Sequence record: OZ335964.1
Source of the DNA: a phage
Direction: 5' to 3' (one strand)
Length of the DNA stretch: 64,000 bases
The notes beneath the pieces were generated by a model. It searched no databases, had not been told where the DNA came from, and was given only the letters and a program-made list of their open reading frames with translations. How positions within the stretch are numbered: position 1 is the first letter of the stretch; every line of letters begins with the position of its first letter. The position numbers were made by a program, and so were the translations under genes. Below, in pieces: positions 1 through 64,000 of the stretch.

Positions 1-739
1 CACACCCGTTATCAATAAACAATGAATCGATCGGACCTTCTAAGAAATACACTGGTTTGCTCGGATCGGCGCGTTCAAGACCATAGACCTTACTCGCTAA
101 CTCATGAGTTTTAATCGTCATATATTTGGTCTTTCCGTAATCCTTTCTCAATGCTCGCCCCTGAATGGATTCTATCTTGTTCTCACGGTTAAAGATAGGA
201 ATCACTAAACGCGGTTCAGGTTGTGGATTCTTGAAAGTATCAGCTTTAATGTGATTTGCTACCTTTTGCCATTCTCTCGTGAAATACAGAAGATCCCATT
301 TATCGTGAGGAATACAGCGATCACTAACATACTTTACTATAGGATGATTAGCCGGAAGAGTATCTAATCTCTCGCAGAAAGGCAATGTTTGCACTTTCTT
401 AATCTCCGGCTTTTCTACCTTTTTCAGTGGCTTGAACGTGGTGTTCTTGTGGTCGCCTTGTTCCTTCCGTCTCTCCATAAGCCATTCCCTGAATAGGTCC
501 GGCTTATACTGTTTGAGAAATTCACCTAACGGCTGATTGTAGTTACAGTTGAAACAACCACAACGCAAACTATCCTTATAGGTATAGATACGGAATCGCG
601 CCATTGTGCTATTCTTTTTGGAATCTCCGCAGATCGGACAACTTGCTACTAACGTAAATGAGTTAGTATGTAACCGCTTGAAATTTCGTTCGCCGTATAA
701 TGCTTTTTCGGCTATTTCATAATCTGCGTAGTAAATCAT
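1..739 (-). CDS. 61: DNA primase gp61, partial (C-terminus cut by window edge; ATG at 737-739)
   Basis: Reverse translation from 739 gives MIYYADYEIAEKALYGERNFK...CPICGDSK...CFNCNY (zinc ribbon) and ...PRLVIPIFN...YFLEGPIDSLF, matching recalled T4 gp61; lies downstream of gene 41 as in T4. Not in ORF track because open at window edge. Confidence 0.85.
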   Translation of the reverse strand, partial: MIYYADYEIAEKALYGERNFKRLHTNSFTLVASCPICGDSKKNSTMARFRIYTYKDSLRCGCFNCNYNQPLGEFLKQYKPDLFREWLMERRKEQGDHKNTTFKPLKKVEKPEIKKVQTLPFCERLDTLPANHPIVKYVSDRCIPHDKWDLLYFTREWQKVANHIKADTFKNPQPEPRLVIPIFNRENKIESIQGRALRKDYGKTKYMTIKTHELASKVYGLERADPSKPVYFLEGPIDSLFIDNGC

Positions 740-746
740 AAGATCC

Positions 747-1310
747 TCACTGTATATTTTTACTTCTTTGCTTTCCTATCCAGATCCGTCTAACTGTTTC
801 CGCATTAACATCATATATTTTTGCGATCTTTGCCGCAGATCCGGTTCCTTTTAGAGTTTTGATTTCTTCAATCTGATCTTTGGTTAATTTAGCCCAATGG
901 TGTGCATCACCATAACACGAACTCAGACCGTGTGTCAATGCATGAATCTGATTTTCTGATTGTGTAACCCATTCAAGATTATATAGGTCATGGTTTCTTT
1001 TGTTTCCATCGATATGATTAACAAACGGCAAATTGTTTACGTTTGGTATAAACGCTTCTGCTTTTGCTCTGTGTATGTATATCGATAGAGATTTAACCCT
1101 AGACCCTGAACTAGTTTTATTACCGTAAGGATCTCTGATTCTTGCTACGGCGTATCCACCGCTTCTTCCGGCTACAGATTCTCTATAAATCTTTCCTGTT
1201 TTCTTGTTTCTAATGCGTCCATATGAGCTAACCTCGTAGCCTGGCATTTCGACGCCCATATAAACAAGGTCTTTCCATTCTTCTGGATGTTCGTCACAAT
1301 ACCGTTTCAT
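747..1310 (-). CDS. free-standing HNH homing endonuclease (HNH_3-type with C-terminal HTH)
   Basis: Motif FVNHIDGNKRNHDLYNLEWVTQSENQIHA plus C-terminal helix-turn-helix AKIAKIYDVNAETVRRIWIGK; sits between primase and the 61.x-region ORFs. Confidence 0.8.
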   Translation of the reverse strand: MKRYCDEHPEEWKDLVYMGVEMPGYEVSSYGRIRNKKTGKIYRESVAGRSGGYAVARIRDPYGNKTSSGSRVKSLSIYIHRAKAEAFIPNVNNLPFVNHIDGNKRNHDLYNLEWVTQSENQIHALTHGLSSCYGDAHHWAKLTKDQIEEIKTLKGTGSAAKIAKIYDVNAETVRRIWIGKQRSKNIQ

Positions 1311-1325
1311 GATGTTATTAACCTC

Positions 1326-1529
1326 TTATAGCTCAAATTTCATGAAAGTTCCTACACTTTCATTTTCATTCTCTCCGTTCTCATCTAAGCCAAATTTGTA
1401 GACACTACCATCTGGCGATGTGTAAGAGAATACACGAAAACGGCCTACCGGATCAAGTTCCATGAACTCATATTCTTTTCCGGCTTCAAACAGTGCATAT
1501 GTGCTCTTAAGACATTTCATCGTAATCAT
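1326..1529 (-). CDS. hypothetical protein (67 aa)
   Basis: Co-oriented ORF in 61-41 interval; no recognisable motif. Confidence 0.35.
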   Translation of the reverse strand: MITMKCLKSTYALFEAGKEYEFMELDPVGRFRVFSYTSPDGSVYKFGLDENGENENESVGTFMKFEL

Positions 1530-1717
1530 TTAAGTGCCACCGACAACAGAATGAGAACTACACCAACATACATTGTGATCTCGGATAACTTTTCTGTTTT
1601 TGTTTTGTGTCCAGATAATCCGAAAACAACAACACCGATAATAGCGGACAGCAAGCCAACGATAAACATGATGATACTAAGCACCGTCTTTCTCCTTCTT
1701 GCGTTTTTCTTTACCAA
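1526..1717 (-). CDS. small membrane protein (63 aa)
   Basis: Two hydrophobic stretches (LSIIMFIVGLLSAIIGVVVFGL; MYVGVVLILLSVAL); stop/start overlap with neighbour. Confidence 0.4.
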   Translation of the reverse strand: MVKKNARRRKTVLSIIMFIVGLLSAIIGVVVFGLSGHKTKTEKLSEITMYVGVVLILLSVALK

Positions 1718-1849
1718 CTACACTAGGTCCACGATTGGTAATAGATCCGCTCGTTTCCCCCGCTGCGATCTTCTCAGGATTGCCGCCAGCATCGCCAGCG
1801 GTCATATCTTCTTTGAGTTTATTTTCTTCAACAAACTGTTTAAAGCCAA

Positions 1850-2224
1850 TCATAGAATAATCTCTTTCAGTAAGTCAACAATCTGGTCTTTCGTCAGTTT
1901 ATCCTGATTCTCTACAATCTTGATGACACAAGCGTTAACATCTTTGCGAGTCACGCGGGAGATCGTTTTAATACGATGAAACGGTTCGTAGAAATATACT
2001 GCTTCATTATAGAGCGCAGCAATTTTTCGACGCATTTGATCTTTATCAGCCAGAAAAACAATTGCAGTTTTCGGATCTACGCCAGCCACATCATAAAGTT
2101 CGGCGACTCCCCAGCGTCCTTCCGGTTCAATCATTCCGGCGTGTTTACCGTCGATAAAAATAAGAATATCTCCGTTGAATGCGGTTTTGAATGCTACATC
2201 TTCCGGCGTAATCATATTTTTCAT
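1850..2224 (-). CDS. hypothetical protein (124 aa)
   Basis: Co-oriented ORF in 61-41 interval (T4 61.1-61.5 region by synteny). Confidence 0.45.
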   Translation of the reverse strand: MKNMITPEDVAFKTAFNGDILIFIDGKHAGMIEPEGRWGVAELYDVAGVDPKTAIVFLADKDQMRRKIAALYNEAVYFYEPFHRIKTISRVTRKDVNACVIKIVENQDKLTKDQIVDLLKEIIL

Positions 2225-2254
2225 AATATAGTCTCCTTAGAGTTTCATTATAGA

Positions 2255-2890
2255 TCAAGCGAATGTAGAAAGCAAATGTTTTGTTTCTTTCAGTTGTCGT
2301 TCAAGATCTTTGCGTTTCTCTTTAAGTTGCATTTTAGCATTGTTTCGCTGTTTTTCAACATCTTTATCGATGTGCTTAGTCCAATTATCAATATCAGAAT
2401 AAGTTGGCATACCCAATTCTAAGCCTAATGCGGTTGGATACAGGGTAACAGTCCATAAACCGCTAATCTTCTTAAATAGGTCGGGATGTAGTGTACTACC
2501 TACATCTTCCGGTGTCAACTCTTTTTCTTCTTTCAGTGGTGGGATCTCGTCATATGGTTCCAGCGCATTTACTTTAATATCAGATACCTCATCAAAGAAT
2601 CCGCGTACATCCGCAGGAAATACACAGGCAATTTCCCAACCGTGATCACGCAGAGAAGTAATATTTTTCACTCCCCCACCATGCGTGATGATTGATGTGA
2701 CATTGCCATCAAGGTCCACCGAATTTACGAGAAATGGCTTATCGTCTGTCAGATCATTATAAAACTGTGCTTCGGCTGTAGTCATCTCCAGAAACAGATC
2801 TCGGATCGGACGACCATCAGGTGCGTTACCTTCCTTGAGAGTATAAAAGCGACTTACGATCCATTTTGGCGGTAAAGCATTAGCGATCAT
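2255..2890 (-). CDS. hypothetical protein (211 aa), 61.x-region
   Basis: Co-oriented ORF immediately downstream of gene 41; coding-like composition; no motif recognised. Confidence 0.45.
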   Translation of the reverse strand: MIANALPPKWIVSRFYTLKEGNAPDGRPIRDLFLEMTTAEAQFYNDLTDDKPFLVNSVDLDGNVTSIITHGGGVKNITSLRDHGWEIACVFPADVRGFFDEVSDIKVNALEPYDEIPPLKEEKELTPEDVGSTLHPDLFKKISGLWTVTLYPTALGLELGMPTYSDIDNWTKHIDKDVEKQRNNAKMQLKEKRKDLERQLKETKHLLSTFA

Positions 2891-2940
2891 GTTATATCTC
2901 CTATCAAATCATTCACCAGCGCCCCGTAGGGCGCATTTTA

Positions 2941-4353
2941 TTAGAAAGTCATGTTATTTGCTAGCTCGTCGAGTTTTTCTCGTTTCTCGGCTTGCTGTGC
3001 GCTTTGTGGTTTAACTTGTGCATTCTCCTGATCTGCGATCTGGTTTGGAACTTCATACCAACGCTGATTTCCTTTTTTCACACCAACGTTAAACCGTGAA
3101 TAGTAGTTCTTATCGCCGTAACGAGACTTGATCTGCTTCATGAGTTGAACGCCCATTTTAGCAAGGTCTTCGGTTTCGATAACACCCAACATAAAATCGG
3201 CTGTAGCCGGAAGACCTGCTGATTCAGCGGTATCACTCATGTTAAGGTCTGACGCATCCCAACCCGCGCGGGTAGTCTGTGCCGCAGTCCAACCAACAAC
3301 ATCCCACTTAACAAAAAAACCTCGCAGTTCTTCCGCAATCGCCTTAACTAGTGTGTAACTATTTTCAGAGTATACACGCAAGCGAGACGATGCGCAAATC
3401 CCCAGATAGTCAACAATCACAACATCAGGTTTAAACTGTTTCTTGAGTCGCAATTCATTCATTAACGCCTCAAAGTGATTGGAGTTCGCGCCACCAGTCG
3501 GATACTGCTTGATCATCAATTTTCCAACCGGACGATCTCCGATCTTCTTATTCTTAACACGCTTCATACGTGCGGAATATTCCGCAAAAGAAACATTACC
3601 ATTATCCAATTCATCTAATGTAATGTCAAGCAAGTTTGCGTCAATACGTTTGGCTACGACATGCTCTGCCATCTCCATTGAGATATACAATACATCATAA
3701 CCACATTCCATATAATCCGCAGCAAGAGAACACAATCCAAGCGATTTACCAACATTTACACCAGCAAGCAACACATTTAGCGTTTTTCTTTCCGCCCCTC
3801 CTTTCGTGATTTTATTCAACATCGGCAGCTTAAACGGGATCTTATTCGCTTTAGTCTGATATAGCAAGAATCGTTTTTCAAAGTCATTAAACCAGTCATG
3901 ACCTACATCAGAATCAAACGTAATGGATAGTGCTTCCTGCATGATCTCAGGAATAGCTCCCTCACCCGGCAATTTCTTATTCTGTTTCTCTTTTGGTAGT
4001 TGTGCGTTCGCTTGAATCTCTAGCGCCCGTGACATTGCATTGTACATAGCGCGGTCGCGGATAAATTTTTCGGTTTCCTTCATTAACCAATCAAGGTCTT
4101 CCGGTGTATTCTCCAGCGAATCGAGAAGAGTTTTAGCCCCTTCATATGTTGTCTGATTGCCTCTCTCCTTGTCTAAAGCAATCTGTAATGCAGTTGGCGT
4201 AGGAATGTTGGAATATTCGTCTACGTGCTTTTTAATCAGCTTATAAATCAGTTTTTCTTCGTCTTCGGTGAAGTAGTCCGCTTTAAGATGAGGCCATACA
4301 TTCGTAAAGAATGCGCCATTGTAAATCAACTGTGAAAAGATAGTTTTAATCAT
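2941..4353 (-). CDS. 41: replicative DNA helicase gp41 (DnaB-like)
   Basis: 470 aa; Walker A LLAGVNVGKSLGLCS; strong collinear similarity to recalled T4 gp41 (e.g. ...QYPTGGA..., ...WTAAQ..., ...IKSRYGDKN...). Confidence 0.92.
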   Translation of the reverse strand: MIKTIFSQLIYNGAFFTNVWPHLKADYFTEDEEKLIYKLIKKHVDEYSNIPTPTALQIALDKERGNQTTYEGAKTLLDSLENTPEDLDWLMKETEKFIRDRAMYNAMSRALEIQANAQLPKEKQNKKLPGEGAIPEIMQEALSITFDSDVGHDWFNDFEKRFLLYQTKANKIPFKLPMLNKITKGGAERKTLNVLLAGVNVGKSLGLCSLAADYMECGYDVLYISMEMAEHVVAKRIDANLLDITLDELDNGNVSFAEYSARMKRVKNKKIGDRPVGKLMIKQYPTGGANSNHFEALMNELRLKKQFKPDVVIVDYLGICASSRLRVYSENSYTLVKAIAEELRGFFVKWDVVGWTAAQTTRAGWDASDLNMSDTAESAGLPATADFMLGVIETEDLAKMGVQLMKQIKSRYGDKNYYSRFNVGVKKGNQRWYEVPNQIADQENAQVKPQSAQQAEKREKLDELANNMTF

Positions 4354-4667
4354 ACATAGCCCCCAACTACACGCATAACAAAGGTCTTGAGTTTATACCA
4401 GAAAGTTTCTTTTTTCAACTTTTCTTCTGCTTCTTTGATTTGCGCTGTTAACGCCTTAATGACGTGAGGATATACCACATCACGATCTGACGGCGTGGAG
4501 TAGTCGACCACAATACCTTTAGTGTCTGGATCGTATTCAACATTATGAATATAGACAATATGATGTTCTCCCTCTTCATCAACAATTATCAATTCCTGAA
4601 TAACTGTCTTCATTGCTTCTTGAATCAAGCCGTGTGCTTCTTCTAAACTGGTTGGTTTCTTATCCAT
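4350..4667 (-). CDS. 40: gp40-like protein (head vertex assembly chaperone by synteny)
   Basis: 105 aa ORF between uvsX and 41 exactly as T4 gene 40; stop overlaps start of 41. Assignment by position only. Confidence 0.45.
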   Translation of the reverse strand: MDKKPTSLEEAHGLIQEAMKTVIQELIIVDEEGEHHIVYIHNVEYDPDTKGIVVDYSTPSDRDVVYPHVIKALTAQIKEAEEKLKKETFWYKLKTFVMRVVGGYV

Positions 4668-4687
4668 AATATAATCCTCTCTAGATA

Positions 4688-4710
4688 TGAAAAAGGGGCA
4701 CGTAGCCCCT
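4688..4710 (-). terminator. rho-independent terminator after uvsX
   Basis: Minus strand reads GGGGC-uacgu-GCCCC followed by UUUUUCAU directly after the uvsX stop. Confidence 0.55.
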
Positions 4711-4722
4711 TTACTACCATTG

Positions 4723-5793
4723 TTATGCTAACATATCTTCGATTTCTTTGTCAACTGCTTCGTCGCTGATCACTTGCCCCAGCTTATAATGATCGTTGAT
4801 TGCTTCGTTAAACTTATCGTTTGTCAGAAGTGGTTTCCAGAACTCAATGCTATTGGTTTCTTTAGCACGGAACTTGCGTTCTTCGGTTTCCATCTCTCCG
4901 GTCTCCGTATTCAGGATTGAACGAGAATACCAGCCGTTTGACGGTTTCACTACCCAACCTAACTCTACAGCCAACTCCAGCAAACCGGAATAAGGATCGA
5001 TGCCACCGCTAAACGTTACGCTAATCGGGAACTTAGATTTTTCTTTAACGGTTCGTGATTTTTCCGCATTCAGGATAAAATCATAGCCAGTAATTTCGGT
5101 TCCTTCTTTCTGCTGACGACGACCAATAATGAAAACTTCATTGGCTGAATACATCGCGCCCGTACCGCCGGACATAACGGTCTTACTAAACATTTCTTGC
5201 GTTTCGTAAGTGTGGTTAATAGCGATGCACGGGATATCATTCATAGTCAGATATGGCGTCACCATACGGAACAAGCCTTTAAGTGCTTTAGCTCGCGTCA
5301 TATCCTGTGCGGATTTCTCATTAATCGCGTCTTCAACTTCTTTTTTACTTGCTAAGTTACCGATTGAGTCAATAAAGATGATCACTTTATCTTCACGGGT
5401 AATTTGCTCAAGCTGGTTCATGATTTCAAATTTAAGTTCTTCGATGTTCTTGATTGGAACATGCACCACGCGATCAGGATCTACACCCATAGATTCAAGA
5501 TAAGCGGATGTAATACCGAACTCAGAATCAAAGAACAAACACGCCGCATCAGGATTCTGTTTCATGTATGCACTAACGCAAGTTAATCCCATGTTTGATT
5601 TAAAGTGCTTAGACGGACCAGCAAAGAAAATCAGACCAGATTGAAAGCCTTTTTTAAGATCACCGGAAAACGCAATATTCAGCATCGGGATCTTAGTGCG
5701 AGTATTTGTTTTTTCGTTAAAGAAGCTGGATTTAGACAGTACCGCAGTAGTTTTCAGGGTAGAGTTCTTTTTCAGTTTTTCCAGTACAGACAT
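4723..5793 (-). CDS. uvsX: recombinase UvsX (RecA-like)
   Basis: N-terminus ...FFNEKTNTRTKIPMLNIAFSGDLKKGFQSGLIFFAGPSKHFKSN... closely parallels recalled T4 UvsX; P-loop GPSKHFKS. Confidence 0.9.
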   Translation of the reverse strand: MSVLEKLKKNSTLKTTAVLSKSSFFNEKTNTRTKIPMLNIAFSGDLKKGFQSGLIFFAGPSKHFKSNMGLTCVSAYMKQNPDAACLFFDSEFGITSAYLESMGVDPDRVVHVPIKNIEELKFEIMNQLEQITREDKVIIFIDSIGNLASKKEVEDAINEKSAQDMTRAKALKGLFRMVTPYLTMNDIPCIAINHTYETQEMFSKTVMSGGTGAMYSANEVFIIGRRQQKEGTEITGYDFILNAEKSRTVKEKSKFPISVTFSGGIDPYSGLLELAVELGWVVKPSNGWYSRSILNTETGEMETEERKFRAKETNSIEFWKPLLTNDKFNEAINDHYKLGQVISDEAVDKEIEDMLA

Positions 5794-5804
5794 TATTAAT
5801 ACCT

Positions 5805-6032
5805 CTATTCAGTTAATCCGTAATACTTTAATTGCTTCATTGTTATTCGATCTTTGTAGTGCTCTTGAATTAACTTTTTCATCGCATCAACATCGATCGT
5901 CACAAATACTTCGTTGCTGTGATTTCCGTGAACTTTCTTGAAATGCTCTATGCCTTCCTCACGTTCACGTTTAATCTTTTCAATGTCTCTCATAGTATAT
6001 TTCTCACGTTGGCGGGTATCGTCACCCAACAC
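5805..6032 (-). CDS. hypothetical protein (75 aa)
   Basis: Only ORF between uvsX and polymerase; T4 carries beta-gt/42/imm here. Confidence 0.35.
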   Translation of the reverse strand: MLGDDTRQREKYTMRDIEKIKREREEGIEHFKKVHGNHSNEVFVTIDVDAMKKLIQEHYKDRITMKQLKYYGLTE

Positions 6033-6054
6033 CCGCCATTATACACACTTTATC

Positions 6055-7239
6055 TTAAATGTCAAACAGGTCAGTCAGAGAAGCAACTTTTTCATATTGC
6101 AGCTTTGCAGCCGTGGTAATGTTCTCCAGTGGTTTGACGAAAGTCTTATTAAACAACAAAGGCCAGTCTAACCACTTTAACACCTCGCTTTCAATTTCTG
6201 GAGGAATACGAGTACCGGACAACCAACCAAAACAGATTTCTCCAAACGGATTTCGATCTTTAAGCGGTACGATCATAACCTTCTCGCCTTCACGAATCGG
6301 ATCTAGTCCGAATTTTCGAGCATTACGATTATAACACAATACACTCTTAACCGCATACGGACAACCCTTAATCGGATACCCGTTTGAATCGCTGTATTTC
6401 TGTAGGTTGTTTGCAGATGATACCGCAGCAACCTCAAGATAGTCAAGTTTTCTAAACTCTTGCTCAAAAATACCGTAGTATTCCTGTAGCGATTCTTCCC
6501 CTTCCTGCAACATACGGCGAATACATTCTTTCAGTGATTTCTGACATGCTTTAGGGGTGGAGCTACGTTGCGTTTCCAAGCCCATGATTTTTAGCTTAGG
6601 TTCAGCAAAGCGCGTTCCTTCCATATCCCAAACATTAAGAGCATAACGCTTTTTGCCAGTCCAGAATCCACCGATACCCGCAGATTTCAACGGAGGACCA
6701 GCAATTGCCTCACGGTCCATAAACATCAAGTGCTCATAGTTATTCATGTACTCGCATAACTCGCGATATCCCTTGTCGATAATAGGTTCCATCCGATGTT
6801 TACCGAAATTATCAAGGAAGTCAACAAGTTTTTCGGTATCGTCGAAACGGTCTTCCCCGCCAACCTTATCAACAACATTGTTAACCAGCACATAAACGGA
6901 GTCAGTATCACAATAACGAACATATGCAAAATCAGTTGTTCCGCAAAGCTCGTTTAAGTATTCGTTAATCTTACGCTCAATCCATCTAATAGCGACCTGT
7001 CCAAATAGCGTAATCGCACTAGCATTACGCAGATCGTATAGGCGGAAACGTGGATTCCCAAGCGCGCCATAAAGGCTATTAATCAATACCTTACGAGAAA
7101 GCTGGTTTGTATTACATAAAACCGATTCGTTTTGACAATAGGTTAATAACTGCTTTAACTCATCTACAGACATTGACTCGAATTGTTCTAGCTGTTCGTC
7201 GGTGAAGTCTGAACGAACATCAATATTTTTAATATCCAA
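6055..7239 (-). CDS. 43: DNA polymerase gp43, C-terminal fragment (polymerase domain; '43B')
   Basis: 394 aa; starts just before KVLINSLYG (motif A), contains YCDTDS (motif C) and WTGKKRYA; collinear with the C-terminal ~390 aa of recalled T4 gp43. Probable TTG start preceded by GGGGGTGA SD. Confidence 0.9.
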   Translation of the reverse strand: MDIKNIDVRSDFTDEQLEQFESMSVDELKQLLTYCQNESVLCNTNQLSRKVLINSLYGALGNPRFRLYDLRNASAITLFGQVAIRWIERKINEYLNELCGTTDFAYVRYCDTDSVYVLVNNVVDKVGGEDRFDDTEKLVDFLDNFGKHRMEPIIDKGYRELCEYMNNYEHLMFMDREAIAGPPLKSAGIGGFWTGKKRYALNVWDMEGTRFAEPKLKIMGLETQRSSTPKACQKSLKECIRRMLQEGEESLQEYYGIFEQEFRKLDYLEVAAVSSANNLQKYSDSNGYPIKGCPYAVKSVLCYNRNARKFGLDPIREGEKVMIVPLKDRNPFGEICFGWLSGTRIPPEIESEVLKWLDWPLLFNKTFVKPLENITTAAKLQYEKVASLTDLFDI

Positions 7240-7259
7240 TATTTCACCCCCATCAACGA

Positions 7260-7817
7260 TTAATGTATAATTGCATATTCGCCATGATATTGTACTATAT
7301 GCCTATTATACGCGTCAATAGCTTCTTCTTCCGAATCAAAGTATCCTATATGATGCGTCTCGTGGTTTACTGTTATTCGAACACGCCATTTATCATAACC
7401 TCTCACCTTTGAGATTCCTTTGTATTTTGAAGTCCTTCCCTCAATAGAAATTGATCCATTGCTATTAATCTGATTTTCGTTATGAGAAGCCGCCCTTAAA
7501 TTTTCAATTCTATTATTGGTTCGAACTCTATCAACATGATCTATTTGAGTTTTTCCATTAATAGGTCTTTCCTTGCTAGGACAATGACCATGAAACATAT
7601 GGTATATCACACGATGAATTTTTCTAGCTTTGCCATCTATCCAAACTTTGCAATATCCTTGCTTGTCAGGAAACCTCCCGATCACCTGACCTTTTTGTGC
7701 TTGACTGCTGGTAGATATCTTTCTAATCAATATTCCATCGTCATATTGAAATAATCTGTGATAGAGTTCATAAAGTCTCTTATCTTCGTCATTGTAATGA
7801 ATAACTTGATACATCAC
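7260..7817 (-). CDS. HNH-AP2 homing endonuclease inserted within gene 43
   Basis: HNH motif QIDHVDRVRTNNRIENLRAASHNENQ followed by AP2-like DNA-binding module YKGISKVRGYDKWRVRITVNHETHHIGYFDSEEEAIDAYN; start overlaps stop of 43 N-fragment. Confidence 0.8.
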   Translation of the reverse strand: MMYQVIHYNDEDKRLYELYHRLFQYDDGILIRKISTSSQAQKGQVIGRFPDKQGYCKVWIDGKARKIHRVIYHMFHGHCPSKERPINGKTQIDHVDRVRTNNRIENLRAASHNENQINSNGSISIEGRTSKYKGISKVRGYDKWRVRITVNHETHHIGYFDSEEEAIDAYNRHIVQYHGEYAIIH

Positions 7818-9331
7818 AACTCACCTCGCTTCTTCAATATTTCTTTTATTCGTTCAGCATTACGGTCACACGCCAACATCATGTTTTTGTACTGCTTACG
7901 CTGATCGAATACTTTCTTGATCTCAATCGGTATAATTCCATGAATATCTTTACGATACATCCAACCGTTAGGAGAACACGAGTATTCATCGCTAGGTCGT
8001 GGTGCTGTCTTATTAACATAATCATCAATTGGCGCGGCTTCAAACGATCCAGCGATTGTTTCCGGCGAAATGTTAACCTGTCGAATAATAGATGGGTACA
8101 GACTTGTTAAGTCAAAGCTCATCATCCAACGGTAAGCATTAGGTACTGGCTCTTTTACGAATGCGCCCGGATAAGTCTGCTTAGGCTGTATCTTATTTTC
8201 CGGTACTACTTTACCCTCAGCTTTCAGAGATCCGAAGATAATAGCATCCCATACTTTCATCGGGTTATAAACATGGTTAAATTTAATCTTTGCATAGAAA
8301 CATAGACTATACACAAGATCGATAAATCCACGCTTTTTATCAATCGCCAGCACACGATCAACGTCGCCGATGTTATAATCGATGTAAAGTTGATGGTTAT
8401 CATCACGCAATTTCTTTAACGGACCATCATAATCAACCTTACCGATTCCTGTCTCATATTCAGCAACATAATCTAATGCATATGTTGGTTGAGTCGTAAA
8501 GCTAAATTTCTTGTATAAGTCAATGTAGTCAAGGCTTTCGATCCCCATGATCGTAAATGCTTCACGCTCGTTGCCAAAATCATCCTGTGAGATTCGGGAT
8601 TTAATCTTACCGCACGGGCTTAGACGGTTAGCGGTTCTACTTCCGAACTTATTACTGATACGTTTAATGATATATGGAATATCGAATGTTTCTGTGTTCC
8701 AGCCAGTGAAACCAACGGGTCGGTTTTCCTCAAAGAATCGGATGTATTCTAACAGCAATTCATCTTCTGTATCATAGACGTTATAAACAACGCGCTCTAC
8801 AATATCAGGTCGAAGAATAGACTTTCTTGCTTCCCAGATTTCACCGTTTTTTCCTTTCAAATCAAACACAAAGAAACGATCATGTACGGAATCATAATGC
8901 GTAATTGCATCGATAGGATATTTCGCTTCTTCTGGTTTAGGAAATTCCGGTGCAGTGACCTCGATATCAACCCATGCTACACGGATTTTATTTCGGTCAT
9001 ATCGAATCTCGCCTTTATATGTATCGGACAGATAGGAGATGATAAAATCATCCATCCCTAGCGCCTCTTGCCCCATTTCCCCCATCTTTTTACGCCATTT
9101 GTTGGCCTCGTTCATAGATGGGAATTTTTTAGCAATGCAAGGCTTGCCATAGATATCTTTATAATTTGTAACCATACCAGGCGCGGCATGATGAAATAAA
9201 GTTGGCGTATATTCAACGTAACGCTCTTGTTCTTGTCCAGCATCATCAATATAACGCTCGTAGATCTTATCACCTACTCGCTCACATGACAGAAAATACA
9301 TAATATAAACTCCTTCACTTACGAAAGACAC
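7814..9331 (-). CDS. 43: DNA polymerase gp43, N-terminal fragment (3'-5' exonuclease/N-terminal domains; '43A')
   Basis: 505 aa; collinear with N-terminal ~500 aa of recalled T4 gp43 (ERYIDD...REVEY.P..F, FTGWN.E.FDIPYI, LDYIDLYKKFSFT.QP.Y.LDY, MSFDLTSLYPSIIRQVNISPETIAG). Confidence 0.9.
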   Translation of the reverse strand: MSFVSEGVYIMYFLSCERVGDKIYERYIDDAGQEQERYVEYTPTLFHHAAPGMVTNYKDIYGKPCIAKKFPSMNEANKWRKKMGEMGQEALGMDDFIISYLSDTYKGEIRYDRNKIRVAWVDIEVTAPEFPKPEEAKYPIDAITHYDSVHDRFFVFDLKGKNGEIWEARKSILRPDIVERVVYNVYDTEDELLLEYIRFFEENRPVGFTGWNTETFDIPYIIKRISNKFGSRTANRLSPCGKIKSRISQDDFGNEREAFTIMGIESLDYIDLYKKFSFTTQPTYALDYVAEYETGIGKVDYDGPLKKLRDDNHQLYIDYNIGDVDRVLAIDKKRGFIDLVYSLCFYAKIKFNHVYNPMKVWDAIIFGSLKAEGKVVPENKIQPKQTYPGAFVKEPVPNAYRWMMSFDLTSLYPSIIRQVNISPETIAGSFEAAPIDDYVNKTAPRPSDEYSCSPNGWMYRKDIHGIIPIEIKKVFDQRKQYKNMMLACDRNAERIKEILKKRGEL

Positions 9332-9383
9332 TCATTATAGGGGAATCGACTTAGTTTGTCAATACCCCTATCCCATCAGTATC

Positions 9384-9746
9384 TTATCGCCCGATCTGAT
9401 ATTTCTCGATCAGCGTCCACTCTTCTTTCTGTTTAAAAGACAGTACACGGAAATTATTAACTTCTGTAGTTTCAAAATCACTATCAATCAGGGTGCATAG
9501 ATTCCACTGCGCAAGAAGTTTTGCAATATTATTACGGCGCAATTCATCTTCCCACGTCATCTTAACACTACGACCATCTAATTTCAACAACTCCTTGAAA
9601 TGAACGATGTAATAGCGCCCCTTCTTCTGGAGAATATGACAAGACTGATACAGTGTCTTGTCTCGATTGTTGGCAATGCCGCAGCGGGTTAAAGTCTCCT
9701 TAATTTTAAGGAAGTTTTCAGGATTAATCAAATTAATTTCAATCAT
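9384..9746 (-). CDS. regA: translational repressor RegA
   Basis: 120 aa; MIEINLINPENFLKIKETLTRCGIANNRDKTLYQSCHILQKKGRYYIVHFKE... nearly collinear with recalled T4 RegA. Confidence 0.9.
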   Translation of the reverse strand: MIEINLINPENFLKIKETLTRCGIANNRDKTLYQSCHILQKKGRYYIVHFKELLKLDGRSVKMTWEDELRRNNIAKLLAQWNLCTLIDSDFETTEVNNFRVLSFKQKEEWTLIEKYQIGR

Positions 9747-9747
9747 T

Positions 9748-10326
9748 TTACCACCTTTCTATAATCTTTTTAAGTCGTTTCCTTTCTGTCTGATTCTTAG
9801 TAACACCCGCCAAAAGTTCATCGGTCGCATACGGTTTAATGTGCTTCAATAACTTGTCCATATATCCCTTTTCATTAGCCAAATCGAGATAAAATCGGGC
9901 GTCATCCATATTTACACAATATGCTTTCGCCACTGCCATTAAAACCAATTTTTGGTCTAATTCTTCTGTTAGTTTAGCCCATTTACCGTATCGTTTCCCC
10001 TTAGAAATACTCTGTAAGAGATAATCAAAATGCATTTGATCTGGGAGGCCATGACCGATTAAATTCATCACATACGCGCTATATAGGCAATCTGCGTGCT
10101 GGGAAAGAGCGGTATTAATCCATCTCTGATTGTATGCAGAATTATTCCCAACATTAACGCGCTGTTTATCTAAGGTGATATGATCCATCAGAGCAAATAA
10201 TGCATTGTCGGTTTTCTCGGTGAATGTGTCCGCTAGTTCAGACACTTTTTCCCAATCACGAGAGCGCCATGCAATTTCATGCTCGTTTAATTGTGTATCA
10301 TCTTCACCGAAAAATTGACCTAACAT
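9748..10326 (-). CDS. 62: clamp loader small subunit gp62
   Basis: 192 aa; ...QLNEHEIAW.S.DW..., ...YVMNLIGHGL..., ...KGKRYGKWAKL... match recalled T4 gp62; between regA and 44. Confidence 0.85.
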   Translation of the reverse strand: MLGQFFGEDDTQLNEHEIAWRSRDWEKVSELADTFTEKTDNALFALMDHITLDKQRVNVGNNSAYNQRWINTALSQHADCLYSAYVMNLIGHGLPDQMHFDYLLQSISKGKRYGKWAKLTEELDQKLVLMAVAKAYCVNMDDARFYLDLANEKGYMDKLLKHIKPYATDELLAGVTKNQTERKRLKKIIERW

Positions 10327-11300
10327 TATACGAACTCCAATTCAACCATTAATTGCATTAACAAAAAGACAATGTGAATCTCTTTATCAGCCGCGTGCGC
10401 AAACATCTGATTATTTTCACCGATAATCTCGGTCAGTCGGATAATCGACGCTGGCTTAACTTGAGTATACAACTCATTATAAAGTTTCTTGACAAATTGA
10501 GCGTATGTGTTGGTATATCGCGGTGCTAGTTTACGCACATTAGCAAACTGTTTAGTTTTAAGTGCTTCCACCACATCGGTTACTTCGGTATTGCTACTTT
10601 CGATAACCATGCTCAATACGCCAGCATCAATTTTACCATGTTTAGCGTAGCGGTCCAAAAGTTTCATTACGCGCCGGAAGTCTGGGAAGTTCTGCTTAAC
10701 CAGTTCCGCCAATACGCGCATTTCTTCTACTGGCACACCTTCTTTATCAAGAATTGCTTTACACCGGACGATCATTTCTTTCATCATGCGAAGCTGATCA
10801 TCTTTGGTCGGAGATCCAAACGTGATTGGGTCAAATCGAGATCGCAACGCTGGGATAATACCTTCTAGATCATTTGCTGTAATGATGAATGTCACATTGT
10901 TTGAGTATGCCTCAGAGAAACTACGCAAGTGTCTTTGAGCATCAGCCAGCCCCGCTCGGTCATACTCATCGATAATAACAACTTTGCCTTTTTCTCGTTT
11001 TTCTTCATCGAGTGATACACTCTGCGCAAAGCGTGTAATCTCATCGCGGATAAAATCAATCTTACAATCTGCGCCGTTAACAAACAGATAATCAACACCC
11101 ACATCTTCGCAAAGCGCCTTAGCAACGGTTGTTTTACCAGTACCCGGCGATGGGCTATGCAGAATCATTGAAGGGATTCGGCCTTGCTTAACAATCTGCG
11201 CGAAGATCTTTTTATCTGCTTCCGGCAGAATACATTCAGAAATTGATTTCGGACGGTATTTCTGTTCCCACTGAAACTCATTTTCATTAACACTCAGCAT
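10326..11300 (-). CDS. 44: clamp loader large subunit gp44 (AAA+)
   Basis: Walker A HSPSPGTGKTTVAKALC; near-collinear with recalled T4 gp44; start taken at internal Met (MLSVNENE...), ORF track extends to 11315. Confidence 0.9.
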   Translation of the reverse strand: MLSVNENEFQWEQKYRPKSISECILPEADKKIFAQIVKQGRIPSMILHSPSPGTGKTTVAKALCEDVGVDYLFVNGADCKIDFIRDEITRFAQSVSLDEEKREKGKVVIIDEYDRAGLADAQRHLRSFSEAYSNNVTFIITANDLEGIIPALRSRFDPITFGSPTKDDQLRMMKEMIVRCKAILDKEGVPVEEMRVLAELVKQNFPDFRRVMKLLDRYAKHGKIDAGVLSMVIESSNTEVTDVVEALKTKQFANVRKLAPRYTNTYAQFVKKLYNELYTQVKPASIIRLTEIIGENNQMFAHAADKEIHIVFLLMQLMVELEFV

Positions 11301-11365
11301 ATAATCACCTCTCACAAATTACATCATTAAAACGGGGAGTATTTACACTCCCCACAAACATTATA

Positions 11366-12055
11366 TTAGTCGGTGTAGCTGGAGTCAAGGTCACACGCGA
11401 TCATATAAGATACGGTTTCACTTGCCAGCCATACAGCCTTACGGCGAGTGAAGCTCAGTTTGTAATCGCCGAAGTCAGTAGCAACCAGTTTCATGTTATC
11501 TTTACGAATAAAGAAATGGAAGTCTGCGGTTCCGGCATATTCGCCCATATCAAGACAAAACATCTCATTAGGATTATTTTTGTCAATCTCTTCCCAACCT
11601 TTGATCATCAGACGACCATCAATCGGTAGAAACTCAAGTCGATCCACTTTAAGCTGATTGCTCATTTTCATAAGCTGTTTCAGATCGTCGTTGCTCAGTT
11701 CGTAATCTACATCGCTTGCAGGTGGAGTAACTCTGCCTTTCGGTGATACGATAGCGGCAGCACTAGCACCAGGATAATTAATTTTCAGACGATCGTTAGA
11801 CACACGAATGTTACCAGTGCGGTTATCAACCGTAATATCTGCTTCATCACCTACCAGATTCAGAATACCCAGGAAAGAGTTAAGATCATAGATCCCGATT
11901 TCGTGTTCCAGTTCTTGATTCAGAGTCGCTTCACCATATACAACGTTTGTCATGTTTTTGGTGATCAGGACGTTTCCTTTTTTCAGGATGATACCTGGGT
12001 TAATAGCGGAAAAGTTTTTCAGGGTAGCAATGGTTTCTTTAGTCAGTTTCATCAA
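11366..12055 (-). CDS. 45: sliding clamp gp45
   Basis: 229 aa; ...LKNFSAINPGIILK..., ...IYDLNSFLGILNLV... match recalled T4 gp45. Confidence 0.9.
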   Translation of the reverse strand: MMKLTKETIATLKNFSAINPGIILKKGNVLITKNMTNVVYGEATLNQELEHEIGIYDLNSFLGILNLVGDEADITVDNRTGNIRVSNDRLKINYPGASAAAIVSPKGRVTPPASDVDYELSNDDLKQLMKMSNQLKVDRLEFLPIDGRLMIKGWEEIDKNNPNEMFCLDMGEYAGTADFHFFIRKDNMKLVATDFGDYKLSFTRRKAVWLASETVSYMIACDLDSSYTD

Positions 12056-12082
12056 ATCACCTTTATCATGTTAATCAATTAA

Positions 12083-12481
12083 TTACGGGTTTACTTCGTG
12101 CTCGTTTTGAATCTTTAGCATTCTTTCGATAAATTTTTTCTCGGCTTCCTTGTCGGAAGAGTGAGTATACTTCAATCCAATGTAAGCTGTCAAGTATTGT
12201 TGCAGAGCATAGACAGTAACAGGATTCTTTGCGGTCTTTTTGCCGTCGAGATATACCAGATCACCACGAACATCAAACGCAAGTTTACGACGAATTACAT
12301 CATCAACAAATTTATCTAGGACAAAATACCACTCAATACATTCTATCCCGTGACGGTAGTTCATTACATCATTATCTTTGATATAGTCAAACGGAATATG
12401 ACATAATTTACGATTTTGTAGGATGAATAGCATTTGTTCTTTTAAGCCCATACGTTTCATTCTATCACTTCCCATCAGCAA
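12083..12481 (-). CDS. hypothetical protein (132 aa), possibly RpbA by position
   Basis: Immediately upstream of gene 45, where T4 has rpbA; no sequence motif verified. Confidence 0.3.
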   Translation of the reverse strand: MLMGSDRMKRMGLKEQMLFILQNRKLCHIPFDYIKDNDVMNYRHGIECIEWYFVLDKFVDDVIRRKLAFDVRGDLVYLDGKKTAKNPVTVYALQQYLTAYIGLKYTHSSDKEAEKKFIERMLKIQNEHEVNP

Positions 12482-12857
12482 TTGCGATCAGACGAGTTAC
12501 TACTACGCTAGCGGCTTCAATCAGCAGTTCATCGGTGTCAATCTGATAACCCTTTTCGAGAATATCTTTACCACGAATAGTTTTAGCGCCTTTAGCAATT
12601 GAATCATCGTAATACTTGCGCATTGCCGCGATCCATTCTTTTTGCACCATATCATCAATATGCGCATACAGTTCAAAGCGTGCTTGCTGCGGGATAACCT
12701 TCATTTTAGCTTTCTCACTTTCCGGCATTTGCAGTACCCACGCTTTACGGATCTTGTTCATTGCTCGGTCAAATTCGAGGCTGGTTTTCTTGTTCTGAAT
12801 GTCTGCTACAGTAATTTTAGCCAGGTTTGCGGAAGTAGTCATAATATTAATCTCCAA
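12465..12857 (-). CDS. hypothetical protein (130 aa)
   Basis: Co-oriented ORF between 46 and 45. Confidence 0.4.
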   Translation of the reverse strand: MEINIMTTSANLAKITVADIQNKKTSLEFDRAMNKIRKAWVLQMPESEKAKMKVIPQQARFELYAHIDDMVQKEWIAAMRKYYDDSIAKGAKTIRGKDILEKGYQIDTDELLIEAASVVVTRLIAIADGK

Positions 12858-12872
12858 AATAAAATCAGTATA

Positions 12873-13103
12873 TCACGTTCTAAAGTTTGTTGCAACCCCA
12901 GCATCAGGGTAATCAAGTTTATCAAAGTTGGGGACCAGCATAAACTCATGATGACGACAAGACAACATTTTTGTTATGTCTTCATCGCTGTATATGCTGT
13001 TTTTCATATCCCCCATACTAACTACATATTCTTCACCGGAATATAGATTGATTAATGTATACAATTCTAACTCCGGCTGCGTTACTCTGTCAAATGTTAA
13101 CAT
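12873..13103 (-). CDS. hypothetical protein (76 aa)
   Basis: Co-oriented ORF, 45.2-like position. Confidence 0.35.
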   Translation of the reverse strand: MLTFDRVTQPELELYTLINLYSGEEYVVSMGDMKNSIYSDEDITKMLSCRHHEFMLVPNFDKLDYPDAGVATNFRT

Positions 13104-14787
13104 TCATTTCAGTGAATCGCCCACGTTTAACCATCTTGAGATGACGGCTAAAATCATCAGGGTTATGGTCACGATGGCTGATAATATACACGTTATCATC
13201 TAACTTGTCAATGATGGAATCAAGTGCTTTTACGCCTTGAACGTCGGTCGCTCCATCATAAATTTCGTCGAGTACCAACAAAGAAATATTAGTACCAGAT
13301 ACCTTACCAGCAACATCACGCCATGTAAAGAGCATCGCAAGATCAATACGTGCTTTTTCGCCTTGACTGAATGATGTATACGAAAACGATTCACGCCCCC
13401 GTGATTTGATTGTTTCGTTAAACTCTTCATCTAGCGTAAAGATATAATCTGCTTCCATGATATCAAGATAATACGCAATCCGATCATTGAAATATGGAAT
13501 ATATTTCTTGACGATAGACGCCTTAACACCGGAATCCTTCAACATTTCTGTTACAAATCCACGATGATATTTTTCAAGAACTAGCTTTGATTTTTCATTA
13601 GTAATCTCTACCAGTTCGTGTTCCAGTTTAGCAAGTTCTTCGGAATTGTCAACCCTTTCTTTTTGTAATTCCTGAATTGCTTTCTGGATCTGTTTAGCAC
13701 GACCTACAGATGCCGTTAAATTCGCTCTCTGTGACTCTATAGCGCGTTTAATTTCCAAGACCTTAGTTTGTGCTGTCTGGAAAGAATTGGCTTTCTCTGC
13801 GTATTCTACGCGTTTCTCGTCAATAAGAGACAGTTTATGTTCCGCTTGTGCTTTTTGTTCGCGTACAGCCTGATCATTACCCTGAATGATCGGTTGTGTG
13901 CACGTCGGGCAGACCCCGCCTTTCTCGTGCATATGGATAACACGATCAAAGTTCTGGATCTGTGCACCAATCTGTGCGATAGCCGTATTAATTTTAGCCA
14001 ATGCCGCGCTAGGATCTTCCGGCATAACAACAGCCAATAGCTCATCGGTCAAGCGCGTTTCTTCGGCTTTGAATGCTTTAGCCGATTCTACCTCTTTATC
14101 ATACATATTCTGCAAACGCTGTAGATTCTCGGCACTCGCCTTGCTAGCGTCTTCTATGTACTTTTTATGAGTGTTGATTTGTTGCTGAACGTGATTAGCT
14201 TTCATTTCCTGCATTTGGATATTCTGGGTAATCTCGCGCACATACGCTTTATTCAGTTTATCCATTTCGCCTAGCGTAGCAATATCAAGCAAATCCTCGA
14301 CCAGTTTACGGCGACCCGCTGCCGGAAGACTCATAAACGGAACATAACCAGCAGTACCTAAAACAACGATCTGTTTAAAGCTGGCTAGGTTCATGCCTAT
14401 GATACCTTCAAAATATTCCTGAAAGTCTTTGGTGCTTGCGCTCTCGTCGATCTTTTGACCGTCGCGATGCACTTCGAATACTTCCGGTTTTTGACCACGT
14501 TTGATATAAAACTCTTTCCCGTCCAGTTCAAACCAGACTTCGACTAACAGTTTCTTTTTGTTGACGCTGTTAATCAATTGGCCTTTCTTGATACTACGAA
14601 ACGGTTTACCGAACAACACAAAGCAAAGAGCCTCGATCATGGTCGATTTACCAGCACCGTTAACACCAGTGATTAGTGTCTTTTTGAATCCGTCTAGCTG
14701 AATCTCAACAGGTTCAGCACCCACGCTCATTATATTTTGATAGCGCAAGGTTTTAAAATTTAACTTTGCCATTAATCCACTCCGCAA
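13090..14787 (-). CDS. 46: recombination endonuclease subunit gp46 (SbcC/Rad50-like ATPase)
   Basis: 565 aa; Walker A GVNGAGKST at N-terminus, long coiled-coil centre, C-terminal ...LLVLDEI... signature/D-loop region. Confidence 0.9.
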   Translation of the reverse strand: MRSGLMAKLNFKTLRYQNIMSVGAEPVEIQLDGFKKTLITGVNGAGKSTMIEALCFVLFGKPFRSIKKGQLINSVNKKKLLVEVWFELDGKEFYIKRGQKPEVFEVHRDGQKIDESASTKDFQEYFEGIIGMNLASFKQIVVLGTAGYVPFMSLPAAGRRKLVEDLLDIATLGEMDKLNKAYVREITQNIQMQEMKANHVQQQINTHKKYIEDASKASAENLQRLQNMYDKEVESAKAFKAEETRLTDELLAVVMPEDPSAALAKINTAIAQIGAQIQNFDRVIHMHEKGGVCPTCTQPIIQGNDQAVREQKAQAEHKLSLIDEKRVEYAEKANSFQTAQTKVLEIKRAIESQRANLTASVGRAKQIQKAIQELQKERVDNSEELAKLEHELVEITNEKSKLVLEKYHRGFVTEMLKDSGVKASIVKKYIPYFNDRIAYYLDIMEADYIFTLDEEFNETIKSRGRESFSYTSFSQGEKARIDLAMLFTWRDVAGKVSGTNISLLVLDEIYDGATDVQGVKALDSIIDKLDDNVYIISHRDHNPDDFSRHLKMVKRGRFTEMNVNI

Positions 14788-15016
14788 TCACACATTCCAT
14801 AATATTAAATGCTAACACATCTTCATCAATGTTGTAAACACTTGCTGCCTTCACTTTAACTAATGTGTCTCTGCGATCTGGCAGCATGATCACATAATCC
14901 AGTGTCGCCGGATCATATGTCATAAAGGGATCAATGTAAATCCCTTTATTCAATGCCAGATATTCGCGAAGACCTTCTATAACCCTGTGTCTAAGGTAGG
15001 TCATCGATAGAATCAT
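14753..15016 (-). CDS. hypothetical protein (87 aa)
   Basis: Co-oriented ORF between 47 and 46. Confidence 0.4.
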   Translation of the reverse strand: MILSMTYLRHRVIEGLREYLALNKGIYIDPFMTYDPATLDYVIMLPDRRDTLVKVKAASVYNIDEDVLAFNIMECVIAEWINGKVKF

Positions 15017-15609
15017 TTTAGTTTATGTTCCTCTAAAAATTCTTCAATTTCACCTTGCAGGTCTTCCGCTTGTTGTTCCAGAATATCGCGAAATTCACCT
15101 ACAGTCAAGCGATAATCACACTTCACCAGTCGATGTGGGAGAATATACCCTTTATACATCGTCTCTGACGCTTCCAGGAATACCCCACTATGCATGACAG
15201 AGATCCAACCTGTTAGCGTCAATGGAGTATTCGGAAAATAATACTTGCTGGATTGTTTCCACTGGACGAAAGCACCATATACAATCGGATTATATTCACC
15301 AACCACACTCTTAATAATGGCTTCTACTTTGTCTTTTACAAATACGCCAATGTCCATAGTTACCATCAAATCCTGTGGATGAATCACTTTAAGGTAACGA
15401 CGATAACCGTCATCATACCACATCTTAACCACTGGCTGACCCCACATTTTAGCAATACGCGCTTTCAGATAGCCATAGATCGGATTCTTGCAATGTGATT
15501 GTTTTAGTGTGTATGTGTGCACCAATTCAATAAAATGTTCCATTACCAGCGAATCAGAATCAGCCGCGACCATAGTCGTATTCATAATATGTTCCTCGTT
15601 CAATTTCAT
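15013..15609 (-). CDS. hypothetical protein (198 aa)
   Basis: Co-oriented ORF between 47 and 46; stop/start overlap with neighbours. Confidence 0.45.
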   Translation of the reverse strand: MKLNEEHIMNTTMVAADSDSLVMEHFIELVHTYTLKQSHCKNPIYGYLKARIAKMWGQPVVKMWYDDGYRRYLKVIHPQDLMVTMDIGVFVKDKVEAIIKSVVGEYNPIVYGAFVQWKQSSKYYFPNTPLTLTGWISVMHSGVFLEASETMYKGYILPHRLVKCDYRLTVGEFRDILEQQAEDLQGEIEEFLEEHKLK

Positions 15610-15904
15610 ATTGTTTCAGGTCTTCTAAAAGCTCATCCATTGCTTGTTTCAGCGTATGACGTAGCGTAAAGTAATAGCTTTCATCAAATTCTATTTCTGC
15701 GCGAGGGATAGAGCGAAACTTACACTTAACGGTAGTATCAGTGAGTCGCTTTTCGACCATCATCCGAACTTCTTCATGCTCTTTGGAATACCATACATCA
15801 ACGGAGATCCCCTTACGTCGAGCAAACATAGGCAAAGCTGCATTAAATTCTACTACTTTTTGTGCAAGTGTTTTCATTTTACATACTCCACGATTCACGG
15901 GCAA
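15560..15904 (-). CDS. hypothetical protein (114 aa)
   Basis: Co-oriented ORF between 47 and 46. Confidence 0.4.
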   Translation of the reverse strand: MPVNRGVCKMKTLAQKVVEFNAALPMFARRKGISVDVWYSKEHEEVRMMVEKRLTDTTVKCKFRSIPRAEIEFDESYYFTLRHTLKQAMDELLEDLKQYEIERGTYYEYDYGRG

Positions 15905-16136
15905 TCACATTCTGGGTAATATCAGCAATCTTACGGGATACGATGTTTGTTAGCCCCTCTTTGGTGATATTTTCACGATCAAATGGGATTTCGTCATGAG
16001 TCCATAACCCAGAGTTAGACCGAAATGATAGCATATACTGACCATCTCGCACAACCTCAAATACATGGATCTTTGTGAACTTCGCTAAACCTTCGTTGAT
16101 TTCTTTCAGTGCATTAGTAATCATAACAACCTCCAA
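15879..16136 (-). CDS. hypothetical protein (85 aa)
   Basis: Co-oriented ORF between 47 and 46. Confidence 0.4.
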   Translation of the reverse strand: MEVVMITNALKEINEGLAKFTKIHVFEVVRDGQYMLSFRSNSGLWTHDEIPFDRENITKEGLTNIVSRKIADITQNVIARESWSM

Positions 16137-16179
16137 TCAATTTTTTAGAGAGTATAACGGGGATTTCTCCCCGCGTCAA

Positions 16180-17205
16180 CTAACTTTTTGCGCTATTTAC
16201 TTCGGCTAAAAGTTCATCAGAAATACGCTTGACCGCCGCAAGTTCTTCTGGTTCTAGGTTTTGTTCTTCCAGATATTCATAGACCATCTGAATAGTGCTT
16301 TTAACTTCAATAACACCTGTTTCCTGTGATGCGCTACTCTCCAGCTTATGGACCACTTTTAGCTTGTGCACAACGGCCTCTAACGCGCTTTCTAACTTAG
16401 TTAACCCATTATCAGCGACCGTTGCGATAAGACGCACACTAAGCCCCTTAAAGCGTTCTACATCGATTTTATCATCTGACGGGTAAGTAATACGCACATG
16501 ATAAGTTTTGTCATTCTGAATAAACTCTTTTTTGTGTGTATCGGTATCGAATACCCAAAAACCACGCGGATCGTTTTCGTCACCCGCCGTTAGTGTGTAT
16601 GGTGTACCAATATATGTTACGTTACCGCCATCGCTGATAGTATGAAAGTGACCGGAAAACACTTCACGGTATTTCTTGAGGAAGTCCGCGCTATAACCTT
16701 CGGATTTTAGCCCTTTATAGAAATAGTAACCGGACAATTCCCAATGGCCTACACAATATTCGCTGAATGAGTTTTGAATAAACTCTAAAATCTCTGATTT
16801 ATTGTCATCACAAAACCACGGGAACAGATCAAATGATACACCATCAAAGGTAACTGTTTCCGGCTTATCAATGACCTTAATGCAATCATACTGGCTTAAC
16901 ACTTCACGCGGTGCGTTAGGCTGGATCTTATTGCGCTTAAACATATCATGATTCCCGACCGTGATATAACAAGTAATACCAGCCTCTTCCAGTAACGGGA
17001 TGACCTTAGTACGGTTAAATTTCATGGTTTCATGAGTAATTGCTTTTCGGCAATCAAACCAATCCCCTGTTTGAATCCATGTCTTAATATTATGCTCTTT
17101 GGAGTATTCAACCGCTTTCTTGATGGTATCAAGAATATACTCATGCACCCACGGATCATCGCCACCGATACCAGTATGCAGATCACCTAAAAGCAAAATT
17201 TTCAT
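16180..17205 (-). CDS. 47: recombination endonuclease subunit gp47 (SbcD/Mre11-like phosphoesterase)
   Basis: 341 aa; N-terminal MKILLLGDLHTG and GNHD metallophosphatase motifs. Confidence 0.9.
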   Translation of the reverse strand: MKILLLGDLHTGIGGDDPWVHEYILDTIKKAVEYSKEHNIKTWIQTGDWFDCRKAITHETMKFNRTKVIPLLEEAGITCYITVGNHDMFKRNKIQPNAPREVLSQYDCIKVIDKPETVTFDGVSFDLFPWFCDDNKSEILEFIQNSFSEYCVGHWELSGYYFYKGLKSEGYSADFLKKYREVFSGHFHTISDGGNVTYIGTPYTLTAGDENDPRGFWVFDTDTHKKEFIQNDKTYHVRITYPSDDKIDVERFKGLSVRLIATVADNGLTKLESALEAVVHKLKVVHKLESSASQETGVIEVKSTIQMVYEYLEEQNLEPEELAAVKRISDELLAEVNSAKS

Positions 17206-17249
17206 AGTCTCTTCCTCTCTTCGTTTTCGATGCTCTCACTATATCACAG

Positions 17250-17285
17250 AAAAATAAAAAGGGAAACCCCTTTCGGAGTCTCCCT
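17250..17285 (-). terminator. putative terminator upstream of gene 47
   Basis: GC-rich imperfect hairpin (GGGAGACUCCGAAAGGGGUUUCCC on minus strand) followed by UUUUUAUUUUU. Confidence 0.45.
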
Positions 17286-17295
17286 TATAAAGCCA

Positions 17296-17583
17296 TTACA
17301 GCATACTTAATACCGTTTGCCGTGTACTGACCCACATAGCAGAAAGCAGTTCTGGCGTGTGTGGCTGTTTGTAGATATCACGTAACTTTCCGATAGCGTA
17401 GATATACGCATCACGGTTATCATCGATGATAGCTTGTTCAGCCCACCGCTTAAGGCGTGCAATCTCTCGCGAGTTCTTACGCAAGATCTTTTCCGCTTTC
17501 TTAGCGGCTTTCGCCTCTAGTTCTGCTTGAACTTTGTCTACTTCATTCACTACAATCTGGTCATGTTGTTCATCGTAAGTCAT
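17296..17583 (-). CDS. hypothetical protein (95 aa)
   Basis: Co-oriented ORF between 55 and 47 (T4 has alpha-gt here). Confidence 0.4.
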   Translation of the reverse strand: MTYDEQHDQIVVNEVDKVQAELEAKAAKKAEKILRKNSREIARLKRWAEQAIIDDNRDAYIYAIGKLRDIYKQPHTPELLSAMWVSTRQTVLSML

Positions 17584-17584
17584 A

Positions 17585-17818
17585 TTATTTTCCTTCTGGG
17601 ATATAGTCGATGATTAAAGAAAATTCATCTTCTGATACATTATAGCTATGTGAGATTGTACCCGTAAAGACCTCAAGATCCGGTGACTTGATATTACACG
17701 GATCGATAATCACCGGAACGCCGCAATCTCTCAAAAATAATTTGGCGAAATACGGCACAAGGTCAGTTTCAAACTCTGCTTCTTCCAGCAAACGGGAAAT
17801 GTTAATTTTCAATCTCAT
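17585..17818 (-). CDS. hypothetical protein (77 aa)
   Basis: Co-oriented ORF between 55 and 47. Confidence 0.4.
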
Positions 17819-18335
17819 AAAATTGGTCCAGGCTAGGCAATTCCTCGGTCAATACATCTTCAACCTTTGGCGCTTTCGGTTTATTGACCGATTCCTCGTA
17901 GTTGTTGATTTTATCGTAAATGTCCTGTATGAATGCCTCATCCGCAATCTGGCACATATCAGCGTCGCGTTCGTCATATACATGATGCACAAAATATTTG
18001 TATTTTGCGGCTGTCGCTGTTCTTTCTTTTTTAATGCGCTGCACAAAAGCATTAAAGCACGCTTGCGTAATGTAAGCATGAGGATTTTTATACTTTGTCT
18101 CGTCAAAATTAATCAAACCCTTGACCGCCGCTTCGATTCCGTCGTCGATCATTTCTTCGCGCCATGTTTGACTATAGCCAGAAAAGTTAAAACGCCGTGA
18201 TAGATTTTTAGAGATTTGCATAATTGCTAGACCGATTTGGTCGCTCATTGGCACTTGCCGACCTTCTGCTGCAATTCGTTGTTTCCAACGGCAAATTTCT
18301 TCGTAAAGCTCTTTATTGTTTACATAATCAGACAC
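17802..18335 (-). CDS. 55: late-transcription sigma factor gp55
   Basis: 177 aa; ...YVNNKEL..., [50 protein letters not shown] near-identical to recalled T4 gp55. Confidence 0.92.
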
Positions 18336-18375
18336 TTCGCACCCTCGCTATTATTTAGGAAATAACCCTTTCGGG

Positions 18376-19845
18376 CTATTCCCCATTACCATTATACTTT
18401 CTTTGCTTAGTTATCCACACTCTAACCATTTCTACTGATTCGCCGTCAGACGGATCAAGAGTTTTTCCTTTTTTCTTCATGCGGTACTTAAATCCGTTAA
18501 ATCTTGCATTCTCTTGCTCGTTAAAGTCGAACATCTTTTTAAATGATTTTCGCCCTTTACGCTCACCACATTCTAGCGGAATCATTCGGTCTGTTATTAC
18601 ATTGGCATTAGGTAGAAACGTTTTTAGATAATCCACCAACGCCCAATCAGGAACATATAGATTAACATTCTCCTTGCTCTCGTTGTCTCTCAGGTTACAA
18701 CGCAAACATAATTGAAATGCTGGTTCCAGATAATCAGACACATGACGCGCTTTCAAAAACTCGTTTGTCGGGAGATCACAACTATTAGCAAGACCTTTTA
18801 AAATATCAATCTCCCATCGTTGAGGGTTAAAGCTGAACATCACAGCAACATTTTTATGATGAATGTAAGAGTTAAGACCATAAGATCCGTAAGGTATCCG
18901 CTCACCAATACCATTTGTGCACGCTTCTCGGTCCCGATTCACGGTATAAATGAAGTCATCACCACATTCATTTTTAACCATATCAACAAGACGTTCAAAG
19001 GTATTGTTTGTTTCTGACTGGTGACGCGACCATCGTTCAGAGTCCGTCATAAGGATGATGTTAACTCTATCTGTATTTTTATACTCTTTGAAATATAGTC
19101 TGGATTCTAGCGCACTCGGAACAAAATCGCAATTTGCATAGTATCGTAGATACTTCCCACTATATGTATCAAAGAGATTTGCACATGCTATCGTAACCTT
19201 TTTAAAGTCTCCCCACGTACCGTGTTTGTTATCGTTCAAGAAAACAATTTTCGACCCATTCTTCCGGTGTCCTTCGTTATGTTTTACCATAACGTTGATT
19301 TTCTTCTCTAATAACGCCTCATAAAGCCCTCTAAGCGAAGAATCGATCATATCAGTACCATCCTTCGCACTTTCTATCTTTTCTTTGATAGCGGACTTCT
19401 CAGAGTCTTTTAGAACTAAGTTCTGTAGGCATTCCGATTCGTCGGCGATTGGTTCGCAATGCTTCGTGATAAGTTCAAGATTAGACTTAAACGGATACTC
19501 ATTAAATTCAACCAGTTGAGGAACTTCATCAATGTAAAGAGCATAATCACCAAACATTTTTGAACGTTCCATATTAGATAACGCTGTATGTGTAATGAAT
19601 ATCACATCAGCACCGTCTTTAACTGATTGCATTATCGACGCTTGCACTGTCTTAAGGCTTCTTAGTCGTGTGCTATCAATCAAGACAGCACGACCGCCCA
19701 TTCTTTTAAACTTATTGTAAGATTGTTCACTTAAAACACGAGATGGCGAAGCAATAACCGCTTTTTCTTTTGTCTCTAGGACGTGGGAAAGTATAGCATC
19801 AGTTTTCCCCGCCGCTGGCAATGCGATTAATGTTTCAATCTTCAT
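18376..19845 (-). CDS. P-loop NTPase, helicase-like (489 aa)
   Basis: N-terminal Walker A LPAAGKTDAIL and Walker B-like YIDEVPQ; no close T4 counterpart recalled. Confidence 0.45.
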   Translation of the reverse strand: MKIETLIALPAAGKTDAILSHVLETKEKAVIASPSRVLSEQSYNKFKRMGGRAVLIDSTRLRSLKTVQASIMQSVKDGADVIFITHTALSNMERSKMFGDYALYIDEVPQLVEFNEYPFKSNLELITKHCEPIADESECLQNLVLKDSEKSAIKEKIESAKDGTDMIDSSLRGLYEALLEKKINVMVKHNEGHRKNGSKIVFLNDNKHGTWGDFKKVTIACANLFDTYSGKYLRYYANCDFVPSALESRLYFKEYKNTDRVNIILMTDSERWSRHQSETNNTFERLVDMVKNECGDDFIYTVNRDREACTNGIGERIPYGSYGLNSYIHHKNVAVMFSFNPQRWEIDILKGLANSCDLPTNEFLKARHVSDYLEPAFQLCLRCNLRDNESKENVNLYVPDWALVDYLKTFLPNANVITDRMIPLECGERKGRKSFKKMFDFNEQENARFNGFKYRMKKKGKTLDPSDGESVEMVRVWITKQRKYNGNGE

Positions 19846-20150
19846 TAGAAACCCTTACGTCGTGCTTTCTGGCATTTCTTGATCATTTTATCAGAAATTT
19901 CGCGCTTAGGTGCAATCTCTTTCACACCGAAAGCACTAATGCCAAATTCAGAGAGAATATATTCAACCAACAATTCACGCACACGCGCTTTACCGATATT
20001 CACGCCGTTATTTTTCAGATATGTCTGGCCTTCGACTTGCATCAGATCTAAATCTGCGTCGGTAATATTGATTTCTTCCATGCGCCCAAATCGAGAATAA
20101 ACCATGTGTGCGATTGCATTGTGTACTAACATAATATATTCCTCACTCAA
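19845..20150 (-). CDS. hypothetical protein (101 aa)
   Basis: Co-oriented ORF. Confidence 0.4.
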   Translation of the reverse strand: MSEEYIMLVHNAIAHMVYSRFGRMEEINITDADLDLMQVEGQTYLKNNGVNIGKARVRELLVEYILSEFGISAFGVKEIAPKREISDKMIKKCQKARRKGF

Positions 20151-20154
20151 GAAT

Positions 20155-20301
20155 TACTTAATGATACTTACTTTACCAGATCCATGACAATGAGCGCAAC
20201 ACCCATCACCACGCAATCCTGTTCCGTTACAGTGTTTACACTTCTTCAACGGTAAAGCCATTATAGCAAATAAAGCAATAATGAATACCGAAACTAAATT
20301 C
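20155..20301 (-). CDS. small membrane-anchored zinc-finger peptide (~48 aa; below ORF-track cutoff)
   Basis: Reverse translation MIIENLVSVFIIALFAIMALPLKKCKHCNGTGLRGDGCCAHCHGSGKVSIIK: one TM helix plus two CxxCxGxG motifs. Confidence 0.3.
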
Positions 20302-20571
20302 TCAATAATCATAAATCGCCCTCAGTTCTTTATAGCCTCCAATGTGCTCGTTGTCAATGAATATCTGGGGGTATACAAACCGGAGGCTCTTTGAGTTCAG
20401 CCTCCCCGCCAGTTCTTCAATCATATCACGGTCGGGAATAATGTCAACCCCGACCTGCTTGAATACTGGTTTAAGTGTATACGGAATACCCAGATCATCC
20501 AGTAGCTTCATTGCACTAATACAACCATAACAATGATAAGCCTCTTTCGGTATACCGTATATCTCGATCAT
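20302..20571 (-). CDS. nrdH: glutaredoxin-like protein NrdH
   Basis: 89 aa thioredoxin fold with CYGC active site and YPQIFIDNEHIGG; adjacent to nrd genes. Confidence 0.7.
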   Translation of the reverse strand: MIEIYGIPKEAYHCYGCISAMKLLDDLGIPYTLKPVFKQVGVDIIPDRDMIEELAGRLNSKSLRFVYPQIFIDNEHIGGYKELRAIYDY

Positions 20572-21068
20572 TTCTCAGCCTTTAATCTTTCTAGTTCTTC
20601 TTCCAGTTCCTTGATCCGTTGGTCACGTTCAAAGTCACGCTGTAACTTAGTGGCGAATACTCGTTTAAACTGATTGTAATCATCGATTTTAAACACTTCT
20701 TCTTCGCCATAGCGACGCACAGAAACTTCGTAGTTATTGAAGAATTGTTGCATCATTGCTTCGGATGATAGCTCTGCTGATACCACTTTAAAATATTGAT
20801 CTTCTGTAGGCGAAAACCAATTACAAGCATAAAGATAAACCTTTTCATTGTCTGGACACTGGTAAGCCTTACCATCGATTTCAATCACAGAAACATATTC
20901 AGGTATACTAGATGAATCAATAGCTAAGACTTTAAACGCACGGTCCCCGATAAACTCGGAGATCACACGATTCGCATCACTGGTTGCAAATGCTTTACGC
21001 GCTTGTTCGTTTTTCCACTGATAGGTCATACCAACAACAAACATATTACCATCCTCGCTCTTTACCAA
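20568..21068 (-). CDS. paralog family A protein (166 aa)
   Basis: N-terminal domain VVGMTYQWKNEQA...IEIDGKAY...NWF related to WEVGKTYxWKD domain of three upstream neighbours; coiled-coil C-terminus. Confidence 0.5.
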   Translation of the reverse strand: MVKSEDGNMFVVGMTYQWKNEQARKAFATSDANRVISEFIGDRAFKVLAIDSSSIPEYVSVIEIDGKAYQCPDNEKVYLYACNWFSPTEDQYFKVVSAELSSEAMMQQFFNNYEVSVRRYGEEEVFKIDDYNQFKRVFATKLQRDFERDQRIKELEEELERLKAEK

Positions 21069-21870
21069 TCAAAAATTCAACTTCACGACGTTTAATGTCT
21101 TCTTGAAGGTCTTTAATCTTCTGGCGATCTTGCATGATTTCATCCATCTTGTCAAGTGCCGCAATGAAATCATCGAAACGTTCAAAGGTTTTACCTTCAT
21201 TTGCTTCGCCAAATTTAACCATTGTCAGTCCGTAACGACTACTAAACAGACGTTTCAACTGTCCAACGATCTTAGAATCAGTGGTTATAACTTCCAATTC
21301 TTCTACTTCACGAAAGAATTTTCTATCAGAATCAATAAACCAGCTAGTTCCTTTATGGTCTCTATCTTCGGTTGCGCTCATTAGAGTATGGTCTTTACCA
21401 TCAATTTCAATTACATCAATTTGCCCACATGGACTAACATTTTTAACAGTAAAAGGTCTATAATTTATTGCTCGTGCAATAACATAATTAAGGTTAGATA
21501 CGTTTTCAGCATAATGGCAGAAGTCGGTCATAGCATTCGCATCTTTCCAAGTATAAGTTTTACCAACTTCCCATTTCTGGGGAACTTCTTCAACTTCACG
21601 AAAGAATTTTCGATCGAATGGACTAAAGAAATATGTTGCAGTCCAAATGTCTTTTCCTGTAGCAGTTTTCGCCGTATGATAAACACCGTCTAGCTCTATT
21701 GCATTAATCCAACCGTTACCCTCGATCTCGATGATGGTAAATGGCTTGTCACCAATAGCTGCACTAATATCGCTGTTAAGTGGAGAAAGAACACCTTCTC
21801 CGTTAGTAATAAACTCAGTTTTAGCGTTTTCATCTTTCCAAGTGTAAGTTTTACCAATTTCCCATTTCAT
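21046..21870 (-). CDS. paralog family A protein with internal domain duplication (274 aa)
   Basis: Two copies of MKWEIGKTYTWKDENA.../...KWEVGKTYTWKDANA... each ending ...DRKFFREVEE. Confidence 0.55.
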   Translation of the reverse strand: MKWEIGKTYTWKDENAKTEFITNGEGVLSPLNSDISAAIGDKPFTIIEIEGNGWINAIELDGVYHTAKTATGKDIWTATYFFSPFDRKFFREVEEVPQKWEVGKTYTWKDANAMTDFCHYAENVSNLNYVIARAINYRPFTVKNVSPCGQIDVIEIDGKDHTLMSATEDRDHKGTSWFIDSDRKFFREVEELEVITTDSKIVGQLKRLFSSRYGLTMVKFGEANEGKTFERFDDFIAALDKMDEIMQDRQKIKDLQEDIKRREVEFLIGKERGW

Positions 21871-21882
21871 AATATATTCCCC

Positions 21883-22362
21883 TTAACCGATTTTATCAAG
21901 TTCGTTTAATGCTTTCTCTGCTTCCTGTATAGCTTGCACCCTTTCCGGCATTTTGTCAAGAAAATCTTTCAACTCTTCAAAACTGGAGATATGACGCAAG
22001 GCGTTAGCACCGATAGCCGCATGTGATTTGCATTCAAAGCGAATTTTATAATTATCCATCGCCAACTTGAGAAGATCAATTAGTTTAGATTCTTCTGGAA
22101 TACTAATTTCTTCAAATCTGCTACGGTCGTGATCCAGAAACCAACAAGATAGACCTACATCGGTTGAACTCATATAAGTTCCATCATGAAGATATACAGA
22201 TCGCACGTATCCTTTTTTCGCATCAACCGACGCAACTTTAAACGGTAATCGCAGATATTTCAAATAATCAACATCATACCATTTAAAAAATTGGTTTGCA
22301 TCTTTTACATCTTTCCACGCATAGGTCTTACCAACTTCCCATTTCATAATATCATCTCTCAT
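21883..22362 (-). CDS. paralog family A protein (159 aa)
   Basis: MKWEVGKTYAWKDVKDA... domain plus conserved C-terminal L..L..M..Y.I...MP.R module. Confidence 0.5.
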   Translation of the reverse strand: MRDDIMKWEVGKTYAWKDVKDANQFFKWYDVDYLKYLRLPFKVASVDAKKGYVRSVYLHDGTYMSSTDVGLSCWFLDHDRSRFEEISIPEESKLIDLLKLAMDNYKIRFECKSHAAIGANALRHISSFEELKDFLDKMPERVQAIQEAEKALNELDKIG

Positions 22363-22885
22363 TTTTGATACGTGATTCTAATTGGATCATACGGTCTCGC
22401 GTTTGCTTGTATTCACGGATATTGCCGATCCGGCTAGGCATACCATCAAGCACGCTCTTAATCCCTTCTAGGGTAGTGATTTTAGCAATGCTATTATGTA
22501 ACCCCATCTTATCGATCAACTGAATGTCGTAGGCTTCCATAAGCAGACCCAGACGTTCTAAAGTTAGGTCTTCTTTTTCTTCCGATTCTGGAATCTTAGG
22601 TTCAATAGTAACTTCGGTAAAGAAACGACGCTCACCAGCCCAAAACCACACACCGGAAAAGCCAATAGGGGATTCTTTTAACGTCATAGAGTCGTAACCA
22701 CTGCCGATAATAGTAATTTCTCTAACATCACCATCATCGTCAATGTCTTCTACCCTAAACGGGCGACCAGCCAACAAGTCCACAATACGTCTGTTAATAG
22801 ACGACGAAAATTTAGTCAGTTCGGCTTTCGACGCTTCGCATTCAATCTTGTAAGTTTTACCAACTTCCCATTCCATAATAATCAC
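22352..22885 (-). CDS. paralog family A protein (177 aa)
   Basis: MEWEVGKTYKIECEA... domain; C-terminal module as in 21883..22362. Confidence 0.5.
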   Translation of the reverse strand: MIIMEWEVGKTYKIECEASKAELTKFSSSINRRIVDLLAGRPFRVEDIDDDGDVREITIIGSGYDSMTLKESPIGFSGVWFWAGERRFFTEVTIEPKIPESEEKEDLTLERLGLLMEAYDIQLIDKMGLHNSIAKITTLEGIKSVLDGMPSRIGNIREYKQTRDRMIQLESRIKNER

Positions 22886-22886
22886 C

Positions 22887-23396
22887 TCAAATAATTTTCA
22901 CTGGAATACTATTAACAATCTTGTATTGTACTTGATTGTCAGACCCCCGCCACGGCTTCTTCGTTGGCATATCTTTAATATAACGCCCATCGATGAACAT
23001 GTCAACTGATTCTACAATTTTTCTTTGCTCATCATTCAATTGGTCAAGGGTATAACCGGACCATAGCCAAATATCTTTATTTGGCATCCATGATTTTACC
23101 TCATCGATGATCCGCTGTACACCCTTTAAATTGCGTTTATACAGTGGATCACCACCTAAGAATGTTAGCCCCTGAATAAAATCAGGTCTAAGCAGATCCA
23201 GAATCAATCCCATTGTATCATCGGTGAATGGTTCCCCGTTCTTAGGATTGAGTAGGCTAGCATTAAAGCAACCATCACATGCGTGTGAACATCCGGTAAC
23301 GTAAAGGGAGACTCTCACTCCCTCACCGTTAACCATATCACAATCTTTAATATCGGCATAGCGTAGTTTGCCGTATGTATCAGAACTCATATTCAA
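22887..23396 (-). CDS. nrdG: anaerobic ribonucleotide reductase activating protein NrdG (radical SAM)
   Basis: 169 aa; CSHACDGC cluster motif near N-terminus, small NrdG-type length. Confidence 0.88.
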   Translation of the reverse strand: MNMSSDTYGKLRYADIKDCDMVNGEGVRVSLYVTGCSHACDGCFNASLLNPKNGEPFTDDTMGLILDLLRPDFIQGLTFLGGDPLYKRNLKGVQRIIDEVKSWMPNKDIWLWSGYTLDQLNDEQRKIVESVDMFIDGRYIKDMPTKKPWRGSDNQVQYKIVNSIPVKII

Positions 23397-23532
23397 TTAC
23401 CCCGAACTCGTTTACAATCTGCGCTTTATAGTAACCACCGCGAGATGCCAATAGATAAGCTGGGCTTAGGTATTCGCATTCACGGATTTCTACTTGTGCG
23501 TTTTCAGTTTCCCAAATCAGTAAAGTCCACAT
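23380..23532 (-). CDS. small hypothetical protein (~50 aa; start refined from ORF-track 23607)
   Basis: Conserved SD AGGAGAATCAAA lies at 23533-23545, so Met at 23530-23532 (MWTLLIWETEN...) is the likely start; the track ORF runs through the promoter cassette. Confidence 0.3.
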   Translation of the reverse strand: MWTLLIWETENAQVEIRECEYLSPAYLLASRGGYYKAQIVNEFGVIEYEF

Positions 23533-23606
23533 ATTTGATTCTCCTGTAAAGTTGTATCTCGTCTTGATGAATATAGTATAGGGGATCTCGCGATCCCCGT
23601 CAAGCA
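23533..23606 (-). promoter_or_regulatory. early promoter-hairpin-leader cassette (PeSL-like)
   Basis: Minus strand: TTGACG - GGGGATCgcgaGATCCCC hairpin in 17-nt spacer - TATACT - leader - AGGAGAATCAAA - ATG. Confidence 0.6.
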
Positions 23607-23607
23607 T

Positions 23608-24156
23608 TTATTTTAAATTTTTTCGAATGTATTCAGACCATTCTCTGCCAGTAAGTTCGGTCCCATTCTGGAAACTGAAATACTCATACGGCATCGAGTC
23701 AAGATAAAACAGGATCATACATCGCGCCATATAATACCAATCACGATTAAAGTAAACTACGTTATCACCAGTACCATCAACCCCTTTATCATAACCATCG
23801 CGGGTACGGGCGACCCATTGAATAGTATCATTTTTCTCACGGATCGTAACAGGTTCCCAATATCCAGCACATCCAGCATGACCACACGAACAAGTAAGGA
23901 AATATTGACCTTTTGCTTTGTTGTCATCCCATTCACGATGGATTGGTTCGATCTCGTGAAACAGTGCTAAGCAATCATGATTATGCAACACTGGCTTACC
24001 ATCAATCAATGCATGGAATGTATACAAACGACCAGTAGACAAATAGCTATCCTCACGCTCAACCAGTTCAATAGCAATCTTTTTAGCTCGTTCTTTGTGT
24101 CGTTGTGCTTTACGCTTACGGTTTAATGATTTCATATTCACCTCACACATTATCAA
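23608..24156 (-). CDS. hypothetical protein (182 aa)
   Basis: Co-oriented ORF between nrdD and nrdG. Confidence 0.45.
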   Translation of the reverse strand: MIMCEVNMKSLNRKRKAQRHKERAKKIAIELVEREDSYLSTGRLYTFHALIDGKPVLHNHDCLALFHEIEPIHREWDDNKAKGQYFLTCSCGHAGCAGYWEPVTIREKNDTIQWVARTRDGYDKGVDGTGDNVVYFNRDWYYMARCMILFYLDSMPYEYFSFQNGTELTGREWSEYIRKNLK

Positions 24157-24695
24157 AGGTCGCGATATAGTACATTATGAAAATGAGAACTTGCATTACC
24201 AATATTGTAGATAATAAATTCTTCATCCGGCGCTTGCGCTACAAATTGAGTATGAGCAACCGCCACAACCTTAAAAATACGATCCGTGATCTTGTGTTTA
24301 ATTTCGGCTCCTACTTCCATAGGAACATATTCATGTGTTTCTGTTTCAGTCGCAAAACAGCCATCTTCTTCATAAGCACGAACAAATCGATCGCAATCAG
24401 TACGCTTAACAAATTCAAGAGTATACAATTCTCGTGAATTGTCGGTATAGACCAATACAGAATTATTATGATAGCGAATCACATACAGGTTATTATCATC
24501 GTCAATTACGCAAAAGCTACGGATTCCTTCGCCTATACTCCAGCAGATATTAACCACCGTTCCTCTAATAAAAAAACTTTCCTTTAAATTAAAACTAGTC
24601 AATGTGCTAGCGTGCATTTTAACAACAACACCATCGCCAATTTCCAGTTTACGAAGTTTAACTTCTTTGCTCAGTACACAAAACATCATCATCAT
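24153..24695 (-). CDS. hypothetical protein (180 aa)
   Basis: Co-oriented ORF directly downstream of a promoter cassette; stop overlaps start of next ORF. Confidence 0.45.
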   Translation of the reverse strand: MMMMFCVLSKEVKLRKLEIGDGVVVKMHASTLTSFNLKESFFIRGTVVNICWSIGEGIRSFCVIDDDNNLYVIRYHNNSVLVYTDNSRELYTLEFVKRTDCDRFVRAYEEDGCFATETETHEYVPMEVGAEIKHKITDRIFKVVAVAHTQFVAQAPDEEFIIYNIGNASSHFHNVLYRDL

Positions 24696-24753
24696 GTTGT
24701 CCTCTCGTTGTTTTCGATGTGAGCATTATACATTAGCTAATCATGTTGTCAAC
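24696..24753 (-). promoter_or_regulatory. sigma70-type early promoter with conserved leader
   Basis: Minus strand TTGACA-16 nt-TATAAT, then GAGAGGACAAC-ATG. Confidence 0.6.
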
Positions 24754-24757
24754 ACCC

Positions 24758-24790
24758 CAAAACGAAAAAGCCGACCCTTTCGGATCGGCT
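24758..24790 (-). terminator. rho-independent terminator after nrdD
   Basis: Minus strand AGCCGAUCC-GAAA-GGGUCGGCU followed by UUUUUCGUUUU. Confidence 0.65.
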
Positions 24791-24795
24791 AAAAA

Positions 24796-26658
24796 TTACA
24801 TGTGCTTAACGCGGTTTACCATCTCGGAGTGTTTCCCGTGGTTAAATGGACGCAGATCAACAGATCCAAGATATCCACTAACGCGCCGGATAACATTCAT
24901 CTTTTCCAGATTGTCATTGCCGCAATCAGGACAAACAAAACCAGACTCGGTCGCTCTCATTTCCTTAGTAGATCCGCATACATGACATACATCAGAAGGA
25001 GTATTAACACCGAAGTAATGCAATTTATCCATTGCATAGTCTACTACAGTTTCAAGACCTTTCAGGTTGTTTTTCATGTCTGGGAACTCAACATAAGAGA
25101 TCATGCCACCGGACGCCAGCCAGTGATAATCTTTCTCAAAGTCGATTTTCTCAAACGGTGTGACTTTCCGGTCTACGTCAAGATGGAATGAGTTGGTGTA
25201 CCAGTCTTTATCGGTAGCACCCTTAACAATACCAAATTGCTCTCGATCCAGTCGATTAAATCGATAGCAAAGGCTCTCGGCTGGCGTACCGTAAAGACTA
25301 AACCCAAGTCCGGTTTCGTCCTTCCATTTTTCAGTATAATGACGCAAGATCTTAAGAATATGTTTACCGTATCGCTGCGCATCTTCCGAATCAAACGGAT
25401 GAACACCAAACAGGACGCTCAATACCTCATGTAAACCAATATATCCAAGAGAGATACTAGCGCGACCATCTTTCAACACTTCCAAAATTTCATCGTTTTG
25501 ATGAATACGGAAAAATGCACCTTCTGTATACAGCACAGGAGCAACATTGGCTTTAGCCCCTTTTAAAGCGTCTACGCGACTCATCAGCGCATCAAAGCAA
25601 ATAGGCATACGATTAGCTAGCTCTTGTTCGAATAGCTCAATTCTGCGCATTACAGACGCTTTACCAGCACGACGCGCGGCAATAAGAGCAATACGCGGAA
25701 GATTCAGAGTCACAACACCTAAGTTATTACGTCCGTCTAATACTTCTTCGCCTTTCTCATTATGCCACACACCCAGGAAGCTACGACAACCCATCGGGCT
25801 AACCGGAACACTAGATCCAGTGATACTACGGTTATTCTTCGCAGAGATATAATCAGGGTAAAGACGCTTACTAGAACATTCCAATGCAAGTTGCTTAATG
25901 TCGTAGTTCGGATCTTCCGGTTTAAGGTTTAATCCTTCTTCTAAGAACATCACCAGCTTAGGAAACACCGGAGTGATACCATCTTTACCTAAACCTTTAG
26001 TTCGAACGTTCAGGATCGCTTTCTGAATCAGTTTTTCTTCCCAGCTAGTACCCATACCAAAGGTTAAAGTCACAAAAGGCGTTTGACCGTTGGTAGAGAA
26101 CAAAGTGTTGATCTCATATTCCAACGCCTGATATCCGTCTAACGTTTCTTTTTCTGTCTTCTCTTGTGCATAGAGAGTATCAGCTTTGATTCCGTAGGTT
26201 TCGGCATCAGCAAGGTGTTTATGATATGTTTTCTCAACATACGGTGCTAACACCTGATCGATGTTTGCAATTGTGGTCCCGCCATATTGATGACTTGCCA
26301 CCTGTGCGATAATTTGAGCGGTTACAGCACAAGCAACGCCGATTGATTTCGGACTTTCGATTTGTGCACTACCCAATTTAAAACCATTCTCTAACATGTC
26401 TTTGAGATTAACAAGACAGCAGTTAGTAAACGGCATAGCGGGTGCATAATCCATATCATGATAATGAATATCACCGTCTACATGCGCTTTATAGATGTGC
26501 TCAGGTAACACGGTTTTAGCAATCTGTTTAGACACAGCACCAGCAATCAGATCTCGACGTGTCGGGAATGTTCGCGCGTCTTTGTTCGCGTTCTCTTTGC
26601 TTACTTCGTTTTCTTTACCCGTTGCGATCTCTGTAATGTCTTTGATTAGTTTTTCCAT
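24796..26658 (-). CDS. nrdD: anaerobic ribonucleoside-triphosphate reductase NrdD
   Basis: 620 aa; C-terminal Zn ribbon CHVCGS...CPDCG and glycyl-radical motif RVSGYLG; appears uninterrupted. Confidence 0.92.
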   Translation of the reverse strand: MEKLIKDITEIATGKENEVSKENANKDARTFPTRRDLIAGAVSKQIAKTVLPEHIYKAHVDGDIHYHDMDYAPAMPFTNCCLVNLKDMLENGFKLGSAQIESPKSIGVACAVTAQIIAQVASHQYGGTTIANIDQVLAPYVEKTYHKHLADAETYGIKADTLYAQEKTEKETLDGYQALEYEINTLFSTNGQTPFVTLTFGMGTSWEEKLIQKAILNVRTKGLGKDGITPVFPKLVMFLEEGLNLKPEDPNYDIKQLALECSSKRLYPDYISAKNNRSITGSSVPVSPMGCRSFLGVWHNEKGEEVLDGRNNLGVVTLNLPRIALIAARRAGKASVMRRIELFEQELANRMPICFDALMSRVDALKGAKANVAPVLYTEGAFFRIHQNDEILEVLKDGRASISLGYIGLHEVLSVLFGVHPFDSEDAQRYGKHILKILRHYTEKWKDETGLGFSLYGTPAESLCYRFNRLDREQFGIVKGATDKDWYTNSFHLDVDRKVTPFEKIDFEKDYHWLASGGMISYVEFPDMKNNLKGLETVVDYAMDKLHYFGVNTPSDVCHVCGSTKEMRATESGFVCPDCGNDNLEKMNVIRRVSGYLGSVDLRPFNHGKHSEMVNRVKHM

Positions 26659-26702
26659 TGTATCACCTATGAAAAAGCGGGATTTCTCCCGCTCGTTGAT
26701 AG

Positions 26703-27197
26703 TTATTTTACCAGTTCTGCTAATTCTTTTTCCGCCGCTTCCAGTTCAGCTTTCAGTTGTTTGATCTCTTGTCGCTTCTTATTAGCGGCTTCCTGCTTAC
26801 TATTTCGGATAACCTGATCTAGATACAACTCCCAATCCTGAATATTTTTGATAATGTAGCCGTCAACGTTCAGAGCTTTAATATTAAGAACTTCTTCCAG
26901 CTTACTTAAAGAACGTTGTGTTTCTGGGAAGAAATAGTCATATTCACCTCGGTCAAACCAGTAGCTTATGCCAGCTTTATCTAAACGACGATGCAATTCA
27001 TAAAAATCTCTACCATCTTCGACGATGAGTTTGTCTACATCGCCATTACAGTTAACAGAGACTTTGAATCTAATATTATCAACCCCACCAAAAACATCAA
27101 TAAGGATAGTTCCGATCGTGTTATCCGCGCTTCCAGTATCCATAAAAGATTCTAGTTTTTCTTGATTAGTAACGTACCAAACATCTTGTTTCCACAT
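26703..27197 (-). CDS. paralog family B-related protein (164 aa)
   Basis: Beta-rich N-domain plus C-terminal coiled coil (KKRQEIKQLKAELEAAEKELAEL); leader GAGAGGATTATATTATG shared with neighbours. Confidence 0.45.
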   Translation of the reverse strand: MWKQDVWYVTNQEKLESFMDTGSADNTIGTILIDVFGGVDNIRFKVSVNCNGDVDKLIVEDGRDFYELHRRLDKAGISYWFDRGEYDYFFPETQRSLSKLEEVLNIKALNVDGYIIKNIQDWELYLDQVIRNSKQEAANKKRQEIKQLKAELEAAEKELAELVK

Positions 27198-27258
27198 AAT
27201 ATAATCCTCTCGTTGTTAAGTGGGAGTATTATAGCATACTCCCTTCGCATGTCAAGCA
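27198..27258 (-). promoter_or_regulatory. early promoter-hairpin-leader cassette (PeSL-like)
   Basis: TTGACA - 16 nt - TATAAT, with TATAAT inside loop of GGGAGUA/UACUCCC hairpin; stop codon of upstream gene lies inside the -35. Confidence 0.6.
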
Positions 27259-28430
27259 CTAACTTTTTTCTTTACTGCTTTCACCTTCTGGCGAATTGCT
27301 CGAATCTCTTCGATCTCTTTTTCAGTCTCTTTAACAATTTCTTTGCGATTCTGAATATCTGTATCGAGATTATCATCAAGTTTAGGCAGCATGTCAATCA
27401 AGAACTTTTTAAAGTCTTTCAGGTTTCTGATAACAGCACCTTCACCCATTACCGCCACCCCTACACCATCCGGCAGATCGCCAAACAGTTTAACCAGTTC
27501 AGACAGATGATCATGATCTTCTAGTGCTTCTTCCGGTTCAGATGGCAGTTCAACAAAGTTATAACGTTCATCATTGCTGATGATGTGATACCAGCAAAGC
27601 CCGAATGATTTCGGTGTATATTCTACACCATCAATTTCAACCGAGTCAACACTTCCATAATCATCTACTTTAGTTACCTTAAATCCTTGTCCCAGCTTTT
27701 GAACAATTTCAACAACATGACTTGATACAGTTTCAGCGGTAAACCAATATGGCAAATTATGCTGATTTGGCTTGTAGCGTTCACCTACTTTAAATCTCTG
27801 ACCAGCCGCTTGCATAGCATGAAATTGTTGTTTCGTGATTTCCGCGAAGTATTCAAATTCGCTACCATCAAACAAGCAATTCCATTGATCACAAAAACGA
27901 TCCGCCTTGACGGTTTCACCTTTCGCGGTGATCACGGTAGCTGATCCGTGCAATTCTTCTTCAACTAAAAAGCCATATTCGACAAAATCGACAAGTTTCA
28001 TGGCTTCTTTGTGCTCTGGATCATTCTCTCCCCAGAATCGCTTAAATTCTTGCAAACCTTCCGGGGTAAACGAATAACATTTACCTTTTTCAAAGTAAGT
28101 CGGCATTGCATCCTCTTTCTTGTTCATAGCTTCGTATGCCTCTTTTGAGATACGTTTAAAGTATTTGCGCTCATTGTGCATAATCATAGTAGCCCAATAA
28201 TAAACGATATCCTCAGCGGAATAAACTACATCTCCAGCTTCAATAGTAATAACATGACCGTGGTCATCTTTTTCTAATACTTTAAAGCCCTTTTCTACGA
28301 TTTCAGCAACCCGAATATGACCACGGCGCGAAGCATCGGTCAGAATAATTGAATAGCGAGAAAAGTCTAGAAACTCATCTTTACCGCCTTCACGGAATGC
28401 ATAGTAATGACCTTCAAAGAATTTAGCCAT
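27252..28430 (-). CDS. paralog family B protein with three tandem domains (392 aa)
   Basis: Three repeats of ~100-aa module (e.g. ...GFKVLEKDDHGHVITIEAGDVVY...HNERKYFKRISKEAYEAM); C-terminal coiled coil. Confidence 0.5.
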   Translation of the reverse strand: MAKFFEGHYYAFREGGKDEFLDFSRYSIILTDASRRGHIRVAEIVEKGFKVLEKDDHGHVITIEAGDVVYSAEDIVYYWATMIMHNERKYFKRISKEAYEAMNKKEDAMPTYFEKGKCYSFTPEGLQEFKRFWGENDPEHKEAMKLVDFVEYGFLVEEELHGSATVITAKGETVKADRFCDQWNCLFDGSEFEYFAEITKQQFHAMQAAGQRFKVGERYKPNQHNLPYWFTAETVSSHVVEIVQKLGQGFKVTKVDDYGSVDSVEIDGVEYTPKSFGLCWYHIISNDERYNFVELPSEPEEALEDHDHLSELVKLFGDLPDGVGVAVMGEGAVIRNLKDFKKFLIDMLPKLDDNLDTDIQNRKEIVKETEKEIEEIRAIRQKVKAVKKKVSA

Positions 28431-28492
28431 AATATAATCCTCTCGTTGTTTAGACGGGAGTATCTTACTACTCCCGTTTCATCATGTCAAGC
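28431..28492 (-). promoter_or_regulatory. early promoter-hairpin-leader cassette (PeSL-like)
   Basis: TTGACA - hairpin GGGAGUAguaagaUACUCCC - conserved leader GAGAGGATTATATT-ATG. Confidence 0.55.
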
Positions 28493-29052
28493 GTTAAATG
28501 ACTTTTGGATCTCTTTCAGTTCAGCTACTTTATCGGCGCTGAATTTAGCGTAGGTATCATGTCGAATAATTTCACTTTCAAGAAAGGTTTCCAGCCGAGA
28601 TCTATTTTCAATAAGGAACTCTTTCAGGTCTTCCGCGTTCTTGATAAAGATTTTATTGTCGGTAATGTCATCTTCAATCGCAAAGGAGATAGAGCGAACT
28701 TTACCAAACAAGTTAATCAGATCTTCCAGAGATTCTTCTTTCTTAACTGGTTTCATTTCTTCAAACTGCTTTTTAGTGATGCGTTTAAAGTATTTGCGCT
28801 CGTTTGCAGCAATCAGAACAGATGCACCTTCATACTCATGAGTTTCTACCAGATACACACGACCCATCGCATCAACAGTGAGAACTTTAAAGCCGTTACA
28901 AAGCACGTCATACAAGAACTTATTATGTTGCGGACATCGTTTGATAAATTCCTCTGCGGACTCAGCATTACGGAAAGTGTAATAACGACCTCGTTCAAAA
29001 ACAGCATCAGTTGAAGACTTAGCCGGATACAATTTATACGTTTTCTGTACCA
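28487..29052 (-). CDS. paralog family B protein (~188 aa; start at MVQKTY)
   Basis: ...NGFKVLTVDAMGRVYLVE...ANERKYFKRITKKQFEEM matches modules in 27252..28430; SD GAGGATTATATT precedes ATG near 29052. Confidence 0.5.
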
Positions 29053-29067
29053 TAATATAATCCTCTA

Positions 29068-29340
29068 TCATTTCACTAATTGAACAGCACGAAACAGAAT
29101 GCGGTCACACGGAAGAAGCATAAATTCCCAACGCGGATCAAAGTCTTTAGCGGTATATGTTTTCCCATCAACCGAGATTTCACTTACATAACCAATAGGT
29201 GACACTTTAAGAATAGTAAATCCATTCTTGATGACTTCGTAGGTATCTTTCAATCCTTCGTAGTCATCCTCTAGGAAGTCTTTACGTGCTTGCTCAGATT
29301 TAAAAACATAGGCCACACCGGATTTAAACATCTTACGCAT
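29068..29340 (-). CDS. paralog family B single-domain protein (90 aa)
   Basis: ...NGFTILKVSPIGYVSEISVDGKTYTA... is a short version of the family B module. Confidence 0.45.
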   Translation of the reverse strand: MRKMFKSGVAYVFKSEQARKDFLEDDYEGLKDTYEVIKNGFTILKVSPIGYVSEISVDGKTYTAKDFDPRWEFMLLPCDRILFRAVQLVK

Positions 29341-29402
29341 TGTTGATTCTCCTTCTTGATTAGATGGGAGTATTTTACTACTCCCATTTCATGCTGTCAA
29401 CT
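29341..29402 (-). promoter_or_regulatory. early promoter-hairpin-leader cassette (PeSL-like)
   Basis: TTGACA - 17 nt containing GGGAGUA/UACUCCC hairpin - TAAAAT - AAGGAGAATCAACA-ATG. Confidence 0.6.
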
Positions 29403-29403
29403 A

Positions 29404-29877
29404 CTATCTTAATCTTTGTATAAATTGTTTCTTATACTTCTTCGTGATCTCTTCTCTTGTATCCGCGTCACAATAATCGAAACCTTCTGCGTCCATAATA
29501 GCAACCATCTCCGCGCGTGTCAAGCGTGAAAATCGTTTTACTTTATCAACAGCATATTGAGGATGTAAATGATTGTTGGTGTAGTCTCCTTTGATGTAAT
29601 TAACATAGTTTGTAGCCCAAACAACGAAATCAGCACCTAAAGCACCAACACCAAACCGTTTAAAGTCTCCGGTCAACGATCCTTCTAGGCGGTTGCAACA
29701 CGAATGAAGCAATCCCCTTACGCGGCCTTGCCCTTTCCCATCTAGATCGTGGTCGTGGTCAAGATGGTTTTTGCTCATATCCTCAAAAAGTGGCAATTGA
29801 CAAAGGGGGCAAATGCCCCCCTGTTTTTCGAATAGTTCTTGTTTGTACTCTTTAGCACTCTTAGCAGTCAGTAACAT
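29404..29877 (-). CDS. 49: endonuclease VII (Holliday junction resolvase) gp49
   Basis: MLLTAKS...GGICPLCQ...NHLDHDHDLDG...VRGLLHSCCN parallels recalled T4 endo VII (MLLTGK...GKCLICQ...NHLDHDHELNG...VRGLLCNLCN); start taken at internal Met. Confidence 0.85.
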   Translation of the reverse strand: MLLTAKSAKEYKQELFEKQGGICPLCQLPLFEDMSKNHLDHDHDLDGKGQGRVRGLLHSCCNRLEGSLTGDFKRFGVGALGADFVVWATNYVNYIKGDYTNNHLHPQYAVDKVKRFSRLTRAEMVAIMDAEGFDYCDADTREEITKKYKKQFIQRLR

Positions 29878-29901
29878 AAATTCACCCTCCAAAGAAGGTA
29901 T

Positions 29902-30195
29902 TTAACCATTAATCTTGTTTTTGACTACAAAGGATCGGAACTCATCAAAGCCACCAATATAATCACCATTATAGAAAATCTGCGGCATGGTGGCAATAAC
30001 TTCTACCCCTGCGCGATCCTGAATATCGGCAATGATAGAATCAATCTTTACAGGGCGACCGTTTTCGTCAACACCATCATTAACCGGAATGTAGATGTAA
30101 GGGATCTTACGCGATTCACAAAGGCGCTTTGCATTCTGGCAATACTTACAGTTGTAACCTTCAAAACCAAAAATTTCTACCATATTATACCTCAA
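29902..30195 (-). CDS. nrdC: glutaredoxin/thioredoxin NrdC
   Basis: 97 aa; CKYC active site, ...NAKRL..., ...MPQIFYNGDYIGGFDEF... as in T4 thioredoxin. Confidence 0.75.
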   Translation of the reverse strand: MRYNMVEIFGFEGYNCKYCQNAKRLCESRKIPYIYIPVNDGVDENGRPVKIDSIIADIQDRAGVEVIATMPQIFYNGDYIGGFDEFRSFVVKNKING

Positions 30196-31004
30196 TCTAC
30201 GTTAGTTACATAAACTTCTTGTGTATCAGAAGACTTGCCTCCTGAACGATCTAGGCAATAGGTCTTATTCAACAGGACGCAGTTTAGATCATTCCTCTTG
30301 ATAAAGTCAAGAAGATGATCATTTACCTTTCCCTTATGATGCGTGACATTACTGATACCAAACTGAAAACCACGCACCATAATAGATTCCACCCACTGAT
30401 AGAATTTAATCTCTTCCTCGTCACTCCAGAACTTATTATATTCCGCAGAAGTGATAAGGTACGGCGGGTCCAAATAAACGAAATCGCCTGGCAAGATCTC
30501 GATCTCGTCATATCGTCCAGAAGTAAAATTGATTCGACCGTCTTTGTTTTCTTCTTTAAAATTCAGGACACGCTCTACCGCGTTTTCGTTAAAAGTCCGG
30601 CGACCAAAATTAGCATTAAATTCGCCCTTCCGGTTATGTCGGTTAATGTTGCTAAAACTATGCTGAATCAACACAAACAGCGATAGCGGATCTGGATTCT
30701 CGTTATACTTCTTACGGAATGTCATGTAAGCGTCTTTATCTTCGCGAGACAAACCATTCTCGGCAATAATCCGCTTGATCGTAGAAACCGGATCAGGACA
30801 CTCGTCAATGGCCTTGTAAGCGTCAATTAAACGATGGTCGTAGTCATTAGCCAGCACATCACCTTCGACGTACAGAGACACGCTCAAGCCACCACAAAAG
30901 GCATCGACAAAGCGGTTATAGTGCTTAGGGAAATACTTACTAACACCAGGCAATAACTTTTCCTTATTGCCCGTATAGGGAATTAAACCTAATGCTTTCT
31001 TCAT
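30192..31004 (-). CDS. dam: DNA adenine methyltransferase Dam
   Basis: 270 aa; FVDAFCGGLSVSL (AdoMet site) and DFVYLDPPYLITSAEYNKFWSDEEE (DPPY) near-identical in pattern to recalled T4 Dam. Confidence 0.9.
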   Translation of the reverse strand: MKKALGLIPYTGNKEKLLPGVSKYFPKHYNRFVDAFCGGLSVSLYVEGDVLANDYDHRLIDAYKAIDECPDPVSTIKRIIAENGLSREDKDAYMTFRKKYNENPDPLSLFVLIQHSFSNINRHNRKGEFNANFGRRTFNENAVERVLNFKEENKDGRINFTSGRYDEIEILPGDFVYLDPPYLITSAEYNKFWSDEEEIKFYQWVESIMVRGFQFGISNVTHHKGKVNDHLLDFIKRNDLNCVLLNKTYCLDRSGGKSSDTQEVYVTNVD

Positions 31005-31435
31005 TATCCCTTCCTCAAATACGTTCGCTCAATCTCTACCAGTTCGAAAAATTCTTGCCAACCGCAAGGAAAATTGCAGTTTCCAAAATGATCCTCTTTG
31101 TAAAGTTCTTTACCGGATGGCAGCTTAATATCTGTTACGCTGTAGTATCCGCAACAATCGCAATCACCCTCTGTATATTCTGTTTTAGTCGGAATATCCA
31201 TCATTGCCAGATACAAAGGTACATCGTCTTGCTCAAAGTTCATGTAACCTTCATGGTCAAACGAAACAAAATTGTCATCACCGCCGAAAGGGATATAATG
31301 GTCATAATCGGTTACAGGTTGACCGTGTAATTCCCATTCTACAATTTTAACATTACCGCTAAAATTGATACCCATAATTTCAACAAGAAAATGAGTATCG
31401 TCAATGTAAATCTTACTAGGAGTTGGATAAACCAT
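31004..31435 (-). CDS. hypothetical protein (143 aa)
   Basis: Co-oriented ORF; Cys cluster DCDCCGYY...CNFPCGW. Confidence 0.4.
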   Translation of the reverse strand: MVYPTPSKIYIDDTHFLVEIMGINFSGNVKIVEWELHGQPVTDYDHYIPFGGDDNFVSFDHEGYMNFEQDDVPLYLAMMDIPTKTEYTEGDCDCCGYYSVTDIKLPSGKELYKEDHFGNCNFPCGWQEFFELVEIERTYLRKG

Positions 31436-31445
31436 TATATAATCC

Positions 31446-31742
31446 TCATATCTCAGAGAATAGAATCTCTGTTAATCGCACTGACTGCTCTCTGAATGTT
31501 AGCGTATACTCGAAAGGAAAGTCAACACCTAATTTCAGAAGAGAATAGCCTACCGCCTCTTTATGCTTATCTGTTAGGGCAATCCTAACCAATTCCCGTT
31601 GAATCTCTTTAGGCGGTGAATGGATAGTAACACGGGTATCATGTAATGTCCAGTCACCATTTCGAATTAAGATTAACGGTTTATCATCATTGAAGATCAC
31701 CGACCCCTTTCCGGTCGGTGAGTGTTTTATACTAATCATCAA
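31446..31742 (-). CDS. hypothetical protein (98 aa)
   Basis: Co-oriented ORF. Confidence 0.4.
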   Translation of the reverse strand: MMISIKHSPTGKGSVIFNDDKPLILIRNGDWTLHDTRVTIHSPPKEIQRELVRIALTDKHKEAVGYSLLKLGVDFPFEYTLTFREQSVRLTEILFSEI

Positions 31743-31953
31743 ATTCTAAGAAATATTCTGGAACGATATAACCGTTAAAGTCATTGCACTTATAAAAATG
31801 TGGTGCATTTAATGCTGGATGAGCATTAGTAAAGAGTTTACCCTCTAGAAACAGAATGTAATTAATAGGTCTAATACCGACAGAATCAGGATCTAATCCC
31901 TTTTCTCTCAGTTCAGCCAGCGTTAAAACTCGTCCAGATCGTAACTTAGCCAT
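31732..31953 (-). CDS. hypothetical protein (73 aa)
   Basis: Co-oriented ORF. Confidence 0.35.
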   Translation of the reverse strand: MAKLRSGRVLTLAELREKGLDPDSVGIRPINYILFLEGKLFTNAHPALNAPHFYKCNDFNGYIVPEYFLEFDD

Positions 31954-32239
31954 GATTTACCCCAAATTCATCAAGATTGTGTCGCAGCATTTCAGAGTAT
32001 TTTTCTACTTCCTTGATCTTAGTGTGGATATCCACGATCTCATCTTCACTATCAGATAGTTTAATGGCAATCGCGAGCGTGCTTTTACCAGCTTTCATAG
32101 TCTCTTTCCGTTCAACCAATAGATCCGCGTGTTTCAATAGCAATTCTTCACGTCGAACATAAGCGACGGTCAAAGCCTCATCAGCAATTTCTAAAGCATT
32201 TTCAGCGACACCAACAACCATTTTACGAGTAGACAGCAT
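31946..32239 (-). CDS. hypothetical protein (97 aa)
   Basis: Co-oriented ORF. Confidence 0.4.
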   Translation of the reverse strand: MLSTRKMVVGVAENALEIADEALTVAYVRREELLLKHADLLVERKETMKAGKSTLAIAIKLSDSEDEIVDIHTKIKEVEKYSEMLRHNLDEFGVNHG

Positions 32240-32253
32240 AAATTCACCTCACA

Positions 32254-32562
32254 TTATTTCACGTTAACGCCGTCATCAATCCAGCCGACGCTATTTGGTT
32301 TAACAGTTTTACCATAGGATGCATACTTAATCAAGCATGGTTTAACATCGTTATCAAATCTTCCTAAACGTACTCCAAAATCAGGAATATCCATGTATGC
32401 GGCTTTATATCCCCATGTGCCATATTCAGAATCAATCTCAACCGGACGGCCTTTAAAAGCATACACTACACCGTGACGGTCAACGATAACATAGCAATAG
32501 CCAGCCGGAAGATACACAGTTTCGCCGTAAACTTTAACTGGAGTAGCAGAAGAGATAAACAT
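32254..32562 (-). CDS. hypothetical protein (102 aa)
   Basis: Co-oriented ORF with GAGGATTATATT-ATG leader. Confidence 0.4.
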   Translation of the reverse strand: MFISSATPVKVYGETVYLPAGYCYVIVDRHGVVYAFKGRPVEIDSEYGTWGYKAAYMDIPDFGVRLGRFDNDVKPCLIKYASYGKTVKPNSVGWIDDGVNVK

Positions 32563-32631
32563 AATATAATCCTCACATCGTTCATTTGATGCGGTTATTA
32601 TAGGATAACCGCATTTTCATGTCAACAGTTT

Positions 32632-33006
32632 TTAAAAATCTTCTTCCGGTTTATATCGACCGTCATCGACTGGTTTTGGACTGAATCCTGTATGTGTGCG
32701 CGGTTTAACTTCCGGTTTGCCAGCAATCATCAAACCAAAACATTTCAATCCTTTATAGCACATAACAATATTAACCACTGTCCACGTTATAGGCCATACG
32801 ATTGCAGCAATACAAAATGCTCCTGTATCGACCTCTTTGGTGTCCTTGTCGAATCTGGCGTACAAGCAGAATACTAGATACGAGATCATTGCACCTGTAG
32901 GCCAGATATAAAGCACATTAACAATATCTTGTGTTGTCACGTTATCCTCCTTACATGTCTTGCAGTGCATAAAAGCATTTTTCTTCGTAGTCATAGAAAA
33001 TGTCAA
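32632..33006 (-). CDS. membrane protein (<=124 aa; start probably internal)
   Basis: Two hydrophobic helices (AMISYLVFCLYA; AFCIAAIVWPITWTVVNIVM). Confidence 0.4.
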   Translation of the reverse strand: MTFSMTTKKNAFMHCKTCKEDNVTTQDIVNVLYIWPTGAMISYLVFCLYARFDKDTKEVDTGAFCIAAIVWPITWTVVNIVMCYKGLKCFGLMIAGKPEVKPRTHTGFSPKPVDDGRYKPEEDF

Positions 33007-33229
33007 AGTATGCTTTTTCTACATACTCGCCATTGATCCAAGCGGCAGTAACAATCAGAGTGGTCCAGTTAGATCCGCTCTCAACGGTAAAGGTTTTAAT
33101 ACCCAGCTTCGCTGCTAAGTCGAACGCAAACCGGACGCAACCACGGCAGGAAGTGATATTGGAAGTTTTGATTTTAAAGCCACCGCGAGTTTTAGAAATT
33201 TCTACTTTAGCGAAAGACAGGTTGCTCAT
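32951..33229 (-). CDS. hypothetical protein (92 aa)
   Basis: ORF directly downstream of a promoter cassette with AGGAGAATCAAA-ATG. Confidence 0.45.
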   Translation of the reverse strand: MSNLSFAKVEISKTRGGFKIKTSNITSCRGCVRFAFDLAAKLGIKTFTVESGSNWTTLIVTAAWINGEYVEKAYFDIFYDYEEKCFYALQDM

Positions 33230-33302
33230 TTTGATTCTCCTTAAGAAAGTGTGTTTCGTTTTGATGTGTGTAGTATAGGGGATCGGTGATCCCCTGTCAA
33301 CA
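33230..33302 (-). promoter_or_regulatory. early promoter-hairpin-leader cassette (PeSL-like)
   Basis: TTGACA - GGGGAUCaccGAUCCCC (17-nt spacer hairpin) - TATACT - leader CAUCAAAACGAAACACAC - AGGAGAATCAAA-ATG. Confidence 0.65.
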
Positions 33303-33309
33303 ACTTTTT

Positions 33310-33639
33310 TTATGAGTTTAGTGAATTAACTACTACATCAAAATGATGTACAGAGTACACCTTATTAAACACATACTCATCGTGTTTAGGAATAGCCCCT
33401 AATCGCTCTATTTCGCTCGCTAACACGATAAACCGTTTATCCGGTGCATTTACCTTATATGCTTCAACAACGCACGGGAAACGCGTTTCAGAGAGTTCTG
33501 GATAGTTTTCTGAATCCATCAGGACAATGAATACCCTGTTACATTGATTGTAGAATCCTGTTTTTGATTTCATCAAGTTTTCTTCTCTGTACAATTCGTG
33601 CAATCTTCCTTTCATGATTTCGTTGGTTCTTGTCTTCAC
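33310..33639 (-). CDS. hypothetical protein (start uncertain)
   Basis: ORF overlaps 33539..33880 by ~100 nt in another frame; true start probably an internal Met. Confidence 0.35.
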   Translation of the reverse strand: MKTRTNEIMKGRLHELYREENLMKSKTGFYNQCNRVFIVLMDSENYPELSETRFPCVVEAYKVNAPDKRFIVLASEIERLGAIPKHDEYVFNKVYSVHHFDVVVNSLNS

Positions 33640-33880
33640 AGTTTACCCACTCAACAAGATCTTTACCTAACTCGAAAGCCCATTCTCGGTCTTGCTTTAC
33701 GTTTTGTAGGTATGGACTTTCTGACACTCTACGAAGTGATGTTGTCGTAACAAGAATGATCCCAAGAATGGTCGGATGTTCCTTTCCATATACAATAGGA
33801 CGCGAGTCACTATCAATACCTTGTAAGAAGGTGTATCCTGAATCACTTAGAATCATATACTTTTTCATTTCACACATCAC
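33539..33880 (-). CDS. hypothetical protein (113 aa)
   Basis: Co-oriented ORF. Confidence 0.4.
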   Translation of the reverse strand: MMCEMKKYMILSDSGYTFLQGIDSDSRPIVYGKEHPTILGIILVTTTSLRRVSESPYLQNVKQDREWAFELGKDLVEWVNCEDKNQRNHERKIARIVQRRKLDEIKNRILQSM

Positions 33881-34134
33881 AGTTTCCTCAACCAGTTATT
33901 AAAGCGAGCAAACCATGATGCTTTTCGTGCTTCTTTTACTTTATGTGCACGAAAACCACTGAAACACCATTCATAATCATCACCGAAACATGATTCAACA
34001 GGAACACCCGCATTTCGTAGTTCTCTGGTCTTTATCATAAATCCTTGACATAAGGGGCGACCTTCAACAATGATAGGAAGTTTAACTTTTTCCATGAAAG
34101 TATACCCAGCACGGTCAATAATTTCAATTTTCAT
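33877..34134 (-). CDS. hypothetical protein (85 aa)
   Basis: Co-oriented ORF, stop/start overlaps. Confidence 0.4.
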   Translation of the reverse strand: MKIEIIDRAGYTFMEKVKLPIIVEGRPLCQGFMIKTRELRNAGVPVESCFGDDYEWCFSGFRAHKVKEARKASWFARFNNWLRKL

Positions 34135-34379
34135 TTTACATTGTCTCCATAGATCTTTCCATCAATATCAATTTCACCAGCACGAACATCTAGGATAAGA
34201 TGCGGTAGGTGTATGCAGTTTTCCCACCCTACGCGCTTCATTTCTTCTACGGTAACGTAAGCCCATCCGTTCGCTGTAATAAAGTCTACTTCAACCTTGA
34301 GAGGAAAGCAAGACTTTTTTATGTCTTCAAATCCGACAATGTGTTTTGTCGTTGAATATGGAATATATCCGGTGATCAT
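34131..34379 (-). CDS. hypothetical protein (82 aa)
   Basis: Co-oriented ORF. Confidence 0.4.
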   Translation of the reverse strand: MITGYIPYSTTKHIVGFEDIKKSCFPLKVEVDFITANGWAYVTVEEMKRVGWENCIHLPHLILDVRAGEIDIDGKIYGDNVK

Positions 34380-34837
34380 TTTGTGATCTCCTTATACTCA
34401 ACACACCATAAGCGGGTAGCCCATGATAAACGCTCATAACGCTGGCAGAAATCGGACCATAGATATTGTGTACCGTCTTGCATAGTTGAAATATGCGTTT
34501 TCTCTCCTACTTTCACGAATGAAGTATTCGATTTTGTGATCTCGACCGGAGTATATCCGAAAGCTGGTTCCAAGTCAACATCTGAACTAAATGCTAATTT
34601 AACAGAATTTGTTTTTCTGACCGCTGTCCGGTTTCCTTCTGGGTACAGCACAGCAGGTTTAGCGCCTAAGCGGATAAACTCAGTGTTTTTAATAAACAGA
34701 ATATCATGATAACCGTCATATTCCGACACTTCCATAGTAACAGGAAAATCGACATGTTCTAAACCCGGTAGATCTCGCATATCATGAAATGTAGCCATCA
34801 ACTTTTTCATTCTATATTCCTCACTCTTCTGTTTCAT
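34376..34837 (-). CDS. hypothetical protein (153 aa)
   Basis: Co-oriented ORF. Confidence 0.4.
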   Translation of the reverse strand: MKQKSEEYRMKKLMATFHDMRDLPGLEHVDFPVTMEVSEYDGYHDILFIKNTEFIRLGAKPAVLYPEGNRTAVRKTNSVKLAFSSDVDLEPAFGYTPVEITKSNTSFVKVGEKTHISTMQDGTQYLWSDFCQRYERLSWATRLWCVEYKEITK

Positions 34838-35057
34838 TTCTTTTATATGGTACTATAACAGGATTAATACAGCAAGCACCAATTACGTTATGAGCACCAC
34901 AATTTAAACATTTATAGTCATGGAACTTATTAAGGAATCGACCAAACTCATAACCGACTAGCGCCGCATGTACTTGAGTCTCGATCTCATCCATATCAGC
35001 CAATGTTTTAGCCTTCATAGTATAATCCTCAAACGGTAGTTTTGCGAAGATGGTCAT
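34821..35057 (-). CDS. hypothetical Cys-rich protein (78 aa)
   Basis: CLNCGAHNVIGACC cluster. Confidence 0.35.
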   Translation of the reverse strand: MTIFAKLPFEDYTMKAKTLADMDEIETQVHAALVGYEFGRFLNKFHDYKCLNCGAHNVIGACCINPVIVPYKRNETEE

Positions 35058-35319
35058 TACATGCTTTTAATGCATCAGTCGCGGTGTCATAGCGAGTATT
35101 ATCATAGCACCAGTAACCATCGGTCAACTGATAAATCAATCCATCCCTTTTAGCTTCGATGAAAGATAACTCTTTGAAAGTTTCTACTTTCTTTGCTGAT
35201 ACTCCACGGTCACGGCGCTTATAGAGTTTAGCTAAAATGCGTTCAGCTTGTTCCTCTTTATCACCAGACAGATCCCAAATAATGTTGCGGATATGTTTGA
35301 TTAATTGTTCAGTGGTCAT
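35029..35319 (-). CDS. hypothetical protein (96 aa)
   Basis: Directly downstream of promoter cassette at 35320-35378. Confidence 0.4.
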   Translation of the reverse strand: MTTEQLIKHIRNIIWDLSGDKEEQAERILAKLYKRRDRGVSAKKVETFKELSFIEAKRDGLIYQLTDGYWCYDNTRYDTATDALKACNDHLRKTTV

Positions 35320-35378
35320 CTTTGATTCTCCTTAGTTGGTATGTGTGCATTATAGCACTATGACTTTCATTGTCAACA
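35320..35378 (-). promoter_or_regulatory. sigma70-type early promoter with conserved leader
   Basis: TTGACA - 16 nt - TATAAT (flanked by GUGC/GCAC mini-hairpin) - AAGGAGAATCAAAG-ATG. Confidence 0.6.
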
Positions 35379-35380
35379 AC

Positions 35381-35412
35381 TAAAAACAAAAAAGGCTACC
35401 CCTAAGGATAGC
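35381..35412 (-). terminator. rho-independent terminator
   Basis: Minus strand GGGCUAUCC-UUAGG-GGUAGCC followed by UUUUUUGUUUUU, right after stop of 35421..36221. Confidence 0.6.
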
Positions 35413-35420
35413 CCATAAAA

Positions 35421-36221
35421 TTACACGCGAGCACCGTAGATCGTGCCTACTTTATCCCAGCGAGGGGCATTGCCAGTAACAGCCTTACCAGCTGCACCAG
35501 CACCACTGGCATTATAGTTTGATGTACGAACGGCAGCACCACCAGCCGCACCAACGTTACCACCAGCACCACTCATGTTATTACCATCAACGGTTACTTT
35601 ACCACCTGCGGCGGTTAACGATGCATTACCACCATTACCACGACCACCACGACCACCTGTACCGAAAGGACGACCACCACCGCCGCCTGCAACGCCAGCT
35701 AATGTGAAGTTATAGTCTATGGACCATCCGCCGCCGCCACCGCCACCGCCAGCAATTGCACCATTATTCGTAATACGTAAGCGTGTACCGATGCCATTAT
35801 TGATCGCTGTACCCCCGGCGGTCGCACGAACTAAAGCATCTCCAGATCCACCACTAGACCCAGATCCGTTACCGCCACGACCATATACAGTGACGCCGGA
35901 ATTAATGATAAGAGTTACATATTCATTAGTTAATGAGCTAGGGAAATCCAGACACGGAACACCAGCAGAATTAGAAACAAGATCCCCGGTAATAGTAACT
36001 ACTACCGGAGTAGACCCCTGTGATTTTAGATAGTTAATCAGAGTATCTTTATTGTAGTTGTGGTTTGCACCAATGCTATAATGAATCTCTTTAGAGCGTC
36101 CGACCATCGCCGACATATACGCCGGACGACCTAAGCGAACAGCTTGCATTGCGGCGCTCATCCACCGTTGACCAGTCTCAGCAACAGCCGATGATCCTAC
36201 CCAACCTGCTTTAATTGCCAT
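35421..36221 (-). CDS. glycine-rich protein resembling T2-type gp38 tail-fibre adhesin
   Basis: 266 aa; N-terminus WVGSSAVAETGQRWMSAAMQAVRLG...IGANHNYN...VVVTITGDLVS...VYGRGGNG then poly-Gly runs (AIAGGGGGGGGW, GGGGGRPFGTGGRGG), C-terminal WDKVGTIYGARV; matches my recollection of gp38 adhesin architecture. No alignment run. Confidence 0.5.
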   Translation of the reverse strand: MAIKAGWVGSSAVAETGQRWMSAAMQAVRLGRPAYMSAMVGRSKEIHYSIGANHNYNKDTLINYLKSQGSTPVVVTITGDLVSNSAGVPCLDFPSSLTNEYVTLIINSGVTVYGRGGNGSGSSGGSGDALVRATAGGTAINNGIGTRLRITNNGAIAGGGGGGGGWSIDYNFTLAGVAGGGGGRPFGTGGRGGRGNGGNASLTAAGGKVTVDGNNMSGAGGNVGAAGGAAVRTSNYNASGAGAAGKAVTGNAPRWDKVGTIYGARV

Positions 36222-36275
36222 AAGGTTTCCTCACAAGAAAAGCCCCATTTAAGGGGCATTGATTGATAATATTAC

Positions 36276-36497
36276 TTAGATGATCTCTGCTTCACCATTC
36301 AGGAAGAAAGACCATGTTTTGTTAGGATAGCGAAGCGCCCATGATTCAGCAGTTTTAACACCAGCTTCGAACAATTGACGGCTGGTCACTTTAGCCATAC
36401 CATCTTCGATGGCAACGTTTTCAATAATCATCGGGTACTTAGCTCCACGCATGAAACCGAAGCCAGCGGAAGATTTGATAATTTTAACAGTTGCCAT
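36276..36497 (-). CDS. hypothetical protein (73 aa)
   Basis: Downstream of promoter cassette at 36498-36575. Confidence 0.4.
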   Translation of the reverse strand: MATVKIIKSSAGFGFMRGAKYPMIIENVAIEDGMAKVTSRQLFEAGVKTAESWALRYPNKTWSFFLNGEAEII

Positions 36498-36575
36498 TTT
36501 TGATTCTCCTAGAAAGTGTATCTCGTTTCGATGGGTGTATTATGCAATAACACCGGATCGCTGTCAACACTTTCT
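36498..36575 (-). promoter_or_regulatory. early promoter-hairpin-leader cassette (PeSL-like)
   Basis: TTGACA - 17 nt - CATAAT within GGUGUuAU/AUaACACC hairpin - leader CAUCGAAACGAGAUACAC - AGGAGAATCAAA-ATG. Confidence 0.6.
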
Positions 36576-36585
36576 AAGAAAAATT

Positions 36586-36870
36586 TTAAATTAATCGAAT
36601 ATAGCCCAGAATTTCAGCACTTTTAGCCAGTCCTAAAACTTCCCATTCAAGGTCGCCGTAGTCATAATTTGCAACCATCAGTTCACCATTTTTCATGCAG
36701 CAATCATGAGAGAAAATTTGCCCCGCATAAACTACGATAGTGATAAACTTTCCTGATTCTGGCGGTGTGGAAGACAAAGCGACCATATGACCATTCAGCT
36801 TAGTCACCAGTGATGGAACAATAAAATTCGGGCTTACCTGAATACCGTTAAATTCGTTTGTGTCTTTCAT
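36586..36870 (-). CDS. hypothetical protein (94 aa)
   Basis: Co-oriented ORF. Confidence 0.4.
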   Translation of the reverse strand: MKDTNEFNGIQVSPNFIVPSLVTKLNGHMVALSSTPPESGKFITIVVYAGQIFSHDCCMKNGELMVANYDYGDLEWEVLGLAKSAEILGYIRLI

Positions 36871-37217
36871 GCCAGACCTCGCAAAACACTAATAGCATAA
36901 TCATGCTGGTTATTCATAATATCAATTGCATTGTGATAACGAGCTAAACCATCAAGAATAAATTCTTGTTTATCCTGTTTTAGCTTAGTATCACGCGCAG
37001 CCATAAGAGCATCAAGAACAGGTCCAAAGTGATTATCTAATTCATCTTCGGTTGCAATGTTTCCTATTGCCTCGTCGATCCGTGATTCTAATTCTTGCTT
37101 TTCGTTGATCACTTGCTGGGTATATTCCAACACATCAAGAATATCGCGGGTAACGTCGCCATGATAAGGTATTCCCGCATGAAGGTGATCAATTAGTCGT
37201 TGAATGTCAATGTTCAT
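36867..37217 (-). CDS. hypothetical protein (116 aa)
   Basis: Co-oriented ORF. Confidence 0.4.
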   Translation of the reverse strand: MNIDIQRLIDHLHAGIPYHGDVTRDILDVLEYTQQVINEKQELESRIDEAIGNIATEDELDNHFGPVLDALMAARDTKLKQDKQEFILDGLARYHNAIDIMNNQHDYAISVLRGLA

Positions 37218-37552
37218 TCGTAACCCTCCTCTGAAAGCACATCCCAGATCGTTGCGTCAAGGTGCATTAAATTCCACATAATAGAGTCATAACTACCGAA
37301 GCCAGAAGTAAAAATTACATCACACTGGCGATAGGTCTTATGAAAATCGGTGGCTGTCTCTGCATCAATCGGCATATCGTCACCGGAAAGCACCAGACAT
37401 TTAAGAATCATAACTCTGTTAGCCGTTGGCGCTTGCTTAGTCTTTTCAGCATATTTTTCGATGATCCGTTTTGCCTTTTCTTCTTTGATACGTCCAGAAT
37501 AGACACGGTTTCGGTATTGATTCATAATAACTTCAATTACATCATTTTGCAT
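37214..37552 (-). CDS. hypothetical protein (112 aa)
   Basis: Co-oriented ORF. Confidence 0.4.
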   Translation of the reverse strand: MQNDVIEVIMNQYRNRVYSGRIKEEKAKRIIEKYAEKTKQAPTANRVMILKCLVLSGDDMPIDAETATDFHKTYRQCDVIFTSGFGSYDSIMWNLMHLDATIWDVLSEEGYE

Positions 37553-37751
37553 TCTTCACGGTCTCCATAATTGTTTTGTAAGCCAGTTTAAGATGATCAC
37601 CGAAAAACTTTGCAGTGTTACCCTTCGGATCGCGAAGCATGGTTTCTACGATCTCATCGGCAGTAACAATTTCACCTTTCTTTGCTGCGTGTTCTACCAT
37701 ATACTTCAAAGTTTCTTCGGAAGCAAGTGCTGCGGCTACTGGATTAATCAT
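37542..37751 (-). CDS. hypothetical protein (69 aa)
   Basis: Downstream of promoter at 37752-37812. Confidence 0.4.
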   Translation of the reverse strand: MINPVAAALASEETLKYMVEHAAKKGEIVTADEIVETMLRDPKGNTAKFFGDHLKLAYKTIMETVKNAK

Positions 37752-37812
37752 TTTGGTTCTCCTTTGTTGTCGATGTGTGCATTATGCTATACCCTATTCT
37801 TGTTGTCAACAC
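37752..37812 (-). promoter_or_regulatory. sigma70-type early promoter with conserved leader
   Basis: TTGACA - 17 nt - CATAAT (GCAUaAUGC mini-hairpin) - leader - AGGAGAACCAAA-ATG. Confidence 0.6.
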
Positions 37813-37814
37813 CT

Positions 37815-37846
37815 AAAAACGAAAAAAGCCACCCTTTCGGATGGCT
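37815..37846 (-). terminator. rho-independent terminator (possibly bidirectional)
   Basis: AGCCAUCC-GAAA-GGGUGGCU then UUUUUUCGUUUUU on minus strand; plus strand also has hairpin + TTTTG. Confidence 0.65.
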
Positions 37847-37855
37847 TTTGATTAA

Positions 37856-39994
37856 TTAAGGATTTCGGCCAGGGTAATGCTTAAATCGACCGTAACCAGT
37901 TTCAATGCTCATATCTCGTTGACGCACAATCGCCCAATAACCGTTGCAGGAATCTTGAAGATATAGATCCTTACCTTTTAGGAACTCATTAAAAATAGTG
38001 ATCTGCCAATCATAATAGACCGCATCAGCAAGACTACCCATCCAACCGTGCGGATCTTCCATCAGTTCGACAAGTTCATCAATTACCCAATATGGACAAG
38101 GGCTAAATTTACCCTTACTAAAATCGCTGAACATAGTAACGATCTTGACTTCCGGTCGAGGCTGATCGGGAATATCTGGACGTTTGTTAACTACGACTTG
38201 CACATATTTTGTGTAGCCTACAATTTCACCTTCATCTAAGTTAGTGTTATTGTTTTTGTCGGCAAATGCAACAAATTTGTAAACACCAGAATCATTTAAT
38301 GTTGCATTAGCTTTACGATATACCGGAACACTGGAATCTGCAATAGGTAATTTAATACCACTTTTACTAAATTCATAGGTCGGCACATAGTTAGATGGCG
38401 GTTTAATCATGGTTGCTTCCAGCACCAACGGATCACCCTCAGTAATTTGCACCGGATGCGGACCGTCAAATTCCATATTAGGAATTACTTCAACTTTATA
38501 GGTTGCACGTCCTGCAATATCATATCCGGTATGCGCACTATGAGGATCTCGGCTAGGACTATCGCGATATTCATGCGACCAGATACCATTATGTTCTTTA
38601 TCCGCCGCATCAGTGATCTTATATTCTTTCGTTTCAATCGGCAATTCTGTTACAAGAACATCGTTTTTCAAAATTGCTAACGAACGAGTTTGAGTCGGAT
38701 CATTACTTGCTGGAGGTTCTGGATCAACAATTTTAATAACAATAGGTTCCCCAACCTCAATACCGCTATAATCATGCTCGACGTCATAGATATCTAACAT
38801 ACGGCGATCATAAAATAACGGGCGAGAAGTTGGAGTTCTCTGCGGATCATCATCACGCGCAGGAGCTACCAACAATTGCAGGGCTACACTATTATCATAT
38901 TGCAATTTCTCAAGACTAATACGGTCATAACCAGGATCACCATATTTCTTGCTTTGTAATTGCGTACCACCTAACATCCACGTAAAGTAGACATTATTTG
39001 TTAATAAACCATAATGTCGGTTCCATGAATTATCAACAGGGGAAACTGGCATATCAATACTAACAGAAGACCCAGAAGGATAACGAAATTCAATAGCAGA
39101 AAAATCTCGGCTAAAAAATTCGTTTTCCTTGACGTTAACGCGGAATCGATGGCGCTGACCTTCCAGATACGATTCACTACTACCAGGACCATTTTCAACC
39201 TTATAGGAACGAATACAAGCGACATAATCACCTGCATCTGCTTCGGTAGCATGTTTCGTCACATATAAAGTTTTATTCTTTGATTCATAAACCAAAGTAC
39301 CATCGCCACGTTCCAGACGATAACGAACTATGGTATGTTCAGCGTCATTTGGGGCATCGTCTTCTACAGTATAATAGGCAGGTGCATATTTTTGTACATT
39401 GAATACAGCTAAATTTTCTCGAATTGTTGCTGTAAACGGATATACAAATTTAACATCACCTGTTTCGTCGCTTAATTCCATTCGATAAAGACCGGAAAAT
39501 TCAGGCCATGCGAATTTTGCAATTTTAAATTCACGATGGTCCAATCCCAAATCACCATCTACGGAATCAACTAGACCATTATTATAATACAAGTCAACAG
39601 AGATATTAGCAGGAATATTACTACGAAAAACAATTTTCGCTTTAAGTTCATCACCAATATTAAATGATGTCGGAGGATATACATGTTCAACATATGGATT
39701 ATCAAATAACTTAAATGTAAAGTTTTCCGTGCCAATATCGATAGAATCACCACTAAATGATGTGTCGCCTAGCGCATAACCTCGAACGTTTACAGACCAT
39801 CCGGTAACATCGTCTTCTTTAACGGAATCCAATGTAAATGTCGGAGAGGCACTTGTTGCTATAATCTGGTCATTTTTCTTCCAGACATAACCTTTTTTCG
39901 GTTTTGTTGAATCAGGGCTTTCATCAACAATACAGCAGCTAAAATCGTGCGGCATCCAAATCATATTATTGACCGTGGTGTTTACTACTGCCAT
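37856..39994 (-). CDS. large beta-rich protein with Ig-like motifs (712 aa)
   Basis: At least two Ig-domain-type D-x-G-x-Y motifs (EADAGDYVACIRSY; LNDSGVYKFVAF); rich in N/D/Y/T; no catalytic motif recognised. Confidence 0.5.
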   Translation of the reverse strand: MAVVNTTVNNMIWMPHDFSCCIVDESPDSTKPKKGYVWKKNDQIIATSASPTFTLDSVKEDDVTGWSVNVRGYALGDTSFSGDSIDIGTENFTFKLFDNPYVEHVYPPTSFNIGDELKAKIVFRSNIPANISVDLYYNNGLVDSVDGDLGLDHREFKIAKFAWPEFSGLYRMELSDETGDVKFVYPFTATIRENLAVFNVQKYAPAYYTVEDDAPNDAEHTIVRYRLERGDGTLVYESKNKTLYVTKHATEADAGDYVACIRSYKVENGPGSSESYLEGQRHRFRVNVKENEFFSRDFSAIEFRYPSGSSVSIDMPVSPVDNSWNRHYGLLTNNVYFTWMLGGTQLQSKKYGDPGYDRISLEKLQYDNSVALQLLVAPARDDDPQRTPTSRPLFYDRRMLDIYDVEHDYSGIEVGEPIVIKIVDPEPPASNDPTQTRSLAILKNDVLVTELPIETKEYKITDAADKEHNGIWSHEYRDSPSRDPHSAHTGYDIAGRATYKVEVIPNMEFDGPHPVQITEGDPLVLEATMIKPPSNYVPTYEFSKSGIKLPIADSSVPVYRKANATLNDSGVYKFVAFADKNNNTNLDEGEIVGYTKYVQVVVNKRPDIPDQPRPEVKIVTMFSDFSKGKFSPCPYWVIDELVELMEDPHGWMGSLADAVYYDWQITIFNEFLKGKDLYLQDSCNGYWAIVRQRDMSIETGYGRFKHYPGRNP

Positions 39995-40015
39995 GAATCC
40001 TCCTTATAACTGACA

Positions 40016-40414
40016 TTAAGCCAGTCGAGTGAGTTTATAAATTGTTTTAAAGCATAAAACTTTAATATCGTCTAAAACGCTCTGCAAAGAGCTATCAACA
40101 TCATTATAAATCTCACTAGCCATTTGCGTTAATTCCTGCAAATAGGCAATTTCGTTAATCTCCTTACGGACGACCAACGTTGGTTGATACCGACCAGTGA
40201 TCCCAATATTGGTTTCTGTGAAATTATCAACCAATTCTTGCATTTCAAGATAGAACTCTTCTAGAGCCTTATGTTTTGAATAAGACCCAGGTCCAGTTAC
40301 CCCAAAATGCGCAGAATGCATATAAGTAACGCTCATTAGGCATTCACCAATAAAGCGGTCTACTTTATTAGCTTTTCCTCCCTCGGAAGTCTGCCTAAAT
40401 TCACTGAATTTCAT
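40016..40414 (-). CDS. hypothetical protein, possible ferritin/Dps-like fold (start at internal Met)
   Basis: Segment YMHSAHFGVTGPGSYSKHKALEEFYLEMQELVDNF loosely resembles the Dps helix-A/B signature; weak. Confidence 0.3.
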   Translation of the reverse strand: MKFSEFRQTSEGGKANKVDRFIGECLMSVTYMHSAHFGVTGPGSYSKHKALEEFYLEMQELVDNFTETNIGITGRYQPTLVVRKEINEIAYLQELTQMASEIYNDVDSSLQSVLDDIKVLCFKTIYKLTRLA

Positions 40415-40700
40415 TATATCGATTCTCCATTTTATTAAGCACAATAAATTGATTTGCGGCATACTCTCCCATCATGAAACAATGTTTAGCATCCATACAT
40501 TTACTACGTGCGTATGTTTTCATTATGTGGTCATGAAATTTTTGACTTGTCTCCACCGATGGTTGTATTTTGTTTATATACACGATCATAGCACCGTCGA
40601 AGTAATCAGTAAAGTCACCAACAGGACACTGATCGGCACTTACGCTACCAACTGCCATAACGCATATACCCGCAACGAGTGTTTTACGAATAAATGACAT
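40401..40700 (-). CDS. rI: lysis-inhibition antiholin RI-like periplasmic protein
   Basis: 99 aa with N-terminal signal-anchor (LVAGICVMAVGSVSA); C-terminal ...QKFHDHIMKTYARSKCMDAKHCFMMGEYAANQF... parallels recalled T4 RI (...EQFYSFMRTTYKNDPCSSDFECIERGAEMAQSY...); adjacent to tk as in T4. Confidence 0.65.
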   Translation of the reverse strand: MSFIRKTLVAGICVMAVGSVSADQCPVGDFTDYFDGAMIVYINKIQPSVETSQKFHDHIMKTYARSKCMDAKHCFMMGEYAANQFIVLNKMENRYNEIQ

Positions 40701-40732
40701 AAGTCATTCCCCCAGATTAAAAATTTCAAGTA

Positions 40733-40740
40733 TATTTATA
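40733..40740 (-). promoter_or_regulatory. late promoter TATAAATA upstream of rI
   Basis: Exact T4 late consensus on minus strand ~33 nt upstream of the rI ATG, inside the loop of a 9-bp inverted repeat (40711-40747). Confidence 0.5.
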
Positions 40741-40761
40741 ATCTGGGGATATATTTACGCC

Positions 40762-41358
40762 TTAGTGGGTAGATCCATCAATAAAATGTTTACGACAAAC
40801 AGAAATATATTTATCTTCCGCACCAATTTCGATTTGAGCACCATCGCGAATAACATTACCATCTTTATCTACGCGAAGGACCATAGTTGCTTTCTTTCCA
40901 CAATGACAAATACCCTTCATTTCGACCAGTTTATCAGCAAATGCCATCAATGCCGCAGATCCTTCAAATAGATTGCCCTGAAAGTCGGTGCGAAGGCCAT
41001 AGCACAGTACAGGGATATTTGCATCATCAACAAGCGCACACAAGCCTAAAACATGCTCTTTAGTCATAAATTGGGCTTCATCTACAAATACAGCATCAGG
41101 ACGCCATCGATCCGATCTACGCTTACCTAGTGATTCACGATAAACTAAGTCGAAAAGATCATCCGATTTAGTGAACGTAATAGCCGGAGCACTTAGACCA
41201 ATTCGGGAAACAACTTCACTATCTGAATCACGATTATCAATCGCTGGTTTAAGAATTAATACTCGCATATCACGTTCGGTATAGTTATAAGCACTTTGTA
41301 ACAGGGAAGTTGATTTGCCAGCGTTCATAGATGCATAGTAGAAATATAGTTGCGCCAT
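40762..41358 (-). CDS. tk: thymidine kinase
   Basis: 198 aa; MAQLYFYYASMNAGKSTSLLQSAYNY... and ...PVLCYGLRTDFQG...ISVCRKHF near-identical in pattern to E. coli/T4 Tdk. Confidence 0.95.
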   Translation of the reverse strand: MAQLYFYYASMNAGKSTSLLQSAYNYTERDMRVLILKPAIDNRDSDSEVVSRIGLSAPAITFTKSDDLFDLVYRESLGKRRSDRWRPDAVFVDEAQFMTKEHVLGLCALVDDANIPVLCYGLRTDFQGNLFEGSAALMAFADKLVEMKGICHCGKKATMVLRVDKDGNVIRDGAQIEIGAEDKYISVCRKHFIDGSTH

Positions 41359-41651
41359 TAATTAATCTCCAAAAATCCAGCAAGACCTAAACCAACATAA
41401 ACCCAGATGCAAAGGAAAAAGAAGCAAACACCCATAGCAAAGATAAATCCGCGTAGTGTCTTTGGATAACCTACCCAATATTCCCGACCATCTTCTAACC
41501 GGATCAGTTTATTGCCTTGAGAGTCCATGTCAATCACAACATGCTTATTTCGAGATTGCAATAGATATTGTTTTACAATCTCTACACCCGCCATAATAAC
41601 AATAACGAAATTAAAAGTCCACATAACAAGGTTAATGATAGTCTCAAGCAT
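41358..41651 (-). CDS. small membrane protein (97 aa)
   Basis: Hydrophobic helices at both ends. Confidence 0.4.
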   Translation of the reverse strand: MLETIINLVMWTFNFVIVIMAGVEIVKQYLLQSRNKHVVIDMDSQGNKLIRLEDGREYWVGYPKTLRGFIFAMGVCFFFLCIWVYVGLGLAGFLEIN

Positions 41652-41886
41652 TTTCTATCACCTCCACCCAATCAGGCGTTTCCTGAAATACTCCTTCGCC
41701 TTCGTGGTGGATGCATCCTTTATTGCTACAATACATCCACCAATCCCACATTCCCCACGGTAAACGCTGCATATCGTCGTTACAGCAAGTGAAGATGATA
41801 GGCCAACCACATCTAACACATCGGCAGTTTTCTTTCATGTGAGCGGTATTAGGCTTCTTCATAGATGACTCCAATATAATCGACAT
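41644..41886 (-). CDS. Cys/Trp-rich hypothetical protein (80 aa)
   Basis: CRCVRCGW...FTCCND...YCSNKGCIHHEG. Confidence 0.35.
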   Translation of the reverse strand: MSIILESSMKKPNTAHMKENCRCVRCGWPIIFTCCNDDMQRLPWGMWDWWMYCSNKGCIHHEGEGVFQETPDWVEVIENA

Positions 41887-42089
41887 TTACATTTAGGGCA
41901 ATGCGGTTCTTTAATATAATACCCGTCTGTCTTTGGAACACTAACAGGAGCGGTTTTTATATTGTATTCAGTGAAACAACGAAAACAAGTTACGTTTTCT
42001 ACAGACTGACGTTTCACCCAATCACCGGAATAGAGATCATTTTTATTTGTCATATTCAACCACCACAATGTTAATGTCTGGAGTAGCAA
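41859..42089 (-). CDS. zinc-ribbon hypothetical protein (76 aa)
   Basis: CFRCF...CPKCKC motifs. Confidence 0.35.
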   Translation of the reverse strand: MLLQTLTLWWLNMTNKNDLYSGDWVKRQSVENVTCFRCFTEYNIKTAPVSVPKTDGYYIKEPHCPKCKCRLYWSHL

Positions 42090-42498
42090 TATTAATGATC
42101 TCTTCTACACATTCCCACTCAAGGCCACCGATACCGCAACCGATTTTAGGAATATAGAAAGGCTGTATAGCACCTTCAAAAACATCATTGATAGTCTCAA
42201 ATCCTTTCAGGATAGCACCATATTCAGCATTTGGACCCGGTCGGAATTGGGTATAGAGATTCACCCCGCACCAGTTATAACCATTAACTTGATGCGTCCA
42301 GACACTAAACCCACCCAGCTTTTCTACCTTACCGCGAGAAGTTTGCTTGTCAATTTCTAACGCTTGCGGGAACTCTTTCGCGATATCCGCAGCAATACCA
42401 GCGCCCATAGTATGAAAACAATTACAACCATGAATTAAATGACCGTTTCCTTGTTTAAACAGGGCGATGAGATCGCCCTTTACAGTATCAATAATCAT
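42043..42498 (-). CDS. macro domain protein (TARG1/OARD1-like)
   Basis: 151 aa; GDLIALFKQGNGHLIHGCNCFHTMGAGIAADIAKEFP and C-terminal FYIPKIGCGIGGLEWECVEEIINI match the pattern of TARG1-type macrodomains as recalled. Confidence 0.55.
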   Translation of the reverse strand: MIIDTVKGDLIALFKQGNGHLIHGCNCFHTMGAGIAADIAKEFPQALEIDKQTSRGKVEKLGGFSVWTHQVNGYNWCGVNLYTQFRPGPNAEYGAILKGFETINDVFEGAIQPFYIPKIGCGIGGLEWECVEEIINIATPDINIVVVEYDK

Positions 42499-42513
42499 AA
42501 TATAAACCTCTCA

Positions 42514-42873
42514 TTAGTCACGGGAAGACAACCCAGCCATAAAACGGCTTAAAAGCGTGTCACGATAAGCAAAGCATAATTGCTTATCAGGGGCAGTATC
42601 ACACAGGTTGCGTTTTGTTTTAGCAAAGCTGGCAATACTCAGATCCCACGCTCGATTTTTTCGTTTTTCATCTCGACCTTGTTTGTATGCCTCGTCAAGT
42701 TCAAGTGCGATAAAATCGCTACACATGTTATCATCATCACAGAAGGTTTTAATGATCTTTTTGTTGATCTCAAATCCTTTGTATTCGACCTTTGGATAAG
42801 GGCGCTCATTACTAGCAAGCGCACCAGCCGAGAACATCATAGCAATCATAGCAATTATTGTCAACTTTTTCAT
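42514..42873 (-). CDS. secreted/periplasmic protein (119 aa)
   Basis: N-terminal signal peptide MKKLTIIAMIAMMFSAGALA. Confidence 0.45.
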   Translation of the reverse strand: MKKLTIIAMIAMMFSAGALASNERPYPKVEYKGFEINKKIIKTFCDDDNMCSDFIALELDEAYKQGRDEKRKNRAWDLSIASFAKTKRNLCDTAPDKQLCFAYRDTLLSRFMAGLSSRD

Positions 42874-42880
42874 ATATTCC

Positions 42881-43471
42881 TCAATAGCGTTTAGTTTTAA
42901 GAATGCCTTTACTCTTTAGATGGTTAGCCTTTTTTAGTACGTCATCAGCATAACCCAATCCGGCTTTATAGTTCCATCCAGCATTGTAAGAAGCTAGCGC
43001 GAGTCGGATATTACCGTTTCGAACATCCAGCCAGTATGCTAACTCATCCATCGCGTAGAATGCAGAAACCTCGCGATTCATGATAAATTTGATAGTCTGG
43101 CGATCACTCATTTTAACACCGCGCTTTGCATTTTTCGCTTTCACCGTTTTAAGGTAATTTTGAAATAATCCATAAGCATGATGATTTTTCTTTGGTGCTA
43201 AGTTTGCACCCGCGCTTGATTCTTGCCATGCTATACCCGCCAGGATGTGGCCTAAACCCTTTCCGTCATAGCGAATATTCGGATGGTCATTTTTCAACTT
43301 ACCGCTTTTCTCGAATTGTTCGCCATATTGATAGGCGAAATGTAAATTATCTAGTTGGTGTGCTGTAAAGTTGTCTATCGGCGCTTTTTTGATCGGTGCG
43401 CTAGTCGATGCGTGTGTAGCACCAACGGCTAGTGACAGACTCAATACTATCGCTTTTAGAACTTTTAACAT
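42881..43471 (-). CDS. secreted lytic transglycosylase (SLT-domain) protein
   Basis: Signal peptide LKAIVLSLSLAVGATHA; SLT motifs ILAGIAWQESS (catalytic Glu-Ser), YGLFQ, ASYNAGW. Confidence 0.55.
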   Translation of the reverse strand: MLKVLKAIVLSLSLAVGATHASTSAPIKKAPIDNFTAHQLDNLHFAYQYGEQFEKSGKLKNDHPNIRYDGKGLGHILAGIAWQESSAGANLAPKKNHHAYGLFQNYLKTVKAKNAKRGVKMSDRQTIKFIMNREVSAFYAMDELAYWLDVRNGNIRLALASYNAGWNYKAGLGYADDVLKKANHLKSKGILKTKRY

Positions 43472-43556
43472 TAATTTCTCCTGTTTGGCTTAACTTTCTG
43501 ATTCCATAATATAGCCCTATCACCAGAAAGTCAAGCATTATTTTAACCAATCTCCA

Positions 43557-43979
43557 TTATTGGTCCACTTTCAAAACAACAGCCGACATTTTACCCGCCA
43601 GTCGTTTTGGATTCTCTATAATCATTCGACAGCATAGACCGTGATATGGCTTGCCGTCTTCAATTAGGTCTACTGTCATCCCGATCCACATGTTACCGTC
43701 AGTAATTTCTAATCGATTAGGTCGGTCTTCCATTTTCAGGAAGTCGAAGATCTCCGGCAAACGAGTTTCTACCTTATTGAATAGTTCCATTGTCTTATGT
43801 TCATCGATATGACGATCGGTTAGACGGTCGATCATATGCGGACTAAAGCGAATGAAAATATACTCACCGTAACCATCATTCAAGCACTTTTCTTTGATCT
43901 GCGCATTGGTTTTGCGCATTTCGGTTTCGAAGAATCTACGCAGCTTACTACGGCGAACGTGTACATTAATTGTTTCCAT
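43557..43979 (-). CDS. regB: endoribonuclease RegB
   Basis: From internal Met: METINVHVRRSKLRRFFETE...RLEITDGNMWIGMTV...CCRMIIENPKRLAGKMSAVVLKV parallels recalled T4 RegB (...RLEITDGNLWLGFTV...CRMAIINSRRLPGKASKAVIKT). Confidence 0.75.
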   Translation of the reverse strand: METINVHVRRSKLRRFFETEMRKTNAQIKEKCLNDGYGEYIFIRFSPHMIDRLTDRHIDEHKTMELFNKVETRLPEIFDFLKMEDRPNRLEITDGNMWIGMTVDLIEDGKPYHGLCCRMIIENPKRLAGKMSAVVLKVDQ

Positions 43980-43980
43980 T

Positions 43981-44319
43981 TTATTCTCCTTTCTTAAACA
44001 AATTGCGAAGCCAGTATACAAACGGGATTTCTTTAAACTTGAACTTGTCAATAGTTAATTCTTTAGTAGCAAGATGAATACCATAAGCATCATGTGTCAC
44101 GATATGCCATTTTCTATAGCCCAAATGTGAACAACCGTCTGAATCTAGGTTAATAAGAGTTTCTCGCTCACTAGGATTATTTTTCCACAATTTTGTAACC
44201 GGGTCGCACATAATTCGACCTAGCGTACCATGAATAATCTCACAACGGTAAAGTTTTCCAGCAGTGAGATAGGCGCACCCGTCATAGTCGGTATAAACAA
44301 ACACTTCTTTAACACTCAT
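43981..44319 (-). CDS. paralog family C protein (start at MSVKEV)
   Basis: ...YTDYDGCAYLTAGKLYRC...DSDGCSHLGYRKWHIV; preceded by promoter cassette and SD. Confidence 0.45.
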   Translation of the reverse strand: MSVKEVFVYTDYDGCAYLTAGKLYRCEIIHGTLGRIMCDPVTKLWKNNPSERETLINLDSDGCSHLGYRKWHIVTHDAYGIHLATKELTIDKFKFKEIPFVYWLRNLFKKGE

Positions 44320-44380
44320 TTTAATACTCCTTTGTTGTTTCGATGGGGGTATATTACTACCCCCGATCATGTGTGTCAAC
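44320..44380 (-). promoter_or_regulatory. early promoter-hairpin-leader cassette (PeSL-like)
   Basis: TTGACA - 9 nt - GGGGGUAguaauauaCCCCC hairpin - leader CAUCGAAACAACA - AAGGAGTATTAAA-ATG. Confidence 0.6.
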
Positions 44381-44640
44381 TACTTTTTCAAGAATTTTTT
44401 AATTGCGTTCCAAAGACCTTTATTCTCAGGTTGTTTTGGTTCTTCGATCAGCGTCCATGTTCGACCGTCTAAGTGTGCACAATTTTTAAGGCAAATAAAA
44501 ATCTGGTGTCCCTTATCATCACGGATATAACCACTATTCGCAAATCTTTCATGTGGTGTATATTCATACAGTGTATTTGGTGTAATATACTTGCGGTTAC
44601 TATAAGGTGTCATCACATACATCATGGTACTAACTCCCAA
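44380..44640 (-). CDS. paralog family C protein (86 aa)
   Basis: ...NTLYEYTPHERFANSGYIRDDKGHQIFICLKNCAHLDGRTWTLI. Confidence 0.45.
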   Translation of the reverse strand: MGVSTMMYVMTPYSNRKYITPNTLYEYTPHERFANSGYIRDDKGHQIFICLKNCAHLDGRTWTLIEEPKQPENKGLWNAIKKFLKK

Positions 44641-44816
44641 CGATCACCGCGAAGATGAGAACATCCACCATCAAGAAGGATCGTAATACGAAACCCCGCA
44701 TCATCTTCAATATACCCGATAGTCGGTGGATGTTCGTCGTCTCGTGCCGGGGTAAAATCATACATCTTTCCGGGCGTAATATCTTGTCCTTTATTGCTAT
44801 TGGTATAAACTTGCAT
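44622..44816 (-). CDS. paralog family C protein (64 aa)
   Basis: ...GKMYDFTPARDDEHPPTIGYIEDDAGFRITILLDGGCSHLRGDRWELV. Confidence 0.45.
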   Translation of the reverse strand: MQVYTNSNKGQDITPGKMYDFTPARDDEHPPTIGYIEDDAGFRITILLDGGCSHLRGDRWELVP

Positions 44817-44837
44817 TTTCTTAATCTCCTATATTAA

Positions 44838-45536
44838 CTAACCACGGGTATAGTGTTCCAGAACAACGGTCAGATGAATATATTCTAATAAATCTTTCCA
44901 AAAGTCAACATCTGGTTCTTCCGGCATACCGTTTTTCTTTGCCTCTTCACGCGCGAGTTTAACACGCTCGTAGAGATCTTTCAATTCTTCCCGCACATTA
45001 TCAAAGGTTCTTTCTCCTAACTTACACGCTAAAATAGAAGAACGTCGCGCGAGTGGGAATTGTAGATCACCTGTCTGATAGATTTCAAGTAGCTGATAAC
45101 CAACACGCAGAGCATGAGAAAGATCTTTCCAGTTACTGAAATACTTTTCAGATTTTGCTACCTGCTTTTTGAGATAACCAGACAAACCCCACATCCCAAC
45201 ATGATAGAATTTATCGCGATGTGTTCGGATGTATTCCCATTCTCTGGAGGATTCAATCAACATGTTACTAGGCGCGTGCACCATGTCAATAGCGCCAATA
45301 TCACCTTTACATGCCAGATTGATAAACCGTTTTAGACTGAACATATTAACGTCAATATCGTCTTTGGTGTTCTTGATACCTTGACCGCTAGTGCTTTGGT
45401 CATAGTGTTCTTTCATCGTTCCTAAGATAATTTCTTTCGCAGTCGGAACAAAGATACCACGATAATCTTTATCGGAATTTTCAGTATCAAGACCGTATAA
45501 GTGAGATCCGAAGACCATTTTAACCATTGTATGCAT
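44838..45536 (-). CDS. nucleotidyltransferase-fold protein (Pol-beta superfamily, minimal NTase motif)
   Basis: N-terminal FGSHLYGLDTENSDKDYRGIFV fits GS-x3-G-x5-SD-x-D; 232 aa. Confidence 0.5.
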   Translation of the reverse strand: MHTMVKMVFGSHLYGLDTENSDKDYRGIFVPTAKEIILGTMKEHYDQSTSGQGIKNTKDDIDVNMFSLKRFINLACKGDIGAIDMVHAPSNMLIESSREWEYIRTHRDKFYHVGMWGLSGYLKKQVAKSEKYFSNWKDLSHALRVGYQLLEIYQTGDLQFPLARRSSILACKLGERTFDNVREELKDLYERVKLAREEAKKNGMPEEPDVDFWKDLLEYIHLTVVLEHYTRG

Positions 45537-45578
45537 AATTAAACCCTCAGTTGATTAAGAGATTGCATCATATCATCA

Positions 45579-45612
45579 TAAAACGAAAAAGCCAACCCTT
45601 TTCGGATTGGCT
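45579..45612 (-). terminator. rho-independent terminator
   Basis: AGCCAAUCC-GAAAA-GGGUUGGCU followed by UUUUUCGUUUU on minus strand. Confidence 0.65.
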
Positions 45613-45622
45613 TGATGAAAAA

Positions 45623-46039
45623 TTAGAGAGATTCGGTAAAGGTGCGCGAAATAACATCACGTTGTTGGTCTGGAGTCAGACTATTGAATCTTACGGCATA
45701 TCCGCTAACGCGAATGGTTAGTTGCGGATACTTATCAGGATTAGCAACCGCATCAAGAAGAAGATCGCGACTCATCACATTGATATTCGCGTGCTGACCT
45801 CCTTCGACAACCGGAGCACCAGTATCTACAATAACAGGACGGAAGCTAGTTGTGTGCAGTGCCAGCGAATCGACGTCTTCTGCGGTGATCACATGGTCTT
45901 CTGCGAAAGTTTTACTAACAATTACTTTAGCGCCGATCAGTGCTTTCGGTTCGGATACCAGAATCATAGGCGCGAAATGTCCACCAATAATAGTACCTTT
46001 ATGCTCACCTTTCATGATTTGAATTGCTTTAAATTCCAT
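45623..46039 (-). CDS. autonomous glycyl radical cofactor (GrcA/YfiD-like)
   Basis: C-terminal [11 protein letters not shown]...[35 protein letters not shown] nearly identical to E. coli GrcA C-terminus (glycyl radical motif RVSGY); a T4 homologue (Y06I) is described in the literature. Confidence 0.88.
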
Positions 46040-46174
46040 AATTCACCTCTTATAGATCAGGACGTTCGTCATTAATTTTACCAACCAAAACACCATAGAG
46101 TTTATCAGGTTGGACTTTACGATTCTTATTGATTGTAGCACGAAATCGACGAGCTACGCTATCTTTATTTTTCA

Positions 46175-46660
46175 TCAGTTGATACCTAAGCCAATGAAAA
46201 TAGGTTGGTCTTCTACATTACCCATTCCAACACTACGTCGATTTAATTCTAAAAACTGCAATACGCTGTCAGTAAATCCGCGCATGGTAGTATCTAGGAT
46301 AAAAATTGTTTTGTCAAGACTACGACCTCGCCAAGTGATCGGATTCAGGAAAGTTCGGATCGACGTGCAATCTACATTTGAAATGTTGACATTTTCACCG
46401 CGACCGCGATCTCGGATCGTTTTGGCATGTTCCCGCGTCGTTGAAACGATAAAGACACTATAGCCCTTTCGCGTATAATGGTCATATAACTTGATTGTAG
46501 CGTCTGTATGCCCTGTCTGACGGCCTAAATTGATTGAGACAATGGAATCTAGGTCATCAGCAAAATTGCGTCGCTTACGACGTTCTATGATGTCATTTAC
46601 GGCAGATACACACGCAGCATAAATCAAATCTTTACTTTCTAATTTTACATCAATATTCAT
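46175..46660 (-). CDS. hypothetical protein (161 aa)
   Basis: Co-oriented ORF. Confidence 0.4.
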   Translation of the reverse strand: MNIDVKLESKDLIYAACVSAVNDIIERRKRRNFADDLDSIVSINLGRQTGHTDATIKLYDHYTRKGYSVFIVSTTREHAKTIRDRGRGENVNISNVDCTSIRTFLNPITWRGRSLDKTIFILDTTMRGFTDSVLQFLELNRRSVGMGNVEDQPIFIGLGIN

Positions 46661-46722
46661 GGTAAAGTCTCCAGTGAACGGGGAGAGATCCTTAGATTGT
46701 CTCCCCGTTGATGGTTAATATT

Positions 46723-47112
46723 TTATTTTGGATCTGGGTATTTGCTGTGTGGCAATTGTAGATGAGGACCATCTTTAAACGATACCCAATCCCCACCCCA
46801 TTCAACAGGAACACCCAATTCTCGACCAGCTTGTTTAAATGCATCAGCGATCATGCGGTAATATTTCATGTTCCATGTATCCTTATCTTTCGGATACGCT
46901 ACAACGTCAACCGCGAAACCGTGAAGATGACGAGATTTCATAGTCTTAGATTTACCTTCCGCAACATATTTCTTTTGCGTTTCTAGACTACGCACACCTT
47001 CCGTAATACCAAAATCGACCGGAGTCAGTTCTAATGCACGATGAACGACTTTTACCAGGTCTGGATGTACACCAACAAGCCGATCTTTGCTTCTTTGAGA
47101 TAATTTAAACAT
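46723..47112 (-). CDS. peptidase M15-family cell-wall hydrolase (candidate endolysin)
   Basis: 129 aa; SRHLHGFAVDV (His...Asp zinc ligands) and DGPHLQL (third His) as in L-Ala-D-Glu/D-Ala-D-Ala peptidases; occupies the position of lysozyme e in T4 gene order. Confidence 0.6.
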   Translation of the reverse strand: MFKLSQRSKDRLVGVHPDLVKVVHRALELTPVDFGITEGVRSLETQKKYVAEGKSKTMKSRHLHGFAVDVVAYPKDKDTWNMKYYRMIADAFKQAGRELGVPVEWGGDWVSFKDGPHLQLPHSKYPDPK

Positions 47113-47140
47113 TATTCACCCCCTTTGTGAGTGATAATAT

Positions 47141-47332
47141 TTAGATTCCAGTGATCCTGCATAGAGTTCTTGTATTAGCACCAATCAGGATCGCATTAAC
47201 GACAACCATTCCCCAATCAACCCACTGATTATTATAAATGCTAAACCCGTTTGCAAGACCAAATACAAGCATTCCGGTACACATACTCAGAGCAATAATC
47301 AACATCACGGTAAAACCAAATGCAAATCTCAT
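47141..47332 (-). CDS. small membrane protein (63 aa)
   Basis: Two TM helices. Confidence 0.4.
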   Translation of the reverse strand: MRFAFGFTVMLIIALSMCTGMLVFGLANGFSIYNNQWVDWGMVVVNAILIGANTRTLCRITGI

Positions 47333-47333
47333 A

Positions 47334-47600
47334 TTATTTTCCTTTTCTCTGTTTACGTTTATAAAAGTAATACATTACCTCATCGCGTCCGGTGATCCAA
47401 CATGCTAGGGCGGTAAACAGGTTTACAATTCCCAACACACCTACGGATGCGGCGCTGTCAACAGACATAGGAACAGTAAAGGCCATAGCTAACATAGCAA
47501 CGCCACAAATGACATTAAGCACCATTATAATAAGACCGAAGAAAACCATTGTCAATCCTCCCAAATAAGAAAACCAACAATCACGCCAGTGATAAGACAT
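47334..47600 (-). CDS. small membrane protein (88 aa)
   Basis: Multiple TM helices; basic C-terminus KRKQRKGK. Confidence 0.4.
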   Translation of the reverse strand: MSYHWRDCWFSYLGGLTMVFFGLIIMVLNVICGVAMLAMAFTVPMSVDSAASVGVLGIVNLFTALACWITGRDEVMYYFYKRKQRKGK

Positions 47601-47743
47601 GATGCGCCGCTAATCAGACAACCCGCGCCAAGTGATTCCCACCAGATCAGAGAAGCGACAATAACGCAAATTCCCCAGACTACCGCAATCACAACATAGG
47701 CAATGGTCGCCAAAAACATATATTTGTTCATAATAAATCCCAT
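47552..47743 (-). CDS. small membrane protein (63 aa)
   Basis: Two TM helices. Confidence 0.4.
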   Translation of the reverse strand: MGFIMNKYMFLATIAYVVIAVVWGICVIVASLIWWESLGAGCLISGASCLITGVIVGFLIWED

Positions 47744-47916
47744 TCACCAAACAAATAAGAAAAAAGCCATATCAACAGAAACGAGGCAATTGATCCGGCA
47801 AGCAAAATGATATTAGAGAATCCACCGTTTATCCAGTTGACAAAACAGAATACGCCAGTATAGAAGCATAAACCCATTACAAAGCATACTATAAGCAACC
47901 ATAGATAAAACGCCAT
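47728..47916 (-). CDS. small membrane protein (62 aa)
   Basis: Two TM helices. Confidence 0.4.
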   Translation of the reverse strand: MAFYLWLLIVCFVMGLCFYTGVFCFVNWINGGFSNIILLAGSIASFLLIWLFSYLFGEWDLL

Positions 47917-48138
47917 AGAAAGCCCTCCAGCGAGATAAATTAGTGCGGGTAGGGGAATGTACTACCCGCTTTGTTAATCAACGCAGGGCTTGTTCTAGCG
48001 CGATCCCAAACCATCCACAAACAACGCCCATACAGACAGCTACAAGAAGATTCATTCTCTCTTTAGGGATCATTGCAATCATAACAACAACCATACAGAA
48101 AGCCATTACCATTGAAGTTAACATTTGTTCAACCATTA

Positions 48139-48477
48139 TCACACCTTTAAAGTCATAGACGCATAAACATTAACACCAGGCCAGTTAGGATCGCAATTAT
48201 ACTCAACATCCCACAAATAAAGCGGTTTAGATGTATCAGCCAAGTTTTTAAAATCTTCTACCCACATTTCAATGCTATATGATGGATAAACTAGGCTGTC
48301 ATATCCTCCGTAACGTTGGCCTACTGGTCGGTCAGTAAAAACTACCTCAAGATCCGGTAATTCTTTTTCAAGGATAACCGCCAGCGCATAAATCAGACGG
48401 TCTTCCTTGTTACGCTGCCGAAGGACCGTTGTCAGTTGGCTTTTCTGGTTCACTAGCAAGCACCTCCACATTTTCAC
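48139..48477 (-). CDS. hypothetical protein (112 aa)
   Basis: Co-oriented ORF. Confidence 0.4.
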   Translation of the reverse strand: MKMWRCLLVNQKSQLTTVLRQRNKEDRLIYALAVILEKELPDLEVVFTDRPVGQRYGGYDSLVYPSYSIEMWVEDFKNLADTSKPLYLWDVEYNCDPNWPGVNVYASMTLKV

Positions 48478-48730
48478 AGAATGAAATTTTCACAGACACA
48501 ATTTTACCATAAGTGAAGAATGAATATACATTATCGAGATATTCAACGTCACCTACAATCACATCAAACTGCGGATCAGCAACCGCCGCAACATATTCTA
48601 CCAGTTCATCAAGAGAATGCAACTTAATTTCATCAATTCGGCTGTATTTGGTTGCATCTTTGATTTTAAAACCACGTTCTTTCAGCTTATCAATTAGAAT
48701 TTCACGCGGAGTTTCAAACAGTTTGCTCAT
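48410..48730 (-). CDS. hypothetical protein (106 aa)
   Basis: Co-oriented ORF with GAGGATTATACT-ATG leader. Confidence 0.4.
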   Translation of the reverse strand: MSKLFETPREILIDKLKERGFKIKDATKYSRIDEIKLHSLDELVEYVAAVADPQFDVIVGDVEYLDNVYSFFTYGKIVSVKISFCENVEVLASEPEKPTDNGPSAA

Positions 48731-48752
48731 AGTATAATCCTCACATAGTTAA

Positions 48753-48947
48753 TCAATGGTCAATAATCTTGCACATTATAACAGAAAGAACAAAGACCGC
48801 AACCCACATATAGATCCCAGCAATCAATGCAATTTCAATATCACAATATCCAAGATATACAACAGGAATAAAAACAAACATACAGACCAGCGCAAAGAAA
48901 CTAGCAAAGGCGCTAGAAAATCCGATAGCAGTATTAGTAATATTCAT
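48753..48947 (-). CDS. small membrane protein (64 aa)
   Basis: Two TM helices. Confidence 0.4.
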   Translation of the reverse strand: MNITNTAIGFSSAFASFFALVCMFVFIPVVYLGYCDIEIALIAGIYMWVAVFVLSVIMCKIIDH

Positions 48948-48948
48948 A

Positions 48949-49131
48949 TTAACAATCCTCGCGGCTTAAGTCAACAGCAATTGCATACAGCATAATGAAT
49001 ATGCTAGCCGATCCGAGAATCAATACACCCTCACATTTTGAAACTCGCTCATCAAAATGTAACATTATCCAACCGAGGATGTTAAAGGCGCAGACCGCGC
49101 CTATGTTCGCTAACCAATTAATCTTTTTCAT
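48949..49131 (-). CDS. small membrane protein (60 aa)
   Basis: Two TM helices. Confidence 0.4.
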   Translation of the reverse strand: MKKINWLANIGAVCAFNILGWIMLHFDERVSKCEGVLILGSASIFIMLYAIAVDLSREDC

Positions 49132-49139
49132 AATATACC

Positions 49140-49466
49140 TTAGAAAGAAACAGTTTTCAAGAAATCCAGATTTTTAGTACCGAAAACAGAAAAGTAGTGT
49201 TTTCCTTTTTCGGTTTTAGAGAAAGCGATTGTCTTCTCTACATGGTGACGGAAGCCAGACAGACGATCACCCAGGTCAAGGCGGCAAGCGTAAGTAGTGC
49301 CGTTTTCGAAAGTAACCTCGATTTGAGTTTTGTCATATTCGCTTTCATAGGCTTTTGCTGCCGCGTCCTGTGCTTTACGCTCGAAGTCTTCGAAGTGGAA
49401 TACTTCGTTTGCGTTAGCGAATACAGAAGATTCAGAGAAGATAACTTTAACAGATACTGGTTTCAT
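49140..49466 (-). CDS. hypothetical protein (108 aa)
   Basis: Downstream of promoter cassette 49467-49545. Confidence 0.45.
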   Translation of the reverse strand: MKPVSVKVIFSESSVFANANEVFHFEDFERKAQDAAAKAYESEYDKTQIEVTFENGTTYACRLDLGDRLSGFRHHVEKTIAFSKTEKGKHYFSVFGTKNLDFLKTVSF

Positions 49467-49545
49467 TTTGATACTCCTTAGTAGTTCGTGTTTCGTTTCG
49501 ATGGGTGTATTATGCTATACACCCTCTCGCGTGTCAACAACTTTT
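49467..49545 (-). promoter_or_regulatory. early promoter-hairpin-leader cassette (PeSL-like)
   Basis: TTGACA - 17 nt - CATAAT inside GGGUGUA/UACACCC hairpin - leader CAUCGAAACGAAACACGAAC - AAGGAGTATCAAA-ATG. Confidence 0.65.
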
Positions 49546-49734
49546 TTAGTCTTTTTTCATAATTTCTAGAGCAGTTTCTACAGCACCTTTCCAACCTTCC
49601 CACATAATGGACATAGTAAGGAAGTTAAAGCACCCGCAGGAATCAACCTTTTTAGAGATAAACCATTCTACAAACGCTTCGCTCATACCATGCTCTTTAG
49701 CGGATTCGCGTAATTGTTCAATTTGGTCTTCCAT
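49546..49734 (-). CDS. hypothetical protein (62 aa)
   Basis: Co-oriented ORF. Confidence 0.35.
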   Translation of the reverse strand: MEDQIEQLRESAKEHGMSEAFVEWFISKKVDSCGCFNFLTMSIMWEGWKGAVETALEIMKKD

Positions 49735-49756
49735 AGTATCACCTCAACACTTAACG

Positions 49757-49951
49757 TTATTCAAACTCAAACGGTCTATTCAACCTATTGTAAAAGTACA
49801 TATAACAAGCAAAATTATGCTTTGGCTGTACCGTATCAGATAGACACGCTTTTACAGCCTCGCGGTCCGATGGGTCTACACCCTCAGCTTTAAGTAATGC
49901 TAAAATCTGGTTATAGCGTACTCTTAGTTGTACTAATGGTTTATCCCCCAT
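49757..49951 (-). CDS. hypothetical protein (64 aa)
   Basis: Co-oriented ORF. Confidence 0.35.
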   Translation of the reverse strand: MGDKPLVQLRVRYNQILALLKAEGVDPSDREAVKACLSDTVQPKHNFACYMYFYNRLNRPFEFE

Positions 49952-49960
49952 ATTACCCCC

Positions 49961-50188
49961 TTATAGTTGATCAGCAATGTATGCGGTGCATTTGCGGAGT
50001 TTAGCCATAGCACCACCTTTCATGTCGCTTGCGCCTACAATGTTCATGATCTCTAAGCGATCAGCCGGATTCAGTCTAGTAGCCCAGATCTGGTTAGCCA
50101 GTTCCATTTTACCCATCTGCGGTTCCATCTCAAACATTTCACGCTCAAAGTCGATAATTTCTTTTGCTGCGTCTTTAAAGTTAATCAT
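49961..50188 (-). CDS. hypothetical protein (75 aa)
   Basis: Downstream of promoter cassette 50189-50248. Confidence 0.4.
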   Translation of the reverse strand: MINFKDAAKEIIDFEREMFEMEPQMGKMELANQIWATRLNPADRLEIMNIVGASDMKGGAMAKLRKCTAYIADQL

Positions 50189-50248
50189 TTTGGTCCTCCC
50201 GTTTCGTTGATGGTTGTATTGTAGGGGAGTTATCCTCCCCTGTCAACA
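50189..50248 (-). promoter_or_regulatory. early promoter-hairpin-leader cassette (PeSL-like)
   Basis: TTGACA - GGGGAGgauaaCUCCCC (17-nt spacer hairpin) - TACAAT - leader - GGGAGGACCAAA-ATG. Confidence 0.6.
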
Positions 50249-50254
50249 CTTTTA

Positions 50255-50440
50255 TCAGAAATATGCAATATAGTTTGCCAGTCCTACAGAGTCATCATTC
50301 GGCATTGCTTTTACCGCCAGTTCAAACCCTGCTTCAACTTTCTGTTTAGCGGATTCTTCGTTATAACCCCAGATGACCAGAATAGCTACTACGTTTTCTT
50401 TGCTTACTGCTTTCAGTGCTTTAGTGATGCGACGTGCCAT
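50255..50440 (-). CDS. hypothetical protein (61 aa)
   Basis: Downstream of promoter cassette 50441-50517. Confidence 0.4.
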   Translation of the reverse strand: MARRITKALKAVSKENVVAILVIWGYNEESAKQKVEAGFELAVKAMPNDDSVGLANYIAYF

Positions 50441-50517
50441 AATTTGATTCTCCGTTTAAGAAAGTGTGTTTCGTTTCGATGGGTGTATTATGCTATAGGC
50501 GTGATCTGGTGTCAACA
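50441..50517 (-). promoter_or_regulatory. early promoter-hairpin-leader cassette (PeSL-like)
   Basis: TTGACA - ~17 nt - CATAAT/ATAATA - leader CAUCGAAACGAAACACAC - GGAGAATCAAA-ATG. Confidence 0.6.
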
Positions 50518-50540
50518 ACTTTTTTAAAAAATTTTAGGCA

Positions 50541-50569
50541 ATAAAAAAGCCACTCCGAAGAGTGGCTTA
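50541..50569 (-). terminator. rho-independent terminator
   Basis: AGCCACUC-UUCG-GAGUGGCU followed by UUUUUUAUU on minus strand. Confidence 0.6.
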
Positions 50570-50575
50570 TAGGGA

Positions 50576-50716
50576 AGGTAGCGAATCTTCCTTGTCTCCA
50601 ACCTGCTAGCGGCCTAGCAAGTGAATGCTTTAGCGTACCGGATCACCCCATACGCTGCAATAAATGCGGCTAGGTGACGTCCAAATCATTCTAACCGCGC
50701 TGTCTTTAGTTCACTA
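50576..50716 (-). ncRNA. candidate small structured RNA (ORF-free 140-nt interval)
   Basis: No ORF on either strand; several compact hairpins (GGAAG...CUUCC; GCUAG-gccg-CUAGC; GCGUA...UACGC; GCGGUUAG...CUAGCCGC); a terminator lies just downstream on the minus strand; T4 carries tRNAs/small stable RNAs at the syntenic e-57B interval. No tRNA T-loop signature found. Confidence 0.3.
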
Positions 50717-50935
50717 TTATTTATATCGCTTTCTCTCGCGACGTTTTTGATCTTCTTCCTTGATAGAGTTAAATGCATCAAAAAGACACATGACACTGAT
50801 AATGAACATAACCGTATTTTCTACGATATCCCACGGCTTCGCATCAGTACAGATCCCCCAAACGGTAAGAAATGCAAATAGTGCAGAAGAGATCACAAGC
50901 ATGATACTTGCTAAGATATAAAAAGTCATTTTCAT
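50717..50935 (-). CDS. small membrane protein (72 aa)
   Basis: Two TM helices, basic C-terminus. Confidence 0.4.
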   Translation of the reverse strand: MKMTFYILASIMLVISSALFAFLTVWGICTDAKPWDIVENTVMFIISVMCLFDAFNSIKEEDQKRRERKRYK

Positions 50936-51126
50936 GGTTTTACCTCAATTCTTCGATATTCATCACACATCCACGCAGTAAGCAAGAATCCCAGCACATA
51001 AGCAACAAAATACGTTAATGCTTCTTCTGGTTCTGTGCTGTGTATCATCATTAAACCAGCTAGAACGGTCTTAACAATTACATTTAAAATAATTAGCCAC
51101 GCAAATAATTTCATCGTTTGCCCCAT
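50932..51126 (-). CDS. small membrane protein (64 aa)
   Basis: Two TM helices. Confidence 0.4.
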   Translation of the reverse strand: MGQTMKLFAWLIILNVIVKTVLAGLMMIHSTEPEEALTYFVAYVLGFLLTAWMCDEYRRIEVKP

Positions 51127-51350
51127 TTCGGTCGAGTCTTTTCAAACTTATACATTCCGTAACAATCTCGAATCATCCACGTAACAAGAGCACCAGTCAA
51201 CACAGACAATACACAGAAGAAGTAAAACGGTCCGGTTGCATTATCAACATGAGCAAGCCAGGTAAAGAAAACACATGCTAAGAATGTGAAGAACATCATA
51301 AAACACAAGAAAGCAAAATATTTTATGCTACTCATAGCGCCACCATACAA
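51111..51350 (-). CDS. small membrane protein (79 aa)
   Basis: Two TM helices. Confidence 0.4.
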   Translation of the reverse strand: MYGGAMSSIKYFAFLCFMMFFTFLACVFFTWLAHVDNATGPFYFFCVLSVLTGALVTWMIRDCYGMYKFEKTRPKWGKR

Positions 51351-51438
51351 CAGATCATAAGAAACCCCAACGCAATAAGAATTGCATCAAATTTAGTGAA
51401 CTCAGGTCCACCTATCAACATCATTCGTTCCTGTTCAT

Positions 51439-51681
51439 TCATAGATCACAGAGCCATCTTAAAGCACCACATAAAGCGAGCAGAATACTAGGTATAAAAG
51501 AGACCAAAACAAGTTCGCAAAAATCATCTAAGGTAACACCGGAATAGCTACCTACTGTAACAACACCGATCATCAGACACAGAAAGAAAACAAATGCAAT
51601 CAGAAACAAAGTATTGCTAAACAGTTTAGTGATCATTAGACACCCCACGACGATCAATTTCAAAAACTTTTTTATCATCAA
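51439..51681 (-). CDS. small membrane protein (80 aa)
   Basis: Three hydrophobic stretches. Confidence 0.4.
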   Translation of the reverse strand: MMIKKFLKLIVVGCLMITKLFSNTLFLIAFVFFLCLMIGVVTVGSYSGVTLDDFCELVLVSFIPSILLALCGALRWLCDL

Positions 51682-51829
51682 CGAAGCATGTCACAACTGC
51701 CTCGTTGACTTCCGCAAATTGTTGTGTTACCCACTTAAGGTCAGATCGAAACAATGTTTTGTTAATAACAAATGTTTTACCGCTCTTATCCTTACCCATA
51801 AATTTTGCTTTAACCATATCCAATTCCAT
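51626..51829 (-). CDS. hypothetical protein (67 aa)
   Basis: Co-oriented ORF. Confidence 0.35.
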   Translation of the reverse strand: MELDMVKAKFMGKDKSGKTFVINKTLFRSDLKWVTQQFAEVNEAVVTCFVDDKKVFEIDRRGVSNDH

Positions 51830-51838
51830 ATTATCACC

Positions 51839-51997
51839 TTATTTGCTAATCGCTAAACCCAATCCGAAGAGAGCACCCGATGCTACAGTATACCCGAAAG
51901 TTTCAAATGCAGTAAAGATATCTAAGCCACCAGCTAACAGAGTTGCAGTAAACAGAGTACCAGCTACGAACATAAAAGTTTTACCGATAAATTTCAT
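51839..51997 (-). CDS. small membrane protein (52 aa; below ORF-track cutoff)
   Basis: Reverse translation MKFIGKTFMFVAGTLFTATLLAGGLDIFTAFETFGYTVASGALFGLGLAISK; immediately preceded by conserved SD and promoter cassette. Confidence 0.4.
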   Translation of the reverse strand: MKFIGKTFMFVAGTLFTATLLAGGLDIFTAFETFGYTVASGALFGLGLAISK

Positions 51998-52058
51998 TTT
52001 GATTCTCCTTTCGTTTGTTTGTGGGGGTATCTTACTACCCCCGTTTCATGTTGTCAAC
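51998..52058 (-). promoter_or_regulatory. early promoter-hairpin-leader cassette (PeSL-like)
   Basis: TTGACA - 9 nt - GGGGGUAguaagaUACCCCC hairpin - leader - AAGGAGAATCAAA-ATG. Confidence 0.6.
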
Positions 52059-52063
52059 TGTTT

Positions 52064-52438
52064 TTAAGAAAATTTTACTTCGTCTACAATGTCTTTCATG
52101 ACATTGATTTCCATTCCGGTCAGAACACGTTGGAACATGTGCTGCACATACGCTTTCAGATATTCATTTGATGGCTTGCTATCAAAAGTCTTTTTAGTAT
52201 AGTAGTCATCACCGAAAGCTACTGTAATTACATTTTCGTCGTCGTTCCAAGCGATATAAGCAAATTTGCCGTTATCCCAGAAGCGAGCACTAATTGCTAC
52301 TTTTGTTGAATCGAATCCTACTTCGCTGTGAGATTCAAGAACTACTTGCGTGCCAGTTTCTTTATGAATGTAGTAGCGGGATACTAAGTCAAAGTTACGA
52401 GTGTAGTGACATTCGAATTTATCTTTAAACATCATCAT
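52064..52438 (-). CDS. hypothetical protein (~124 aa; start at MMMFKDK)
   Basis: SD GGAGAATCAAAA lies at 52441-52452, so the triple-ATG at 52430-52438 is the start, not the upstream Met of the track ORF. Confidence 0.45.
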   Translation of the reverse strand: MMMFKDKFECHYTRNFDLVSRYYIHKETGTQVVLESHSEVGFDSTKVAISARFWDNGKFAYIAWNDDENVITVAFGDDYYTKKTFDSKPSNEYLKAYVQHMFQRVLTGMEINVMKDIVDEVKFS

Positions 52439-52440
52439 TT

Positions 52441-52508
52441 TTGATTCTCCTAGTGTGTTTCGTTTCGATATGTGCATTATGATATAGTCGTTTATGGTTG
52501 TCAACACC
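52441..52508 (-). promoter_or_regulatory. sigma70-type early promoter with conserved leader
   Basis: TTGACA - 17 nt - CATAAT - leader CAUAUCGAAACGAAACACAC - AGGAGAATCAAAA. Confidence 0.6.
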
Positions 52509-52539
52509 TAAAAACAAAAAACCCCGAAAAATTTTCGGG
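52509..52539 (-). terminator. rho-independent terminator (palindromic; possibly bidirectional)
   Basis: CCCCGAAAA-A-UUUUCGGGG followed by UUUUUUGUUUUU on minus strand, directly after stop of 52548..53018. Confidence 0.65.
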
Positions 52540-52547
52540 GTATAAAA

Positions 52548-53018
52548 TTACAGTTTGGTCGTCCACTCCAGGTCTAGATCTTCGACATACTCATGAGATC
52601 GGACAATCTCTAAATCGAACTCTAGGTCAGTGCCAAATTTACGCGCACCAACATCATAAGAAAGCGTGATATGCGGTACATATTCAGGATAATCCCACGT
52701 CGCGCCTAAAGCAGTTCCGATATCGTGTCTGAATTGCATGTAGTCGCTTTCAAATGCCAGCACAAGTGCATTAGTACCGGATTGAGTTTCAAACACTTTC
52801 AGATGACACAGAGAGCCTAAGAACTTTTCCCCTTCTTCTGGGATAAACGGAACATAGACACGAGAATATAAGATAGTGCTATGAAGTTTATCACGAGGAA
52901 CGGCATTAGGCAGATCGTAGAACTCCTGCAATTTTTCAATGCGGTCTAGTGTATCCTCAGTGAATTTAACCGCCGCATATGTACCTTTAACGGATTCTCG
53001 AAACGGGGTCATAATCAA
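52548..53018 (-). CDS. 57B: 2H phosphoesterase (gp57B/Acb1-like cyclic-nucleotide phosphodiesterase)
   Basis: 156 aa with two H-x-T/S-x motifs (LHSTILYS; PHITLSY); immediately downstream of 57A as T4 57B. Confidence 0.6.
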   Translation of the reverse strand: MIMTPFRESVKGTYAAVKFTEDTLDRIEKLQEFYDLPNAVPRDKLHSTILYSRVYVPFIPEEGEKFLGSLCHLKVFETQSGTNALVLAFESDYMQFRHDIGTALGATWDYPEYVPHITLSYDVGARKFGTDLEFDLEIVRSHEYVEDLDLEWTTKL

Positions 53019-53272
53019 GCCTCCGTGATCAGTTCTACTTCCTCTTCTGCGTCTTCGCCTTTAGGGAGAAGTGATTTCACTTCTTCGACAATAGCATCAA
53101 GGGAAACAGTGCCGTTTTCGTCTGGCTGAATACCCAGAATGCGTACCAGTTCCATCAATACACGCTCACGATCTTTCAGTTGGCCTTCTAAGAATGCGGC
53201 CTTTTCTTGAGTGTCAAACAGACGGACTTTCAGGACATTAATCATTTGTTCATGCTGATTGGACATATTCAC
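53015..53272 (-). CDS. 57A: gp57A-like tail-fibre assembly chaperone
   Basis: 85 aa coiled-coil ORF upstream of 57B and downstream of gene 1, as in T4; weak pattern match (...LFDTQEKAAFLEGQL...). Confidence 0.55.
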   Translation of the reverse strand: MNMSNQHEQMINVLKVRLFDTQEKAAFLEGQLKDRERVLMELVRILGIQPDENGTVSLDAIVEEVKSLLPKGEDAEEEVELITEA

Positions 53273-53299
53273 ATCTCCTACTTGTTGATAACTTTTTTA

Positions 53300-53956
53300 T
53301 TAAATGTTCGCGAGAATCGCGCTTTCAAATTCTTCTAATGTACCATTATTTATGATAATTGTTTCACCGTCAATAGGCACAATTCCTTTTTCGGTGGAGT
53401 GAGTAGATACAATACCAGTATCACGCTGAATATGCAACACCTTAGCACCCATAGAACGCATGAGAGCAATTTCAATAGGCTGGCGCACATCAACCACTAC
53501 AAAATACCCTTCTTCATTTTTGCGCTTCATAAACTCATTCACGAAGAGATTACACCAATAAAGCGGATTGATCAAGTTAACCATTATATCAGTACCGAGA
53601 GTGGTTAACATGAGACGAATAGACCAGACGTTATTATGTTTTTCGCCGATCTCATTAACGACCTTGTAAATCTCAGCCAGACGATCACAAGTAAAGGAAC
53701 TACCGCCATACTTCGAATCTAGCATAAGCAGACACTGAATAAACCACTTATGCGCGGTGTAGGTATCAATACCTAGATCGGCTTCTCTGTCACGCCCTAA
53801 CCCGTCAAAGTCAAGATAAGTCAGACCTAAGTCTGGTTGACATTCGCACAATATTTCTTTGATCGGTGCTGCCAGTTGATAACTATGTCCATCAATGATT
53901 AACGCGGCAGTGTCTTTTCCTACTCGCTTTTTACCACAAAGTGCAATCAATTTCAT
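53300..53956 (-). CDS. 1: deoxynucleoside monophosphate kinase gp1
   Basis: MKLIALCGKKRVGKDT P-loop start as T4 gp1 (MKLIFLSGVKRSGKDT); ...LMLTTLGTDIMVN... ~ T4 ...LMQALGTDLIVNN... Confidence 0.8.
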   Translation of the reverse strand: MKLIALCGKKRVGKDTAALIIDGHSYQLAAPIKEILCECQPDLGLTYLDFDGLGRDREADLGIDTYTAHKWFIQCLLMLDSKYGGSSFTCDRLAEIYKVVNEIGEKHNNVWSIRLMLTTLGTDIMVNLINPLYWCNLFVNEFMKRKNEEGYFVVVDVRQPIEIALMRSMGAKVLHIQRDTGIVSTHSTEKGIVPIDGETIIINNGTLEEFESAILANI

Positions 53957-53971
53957 TATATAAGCCTCTTA

Positions 53972-54562
53972 TTACTTTCTAAAAGCAGGGTGCATAGCTT
54001 TAATACCTTCCACCCGCTGACGATCCGCCGCCTGAATTGCAGGGCGAGGAACGATCAGTTGACCATCACGTTCAATGCTCATTGTTTTAAAGGGAAGAAT
54101 TGCAGTACACACCAGAGATTCATGCATATCATCGGTGTATGTTAACTCAAGTTCCCCCAATTGTGAACACCAACAACCATAAAAGTTAAAAGTGCACACA
54201 ATGTTACGGCGTTCGTTGTCCATCATGTGAACTTGAACGGCTTCCGGCATTGAATCCTTCCACGCAGTGGAGTTACCGTTATTGTAGTCTACTATAGAAA
54301 GCATCCATGTGTAAAGGTTTAGATAGCTTTCTAGATGTTCATCGACAATAAACCGAACGACCAACGGGTCAAACTCCACATGACTAGACGGATAATCAGC
54401 GACCGCCAAACCATATTGACCAGCAACTTGCTTAGTCGGTGGAATGGTTATAGCCGGAAGTGTAACACCTTGACAGTTTAAAGTAAAGCCTTTTGTTAGC
54501 TGTCCATCTGGAATATTGATCTGCCAGTTGCTAGGGTTAGCATAGTTAAAGAGATTAGACAT
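53972..54562 (-). CDS. 3: gp3-like tail completion/sheath stabiliser protein
   Basis: 196 aa ORF between genes 1 and 2, as T4 gene 3; by position and size. Confidence 0.5.
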   Translation of the reverse strand: MSNLFNYANPSNWQINIPDGQLTKGFTLNCQGVTLPAITIPPTKQVAGQYGLAVADYPSSHVEFDPLVVRFIVDEHLESYLNLYTWMLSIVDYNNGNSTAWKDSMPEAVQVHMMDNERRNIVCTFNFYGCWCSQLGELELTYTDDMHESLVCTAILPFKTMSIERDGQLIVPRPAIQAADRQRVEGIKAMHPAFRK

Positions 54563-54584
54563 TACTGATTCCTCAAATGAAAAT

Positions 54585-54592
54585 ATTTATTA
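54585..54592 (-). promoter_or_regulatory. late-promoter-like AATAAATA upstream of gene 3
   Basis: 7/8 match to TATAAATA on minus strand ~23 nt upstream of the gene 3 ATG in an AT-rich intergenic region. Confidence 0.35.
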
Positions 54593-54717
54593 ACAATTGT
54601 CGCTTCGCGACGTGCCGTAGGCACTGACTACTTTTTAACCGAAACAAATTTTTATTATTCTAAAGATCTTTCTTCGTTTTGGTTATGTTTTAACCAATAA
54701 CTATATTTTTATACAGT

Positions 54718-54725
54718 AATAAATA
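54718..54725 (+). promoter_or_regulatory. late-promoter-like AATAAATA upstream of plus-strand ORF
   Basis: 7/8 match to TATAAATA ~27 nt upstream of the ATG at 54752. Confidence 0.3.
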
Positions 54726-54751
54726 AAACGGGTACTATACGAGGACTTCTT

Positions 54752-55006
54752 ATGACAGAAGACATTTTGTTAAAACTCTATGATCGTTTGGATAACGAAT
54801 TAGCAACATTGCGGGGTGAAGTTCTCTATTTGTCTAAATGCAATACAGATCTGCTTAAGCAGATTGCAGAAAGGGATGATCAAATAAAATCCCTTTCAGG
54901 TGCATTACGTGATCGCGACAAGGCATTAGAGATTTTACAGCGTGTTACCAATAAGGAAGAATTAAAAGACTTCTTACATGGTTATGCTCATGCTATCGAT
55001 CTATAA
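54752..55006 (+). CDS. hypothetical coiled-coil protein (84 aa)
   Basis: Only plus-strand ORF in the early block with its own start, SD-like GAGGA and a following hairpin; convergent with the endonuclease-like gene. Confidence 0.4.
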   Translation: MTEDILLKLYDRLDNELATLRGEVLYLSKCNTDLLKQIAERDDQIKSLSGALRDRDKALEILQRVTNKEELKDFLHGYAHAIDL

Positions 55007-55009
55007 TAA

Positions 55010-55032
55010 AAAAGCCCGTCAATGACGGGCTT
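55010..55032 (-). terminator. terminator between convergent genes
   Basis: GCCCGUC-auu-GACGGGC followed by UUUUUUAUUAU on minus strand; weaker T-run on plus strand. Confidence 0.6.
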
Positions 55033-55036
55033 AATG

Positions 55037-56179
55037 TTAACTATTGATCATATCAATGACGTTTTGTAGCTCTGATATGGATAGCGTTTCTGTATATCCA
55101 TCGGGCATATCTTCTTTACTAACATAGAAACCTTTATACTTTTTCTTTATTGCACATTCCATAGAAAGAGCATCATCACCGTTATCGTATTTTTTATAAA
55201 ATGTCAACTCATGACGAAATATAGATTTTGAAGATTGGTTTTGTATTCTTTTTATTAATCTGTTGTTGGTTATACCAAATTTTATAGCAACCGCAACATC
55301 TTCTTTGTATAAAGTTTGTACATAAATGTATGCAGGTTTATTCCTCTTAAATCCATGATTGCTACACATAGGGCAACCGCTATTTTTTGATACGTAGTCT
55401 CCTAAGTTTGGCGTAAATTCATGTCCGCTACTACAACGCATTACCAATTTTGTTTTTAGCATTCCTCTATACTCACCGCCAACAAAATCAACAAATGTAT
55501 CACCTTTATCAATCGCCTTATCTGTTATTTCCTTTACTACTTGCTCAGTTGACTTCTTGTTTTTACCTGAACATAGTTTACATCTAGATCCATTAACTAA
55601 AAACGAGTGACCAGATGCAGTATATTCATGTCCATTAGGACATTTAACTAAGATATTTCTTTCATAAAAATCTTTATAATCAGACACATAGCCAATAACT
55701 TCGTGGTCTTTTTGGGCATTCCTCATCTCTGTTAGCAACTCTTCGCTATTCCAGCGTTTACCCTTAACGCAGAGACAACCATGACCTTGATAAAGATATA
55801 TAAATTTCTTAGTAAAGTTTTTGTTACAGTCAGGGCAGTGCATTAGTAATTCTGTCATTTGACCTGTATACCCTTTAGGAATATCGATCAATGTGTATTT
55901 TCCGCATATTGTCTTTAATGCATCATCTATTCTTTCTTTGGTCCAGCGTAAGCGACCAGTGCATTCATGACATTTTACACCCAGTCTAAGAGTATCTAAA
56001 CTAAATATAGTTGACGTATGTCCTTTATCACATTTTAACTTAAATCTAGTATCCTTTGCGTTGGTGTATTCTCCAACTAGACCATACCATTCATAACCAC
56101 ATGGGATATGTTCTTTTACCTTCTCTAGATATACACCGAACGGTCTAGGAACTGAATTAGGTTTTCTTTCTTTAGTCAT
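55037..56179 (-). CDS. zinc-ribbon-repeat protein with C-terminal T5orf172 (GIY-YIG-like) domain; putative free-standing endonuclease
   Basis: Four ~55-aa repeats each with G-H...C-x2-C (e.g. KCDKGHTS...KCHEC; KCPNGHEY...CKLC; RCSSGHEF...CPMC) then ...PAYIYVQTLYKEDVAVAIKFGITNNRLIKRIQ...; inserted between genes 3 and 2. Confidence 0.45.
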   Translation of the reverse strand: MTKERKPNSVPRPFGVYLEKVKEHIPCGYEWYGLVGEYTNAKDTRFKLKCDKGHTSTIFSLDTLRLGVKCHECTGRLRWTKERIDDALKTICGKYTLIDIPKGYTGQMTELLMHCPDCNKNFTKKFIYLYQGHGCLCVKGKRWNSEELLTEMRNAQKDHEVIGYVSDYKDFYERNILVKCPNGHEYTASGHSFLVNGSRCKLCSGKNKKSTEQVVKEITDKAIDKGDTFVDFVGGEYRGMLKTKLVMRCSSGHEFTPNLGDYVSKNSGCPMCSNHGFKRNKPAYIYVQTLYKEDVAVAIKFGITNNRLIKRIQNQSSKSIFRHELTFYKKYDNGDDALSMECAIKKKYKGFYVSKEDMPDGYTETLSISELQNVIDMINS

Positions 56180-56234
56180 ATTTTATATCCTGTAAATTAA
56201 AGCGCCGTCACCAGCGGCGCTATTTTTATAATCA

Positions 56235-57056
56235 TTAAAACAATTTCCACACCTTACGAGCATCATATTTCTTGTCTTTGCTCATAAACTGGTAGGTCGG
56301 AAGATACACGACCGTGCTCCAATCTTTTGGTGCGATCTCAATCAGTTTTGTTTGGATGTGTCCAGGCAAATATGCTTTGATCATGTGGTCTGCGCCTCTC
56401 ATACCTTTAACATCACTCCATTTAATTTTTAAACGAGTTTTATTACTAAGAGTAGGTGTACTCGCGTATTGTCGCAACAACGCTTCTAAGAACTGCTGGC
56501 GAGCTTTAGGTGGCGCATAGTGCAAGTTCAAACCTAGCATAATCTCGTTTCCCGCTTTAGATGTACCAAATCCTAGACAGATAATCAAGGGGTATCGGTC
56601 AAAGAATGGCAAAGAATCCCGATATTTTGGGTTATACGCATAAGTATAGATCCGTCCCACTTGTGGTTTTACTACCTGATGACCTTTTACACCCGCCTTG
56701 ATAGTCTTCATAAACCATTCTTGCGACTTCTCTTTAGGGCGACTCTTTGATACAGCACGCATAGACGCACGAAAATCATTAATCATCATCATTGCGCGTT
56801 GCTGCTTATTGAGACCCTTTGCGCCTTTCCCTTTTAGTTTTTCAACTTCTATTGCTGTTTTAATTTCGCTGGCATAACGAGACATACTTTTAGTGAAAGT
56901 TGCATAGGCTATTCCCTTAGAATCTGCAAATGCTTTAGCTGTCATGCCTTTGGCTTTTGCTTTCGCAAATTCTACACCCAATTCGACCCACTGTTTAGAC
57001 TTTCGTTTTTGGGGAGACGGCTTTTCGTCTTCTGTGATTATTTCAAATACGCTCAT
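56235..57056 (-). CDS. 2: gp2-like DNA end-protector protein
   Basis: 273 aa (T4 gp2 ~274 aa) immediately upstream of gene 4; assignment by synteny and size. Confidence 0.55.
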   Translation of the reverse strand: MSVFEIITEDEKPSPQKRKSKQWVELGVEFAKAKAKGMTAKAFADSKGIAYATFTKSMSRYASEIKTAIEVEKLKGKGAKGLNKQQRAMMMINDFRASMRAVSKSRPKEKSQEWFMKTIKAGVKGHQVVKPQVGRIYTYAYNPKYRDSLPFFDRYPLIICLGFGTSKAGNEIMLGLNLHYAPPKARQQFLEALLRQYASTPTLSNKTRLKIKWSDVKGMRGADHMIKAYLPGHIQTKLIEIAPKDWSTVVYLPTYQFMSKDKKYDARKVWKLF

Positions 57057-57067
57057 AATATTATCCT

Positions 57068-57541
57068 CTATTTGTTAAGCCCTTTAAAGCCAAATACTTT
57101 CTTTAATGCATGTTCGGTGATGATCTTAAACTCCATGTTATGCTTTTGGCATAATTTCACGGCAGCTAACCATTTTTCAGTATTTTTTGTGTACGTCCAT
57201 ACTTCATGCATATATCGTTGCTTTGTCTTTGCGGTCATTCTTTTTGGCTTTTCCGGTGGCCTTGTCTCTTTAGCTGGTTTAACTTCCCATAAATGCTCCT
57301 TGCCATCATCAAACTTAACGTAAAAATCCATAAAGTATCTGTGTCTTTTTCCGTCTGTTGATGACTCATAAGGAATTACTACGGTCTCAGATCCCCATTT
57401 TGCAACTCTAGGATTGCGGTCTAGCCACTGCATGATCCATCTTTCCCAGCTTGAACGGTATGTGATCTTACGTATATCCCCTTTATACTTTTCCTTATTC
57501 TCAGGAACATACTTACCCTTATAAGTGTTAGATCCTCCCAT
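57068..57541 (-). CDS. 4: gp4-like head completion protein
   Basis: 157 aa; divergent from gene 53 across a late-promoter region as in T4. Confidence 0.6.
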   Translation of the reverse strand: MGGSNTYKGKYVPENKEKYKGDIRKITYRSSWERWIMQWLDRNPRVAKWGSETVVIPYESSTDGKRHRYFMDFYVKFDDGKEHLWEVKPAKETRPPEKPKRMTAKTKQRYMHEVWTYTKNTEKWLAAVKLCQKHNMEFKIITEHALKKVFGFKGLNK

Positions 57542-57556
57542 TTTAGCACCCTTTAT

Positions 57557-57564
57557 TATAAATA
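57557..57564 (+). promoter_or_regulatory. late promoter TATAAATA for gene 53
   Basis: Exact consensus 32 nt upstream of the gene 53 ATG; a mirror-image GATAAATA on the minus strand (57573-57580) is 32 nt upstream of gene 4. Confidence 0.55.
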
Positions 57565-57596
57565 CATAATACTATTTATCAATTGAGGGTGCTAAA

Positions 57597-58151
57597 ATGC
57601 TCTTTTCTTTCTTCCCTGCCATTGAATACAACGGCAAGATGATTACTGACATTGTGCGCAATTACCGCGCATATTTCAACGCAATAATTTCTGATTATAA
57701 CATACAAACATATTACATTCAAGGTAGTCCACGACCGGAACAAGTTGCATATGAAGTATACGGAAACCAACAACTTTATTGGATCTTGCTGATGCTTAAT
57801 GACGTATACGATCCGTTCCATGACTGGATCACCGATCAAGAGACAGCATATGAATCAGCCGAACAACGATATGCAAACGTAGGAGGAAATCAAGTATTAT
57901 ACCACGTTGATATTGACGGAAACAAGTATTGGAATCTTACCGAATATCCGAAAGGATCAAGCAATTGGTATGATAAAGGGGATATTCATCACCGTTATTT
58001 GCAGTTTCATGGTGCATTATCGGCGGTAGACACACTGGAAGATGCGATCCTCCGCAATGAGGAACGACGCAAGATCAAGATCATAGATCCTACACAAATT
58101 AAACAATTTATTAACGCATTCATTCGAGAAATGGAAAAGGCTGATGTGTAA
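57597..58151 (+). CDS. 53: baseplate wedge protein gp53
   Basis: 184 aa; first late gene after divergent promoter, immediately upstream of gene 5. Confidence 0.65.
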   Translation: MLFSFFPAIEYNGKMITDIVRNYRAYFNAIISDYNIQTYYIQGSPRPEQVAYEVYGNQQLYWILLMLNDVYDPFHDWITDQETAYESAEQRYANVGGNQVLYHVDIDGNKYWNLTEYPKGSSNWYDKGDIHHRYLQFHGALSAVDTLEDAILRNEERRKIKIIDPTQIKQFINAFIREMEKADV

Positions 58152-58162
58152 GGTGATTAATT

Positions 58163-59962
58163 ATGCTAATGTTTAATAACTCCGTTAAATGGTTTACCGG
58201 AATTGTAGAAAACAGGGAAGACCCATTAATGCTGGGGCGCGTTCAGGTTAGGATTCATGGTATACATCCTTCGCTATCCGCACACGGTGACATTCAAGGT
58301 CTTCCAACCGAAGATCTATTATGGATTACGCCAGTACAAGATATTACAAGTGCGGCGATCTCCGGTATAGGTCAAAGCCCTACTGGTATTGTTGAAGGTT
58401 CAATGGTATTTGGTTTGGCTTTAGATGAACGTTATTTAAACTGCGTTATTCTTGGTACTATTGCCGGACAATATACAGAGAAACCACTCACGACAGAAGG
58501 TTTTTGTGACCCTTCTGGTGCATATCCTCGTTATATTGGTAATGATGTTAATATTCTTGCTCGTGGCGGTATTAACCCAGAAACCGGACAAACAACAAAA
58601 CCTGATAGTGTCTATATTCGAGATGAAAACACTGGAGTTGCCGTAAATCCAGACGACGAGCCATTAGACCAAATTCCGGTTGATGATAATCCTGATTTTA
58701 CAATAGAAAAAATGCTGCGGGGCGATGAGGGATATCGCGAGAAATGGTATCTTGATTCAGAAGGATATCCGACAATAGGCATCGGGCATTTGATCATTTA
58801 TAAGAAAACCAGTGATCTTGGTATTATCAATAATGAACTTTCTAAGCTGGTAGGGCGTGAAGTTACAAACGGAAGACTTACAGCCGAAGAAGTTAGTAAA
58901 GTATTTGCTGACGATATAGAAAAGACTCGTCGTGATATGCGCAAACATCCACGAATTGCACCTGTCTATAATAAATGTAATGCCTCACGTCGTATGGCAT
59001 TAGAAAATATGGCGTTTCAAATGGGTGTTGGTGGATTGGGTAAATTTAAGAATAGTCTTGCTGCGATGTTAGCGGAAGAATGGAAACAAGCCTATGATGG
59101 ATTACGTCAATCTGTATGGGCTAATCAAACTCCAGGACGCTCCAGCCGTGTTTCTAAAATTATTTTAACTGGTAACTTAGAATCATATGGCGTAATTGCT
59201 CCAAAGAAAGAGGAATCAATTTCGGATGATCCGCGAGCACGTTTAAGAAATGCCCGTATTGCTGCCTATAAGACACAGAGAGCAGAAGAAGACCCAGAAG
59301 CACCGTTTACCCCACAAGACACACGAATCATGTTTAAAGAGCCTAAGAGTTCGTATTCTGCAAGGTATCCTTATAACCATGTGTACGAGTCAGAGAGCGG
59401 TCATATTATCGAGATTGATGATACTCCTTCTCATGAGCGATATCATCGTAAACATCCTTCTGGTACATTTGAAGAAACCAGACCGGACGGAACGAGGGTA
59501 GAAAAGATTGAAGGTGATGATTATCTAATCGTTAAACAAGGCCGTAAAGTAAACGTTAAGGGTAATTTGCAAGTTGTTGTTGAAGGTGACGCGCAAGTTT
59601 ATTATATGGGTAATGTGATGCAAACCGTTGATGGTAACGTCACTGAATTTATTCGTGGCAATGTTAATCAGACCGTTGAAGGTACTGCTAACATGCATGT
59701 TGTCGGTGATGTTATCGCACAGCTTGACGCTAATTTGACGGCTAATGTCAAGGGTAATGCTGAATTAATGATCGAGGGTAACACTACAGAGACAATTAAA
59801 GGTAACTATGATTTAACCGTTGAGGGTAATTTTAATATGACCGTCAATGGCACTAAATCAGATCAGGTTAATGGTGACTGGTCCCGTAATTGTGGTGCAA
59901 GCGTTAAAGATATTGCATCTGGTACAGTTAAAATTGATGGTAGCCGTATTGATCTTGGGTGA
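58163..59962 (+). CDS. 5: baseplate hub/cell-puncturing protein gp5 with lysozyme domain
   Basis: N-terminal OB region, lysozyme domain YLDSEGYPTIGIGHLI and ENMAFQMGVGG (T4: WDTEGYPTIGIGHLI; ENMAFQMGVGG), C-terminal beta-helix repeats VxGNxxxx, ending DGSRIDLG (T4: DGSRIDIG). Confidence 0.95.
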   Translation: MLMFNNSVKWFTGIVENREDPLMLGRVQVRIHGIHPSLSAHGDIQGLPTEDLLWITPVQDITSAAISGIGQSPTGIVEGSMVFGLALDERYLNCVILGTIAGQYTEKPLTTEGFCDPSGAYPRYIGNDVNILARGGINPETGQTTKPDSVYIRDENTGVAVNPDDEPLDQIPVDDNPDFTIEKMLRGDEGYREKWYLDSEGYPTIGIGHLIIYKKTSDLGIINNELSKLVGREVTNGRLTAEEVSKVFADDIEKTRRDMRKHPRIAPVYNKCNASRRMALENMAFQMGVGGLGKFKNSLAAMLAEEWKQAYDGLRQSVWANQTPGRSSRVSKIILTGNLESYGVIAPKKEESISDDPRARLRNARIAAYKTQRAEEDPEAPFTPQDTRIMFKEPKSSYSARYPYNHVYESESGHIIEIDDTPSHERYHRKHPSGTFEETRPDGTRVEKIEGDDYLIVKQGRKVNVKGNLQVVVEGDAQVYYMGNVMQTVDGNVTEFIRGNVNQTVEGTANMHVVGDVIAQLDANLTANVKGNAELMIEGNTTETIKGNYDLTVEGNFNMTVNGTKSDQVNGDWSRNCGASVKDIASGTVKIDGSRIDLG

Positions 59963-59970
59963 GGTAACTA

Positions 59971-60537
59971 ATGGTTGAAATTCTTCCGATGAGTTCAAAA
60001 TTGGAGGATATCAGCGAGCGAGAAATCTTTGAGGTGGTGTTCTCTTATAAAGCAACGCCACCGGATGCAAATACCACATACACGATTAAAGAGTTTAAGA
60101 TCAGCGAGTATCGCCCTAATAAGGGCGTTACCGTTGAAGAAACTAAAATATCTGGTGAGTATCGGGATAGTTTTTCGCTTGGCGCGGATTCTCTTAAATA
60201 TATAACGAAAGATCGAATTAAAAAATCTGCCGGAAGTTTTGATGATTTACCAGATCCAACTACCGCAGATCTATATTATTTTAACGCTCCTACACGTCTA
60301 CAGGAGGTGTATACTTATAAAGTAACCCTAACCTATATCCAATCTGTTTCAGAGTCTTCTGGTGGTTCCGGTGAAGGAAATAGTGGTGGTTCCAATAGCC
60401 GAGAGGGTGCTGGTGAAACTAATCCGCCTCCGGTAGTAACCGAGCACACAATAGAGAAAGTTTATACTCAAACCGTTTTTGGAAATTGGGATGTGTGGGC
60501 GCAGCAACTAAGAGATTATGTACATAGGGGTGTTTAA
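59971..60537 (+). CDS. gp5.1-like baseplate-associated protein
   Basis: 188 aa ORF between 5 and 5.4; Gly/Ser-rich C-terminal stretch; assignment by position. Confidence 0.4.
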
Positions 60538-60830
60538 TGGCTGGATTATCCTACGATAAAGCTAAAACTACAGGGCACGGAAACTACCCACCTACGGTAA
60601 TTAATGCAACTCAATCTAAGGTATTTGTTGAGGGTATCCCTGTATTAGTCGAAGGAGACCCAATTACACCACATACAAAAACAACGAAGCCTTATGATAC
60701 ACACGGGGGAACTACGGTCGCCAGTACCCCGAAAGTATTTGTTACCGGAAAGAAAGCAATTCAAATGGCAGATCGTATTAGCTGTGGCGATACCGTCGCT
60801 GTGGCATCACCGAAGGTATTCATAAAATGA
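60537..60830 (+). CDS. 5.4: PAAR-repeat spike tip protein gp5.4
   Basis: 97 aa, repeated ...[10 protein letters not shown].../...PKVFVTGK.../...PKVFIK; same size and position as T4 gp5.4. Confidence 0.65.
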
Positions 60831-62731
60831 CAAAGCAAAAGATTACACAAATTCCTGATATTTTTAATGCTGCTACATTCGATGAAATTAAAAGCGCATT
60901 AACAGACTGGATGAGAAACCAGGAAGAATTTAAAGATTTTGATTTTAATGGTGCTGGTATTAACGTATTGATGGACTTGCTCGCATATAATACCCTTTAT
61001 ATTCAGCAATTCGCCAACGCCGCGCTATATGAATCTTTTATCAGAACAGCAATTAAGCGTAGTTCCGTTGTTCAAGCCGCGCAAGATTTAGGATATTTGC
61101 CAGCGAGTAAAACTAGTGCATCAACTACTATTATGTTGCACGTATCACATCCGCGAAATCCGGCAAGTATTCGAATCCCACGAGGAACTAAATTTATTGC
61201 AAGTGTGGATCGCCAGACGTCTTATCCGTTTGTGACTACAGAAGACGTTGTGAGCGTTTTAGGTTCAAATGGTTTATATACGCCTATGCTTAAAGTCGCA
61301 CAAGGTCGTATTGTTCGTACAGAAATGTTATTTGATCCGAAGAAACAAATTCTGATCCGTGATCCTGATATTGACCGCGCTCAGGTTAAATTGTGGGTGG
61401 ATGGTGCTGAATGGAAAGACTGGACACGAGAAAGCATTGTTAATGCAACTGGTGCAAGCAATATTTTCTATATGCGTGAAACCGTAGACGGTCATACAGA
61501 AATTTTCTTTGGTGAAGGTGAATCAACTTTATCTGCTGCTGGCGGTGCACTGGAAGCAAATTATATTGGTGGACTTAAACCGTCAACTGGTGCTAATATT
61601 GTTATCGAATATATCAGCACTAAAGGCGCGGAAGCTAACGGATCTGTCAATTTCACATACGCGGATACCCTTGCATCCATCTCTATTGTTAAAATTATTG
61701 AGAATCCGACAAATGACCGTGATTATGTAGGTGCTGATGGTGGCGGTGATCCTGAATCAATCGAACGTATTCGTGAACTTGCTCCGGTAATGCGTGAATC
61801 TCAGCGTCGTTGTGTAACTGCTTCCGACTACGAGGCTTTTGTGTCTAGCCGTTTTGGTAGTATTGTTCAGGCGGTACAATGTTTCACCGACCGAGAAAAA
61901 CCGGGTTATGCTTTTGTTGCTGTTAAGCCTAAATCTGGCTTGCGCTTGACAACTGTTCAAAAAGAAGATATGCGGGATTATCTGGCAAAATATAATCTTG
62001 CTCCTATCACGCCGAGCATCATTGACCCTAACTATCTGTATATTAAACAGAATATTAAAGTTTCCTATTCAATCAATGACTTGTCAGAATCAGAGCAGTG
62101 GTTGCGCGGTGCGGTTATTGATCAGATTGATGCATATTATACCGACGAAGTGGAAATTTTTAACCAGACCTTTAGTAAGTCTAAAATGCTTGCGCGTATT
62201 GACAAAGCTGATGTATCTGTGATAGGTTCTAGTGCAGAAATCGAGATGGTGCGAGAGATCGACAACTTCTATAAAGCACCGATGGCTGGAATCAAGTTTT
62301 TAAACCAGTATAAGAGCGGAATCAAGTCTAGTTCATTCAACTTCGAAAAGGACGACAAGCAATATCCGATCCATTATGTAAGTACAGAAATGAACAAAGA
62401 ATCCGGTTTAGCTAAATTGCTGGTTGGACCTTTCCCTGTTGGTTCTACAATCGCTTTACCGCACTATTCCGGCACTGATTTTGATAAAGAGGTTATCGAC
62501 GGTGCGGACCTATACTTTGAGGTTGGAGAGGTTCAGCATTATGAAGACCTTATTTCATGGGATCTGGGTAAACTGAATATCAATAGCGATCGCTTTACTG
62601 GTTCATATATTGAGTTGACAGCTAAACCGATTGCTGATAACATCTTTACTAAAGACGGTTCTTTGATCGTGTTTGAAAACGATCTCCGTCCTCAGTACAC
62701 AACTATTAGTCTGGAGGCAATTGCTCAATGA
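60827..62731 (+). CDS. 6: baseplate wedge protein gp6
   Basis: 634 aa; long collinear matches to recalled T4 gp6 ([68 protein letters not shown]). Confidence 0.92.
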
Positions 62732-64000
62732 TTAAAGCGCCTAGTGTAACTAGCTTGACAATAGAAAAATTGTCTGCTAATCAGGCGTATATCACATGGG
62801 ATGACGTAGGCGAAAACTTCTTTTATTTTGTGGAGTTAGCCGAAACCAGAACACGAGACGGGGAGATCATCCCCGTCGATGAGTTAAGCTGGGTAAACCT
62901 GGGATATACTGCCGACCAAAACTGGTTTGAGGATAAAAACCTTTTTCCAGAATATTATTACAAGTTTCGTGTAGCAGTAGCCGCAGAAGGATTTGAACAA
63001 AGTAAATGGGTTGAGACAGAAGAGTTTCAGACATTTAAAACAAACGCATATAATTTTTCTATGATGCGAGAGTTCAACCTTGCAAACGAGTTTATAAAGG
63101 AAAAATTTACATACGATAATAGAGAGTATGTCAAGTTTAATACCGACCTTATTCAAGCATCATTGATGAAGGAAGATTTTGTCTTTAGTCCTGAATATGC
63201 AAACATGACAAATATCTCAAACTACATTGTAGTTGATGAGAACTTTCATGAAATACAGGACCACATAGAAAAAGTTTGTACTGATATAAACCGCACAATG
63301 TTAGCGGAAATGAACGGTGTTTTGTACCTTTTCGAACGGTTCCAGCCGATCGTGAAAGTGTCAAATGATAAAGGTCAATCATGGAAAGCATACAAGGCTT
63401 TTAATGATCGTGTAGGCAATCCGGTTTCCCGTACATGCGTTTATCAGTCTAAAACCACTACTTACGTTTTAGGATATGACCGAATCTTTTACGGACGACA
63501 AGCTAGCGATACTCGATGGAGCGCGGACGATGTTCGATTTAGTGATGATACGATCACTTTTGCAAAGGTTGGTGACGAGAACGATTTAGGCTTTGATGTT
63601 GAGGTATTTGGCGTATTTTCCAGATTAACAGGTGATACCACAAAATACGCCGAAGCTATGGCGTGTAGCGATGACTATTTGTGGGTTGGTGCTAAAGATG
63701 TTATTCGCCGGATTCGTCTTAAGAATACTCCGGTTGATACCGTTCAGGGTTCGCCTACGTTTGGCGAAAAAATATTCGATCCTGATGTTATCCGAGTAAC
63801 AGGAAATGATAAAGCTGTCATTCAGAAAATGGATGTAATCGACGGTAAATTGCTTGTATTTGTTACTGGTGAAGTTAAACAGCGTTATCAAGATCCAACT
63901 AAACCGGAAAACGTTGTTCCGTCAGATGATGCGGGTGTATACTTAATCGGGAGTGATGGTCTGTCTTTTCAGAGAGTATTTGGCAACACTCCGCAGGAAA
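62728..64000 (+). CDS. 7: baseplate wedge protein gp7, partial (3' end beyond window)
   Basis: ATG overlaps gp6 stop (ATGA); translation [45 protein letters not shown]... matches recalled T4 gp7 N-terminus; open to window end. Confidence 0.9.
   Translation, partial: MIKAPSVTSLTIEKLSANQAYITWDDVGENFFYFVELAETRTRDGEIIPVDELSWVNLGYTADQNWFEDKNLFPEYYYKFRVAVAAEGFEQSKWVETEEFQTFKTNAYNFSMMREFNLANEFIKEKFTYDNREYVKFNTDLIQASLMKEDFVFSPEYANMTNISNYIVVDENFHEIQDHIEKVCTDINRTMLAEMNGVLYLFERFQPIVKVSNDKGQSWKAYKAFNDRVGNPVSRTCVYQSKTTTYVLGYDRIFYGRQASDTRWSADDVRFSDDTITFAKVGDENDLGFDVEVFGVFSRLTGDTTKYAEAMACSDDYLWVGAKDVIRRIRLKNTPVDTVQGSPTFGEKIFDPDVIRVTGNDKAVIQKMDVIDGKLLVFVTGEVKQRYQDPTKPENVVPSDDAGVYLIGSDGLSFQRVFGNTPQE

Follow-up and report, generated by a model that had tools for sequence, protein, structure and literature searches.

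Why does a gene for an HNH endonuclease stand directly before the primase gene of a T4-type phage, and does it behave as a mobile element or as a chance passenger of a mosaic genome? The locus lies close to the left end of the window, which is the whole stretch of 64,000 nucleotides of phage DNA that we analysed (record OZ335964.1). Megablast of positions 1-4400 identified the window as a Krischvirus, that is, an RB49-like T4-type phage of E. coli, and the top matches to this region, with 97.3-97.6% identity, were Cognac, TB34, KMB43, SAP, ECD7 and Whisky. As judged by the annotated RB49 and ECD7 genomes, the minus strand carries, in this order, the gene 41 helicase (2941..4353), Dc2, Dc1, 61.1, a small membrane ORF, a 67-aa ORF, the HNH ORF and gene 61. 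The last three of these are:

1326..1529, minus strand: 67-aa ORF upstream of the HNH ORF, homolog of RB49p017 (ORF list, annotation, alignments).
747..1310, minus strand: HNH ORF of 187 aa with an ATG start (ORF list, Pfam, PHROG, AlphaFold2 model, I-HmuI match).
1..739, minus strand: 5' part of primase gene 61, cut off by the left edge of the window (gp61 as annotated in RB49 and ECD7 matches it at 97% on the DNA level).

Both the HNH ORF and its primase neighbour had been recognized in a first-pass annotation of this DNA, and both are confirmed here. The distance between them, given there as 8 nt, is 7 nt: the HNH ORF ends with TGA at 749..747, and the primase starts with ATG at 739..737. 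The same annotation saw in the ORF a homing-type nuclease gene hitch-hiking beside an essential gene. Our analysis supports this proposal by a presence/absence polymorphism among relatives, by intact catalytic residues and by evidence of mobility. We consider the ORF likely to be a free-standing homing endonuclease gene (HEG) which spreads by intronless homing.

Comparison with relatives lacking the insertion, a check suggested in the first-pass annotation, allowed the boundaries of the mobile unit to be read directly from the aligned sequences. Three features describe it:

740..1316, minus strand: inserted cassette of 577 bp (alignment with RB49, ECD7 and FL20, 18-sequence alignment, coverage in 61 records).
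1322..1325, minus strand: ancestral Shine-Dalgarno sequence of gene 61, GAGG, now used by the HNH ORF (sequence, comparison with RB49).
744..748, minus strand: replacement Shine-Dalgarno sequence of gene 61, GAGGA (sequence, spacing equal to that of the native RB49 site).

All 577 bp of the cassette are missing from RB49, whose coding strand reads TAA-GAGG-TTAAT-ATG(gene 61). The coding strand of the window reads TAA-GAGG-TTAAT-[AACATC-ATG...HNH...CAG-TGAGGATCTT]-ATG(gene 61), with the insert in square brackets. The cassette is placed exactly between the primase ribosome-binding site and the primase ATG; its junction is ambiguous by 1 nt (A), and a target-site duplication is absent. The stop codon of the 67-aa ORF abuts the ancestral ribosome-binding site, which the HNH ORF takes over at the long spacing of 11 nt (GAGG-TTAATAACATC-ATG). 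Gene 61, in turn, receives its new GAGGA from the last codons and the stop of the HNH ORF. This motif overlaps the TGA, and its distance to the primase ATG, 5 nt, is that of the native GAGG-TTAAT-ATG of RB49. Phage FL20, which has a different allele at this site, likewise carries a ribosome-binding site, GAGAGGTG, 5 nt before the ATG.

Matches to promoter and terminator consensus sequences between positions 400 and 3100 were at chance level, and no T4 late promoter (TATAAATA) was found within 39 kb of the HNH gene. By consensus search, the cassette is promoter-less. An Rfam search of window positions 1-10000 gave no match at E<=1, neither to a group I intron nor to any other RNA. As Rfam shows no intron there, and as the gene has a start and a stop codon of its own and stands between two other ORFs, it is free-standing. 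Shuffling of the PeSL type (PMC2839356) was rejected, as neither cassette border has a promoter or stem-loop and consensus sites occur at chance level. An RNA hairpin masking the ribosome-binding site and AUG of the HNH ORF, as in Aeh1 mobE, was also rejected: a 7-bp UUUCAUG/CAUGAAA stem is predicted, with z = -0.03 relative to shuffled sequences. The start region of gene 61 folds no better than shuffled sequences either (z = -0.65). The base composition of the cassette is not foreign, with 38.8% GC compared to 40.2 +/- 2.3% for the window.

The domains and catalytic residues of the protein can be read directly from its sequence. Pfam assigns an HNH_3 domain to residues 78-121 (30 bits, cut-off 24.8) and a NUMOD4 domain to residues 10-47 (26 bits, cut-off 23.4). 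The NUMOD4 domain was absent from the first-pass description of the ORF. A resolvase-type HTH_7 match at residues 141-177 reached 17.1 bits, under its cut-off of 23.8. The AlphaFold2 model, built from 42 homologs and with a mean pLDDT of 90.4, predicts an N-terminal beta-sheet domain, a beta-beta-alpha core and three C-terminal helices (144-152, 159-166 and 170-178). I-HmuI (1U3E) was the only significant match in the PDB, both by sequence (phmmer E 7e-5, identity ~23%) and by fold (Foldseek E 3.6e-6 over 187 columns, with a TM of 0.47-0.50 that refers to an elongated multi-domain protein). The first-pass classification as an HNH_3 type with a C-terminal helix-turn-helix therefore holds, the former through the Pfam match above cut-off, the latter through the three modelled helices together with the full-length fold match to I-HmuI. 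Furthermore, the protein falls into HNH endonuclease families of PHROG (E 1e-37) and matches the 'homing endonuclease' model of PADLOC (E 4e-12), while NCBIfam gave no match. The family is very large, with 2,279 matches at E<=1e-5.

In the family alignment of 42 sequences, N98, H99, G102, K104, N120 and H123 are invariant, H80 and R81 are nearly invariant, and N111 is at least 90% conserved; the FL20-type protein has Gly at the position of N111. N98, H99, N111 and N120 align with D74, H75, N87 and N96 of I-HmuI, reportedly the metal ligands, general base and structural Asn of that enzyme. Since the active-site residues are conserved and align with those of I-HmuI, the catalytic machinery is intact; a loss of HNH residues, which the first-pass annotation had named as an argument against its proposal, has not occurred. 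At the position of the first metal ligand, the protein has Asn (N98) and I-HmuI has Asp74, which counts against the homing reading; this Asn is invariant across the family. By domain content and modelled fold, the protein is an HNH_3, I-HmuI-like endonuclease with a NUMOD4-HNH_3-HTH architecture and a predicted nuclease activity.

A gene of this kind should be unevenly distributed if it is mobile, and the first-pass annotation had named its presence in all related genomes as the contrary outcome, which is clearly not what the records show. Presence and absence were read directly from the Krischvirus records, in detail from an alignment of a 4.4-kb region in 18 sequences, and for the remaining records by coverage (61 records) and by identity to a 150-nt patch of gene 61. 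The HNH protein occurs at the same site in seven of about 60 records, corresponding to six phages, with 99.5-100% amino-acid identity: ECD7 (two records), Cognac, Whisky, TB34, SAP and KMB43, the last being the only one below 100% (99.5%). About 50 records have an empty site and cover the window query in two pieces, with 577 bp missing. FL20 encodes at the same site a 184-aa paralog with 55.7% identity, and an allele of the FL20 type is also present on a metagenomic contig (L017). The next relatives, ~40% and ~36% identical, occupy different positions in other Krischvirus genomes, in both cases immediately before a conserved gene (nrdC.11 in JSE, gene 31 in KFS-EC). At the DNA level, the window cassette shows two synonymous differences to all carrier copies, at positions 768 and 1293. 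The identical protein of ECD7 (YP_009601983.1, HNH_1) is already annotated as "HNH homing endonuclease", and so are others. Searches for further copies of the cassette retrieved only ECD7 itself from IMG/VR and none from the JGI metagenomes.

Direct evidence for movement between lineages comes from a metagenomic Logan contig (L016, SRR18080419), which carries a 97%-identical cassette at the same junctions (15 of 577 nt differ) between flanks that are ~15% diverged from the window and at best 85% identical to any phage record. Counted per 100 nt, the window and the contig differ at 8-19 positions through gene 61, at 1-5 inside the cassette and at 13 beyond position 1400, in the upstream ORF, followed by 11 differences in the last 57 aligned nt. 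The block of low divergence extends over ~693..1330. The synonymous divergence (pS) follows the same pattern, with 0.085 for the HNH ORF, 0.54 for the primase and 0.38 for the upstream ORF. The divergence of the cassette, far lower than that of the flanks, and its identical junctions show that it entered one of the two lineages recently, by lateral transfer. The dN/dS of the HNH ORF between the window and the contig, 0.13, indicates that the protein is under purifying selection.

A possible second trace of movement was read from the flank, in the form of a gene-61 variant that is linked to the cassette:

596..739, minus strand: HEG-linked haplotype of the gene-61 5' end, ~140 nt (haplotype alignments).

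The first ~140 nt of gene 61 exist in two haplotypes with 25 differences over 150 positions; elsewhere, identity within the genus is ~97%. Type A is found in all carriers, and also in the HEG-less phages JK32 and AV108. Type B is found in 49 records, all of them HEG-less, with a uniform identity of 82.7-83.3% to the window. The differences cluster at 602-626 and 644-710, with six changes within the 9 nt at 644-652, and the amino-acid changes of type A in the N-terminal region of the primase are I14L, S26N, C32A, H44S and Q46M. The 29 nt of gene 61 that adjoin the junction, as well as the side of the ribosome-binding site, are identical in carriers and non-carriers. Three recombination breakpoints are nested in the 140 bp beside the insert: the change to type B falls between 626 and 644 in the carrier Whisky and between 680 and 700 in AV108, whose site is empty; JK32, also with an empty site, is of type A right up to the junction and has its breakpoint at 710-739. 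Mosaic patches without any HEG are also present nearby, for example at 1925-2108.

No cassette-linked polymorphism was detected in the upstream flank among the 18 sequences of the detailed alignment. Linkage on the gene-61 side only fits damage and repair on that side, and the type A tract is a candidate co-conversion tract, a candidate protected target region, or both. For annotation, the mobile element would explain why the 5' end of gene 61 diverges locally in these phages. Because JK32 and AV108 have the type A patch without a HEG, no single flank polymorphism distinguishes the carriers from phages without the gene, and the patch is not necessarily a determinant of immunity. The six database carriers are ~97% identical, and the linkage among them could partly reflect shared descent.

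Patchy occurrence and transfer could also arise from the high general recombination of T4-type phages, with the gene as a passive passenger and no repair induced by an endonuclease. Krischvirus mosaics do contain many exchanged patches with no nuclease nearby, the one at 1925-2108 among them, and JK32 and AV108 possess the flank patch without the gene. Such a reading could also draw on the literature, in which we found no study of the HNH_1 gene or its copies, the Krischvirus papers mentioning only variable numbers of HNH genes. Yet the low dN/dS and the intact active site argue for a working protein, and a cassette with the same junctions in a 15% diverged lineage, with low divergence confined to ~693..1330, looks targeted. 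Together with the concentration of breakpoints within 140 bp of the insert, this makes a mere passenger decidedly unlikely.

Intronless homing, the reading we prefer, would proceed in several steps, for which we infer the cleavage, its nature as a nick or a cut, the position of the target and the drive. During mixed infection, the enzyme would nick or cut the allele that lacks the HEG, at the empty site itself or somewhere in the first ~100 nt of gene 61. The damage would then be repaired by phage recombination from the HEG-bearing genome, which would copy in the cassette together with a short stretch of gene 61 (co-conversion). The carrier itself would be protected, as the insert splits the site, or as the 5' end of gene 61 differs, or by both. 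Once in place, the cassette would be co-transcribed with its neighbours. It would do little harm and be hard to lose, with the old ribosome-binding site now at a poor spacing and gene 61 depending on the one that the cassette brings along. By analogy to I-HmuI, MobA and MobE (PMC2988022), nicking of one strand is the probable mode of action. The T4 literature still counts the way in which nicking leads to homing among its open questions (PMC2988022).

The position of the target bears on how the HEG-less phages with a type A patch are understood. If the target lies in nt ~30-100 of gene 61, for example at 644-652, then JK32 and AV108 are possibly empty alleles that are resistant. If it spans the junction between ribosome-binding site and ATG, they are possibly uninvaded relatives, and their patch is hitch-hiking donor DNA. 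A target of the latter geometry, in which the enzyme recognises the intact junction, immunity stems solely from the insert and the gene-61 patch is donor sequence dragged along, would agree with the identity of carriers and non-carriers in the ribosome-binding side and in the 29 gene-61 nt by the junction, and with the empty site and full carrier-type patch of JK32. It would also agree with the behavior of the closest structural relative, I-HmuI, which is intron-encoded; intron-encoded enzymes cut close to their insertion site, and I-HmuI acts a few nt from its own. In contrast, cleavage by free-standing T4 endonucleases is typically tens to thousands of bp away from the gene (PMC2988022), the cluster of six changes in 9 nt (644-652) points into gene 61, and the FL20-type paralog is inherited with its own 180-nt gene-61 patch as if the two were one unit. 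We regard the junction as a possible target, although the balance of these points leads us to doubt it somewhat.

The FL20 allele extends the picture of intronless homing at this site. Its HNH ORF is identical to that of the window over the first ~60 nt and different from there on to ~557, inside gene 61, where the diverged patch comprises 180 nt (557-734). The body of the nuclease and the 5' end of the primase gene thus appear to have been exchanged as one block. The window-type and FL20-type alleles, with 56% amino-acid identity, might even compete for the slot before gene 61, each with its own primase 5' variant. We think this rather unlikely. If each enzyme did attack the flank of the other, the pair would be a free-standing counterpart of the contest between I-HmuI and I-HmuII. 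Selfish nucleases would then drive the amino-acid diversification of an essential primase, at the start of its zinc-binding domain, and would be hard to delete, as they carry the primase ribosome-binding site.

The same observations could be turned around, to say that the nuclease has been domesticated or weaponised and is kept for a benefit to the phage, such as the exclusion of markers of co-infecting Krischvirus phages or the control of gene 61 expression. The ribosome-binding site of gene 61 is now inside the cassette, and two nuclease alleles at one site, each with its own primase 5' variant, recall the competition of I-HmuI and I-HmuII (PMC2988022). However, ~85% of the sequenced relatives do well without the gene, and marker exclusion is a by-product of homing that requires no separate mechanism. 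A role of this kind is therefore highly improbable in our view.

Besides the gene before the primase, the first-pass annotation counted two further homing-type nucleases in the window. All three ORFs are present, and the other two are also polymorphic among relatives, but the domains ascribed to these two fared less well. An HNH_3 ORF at 7260..7817 splits gene 43 into two halves; Pfam detected no AP2 domain in it at E<=0.1. The best match of its protein in the phage collection does not exceed 45% identity, and no phage record has this insert at that site of gene 43. The second, a 380-aa ORF at 55037..56179 between genes 3 and 2, is present in five of 64 records and contains CapR and zinc-finger domains; its T5orf172 match is weak (E 0.007) and below the Pfam cut-off.

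By itself, the gene before the primase would be a textbook selfish element. Its practical value lies in a natural series of alleles at one site: empty sites next to the common flank, empty sites next to a flank of the carrier type (JK32, AV108), Whisky as a recombinant carrier, the FL20 allele, and a copy in a ~15% diverged lineage. With these alleles, the target of an I-HmuI-like free-standing nuclease could be mapped and nick-driven homing put to the test.

Several known systems resemble the one described here in part. Co-conversion and nicking by the HNH enzymes MobA, MobE and I-HmuI belong to the published paradigm of T4 biology, with which the observations here agree, and the seg and mob genes of T4 are promoter-less cassettes that rely on upstream transcription and are more easily retained when signals of the downstream gene are embedded in them (PMC2988022). 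The free-standing HNH endonucleases MobA-MobE, with MobE between nrdA and nrdB, share with the window a promoter-less, co-transcribed cassette in the same orientation as its neighbours and a sporadic distribution (PMC2988022); there, the embedded signal is a promoter, whereas the window cassette embeds a ribosome-binding site. Membership of the T4 Mob family was rejected in a comparison with MobE, which gave a BLASTP E of 1 and belongs to Pfam HNH (PF01844), as opposed to HNH_3 plus NUMOD4 in the window. SegF/SegG and SegH/Hef of the T-even phages resemble the window in the short co-conversion of a neighbouring essential gene, a putative event in our case, deduced from genome comparison. Seg proteins belong to the GIY-YIG enzymes and produce double-strand breaks. 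SegH and Hef are moreover different endonuclease genes in one intergenic slot of different phages, comparable to the FL20-type and window-type alleles. The PeSL ORFan cassettes of RB49 and phi1 (PMC2839356) differ in being bordered by a promoter plus stem-loop, which the window cassette lacks.

The closest likeness in structure is to I-HmuI, a nicking homing endonuclease of Bacillus phage SPO1 with the relatives I-HmuII and I-BasI. Enzymes of this type nick one strand and exclude flanking markers (PMC2988022). Shared with I-HmuI are the NUMOD4 beta-sheet DNA-binding domain, the HNH motif (H...N...N) and the C-terminal helix-turn-helix. The two differ in sequence (~23% identity), in the first metal ligand (Asp74 versus Asn98 in the window) and in location, as I-HmuI resides inside a group I intron of a DNA polymerase gene, whereas the gene of the window is free-standing before a primase gene. 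The HNH gene is thus I-HmuI-like in fold and architecture, and T4 Mob/Seg-like in lifestyle.

The slot before the primase gene 61, which holds a 187-aa HNH ORF in the window, is occupied by a second type of HNH allele in phage FL20 and in a metagenomic contig, and paralogs lie at other loci within Krischvirus.

HNH genes related to the primase-side ORF
FL20 (L003) 744-1298 and metagenomic contig L017 3001-3555: FL20-type HNH allele, 184 aa, in the slot before gene 61
JSE (L020) 1495-2025: NUMOD4-HNH paralog, directly upstream of nrdC.11
KFS-EC (L021) 1465-2076: NUMOD4-HNH paralog, directly upstream of gene 31

The FL20-type protein is 55.7% identical to that of the window. Over the opening ~60 nt of the ORF the two alleles are the same; beyond this they diverge, and the divergence extends through 180 nt of gene 61. 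Because the FL20-type protein carries a Gly at the position of the nearly invariant family residue N111, and scores under the Pfam threshold for HNH_3, it may be impaired. The JSE and KFS-EC paralogs are 36-41% identical to the window's primase-side protein and, judging from their positions upstream of nrdC.11 and gene 31, the NUMOD4-HNH family has settled in several slots across the genus.

In JK32 and AV108 the site before gene 61 is empty, yet the 5' end of gene 61 has the haplotype common to all phages carrying the cassette, complete in JK32 and complete save for the three positions closest to the junction in AV108. These phages may represent resistant empty alleles, uninvaded ancestors, or genomes from which the cassette was lost by recombination.

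Further upstream, a mosaic patch (1925-2108) lies in the Dc1 ORF (1850..2224), with ~40 densely spaced differences and a 3-nt deletion near 2075. Here the window agrees with JK32 only, every other aligned relative being different, and no nuclease gene is connected with the patch. A small ORF overlaps the 61.1 ORF (1677..1853) and in related genomes is either annotated at 47-52 aa or left without annotation. Its start, read here as TTG, is uncertain.
1526-1717, minus strand: 63-aa ORF with a TTG start, small predicted membrane protein

Another HNH ORF interrupts the DNA polymerase gene 43 (6055-9331, minus strand), leaving two separate polymerase ORFs.

The split gene 43
7814..9331, minus strand: gene 43 N-terminal ORF, 505 aa
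7260..7817, minus strand: HNH_3 ORF, 185 aa, between the two gene 43 parts
6055..7239, minus strand: gene 43 C-terminal ORF, 394 aa

The first-pass annotation had described this insert as an HNH-AP2 ORF; the HNH_3 ORF is present, but Pfam detects no AP2 domain, and Rfam no intron in 1-10000. No phage record has the window's insert at the same site, and the closest match to its protein in a collection of 50,697 records reaches at most 45% identity. Gene 43 of ECD7, MIZ4, JSE, ELT4, and PTE-Eco09 contains another insert of ~0.5-1.1 kb, unlike that of the window. The gene 43 insert may be of greater novelty than the primase-side HNH gene.

An ORF does lie between tail gene 3 and gene 2, as noted before, and is found in five of 64 related records. 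The T5orf172 match proposed for it is weak (E 0.007) and below the cut-off; the domains recognized are a CapR-homology domain and a treble-clef zinc-finger.

The gene 3 to gene 2 interval
53972..54562: tail gene 3
55037-56179, minus strand: 380-aa ORF
56235..57056: gene 2

Possible expression signals were found in and around the primase-side HNH ORF.
1300-1345, minus strand: weak predicted hairpin, upstream-ORF end pairing with the HNH start
909-938, minus strand: sigma-70-like match within the HNH ORF, facing gene 61

The hairpin could form between TCATGAAA, at the start of the HNH ORF, and the self-complementary TTTCATGAAA, which lies at the upstream ORF's end, and it would enclose the ribosome-binding site and AUG; its stability is no greater than that of shuffled controls, and it was rejected. 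The sigma-70-like match consists of TTGACA, an 18-nt spacer, and TATGGT preceded by TG, in a region where such matches occur at chance level. It could be an embedded promoter directed at gene 61, comparable to the embedded promoters of some T4 seg/mob genes.

Follow-up and report, generated by a model that had tools for sequence, protein, structure and literature searches.

How does a phage come to encode its replicative DNA polymerase, gp43, in two pieces with an endonuclease gene between them, and are these pieces rejoined by splicing or used as two separate chains? The stretch of DNA in which we met this arrangement (64,000 nt of sequence record OZ335964.1, hereafter the window) comes from a Krischvirus, that is, from an RB49-like coliphage. 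Three ORFs, each in a different frame of the minus strand, make up the locus, and we call them 43A, the HNH endonuclease gene and 43B. An earlier reading of the letters alone, made without database searches (hereafter the sequence-only reading), had already reported the three ORFs, and we found them on the minus strand at the coordinates that it gave. Pfam supports their identity as two polymerase halves and an HNH_3 protein, with DNA_pol_B_exo1 and the start of DNA_pol_B in the N-terminal piece and the remaining DNA_pol_B in the C-terminal piece. With the start codons as argued below, the features of the locus, in the direction of transcription, are:

9334..9362, minus strand: putative early promoter upstream of 43A, scoring 12/12 against the sigma-70 consensus TTGACA-17-TATAAT
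7814..9301, minus strand: 43A, 495 aa, ending in ...ERIKEILKKRGEL-TGA
7260..7814, minus strand: free-standing HNH homing-endonuclease gene, 184 aa, its ATG overlapping the TGA of 43A
7240..7259, minus strand: spacer of 20 nt between the HNH stop (TAA, 7262..7260) and the 43B start, with the Shine-Dalgarno GGGGGTGA at 7251..7244
6055..7239, minus strand: 43B, 394 aa, TTG start, carrying motif B, motif C and the thumb
6985..8045, minus strand: imported tract of ~1.06 kb, delimited by BLAST borders and diagnostic sites

The explanation that we favour, and hold to be very probable as a whole, is that gp43 is here a two-chain enzyme, whose split allele arrived, along with the endonuclease gene, in an imported tract of about 1 kb, and that no splicing is involved.

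The two polymerase pieces jointly span RB69/T4 gp43 from end to end, with residues neither missing nor surplus: residues 2-490 of 43A align to residues 4-504 of RB69 gp43, and residues 5-393 of 43B to residues 515-902. Their total is 889 aa, against the single 892-aa ORF of RB49 gp43, to which 43A is 98% identical over residues 1-483. The RB69 alignments of 43A and 43B therefore uphold the earlier statement that nothing is missing, but the sum from which it had been drawn (899 aa, close to the 898 aa of T4 gp43) is a coincidence. It counted 43A from a GTG at 9331 (505 aa), whereas the ATG at 9301 (MYFLSCERVG...), which gives 495 aa and corresponds to the annotated RB49 gp43 start, is most likely the correct one.

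Alignment to RB69 gp43, carried out to place the exact break, put it at the fingertip, at ~residues 505-514, between motif A and motifs B/C and within the fingers domain, which spans residues 469-572. In RB69 numbering, R482 and K486 are on the 43A side of the break and K560 on the 43B side. 43A comprises the N-terminal and 3'-5' exonuclease domains together with the beginning of the palm, where motif A is located (DLTSLYPS, D397 = RB69 D411), and also the first of the finger helices, with R468 and K472 (RB69 R482 and K486). 43B encodes the second finger helix, where motif B lies (K50, N54 and Y57 = RB69 K560, N564 and Y567), what remains of the palm, with motif C (D111 and D113 = RB69 D621 and D623), and the thumb. 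All catalytic motifs are intact across the two halves. The sequence-only reading had described the N-terminal piece as the exonuclease part and had taken KVLINSLYG for motif A; the latter is motif B, and since motif A itself is found in the N-terminal piece, which also takes in some of the palm and the first finger helix, this piece is more than the exonuclease part.

Could splicing nevertheless restore a single-chain polymerase, either from a group I intron with an endonuclease ORF or from an intein? Introns of group I often carry such ORFs, and they are known in gene 43 of close relatives, namely the Krischvirus-like contigs L006 and L007 and phage JSE, in which our positive controls with the Rfam Intron_gpI family scored 64.8, 50.8 and 42.9 bits, respectively. 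However, these introns occupy a different site of the gene, at motif A (~residue 402), and the Rfam searches found no RNA family at the gathering threshold in 5500..10000 and none at E<=1 in 6900..8100, which includes the fingertip insert of the window. The interruption is 574 nt long, and merely 20 nt of it, outside the endonuclease ORF, are non-coding. 43A, the HNH gene and 43B lie in three frames, a stop codon closes 43A, and for 43B there is a separate Shine-Dalgarno and start codon, both conserved in three genomes. Pfam found no Hint or intein domain in the gene products of this locus, and surplus residues for a split intein are absent. We therefore regard splicing as extremely improbable; taken on its sequence, the polymerase is encoded by two separate genes that would give two polypeptides without RNA or protein splicing. 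The frames, the stops, the Rfam results and the RB69 alignments agree in this with the central proposal of the sequence-only reading (a two-gene polymerase with a free-standing HNH gene between the halves), and the search for intron or intein signatures that it had suggested returned none at the fingertip insert.

An assembly or sequencing artefact, or a dead polymerase pseudogene, might also be suspected, given that the gene is uninterrupted at the fingertip position, and the HNH gene absent, in 64 of 64 matching phage records, nearly all of them isolated Krischvirus genomes. Against this, two independent metagenomic assemblies have identical junctions and intact ORFs: contig L005 (93.8% nucleotide identity) shows the layout of the window with 495 + 184 + 395 aa, and the more distant L006 has the same junctions and intact reading frames. 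Such recurrence in independent contigs with intact frames shows that the arrangement is not due to chance or artefact. Purifying selection acts strongly on all three genes, with omega values of 0.02-0.08, a range that holds for both polymerase halves in the split-bearing genomes (43A: 0.03 against RB49 and 0.036 against L005; 43B: 0.05-0.08, and 0.053 against L005; HNH gene: 0.04-0.05 among three alleles). Moreover, the catalytic motifs are preserved in both 43A and 43B, and gp43 belongs to the essential core of T4-like phage genes (PMC2993671). An artefact or a dead gene can hence be given hardly any credence.

As regards translation, 43B starts at TTG 7239 behind its Shine-Dalgarno, as had been noted before; it had also been said to have no in-frame ATG, which does not hold, as codon 23 is an ATG. 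In L005 and L006 the gene starts with an ATG one codon upstream (ATG-TTA where the window has ATA-TTG), and the Shine-Dalgarno of the relatives, GGAGGTGA or GAGGATGTGA, is found at the same position. A start at M23 was considered and rejected, since the relatives conserve both the Shine-Dalgarno and the ATG at the extreme 5' end, and we infer that 43B is initiated at the TTG. Given that the ATG of the relatives has been lost in the window, the expression level of 43B is uncertain. The RNA fold at its ribosome-binding site is nothing beyond chance (z = 0.35) and lends no support to a regulatory hairpin there. The HNH gene starts with the ATG at 7814, which overlaps the stop of 43A (TGATG). This overlap had been recognised earlier, though with a length of 185 aa in place of the 184 aa counted from the ATG; the relatives carry TAATG at this junction and so do not conserve the upstream GTG.

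An early promoter is annotated in RB49 at the place equivalent to 9334..9362, and the search for minus-strand terminator-like sites between 43A and 43B found none. The promoter of the window thus probably drives a single transcript that carries 43A, the HNH gene and 43B, from which the endonuclease gene would be translated by coupling to 43A through the TGATG, and 43B from the TTG behind its strong Shine-Dalgarno.

The products, gp43A and gp43B, would then associate non-covalently to form the enzyme, each chain supplying a portion of the palm and one helix of the antiparallel pair in the fingers. Because each piece contributes in this way, the active site would be composite, with D397 and the triphosphate-binding residues R468 and K472 coming from 43A, and K50, N54, D111 and D113 from 43B. 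That the two polypeptides assemble into an active heterodimer is suggested by the purifying selection on both genes and by two analogous cases: gp43A and gp43B of Aeromonas phage 25 co-purify and are active (PMC2988022 and PMC3061061), and a Pfu polymerase engineered with a split at the finger tip keeps full activity (PMC3061061). A further and less likely possibility, suggested by the engineered Pfu enzyme, is that a two-chain polymerase shows altered nucleotide selectivity or fidelity, in which case the split might not be merely neutral for the phage.

The protein encoded in the gap has an HNH_3 catalytic domain at residues 65-115, including D92 and H93 (Pfam, 3e-13, 49.6 bits against a cutoff of 24.8), and matches PHROG 99 (8e-48). 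D92, H93, N101, N114 and N117 are invariant among 22 homologues, and the AF2 model of the whole protein (pLDDT 89) matches the I-HmuI fold. The AP2 label that the sequence-only reading had attached to it found no backing in the Pfam search, in which AP2 gave no match to the protein itself even at E<=10 and only 29.3 bits, under the gathering cutoff of 33.3, to a homologue of 46% identity. The predicted structure, on the other hand, agrees with the label: the C-terminal 56-58 residues of the model superpose on the plant AP2/ERF domains WRI1, TEM1 and AtERF1 with 1.4-1.7 A rmsd (probability 1.00; TM-score 0.72 to 1gcc), so that a C-terminal AP2-like DNA-binding domain is supported by modelling.

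In view of the strong purifying selection on its gene the endonuclease is probably active, and its presumable target would be the intact gene-43 allele. Among the phage copies in the database, none exceeds 43.5% identity to it. We found no other carriers of the endonuclease in IMG/VR viral contigs, no match to the exact junction pattern in JGI metagenome contigs and no prophage copies of the endonuclease in complete E. coli genomes. Searches with the DNA, the endonuclease protein and the 43B head peptide yielded no isolated phage with the cassette, the best isolate match of the head peptide (58.6%) being of the unsplit RB49 type.

In order to trace how the split allele reached this genome, we compared the region with RB49 and with the divergent contigs. 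By its BLAST borders, the core of the foreign tract is 7138..7851, a stretch of 714 nt where the RB49 fingertip has 146 nt. On its two sides lie ~190 nt and ~150 nt of gene 43 with the divergent variants of L006 and L007. In a mosaic test of 173 diagnostic sites, scored as donor-type or RB49-type, the flanks had 35 donor-type and 16 RB49-type sites, compared with 3 and 107 outside them (Fisher p = 1.3e-19); beyond ~6985..8045 the window is RB49-type. Judging by this mosaic, 6985..8045 is a homing-style co-conversion tract whose source was a Krischvirus-like lineage, divergent and already split. Since 16 of the 51 diagnostic flank sites are still RB49-type, the actual donor is not among the sampled contigs.

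This genome received a ready-split allele, consisting of the foreign fingertip, the endonuclease gene and the co-converted flanks. The sequence-only reading had held that the polymerase was broken by insertion of a homing endonuclease; this is shown in part, in that the split allele arrived together with the endonuclease gene, but the phage's own gene was not split on the spot, and an endonuclease may or may not have caused the original split. The likeliest route would be double-strand-break repair initiated by the endonuclease during a mixed infection, i.e. intronless homing, after which the foreign fingertip sequence would probably shield the carrier from its own endonuclease. The features of homing that we see are the presence/absence polymorphism and the co-converted flanking markers, although a mosaic tract could also arise by ordinary recombination without any action of the endonuclease.

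Ordinary homologous recombination is also part of a different account of the ancient origin, in which a short spacer split the fingertip first and endonucleases settled later in a gap that was already harmless. The 43A and 43B genes of IME13 are separated by just 53 nt without an endonuclease gene, and a GIY-YIG gene occupies the gap in the Krischvirus-like contigs L007 and L008, whose 43A tail is homologous to that of the window (ERVKEILKKRRGE vs ERIKEILKKRGEL); both observations would fit such an order of events. The same could be said of the HNH alleles of the window and L005, whose divergence (dS 1.28) greatly exceeds that of the flanking polymerase sequence (dS 0.18), and a spacer-first scenario has been raised for phage 25 in a review (PMC2988022). 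However, homing classically leaves behind a presence/absence polymorphism and a short co-conversion tract around the endonuclease gene, as seen here, and an endonuclease gene under such strong purifying selection is more readily understood as one whose product is probably active. We thus consider the spacer-first account a real possibility, yet a somewhat doubtful one; it bears on the ancient origin only and is compatible with acquisition of the split allele by this genome as a tract with the endonuclease gene. More speculatively, the split fingertip could be a portable cassette, its gap a landing pad for unrelated endonuclease genes that replace one another and spread the split state horizontally into intact clades, but we think this rather unlikely.

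Natural gp43 splits at the fingertip have been described in Aeromonas phages 44RR, 31, 25 and 65 and in Acinetobacter phage 133, as PMC2988022 and PMC3061061 recount from the original work (Petrov 2006, J Mol Biol 361:46; Petrov 2010, J Mol Biol 395:457). The comparison with these published phages shows the same fingertip break and the same 43A + 43B arrangement. They share with the window a break between the two finger helices, no splicing, and a gap that is either empty or filled by an endonuclease gene. The 43B of the window, at ~390 aa, is of the size of many Aeromonas, Acinetobacter and Stenotrophomonas phage proteins among the database matches. In contrast to the Aeromonas and Acinetobacter cases, the present phage is an RB49-like coliphage from a group unsplit in all 64 matching records, and its split allele bears the visible mark of a recent import in its co-converted flanks. 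The occupant of the gap also differs, being an HNH-AP2 gene in the window, a seg-type GIY-YIG gene in phage 25 and an untranslated spacer in 44RR. Over the genomes mentioned here, HNH-AP2 fills the gap in the window, L005 and L006, GIY-YIG does so in L007 and L008, and IME13 and 44RR have no occupant. The split fingertip of gp43 was thus already known, and the window extends it to the RB49 group.

Division of an essential gene by a free-standing HNH-family endonuclease gene is not restricted to polymerases. In T4, mobA separates the topoisomerase genes 39 and 60, and in Aeromonas phage Aeh1 mobE divides nrdA (Friedrich 2007; Crona 2010, PMC3045599); in both cases the products of the two genes reassemble into an active enzyme whose active site is composite. 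In Aeh1 the new tails created by the insertion are needed for assembly, whereas the gp43 pieces have no extra tails and abut within ~10 RB69 residues. The endonuclease itself resembles the HNH-AP2 proteins RB49ORF040c and the JSE, RB43 and RB16 copies (Table 5 of PMC2993671; Magnani 2004), in which HNH_3 is followed by an AP2-type domain over ~160-190 aa. The HNH-AP2 genes of T4-related phages are free-standing and variably present among close relatives, as is the case here, but the known copies lie between genes while that of the window is inside a core gene. RB49's own HNH-AP2 gene (ORF040c, adjoining gene 47) is absent from the window.

An essential replicative polymerase made of two chains that would meet at the finger tip is therefore a known oddity now found in RB49-group coliphages, and the window catches the event near its origin, with ~1 kb of foreign sequence and clear co-conversion borders in an otherwise RB49-type gene. 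Intact and split alleles, found in almost identical genomes of phages growing on E. coli, form a convenient natural pair, suited to tests of endonuclease-driven spread and to a comparison of the one-chain with the two-chain polymerase.

The group I intron in gene 43 of JSE and its relatives offers a last comparison, being likewise mobile and present in the same gene of the same genus, and likewise annotated as two 'DNA polymerase' CDS. Unlike the fingertip insert, it lies at motif A (~residue 402), is a ribozyme that Rfam recognises and leaves the transcript by RNA splicing, and it is absent from the window. For the locus described here, the two 'DNA polymerase' CDS would be better named 43A and 43B than treated as a frameshift or a pseudogene.

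The 5900..9500 interval belongs to a Krischvirus (RB49-like) genome segment and, its insert excepted, shares 95-96% identity with RB49 and dozens of related phages, with the minus-strand replication gene order regA, polymerase region, small ORF and uvsX:

9384..9746, minus: regA
7814..9301, minus: 43A, the N-terminal polymerase gene (ATG start, MYFLSCERVG, 495 aa)
7260..7814, minus: HNH endonuclease gene (184 aa)
6055..7239, minus: 43B, the C-terminal polymerase gene (TTG start, 394 aa)
4723..5793, minus: uvsX

The 43A, HNH and 43B ORFs lie in three different frames. The 43A stop overlaps the HNH gene start (TGATG), and a 20-nt spacer that contains part of GGGGGTGA separates the HNH stop TAA (7262..7260) from the TTG of 43B. 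This confirms the three-ORF arrangement of the sequence-only reading, with corrected labels: its 505-aa 43A from GTG 9331 carries 10 extra residues without counterpart in RB49, and the ATG used here is the annotated RB49 gp43 start.

Alignment to solved structures pairs 43A residues 2-490 with residues 4-504 of RB69 gp43 and 43B residues 5-393 with residues 515-902 (4-502 and 518-897 of an 898-aa chain, the T4 gp43 length), which places the break at the fingertip, separating the two finger helices. In gap-free stretches of these alignments, 43A holds motif A (DLTSLYPS; D397 = RB69 D411) and the triphosphate-binding R468 and K472 (RB69 R482, K486), and 43B holds motif B (KVLINSLYG; K50, N54, Y57 = RB69 K560, N564, Y567) and motif C (YCDTDS; D111, D113 = RB69 D621, D623), so that the catalytic site would be composed of both chains. 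KVLINSLYG had been taken for motif A, and the N-terminal piece, described as the exonuclease part, extends beyond it. That nothing is missing from the polymerase holds, since the pieces sum to 889 aa and RB49 gp43 is a single 892-aa ORF.

Split polymerases of this kind, and each of the parts found here, are already known. PMC3061061 and PMC2988022 describe a fingertip-split 'bicistronic' gp43 in Aeromonas phages 44RR, 31, 25 and 65 and Acinetobacter phage 133, with intergenic gaps of 2 bp to 3 kb, and report that gp43A and gp43B of phage 25 co-purified and were active (Petrov 2006 and 2010, cited therein). Pfu polymerase with an engineered finger-tip split also kept full activity (PMC3061061). 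The window shows the same fingertip split into two genes. When 43B served as a protein query, numerous matching pieces of about 390 aa came up in Aeromonas, Acinetobacter and Stenotrophomonas phages, among them those of phage 65 (annotated 'gp43B') and Henu6 ('split DNA polymerase'). Literature and matches agree with the suggested likeness to T4-related phages, and the genes-in-pieces reading is supported as a whole. The split was absent from all 64 matching phage records, nearly all of them Krischvirus; what is new is limited to its presence in this clade, the HNH-AP2 occupant of the gap and a clearly visible import tract.

In the core of that tract, 714 nt (7138..7851) stand in place of 146 nt of RB49 fingertip sequence, and the divergence reaches past this core. 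We compared 173 diagnostic sites distinguishing RB49, JSE, MIZ4 and JK32 from L006, L007 and L008, contigs of a divergent Krischvirus-like lineage. Beyond 6985..8045, 107 of 110 classified sites in the window are RB49-type; in the flanks within that interval, 35 of 51 are of the divergent type (Fisher p = 1.3e-19). The metagenomic contig L005 has a mosaic tract with nearly identical borders. Intronless homing that co-converts flanking markers is expected to leave just such a footprint, a short mosaic tract around an endonuclease gene that close relatives do not have, and the window probably gained its split allele in this way, following presumed cleavage by the endonuclease. The proposed origin by homing-endonuclease insertion therefore stands in part, for the import. 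L006, L007 and L008 all have the fingertip split; in L007 and L008, whose 43A tail shows DNA-level homology to that of the window (ERVKEILKKRRGE vs ERIKEILKKRGEL), a 222-aa GIY-YIG (seg-like) gene replaces the HNH gene, and Stenotrophomonas phage IME13 has only 53 nt between 43A and 43B. The split state thus predates any one occupant; an endonuclease may have made the first break in the gene or may have come later, as the review PMC2988022 likewise notes for phages 25 and 44RR.

A group I intron would be a natural candidate in this gene, since Rfam detects such introns in gene 43 of relatives (L006, 395-613, 64.8 bits; L007, 1-196, 50.8 bits; JSE, L002, 2184-2606, 42.9 bits, under the gathering score of 50). 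These lie at another site, however, within motif A (DLTSL/YPS, about residue 402), which accounts for the two polymerase CDS (402 and 468 aa) in the annotations of JSE, MIZ4 and JK32, and the same library gave no match in 6900..8100 at E<=1 or in 5500..10000 at the gathering threshold. An intein is ruled out by the different frames, the stop codons between genes, the lack of a Hint domain in the gene-43 region proteins and of surplus end residues; the initial exclusion of intron and intein is thus upheld. An assembly artefact is ruled out by two independent assemblies with the same arrangement: Logan contig L005 (SRR23924984), with 93.8% nucleotide identity, encodes 495 + 184 + 395 aa in the same layout, and in ENA contig L006, 78-86% identical, the junctions are the same. 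Nei-Gojobori omega values (43A 0.036 and 43B 0.053 against L005; 0.03 and 0.07, respectively, against RB49; 0.04-0.05 for the HNH gene among three alleles) point to strong purifying selection on all three genes.

The motif-A intron occurs in several Krischvirus relatives (L002, L003, L004, L006, L007); it holds a 274-aa HNH/NUMOD3 ORF in MIZ4 and JK32 and no intact ORF in JSE. In L006, L007 and L008 the intron coexists with the fingertip split; the window is without it.

The HNH half of the HNH-AP2 label is supported by Pfam HNH_3 (49.6 bits) and PHROG 99 'HNH endonuclease' (8e-48). Pfam AP2 gave no match in the 184-aa protein down to E<=10, and reached 29.3 bits, slightly below cutoff, in a 46%-identical homologue. 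In an AlphaFold2 model built with 22 homologues (mean pLDDT 89), however, the C-terminal 56-58 residues superpose on the plant AP2/ERF domains of WRI1, TEM1 and AtERF1 (1.4-1.7 A, probability 1.00) and the model over its full length matches I-HmuI, an HNH homing endonuclease, so the name is justified on predicted structure. HNH-AP2 endonucleases are known in RB49, JSE, RB43 and RB16 (PMC2993671, Table 5). RB49's own gene, ORF040c, adjoins gene 47 and is missing from the window, as a 565-nt deletion relative to RB49 at about 17204; the two phages thus bear HNH-AP2 genes at different loci. No copy in the phage collection is more than 43.5% identical to the window's endonuclease. The centre of its gene (7400..7760) is 68-85% identical to L005, against 93-100% for flanking polymerase DNA, and dS is 1.28 against 0.18 (HNH omega 0.05), which suggests that the endonuclease alleles are either much older than their surroundings or separately exchanged.

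A sigma-70 promoter with a perfect consensus is present at 9362..9334, and the minus strand has no terminator-like site between 43A and 43B, so a single early transcript likely covers all three genes. At the 43B start (first two codons at 6573..6578 in L005, about 1519 in L006 and 7237..7242, minus, in the window), L005 and L006 have ATG-TTA-GAT behind GGAGGTGA or GAGGATGTGA, and the window has ATA-TTG-GAT; the ancestral ATG has been lost and the adjacent codon has become a putative TTG start. We infer initiation at TTG 7239, as did the sequence-only reading; the first in-frame ATG, at codon 23, would cut off part of the second finger helix. The two changes could be a compensatory pair or a means of lowering 43B translation. 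No RNA structure above chance was predicted at this start site. Another perfect promoter (TTGACA-16-TATAAT, 6038..6065, minus) overlaps the final 43B codons and matches the RB49-annotated early promoter of the downstream small ORF.

Three other minus-strand ORFs lie in segments that differ from RB49:

747..1310, minus: 187-aa HNH_3 + NUMOD4 ORF in a 575-nt insertion adjoining primase gene 61, probably a further free-standing homing-endonuclease gene
37856..39994, minus: 712-aa ORF in a 2151-nt segment (214 nt in RB49), its sole match weak and Ig-like
55037..56179, minus: 380-aa ORF in a 1205-nt insertion near gene 2, matching CapR, DUF4379 (treble-clef zinc finger) and, weakly, T5orf172, which may be another mobile nuclease-like gene

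Follow-up and report, generated by a model that had tools for sequence, protein, structure and literature searches.

Seventeen promoter cassettes, very probably PeSLs, and their stem-loops in the genome of an RB49-like phage

We analyzed a 64,000-nucleotide stretch of phage DNA from sequence record OZ335964.1 (the window). The window belongs to a Krischvirus, an RB49-like T4-type coliphage, and is 93–97% identical to JK32, Phi1, JSE and RB49. A preliminary description had listed at least 15 copies of a promoter–hairpin–leader cassette. All 15 positions given there were found to be the last base before a minus-strand start codon. With a cassette profile, nhmmer detected 16 strong minus-strand matches (E <= 2e-8) within 23,533-52,526, which are the 15 copies and one overlooked copy with its -35 at 32,625. 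As the profile was built from the cassettes, its members match by construction, and the informative result is that no further comparable match was detected in the rest of the window. Weak matches were observed at 16,179 (E = 3e-3) and 2,524. The 16 strong matches, at a density of 16 copies per 29 kb, and the divergent copy at 16,122–16,179 make a total of 17 cassettes. No Rfam family was detected in the window. The cassettes and the regB gene are listed below; the name PeSL (promoter-early stem-loop) in the list stands for an identity that we consider very probable.

16122..16179, minus strand: divergent class-A cassette beyond the range of the preliminary description (E = 3e-3); TTGACG, spacer hairpin GCGGGGA-gaaa-TCCCCGT (MFE -12.9, z -3.1), TATACT, Shine-Dalgarno GGAGG, ATG.
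23530..23603, minus strand: class-A PeSL; TTGACG, spacer hairpin GGGGATC-gcga-GATCCCC (23581-23598), TATACT, leader AUCAAGACGAGAUAC, Shine-Dalgarno AGGAGAAUCAAA, ATG.
24693..24790, minus strand: class-C PeSL without an embedded hairpin; TTGACA-16-TATAAT preceded by an intrinsic terminator with T-run (24769-24790); leader AUCGAAAACAACG, Shine-Dalgarno GAGAGGA, ATG.
27195..27255, minus strand: class-B PeSL; TTGACA-16-TATAAT, hairpin GGGAGTAT-gctata-ATACTCCC (27222-27243) overlapping the -10; TGA stop of the upstream gene within the -35.
28428..28490, minus strand: class-B PeSL; hairpin ACGGGAGTA-gtaaga-TACTCCCGT (28454-28477) over the -10 TAAGAT; upstream TGA stop within the -35.
29338..29400, minus strand: class-B PeSL; hairpin ATGGGAGTA-gtaaaa-TACTCCCAT (29364-29387) over the -10 TAAAAT; A>G in Phi1 and GEC-3S retains a U-G pair.
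32560..32625, minus strand: class-B PeSL, the overlooked copy (E = 3e-10); TTGACA-17-TATAAT, unrelated 10-bp stem ATGCGGTTAT-cctata-ATAACCGCAT (32589-32614).
33227..33300, minus strand: class-A PeSL; TTGACA, hairpin AGGGGATC-acc-GATCCCCT (33277-33295), TATACT, leader AUCAAAACGAAACACAC, Shine-Dalgarno AGGAGAAUCAAA; core as in phi1 PeSL206/205.
35317..35414, minus strand: class-C PeSL; terminator 35393-35414 with T-run, TTGACA-16-TATAAT, Shine-Dalgarno AGGAGAAUCAAA; in G2248 a class-A PeSL stands in its place, with loss of gp38.
36495..36567, minus strand: degenerate class-B PeSL; 3' arm ATACACCC retained, 5' arm decayed (GGTGTTAT), promoter and leader AUCGAAACGAGAUACAC intact; MFE -8.3 kcal/mol, z = -1.2.
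37749..37849, minus strand: class-C PeSL; terminator 37824-37849 (-16.6 kcal/mol) with T-run, TTGACA-17-CATAAT, leader AUCGACAACAAAGG.
43557..43979, minus strand: regB endoribonuclease gene (Pfam REGB_T4, E = 1.9e-48).
44317..44379, minus strand: class-B PeSL heading the regB-containing operon; hairpin GGGGGTA-gtaata-TACCCCC (44345-44364).
49464..49537, minus strand: class-B PeSL; hairpin GGGTGTAT-agcata-ATACACCC (49503-49524), leader AUCGAAACGAAACACG; best nhmmer match (E = 1e-14).
50186..50246, minus strand: class-A PeSL; spacer hairpin AGGGGAG-gataa-CTCCCCT (50223-50241), -10 TACAAT.
50438..50568, minus strand: PeSL with upstream terminator 50547-50568 and T-run; TTGACA-17-CATAAT, 3' arm ACACCC alone left, hairpin not formed (z +0.7), exact leader CAUCGAAACGAAACACAC.
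51995..52057, minus strand: class-B PeSL; TTGACAACATGAAAC, hairpin GGGGGTA-gtaaga-TACCCCC (52023-52042) over the -10 TAAGAT.
52436..52541, minus strand: class-C PeSL; terminator 52521-52541 with T-run, TTGACA-17-CATAAT, leader AUCGAAACGAAACACAC, Shine-Dalgarno AGGAGAAUCAAA.

All 17 copies carry a near-consensus sigma-70 promoter, which scores 10-12 of 12 with a spacer of 16-17 nt. The promoter module described earlier was thus found in every one of the 15 claimed copies, with TTGAC(A/G) as the -35 and TAnnnT or CATAAT as the -10. In every copy, the 20 nt preceding the -35 are rich in A/T (AAAAAGTTG-type). The stop codon of the upstream gene lies 0-18 nt before the -35 or within it; the overlap with the -35 hexamer that had been noted for several copies was detected in two (-35 at 27255 and 28490), and in most others the stop is 0-9 nt upstream. 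At the 3' end, the Shine-Dalgarno and the start codon of the downstream gene were found in 17/17 copies. A single Shine-Dalgarno sequence had been proposed; AGGAGAATCAAA (<=2 mismatches) is present in 11 copies, and the remainder have GAGAGGATTATATTATG-type sites. The orthologs of the downstream genes in RB49, Phi1 and JSE are mostly annotated as "hypothetical protein".

The stem-loop is located in the spacer in four copies, over the -10 in seven and upstream of the -35 in five, and it is degenerate in one. Thus, a GC-rich hairpin of 7–10 bp is embedded in 11 of the 17 promoters. Each of the stem sequences quoted previously was present as given. However, not every claimed copy contains an embedded hairpin: it was confirmed in nine of the 15 (-35 at 23603, 27255, 28490, 29400, 33300, 44379, 49537, 50246 and 52057), whereas the copy at 36567 is degenerate and those at 24752, 35376, 37809, 50515 and 52504 have an upstream terminator instead. 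Since two cassettes have a degenerate hairpin or no intact hairpin nearby, the promoter does not require the hairpin.

A hairpin with a stem of 7 bp or more, including four or more G-C pairs, was detected in 11/17 promoters, whereas such hairpins occur in 1.7% of 40-nt windows of background sequence (binomial P = 3e-16). The minimum free energies of the hairpins lie between -12.8 and -15.8 kcal/mol, with z-scores from -2.5 to -4.4. Eight distinct 7-bp stem cores were found, and each arm pairs with its own partner at 77/77 positions, compared with 49 +/- 4.6 when arms were permuted. None of 20,000 permutations reached 77, although the choice of the copies as hairpins makes this test partly circular; the independent checks are the background frequency and the substitutions among orthologs. 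MAFFT aligned the class-B hairpins in two registers and gave no single column structure, and structure-anchored counts and permutations were therefore used. Across eight genomes, 7 of 158 stem columns were variable, compared with 20 of 76 loop and other spacer columns (Fisher P = 3e-6), so that the stem columns are about 6-fold less variable. In the promoter hexamers, 1 of 132 columns was variable. Among the stem changes, two are A>G substitutions that lead to U-G pairing in the sense RNA. A search for more divergent orthologs for covariation found none of intermediate distance, the Krischvirus relatives all being at least 91% identical. These results show that the stem pairing is demonstrably under selection, in agreement with the earlier proposal that pairing is kept while the stems differ.

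The five upstream elements (class C) are textbook rho-independent terminators, in which a GC-rich stem of 9-11 bp closes a GNRA-like loop and a T-run follows, with 6-9 T in the ten nucleotides after the hairpin; they sit 15-30 nt upstream of the -35. In contrast, the 11 embedded hairpins lack the U-tract of an intrinsic terminator. The ten nucleotides after the hairpin contain 0-2 T in nine of them and 5 T in two class-A copies (-10 TATACT). Therefore, canonical intrinsic termination is not predicted for class B, and judged from sequence, a terminator role of most embedded hairpins is not established. Instead, the embedded hairpins might be 3'-end stabilisers or processing barriers, at which upstream mRNAs, whether read-through or processed, would end and be shielded from 3' exonucleases while RNA polymerase continues. 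The difference in U-run between class-A/B hairpins and class-C elements is in line with such a function, as are the location of the hairpin 5-25 nt past the upstream stop codon and selection that acts on pairing and not on sequence. However, the PeSL211/210 stem-loop has been reported to cut lacZ expression as strongly as rrnB T1 (PMC2839356), which fits termination or strong polarity better, and in class A the -10 (UAUACU/UAUAAU), which immediately follows the stem, could function as a weak U/A tract. We consider a purely stabilising function rather unlikely. The published terminator assay concerned one class-A stem-loop alone, and its readout was downstream lacZ, not RNA 3' ends (PMC2839356).

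Taken overall, the best explanation of the cassettes is that they are PeSLs of RB49-group T4-type phages, and we regard this identity as very probable. The element class is already known; it was described by Arbiol et al. 2010 (PMC2839356) in the same phage group, and Comeau et al. 2014 (PMC4122927) extended it to further T4-like phages. A PeSL is defined by a sigma-70 promoter (TTGACA-N17-TATAAT), an AT-rich upstream tract that usually includes the stop codon of the upstream gene, and a stable stem-loop, often G(n)-loop-C(n), at any of five positions relative to the promoter, with the downstream gene's Shine-Dalgarno and start codon at the 3' end; PeSLs occur in hyperplastic regions, mostly before small ORFs of unknown function (PMC2839356). 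Every one of these sequence-level features was found in the cassettes. Furthermore, 16/16 copies are positionally orthologous in RB49, Phi1, JSE, GEC-3S, G2248, JK32 and pEJ01. The match to RB49-group PeSLs that had been suggested from the sequence is thus upheld. In the copy at 33,300, the stem is that of PeSL211/210 and the 37-nt promoter core is identical to that of phi1 PeSL206/205, and the sequences of these two PeSLs match the window copies 33,300 and 23,603. A promoter activity of ~13,000 Miller units was reported for phi1 PeSL206/205 (PMC2839356). The mapped 5' ends of RB49 early transcripts fit the promoter consensus (Desplats et al. 2002, as cited in PMC1524935). The window cassettes and the RB49/phi1 PeSLs share genus, genomic positions, architecture and stem-loop position classes and do not differ in kind, although the window cassettes have minor sequence variants of their own and, in this 30-kb region, are fixed and not visibly mobile.

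One feature extends beyond the known PeSLs, namely the broad occurrence of the leader start. The sequence AUCGAAACGAAAC was detected at a fixed spacing after the -10 in some 500 phage genomes that belong to many families, always 6 nt downstream and behind a C-rich discriminator. It was found in Krischvirus, Slopekvirus, Pseudotevenvirus, Chrysonvirus and KVP40-like phages, in Drexlerviridae (T1-likes), Ounavirinae and lambdoid nutL-type leaders, and also in phages of Vibrio, Aeromonas, Yersinia and Pseudomonas. What follows is either a Shine-Dalgarno or a structured leader of about 200 nt, and the motif is present either way. In 596 Gb of bacterial DNA, the leader start occurred at chance level only. 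A 35-nt leader query gave no match in 5,426 E. coli genomes, where only matches of at least about 19 nt are reportable at that database size. No Rfam family was found for the lambdoid leaders, and no description of the leader start was found in the searchable literature, in which string matches were to unrelated primers only. Tentatively, we propose that the first 13-18 nt of the transcript, AUCGAAACGAAAC[ACAC], are not a Krischvirus repeat but an initial transcribed sequence that is conserved at strong early promoters in unrelated gamma-proteobacterial phages. Its distribution may point to a role directed at the host machinery, either during initiation or at the 5' end of the RNA, in promoter escape, protection of the 5' end or binding of a factor. 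In addition or instead, it may reflect horizontal transfer of promoter cassettes among phage families.

A partial likeness to the T7 promoters A1, A2 and A3, which are also strong sigma-70 early promoters, was observed. The A1 transcript starts with AUCGA..., 7 nt after the -10 and after CC, the start being annotated at the A of ATCGA, and the A3 transcript starts with AUGAAACGAC. The sequence TTGACAACATGAAG is common to T7 A2 and A3 and to the cassettes at 52,057 and 24,752, and TAAGATAC is shared with A2. However, no GC hairpin is embedded in the T7 promoters, and their product is one long early transcript instead of many short units.

These pieces of cassette sequence in T7 speak for another explanation, in which the cassettes are independently optimised promoters and terminators, compact by genome economy; their likeness would be convergence on RNA polymerase optima, and there would be no mobile or recombining family. 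The same combination of -10, C-rich discriminator and AUCGAAACGAAAC start was found in 85 distinct upstream contexts in unrelated phage families, as expected from convergence. The behaviour of the cassettes among relatives also agrees with it: none of the 16 copies changes position across the eight genomes, and of about 11 indels a single one is PeSL-linked (chance expectation 0.8). About five of the others are homing-endonuclease genes, inserted in relatives at 17,201, 25,788, 30,197, 45,551-45,572 and 46,738-46,765, and the remainder are intragenic or paralog events. Convergence is nevertheless unlikely. The cassette paralogs cross-match at 75-84% identity over 70-105 bp, and this likeness includes non-consensus leader stretches. 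In addition, PeSL-to-PeSL mini-circles are supported by published PCR evidence (PMC2839356). In the sole PeSL-linked event, G2248 has another PeSL instead of the gp38 module, and the junction lies within the PeSL leader, in agreement with the crossover site reported between the -10 and the ATG (PMC2839356). The earlier suggestion that PeSLs drive modular shuffling rests on the literature, with this single instance added here. A 2.1-kb presence/absence polymorphism at 37,854-39,981 looked PeSL-bounded at first; it was rejected as PeSL-mediated because in RB49, Phi1 and JSE a 712-aa ORF has lost an internal segment while both gene ends are kept.

Finally, it is very unlikely that the inverted repeats work as DNA, either as operators of dimeric phage or host proteins or as cruciform or supercoiling-sensitive promoter modulators: although the class-A stems are perfect palindromes between -35 and -10, two of them with two GATC (Dam) sites each, and the class-B 3' arm coincides with the C-rich discriminator, a promoter element, eight unrelated stems with varied positions and loop sizes cannot be the operator of a single protein, the class-B loop is the asymmetric -10 itself, and the two ortholog substitutions give G-U in the sense RNA and an A-C mismatch on the other strand, a point that is weak because one outer-pair change runs the opposite way.

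The Shine-Dalgarno of nine cassettes, GGAGAAUCAAA, fits the RegB/S1 consensus GGAGRAYARAA (Durand et al. 2006; PMC1702504) at 10/11 positions, and regB's own Shine-Dalgarno, GGAGAAUAAAA, matches it at 11/11. With at most one mismatch, the consensus was detected ten times in the window, each time at a minus-strand translation start (nine PeSLs and regB). The sequence features of RegB/S1 target sites are present, namely GGAG with an A-rich stretch, unstructured leaders and regB in the genome. As in the cassettes, the T4 sites are 11-nt single-stranded sites at early-gene Shine-Dalgarnos. However, position 8 of the cassette site is C, whereas A is strongly preferred in T4 (PMC1702504), which counts against the match, and the RB49-type RegB is divergent. 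Going by sequence, we infer that regB may be the trans-acting partner of the GGAG Shine-Dalgarno of the cassettes.

If the cassettes act as PeSLs, host RNA polymerase would use the sigma-70-type early promoter right after infection, a function known from the literature for an identical core. Transcription would probably start at an A 6-7 nt after the -10, preceded by the C-rich discriminator. The RNA would begin with AUC(G/A)AAAC..., and its leader, about 25-40 nt long, would be unstructured, rich in A and C and poor in U, ending in the RegB/S1-like site, at which phage RegB would later shut off these early messages. The hairpin, whether it occupies the spacer or covers the -10 and discriminator, adjoins the predicted +1. 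Since it would end at about -1, it is expected to be missing from the cassette's own transcript. It would be present only in read-through RNA from the upstream gene, the stop codon of which lies 0-25 nt before it. There, the hairpin may act as an attenuator or terminator and/or a 3'-end stabiliser and thereby insulate adjacent early units; in five cassettes, an ordinary terminator (hairpin and U-run) directly upstream of the -35 would do the same job. Because the copies have 70-105 bp in common at the identity given above, they could also be substrates for homologous recombination, as in the literature model.

Our analysis provides a confirmation and a clean inventory of a published element class in its defining phage group. 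The fixed positions in eight genomes temper the model of mobile cassettes. The RegB-like Shine-Dalgarno, if it is a real site, would tie PeSLs to the circuit that shuts off early mRNA. If truly undescribed, the leader start would be a testable handle on what sets phage early promoters and transcripts apart.

Pieces of 5 kb and 25 kb from the region matched 74 phage records at 93-97% identity, all of them RB49-like coliphages of the genus Krischvirus (JK32, Phi1, JSE, RB49, GEC-3S and others). The GC content of the window is ~40%, and its GC skew indicates minus-strand transcription to ~58 kb. The preliminary description had placed at least 15 promoter-hairpin-leader cassettes here, and 135 nt around each of its 15 coordinates were taken for inspection. 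At all 15 sites, TTGAC(A/G) was followed, after 16-17 nt of spacer, by a -10-like hexamer, then by an A/C-rich leader and by a Shine-Dalgarno sequence with ATG. The cassette sites were top-ranked in a consensus promoter scan (10-12 of 12), nearly throughout on the minus strand; a separate scan of the window gave 59 minus-strand and 8 plus-strand sites scoring at least 10/12. An nhmmer profile made from 17 cassettes (named by their -35 coordinate) was then run over the window. Sixteen matches at E <= 2e-8 were detected, on the minus strand only (23,533-52,526), namely the 15 described copies and one that had been missed (-35 at 32,625). Weak matches appeared at 16,179 and 2,524, and no comparable match to the profile was detected elsewhere in the window.

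PeSLs (promoter-early stem-loops) were defined in phi1 and RB49 by Arbiol et al. 2010 (PMC2839356). They consist of a sigma-70 consensus promoter, an AT-rich upstream tract, a G(n)-loop-C(n) stem-loop at one of five possible positions relative to the promoter, and a Shine-Dalgarno sequence with ATG at the end. About 51-52 occur per genome, mainly in hyperplastic regions ahead of ORFans; promoter activity of PeSL206/205 was strong in the assay, and the PeSL211/210 stem-loop decreased lacZ comparably to rrnB T1 (PMC2839356). According to Nolan et al. 2006 (PMC1524935), the predicted early-promoter consensus of RB49 agrees with mapped 5' ends. The phi1 206/205 core TTGACAGGGGATCACCGATCCCCTATACTACACACAT is identical in the window copy at 33,300, and the phi1 211/210 stem (GGGGATC/GATCCCC) is that of copies 23,603 and 33,300. 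Positional orthologues of all 16 copies were found in 7/7 relatives (RB49, Phi1, JSE, GEC-3S, G2248, JK32 and pEJ01). Sequence comparison thus establishes the proposed match to the PeSLs of RB49-group phages, an element class that had been described before.

The cassettes were sorted by the position of the hairpin.

Hairpin positions in the cassettes
16,179; 23,603; 33,300; 50,246, minus strand: hairpin in the spacer (class A, four copies)
27,255; 28,490; 29,400; 32,625; 44,379; 49,537; 52,057, minus strand: hairpin over the -10 and discriminator (class B, seven copies)
24,752; 35,376; 37,809; 50,515; 52,504, minus strand: ordinary terminator just 5' of the -35 in place of an embedded hairpin (class C, five copies)

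Stems of 7 bp or more, including 4 or more G-C pairs, were present in 11/17 cassette promoters, compared with just 1.7% of 40-nt background windows (binomial P = 3e-16). The hairpin in or around the spacer or -10 that had been described was found in these 11 promoters, and not in the five with an upstream terminator. The 3' arm (ACACCC) alone is retained in copies 36,567 and 50,515. The embedded hairpins have an MFE of -12.8 to -15.8 kcal/mol (z = -2.5 to -4.4 against dinucleotide shuffles). Within the next 10 nt, the terminators of the five class-C copies are followed by 6-9 T, 9/11 embedded hairpins by 0-2 T, and two class-A hairpins by 5 T, supplied by the -10 TATACT. The class-A stems GGGGATC...GATCCCC (23,581-23,598; 33,277-33,295) contain two GATC (Dam) sites each; the phage encodes Dam (ORF 30,192-31,004, an orthologue of the annotated RB49 dam).

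Eight different 7-bp cores occur among the 11 hairpins, and over all 11 together the arms pair with their own partners at 77/77 positions. When arms were swapped between copies, 49 +/- 4.6 pairs were formed, and 77 was reached in 0/20,000 permutations. Since this test is partly circular, it was complemented by an independent one on orthologues. When the window and the seven relatives were aligned with MAFFT, stem columns outside the hexamers were variable at 7/158 positions, whereas loop and other spacer columns were variable at 20/76 (Fisher P = 3e-6); promoter hexamer columns were variable at 1/132. The rare stem substitutions either affect the ends of the stems or replace A by G, which yields U-G pairs in the sense RNA. 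The permutations and the low stem variation among the eight genomes support the earlier claim of hairpin covariation.

The promoter is near-consensus, and transcription would preferentially begin at the A that lies 6 nt past the -10, behind CCC. The same order, CC|AUCGA, is seen at the annotated start site of T7 A1. The 3' arm of the hairpin ends at about -1 relative to the predicted start, so that the hairpin cannot form in the cassette's own RNA. It would form solely in read-through RNA coming from the upstream gene. The upstream stop codon, said to be within the -35 in several copies, is there in two and 0-18 nt upstream in the rest. A read-through-only hairpin with a stop codon nearby fits the published attenuator/terminator role. 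Since class-B hairpins have no U-tract, termination at class B is presumptive, and the same feature favours a live alternative, that these hairpins are 3'-end stabilisers rather than terminators.

The cassette Shine-Dalgarno sequence GGAGAAUCAAA agrees with the RegB/S1 consensus GGAGRAYARAA (PMC1702504) at 10/11 positions. Ten matches with at most one mismatch were found in the window, all at minus-strand translation starts; nine are PeSL Shine-Dalgarno sequences and one is that of regB itself. The latter, GGAGAAUAAAA (43,979-43,989), matches perfectly, whereas RB49 has GGAUAAUAAAA at the same position. The identity of regB was confirmed by Pfam (E = 1.9e-48). RegB is mentioned in neither PeSL paper (Arbiol et al. 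2010; Comeau et al. 2014).

Further elements were observed, some outside the range first described.

Additional elements on the minus strand
~2,484-2,524; 4,680-4,754; 6,000-6,065; 11,330-11,388: promoter-like sites, hairpin covering the -10 or lying downstream of it
17,200-17,286: candidate half-PeSL; terminator with T-run, -10-like box and PeSL-type leader CATCGAAAACGAAGAGAGGA, no -35
45,540-45,613: candidate half-PeSL; terminator with T-run, then -10-like box, no -35
4,679; 27,209; 28,442; 29,065; 31,447; 32,574; 35,030; 48,742: conserved second translation-initiation block GAGGATTATA(TTATG), eight occurrences

The promoter-like sites, such as that at 11,360 (GGGGAGT-gtaaat-ACTCCCC, then GTTTT after the -10), may be extra PeSL classes. 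The two candidates without a -35 are possibly degraded 'half' PeSLs, a form reported by Comeau et al. 2014 (PMC4122927). The GAGGATTATA(TTATG) block is found at internal genes as well as behind PeSL promoters.

Among the eight genomes, ~11 indel events were found at 16-55 kb, and homing-endonuclease genes account for ~5 (about half).

Homing-endonuclease genes in relatives
17,201; 25,788; 30,197; 45,551-45,572; 46,738-46,765: insertion of a 530-760-bp gene (HNH or AP2-HNH)

Two of these sites are directly downstream of terminators resembling half-PeSLs. Two other events are paralog duplications or replacements, and in one more a 712-aa ORF has lost an internal segment. This ORF (37,856-39,994, minus strand) is intact in the window phage, JK32 and G2248, and is a 190-330-bp remnant with both gene ends kept in RB49, Phi1 and JSE; GEC-3S and pEJ01 have the same gap. 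Its single Pfam match, Ig_3, is sub-threshold (E = 0.008). Only one event is PeSL-linked: in G2248, the gp38 adhesin module (window 35,344-36,269) is missing, and its place is taken by a different class-A PeSL (19,290-19,420 of G2248 locus L005). The substitute PeSL, TTGACACGGGGAGAAATCCCCGTATAAT, resembles the window copy at 16,179. The junction lies within the leader CATACCAACTAAGGAGAATCAAA, which agrees with the published mini-circle crossover site between -10 and ATG (PMC2839356). Since 1 of ~11 is about the chance expectation, the region is neutral on a general role of PeSLs in shuffling.

The exact leader 18-mer CATCGAAACGAAACACAC was found in 23 IMG/VR contigs, mostly non-Krischvirus; identified carriers are the T1-like phage ESCO41 and Klebsiella phage KP15. 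Bacterial genomes totalling 596 Gb contained it 13 times against ~17 expected by chance, in random contexts save one T1-like contig. This 46.7-kb contig (L044, NZ_VSMK01000220.1, 'Nitratidesulfovibrio liaohensis') equals the T1-like coliphage contig L017 over ~100 nt around the leader, and probably represents phage sequence that contaminated the assembly or was mis-binned. When 50,697 phage genomes were searched by blastn with a 35-nt query, 1,506 places in 514 records were matched, intergenic nearly throughout, and the reversed-query control matched 9 records only. The hosts were Escherichia, Klebsiella, Vibrio, Enterobacter, Cronobacter, Yersinia, Erwinia, Citrobacter, Aeromonas, Salmonella and Pseudomonas. 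With its fixed 6-nt spacing behind the -10, the leader start (C)ATCGAAACGAAAC occurs in the genomes of ~500 phages that belong to many unrelated families and have gamma-proteobacterial hosts.

Leader start and its carriers
Window 49,486-49,503; 50,464-50,481; 52,453-52,470; outside loci L009-L031, L046-L053, L054-L170: leader start (C)ATCGAAACGAAAC and variants
L055, L056, L067, L073, L104, L130 and others (IMG/VR); Yersinia phage vB_YenM_06.16-1: lambdoid-type leader

In eight unrelated genomes, the motif is preceded by a sigma-70-like promoter and a C-rich discriminator. Among the IMG/VR matches listed, a promoter scoring at least 8/12 precedes it in 73/119, compared with 1.5% of random positions, and the -10 of these promoters nearly always ends 6 nt before the A; at least 85 upstream contexts are distinct. 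T7 A2 and A3 have TTGACAACATGAAG in common with cassettes 52,057 and 24,752 (window 52,045-52,057 and 24,740-24,752; T7 380-1000, L045), and A2 also shares TAAGATAC with cassettes. The T7 A1 and A3 transcript starts, AUCGA and AUGAAACGAC, both resemble the PeSL leader.

In lambdoid phages, the same start is followed by a ~200-nt structured leader with boxA instead of a Shine-Dalgarno sequence. In the temperate lambdoids, AUCGAAACGAAACAUCGA heads this multi-hairpin leader, which contains a boxA-like GCUGCUUAUUUAACAA and adjoins cI and an antitermination gene (nutL-like); comparison of these leaders with Rfam gave no match. The cross-family leader motif, for which literature searches gave no description, is the sole part of these findings that may be new. 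Since the lambdoids have the same start without a Shine-Dalgarno sequence, the element appears to be tied to initiation or to the RNA 5' end, not to translation. Candidate roles of the leader start are promoter escape, given the effects of the initial transcribed region at strong phage promoters, or 5'-end protection.
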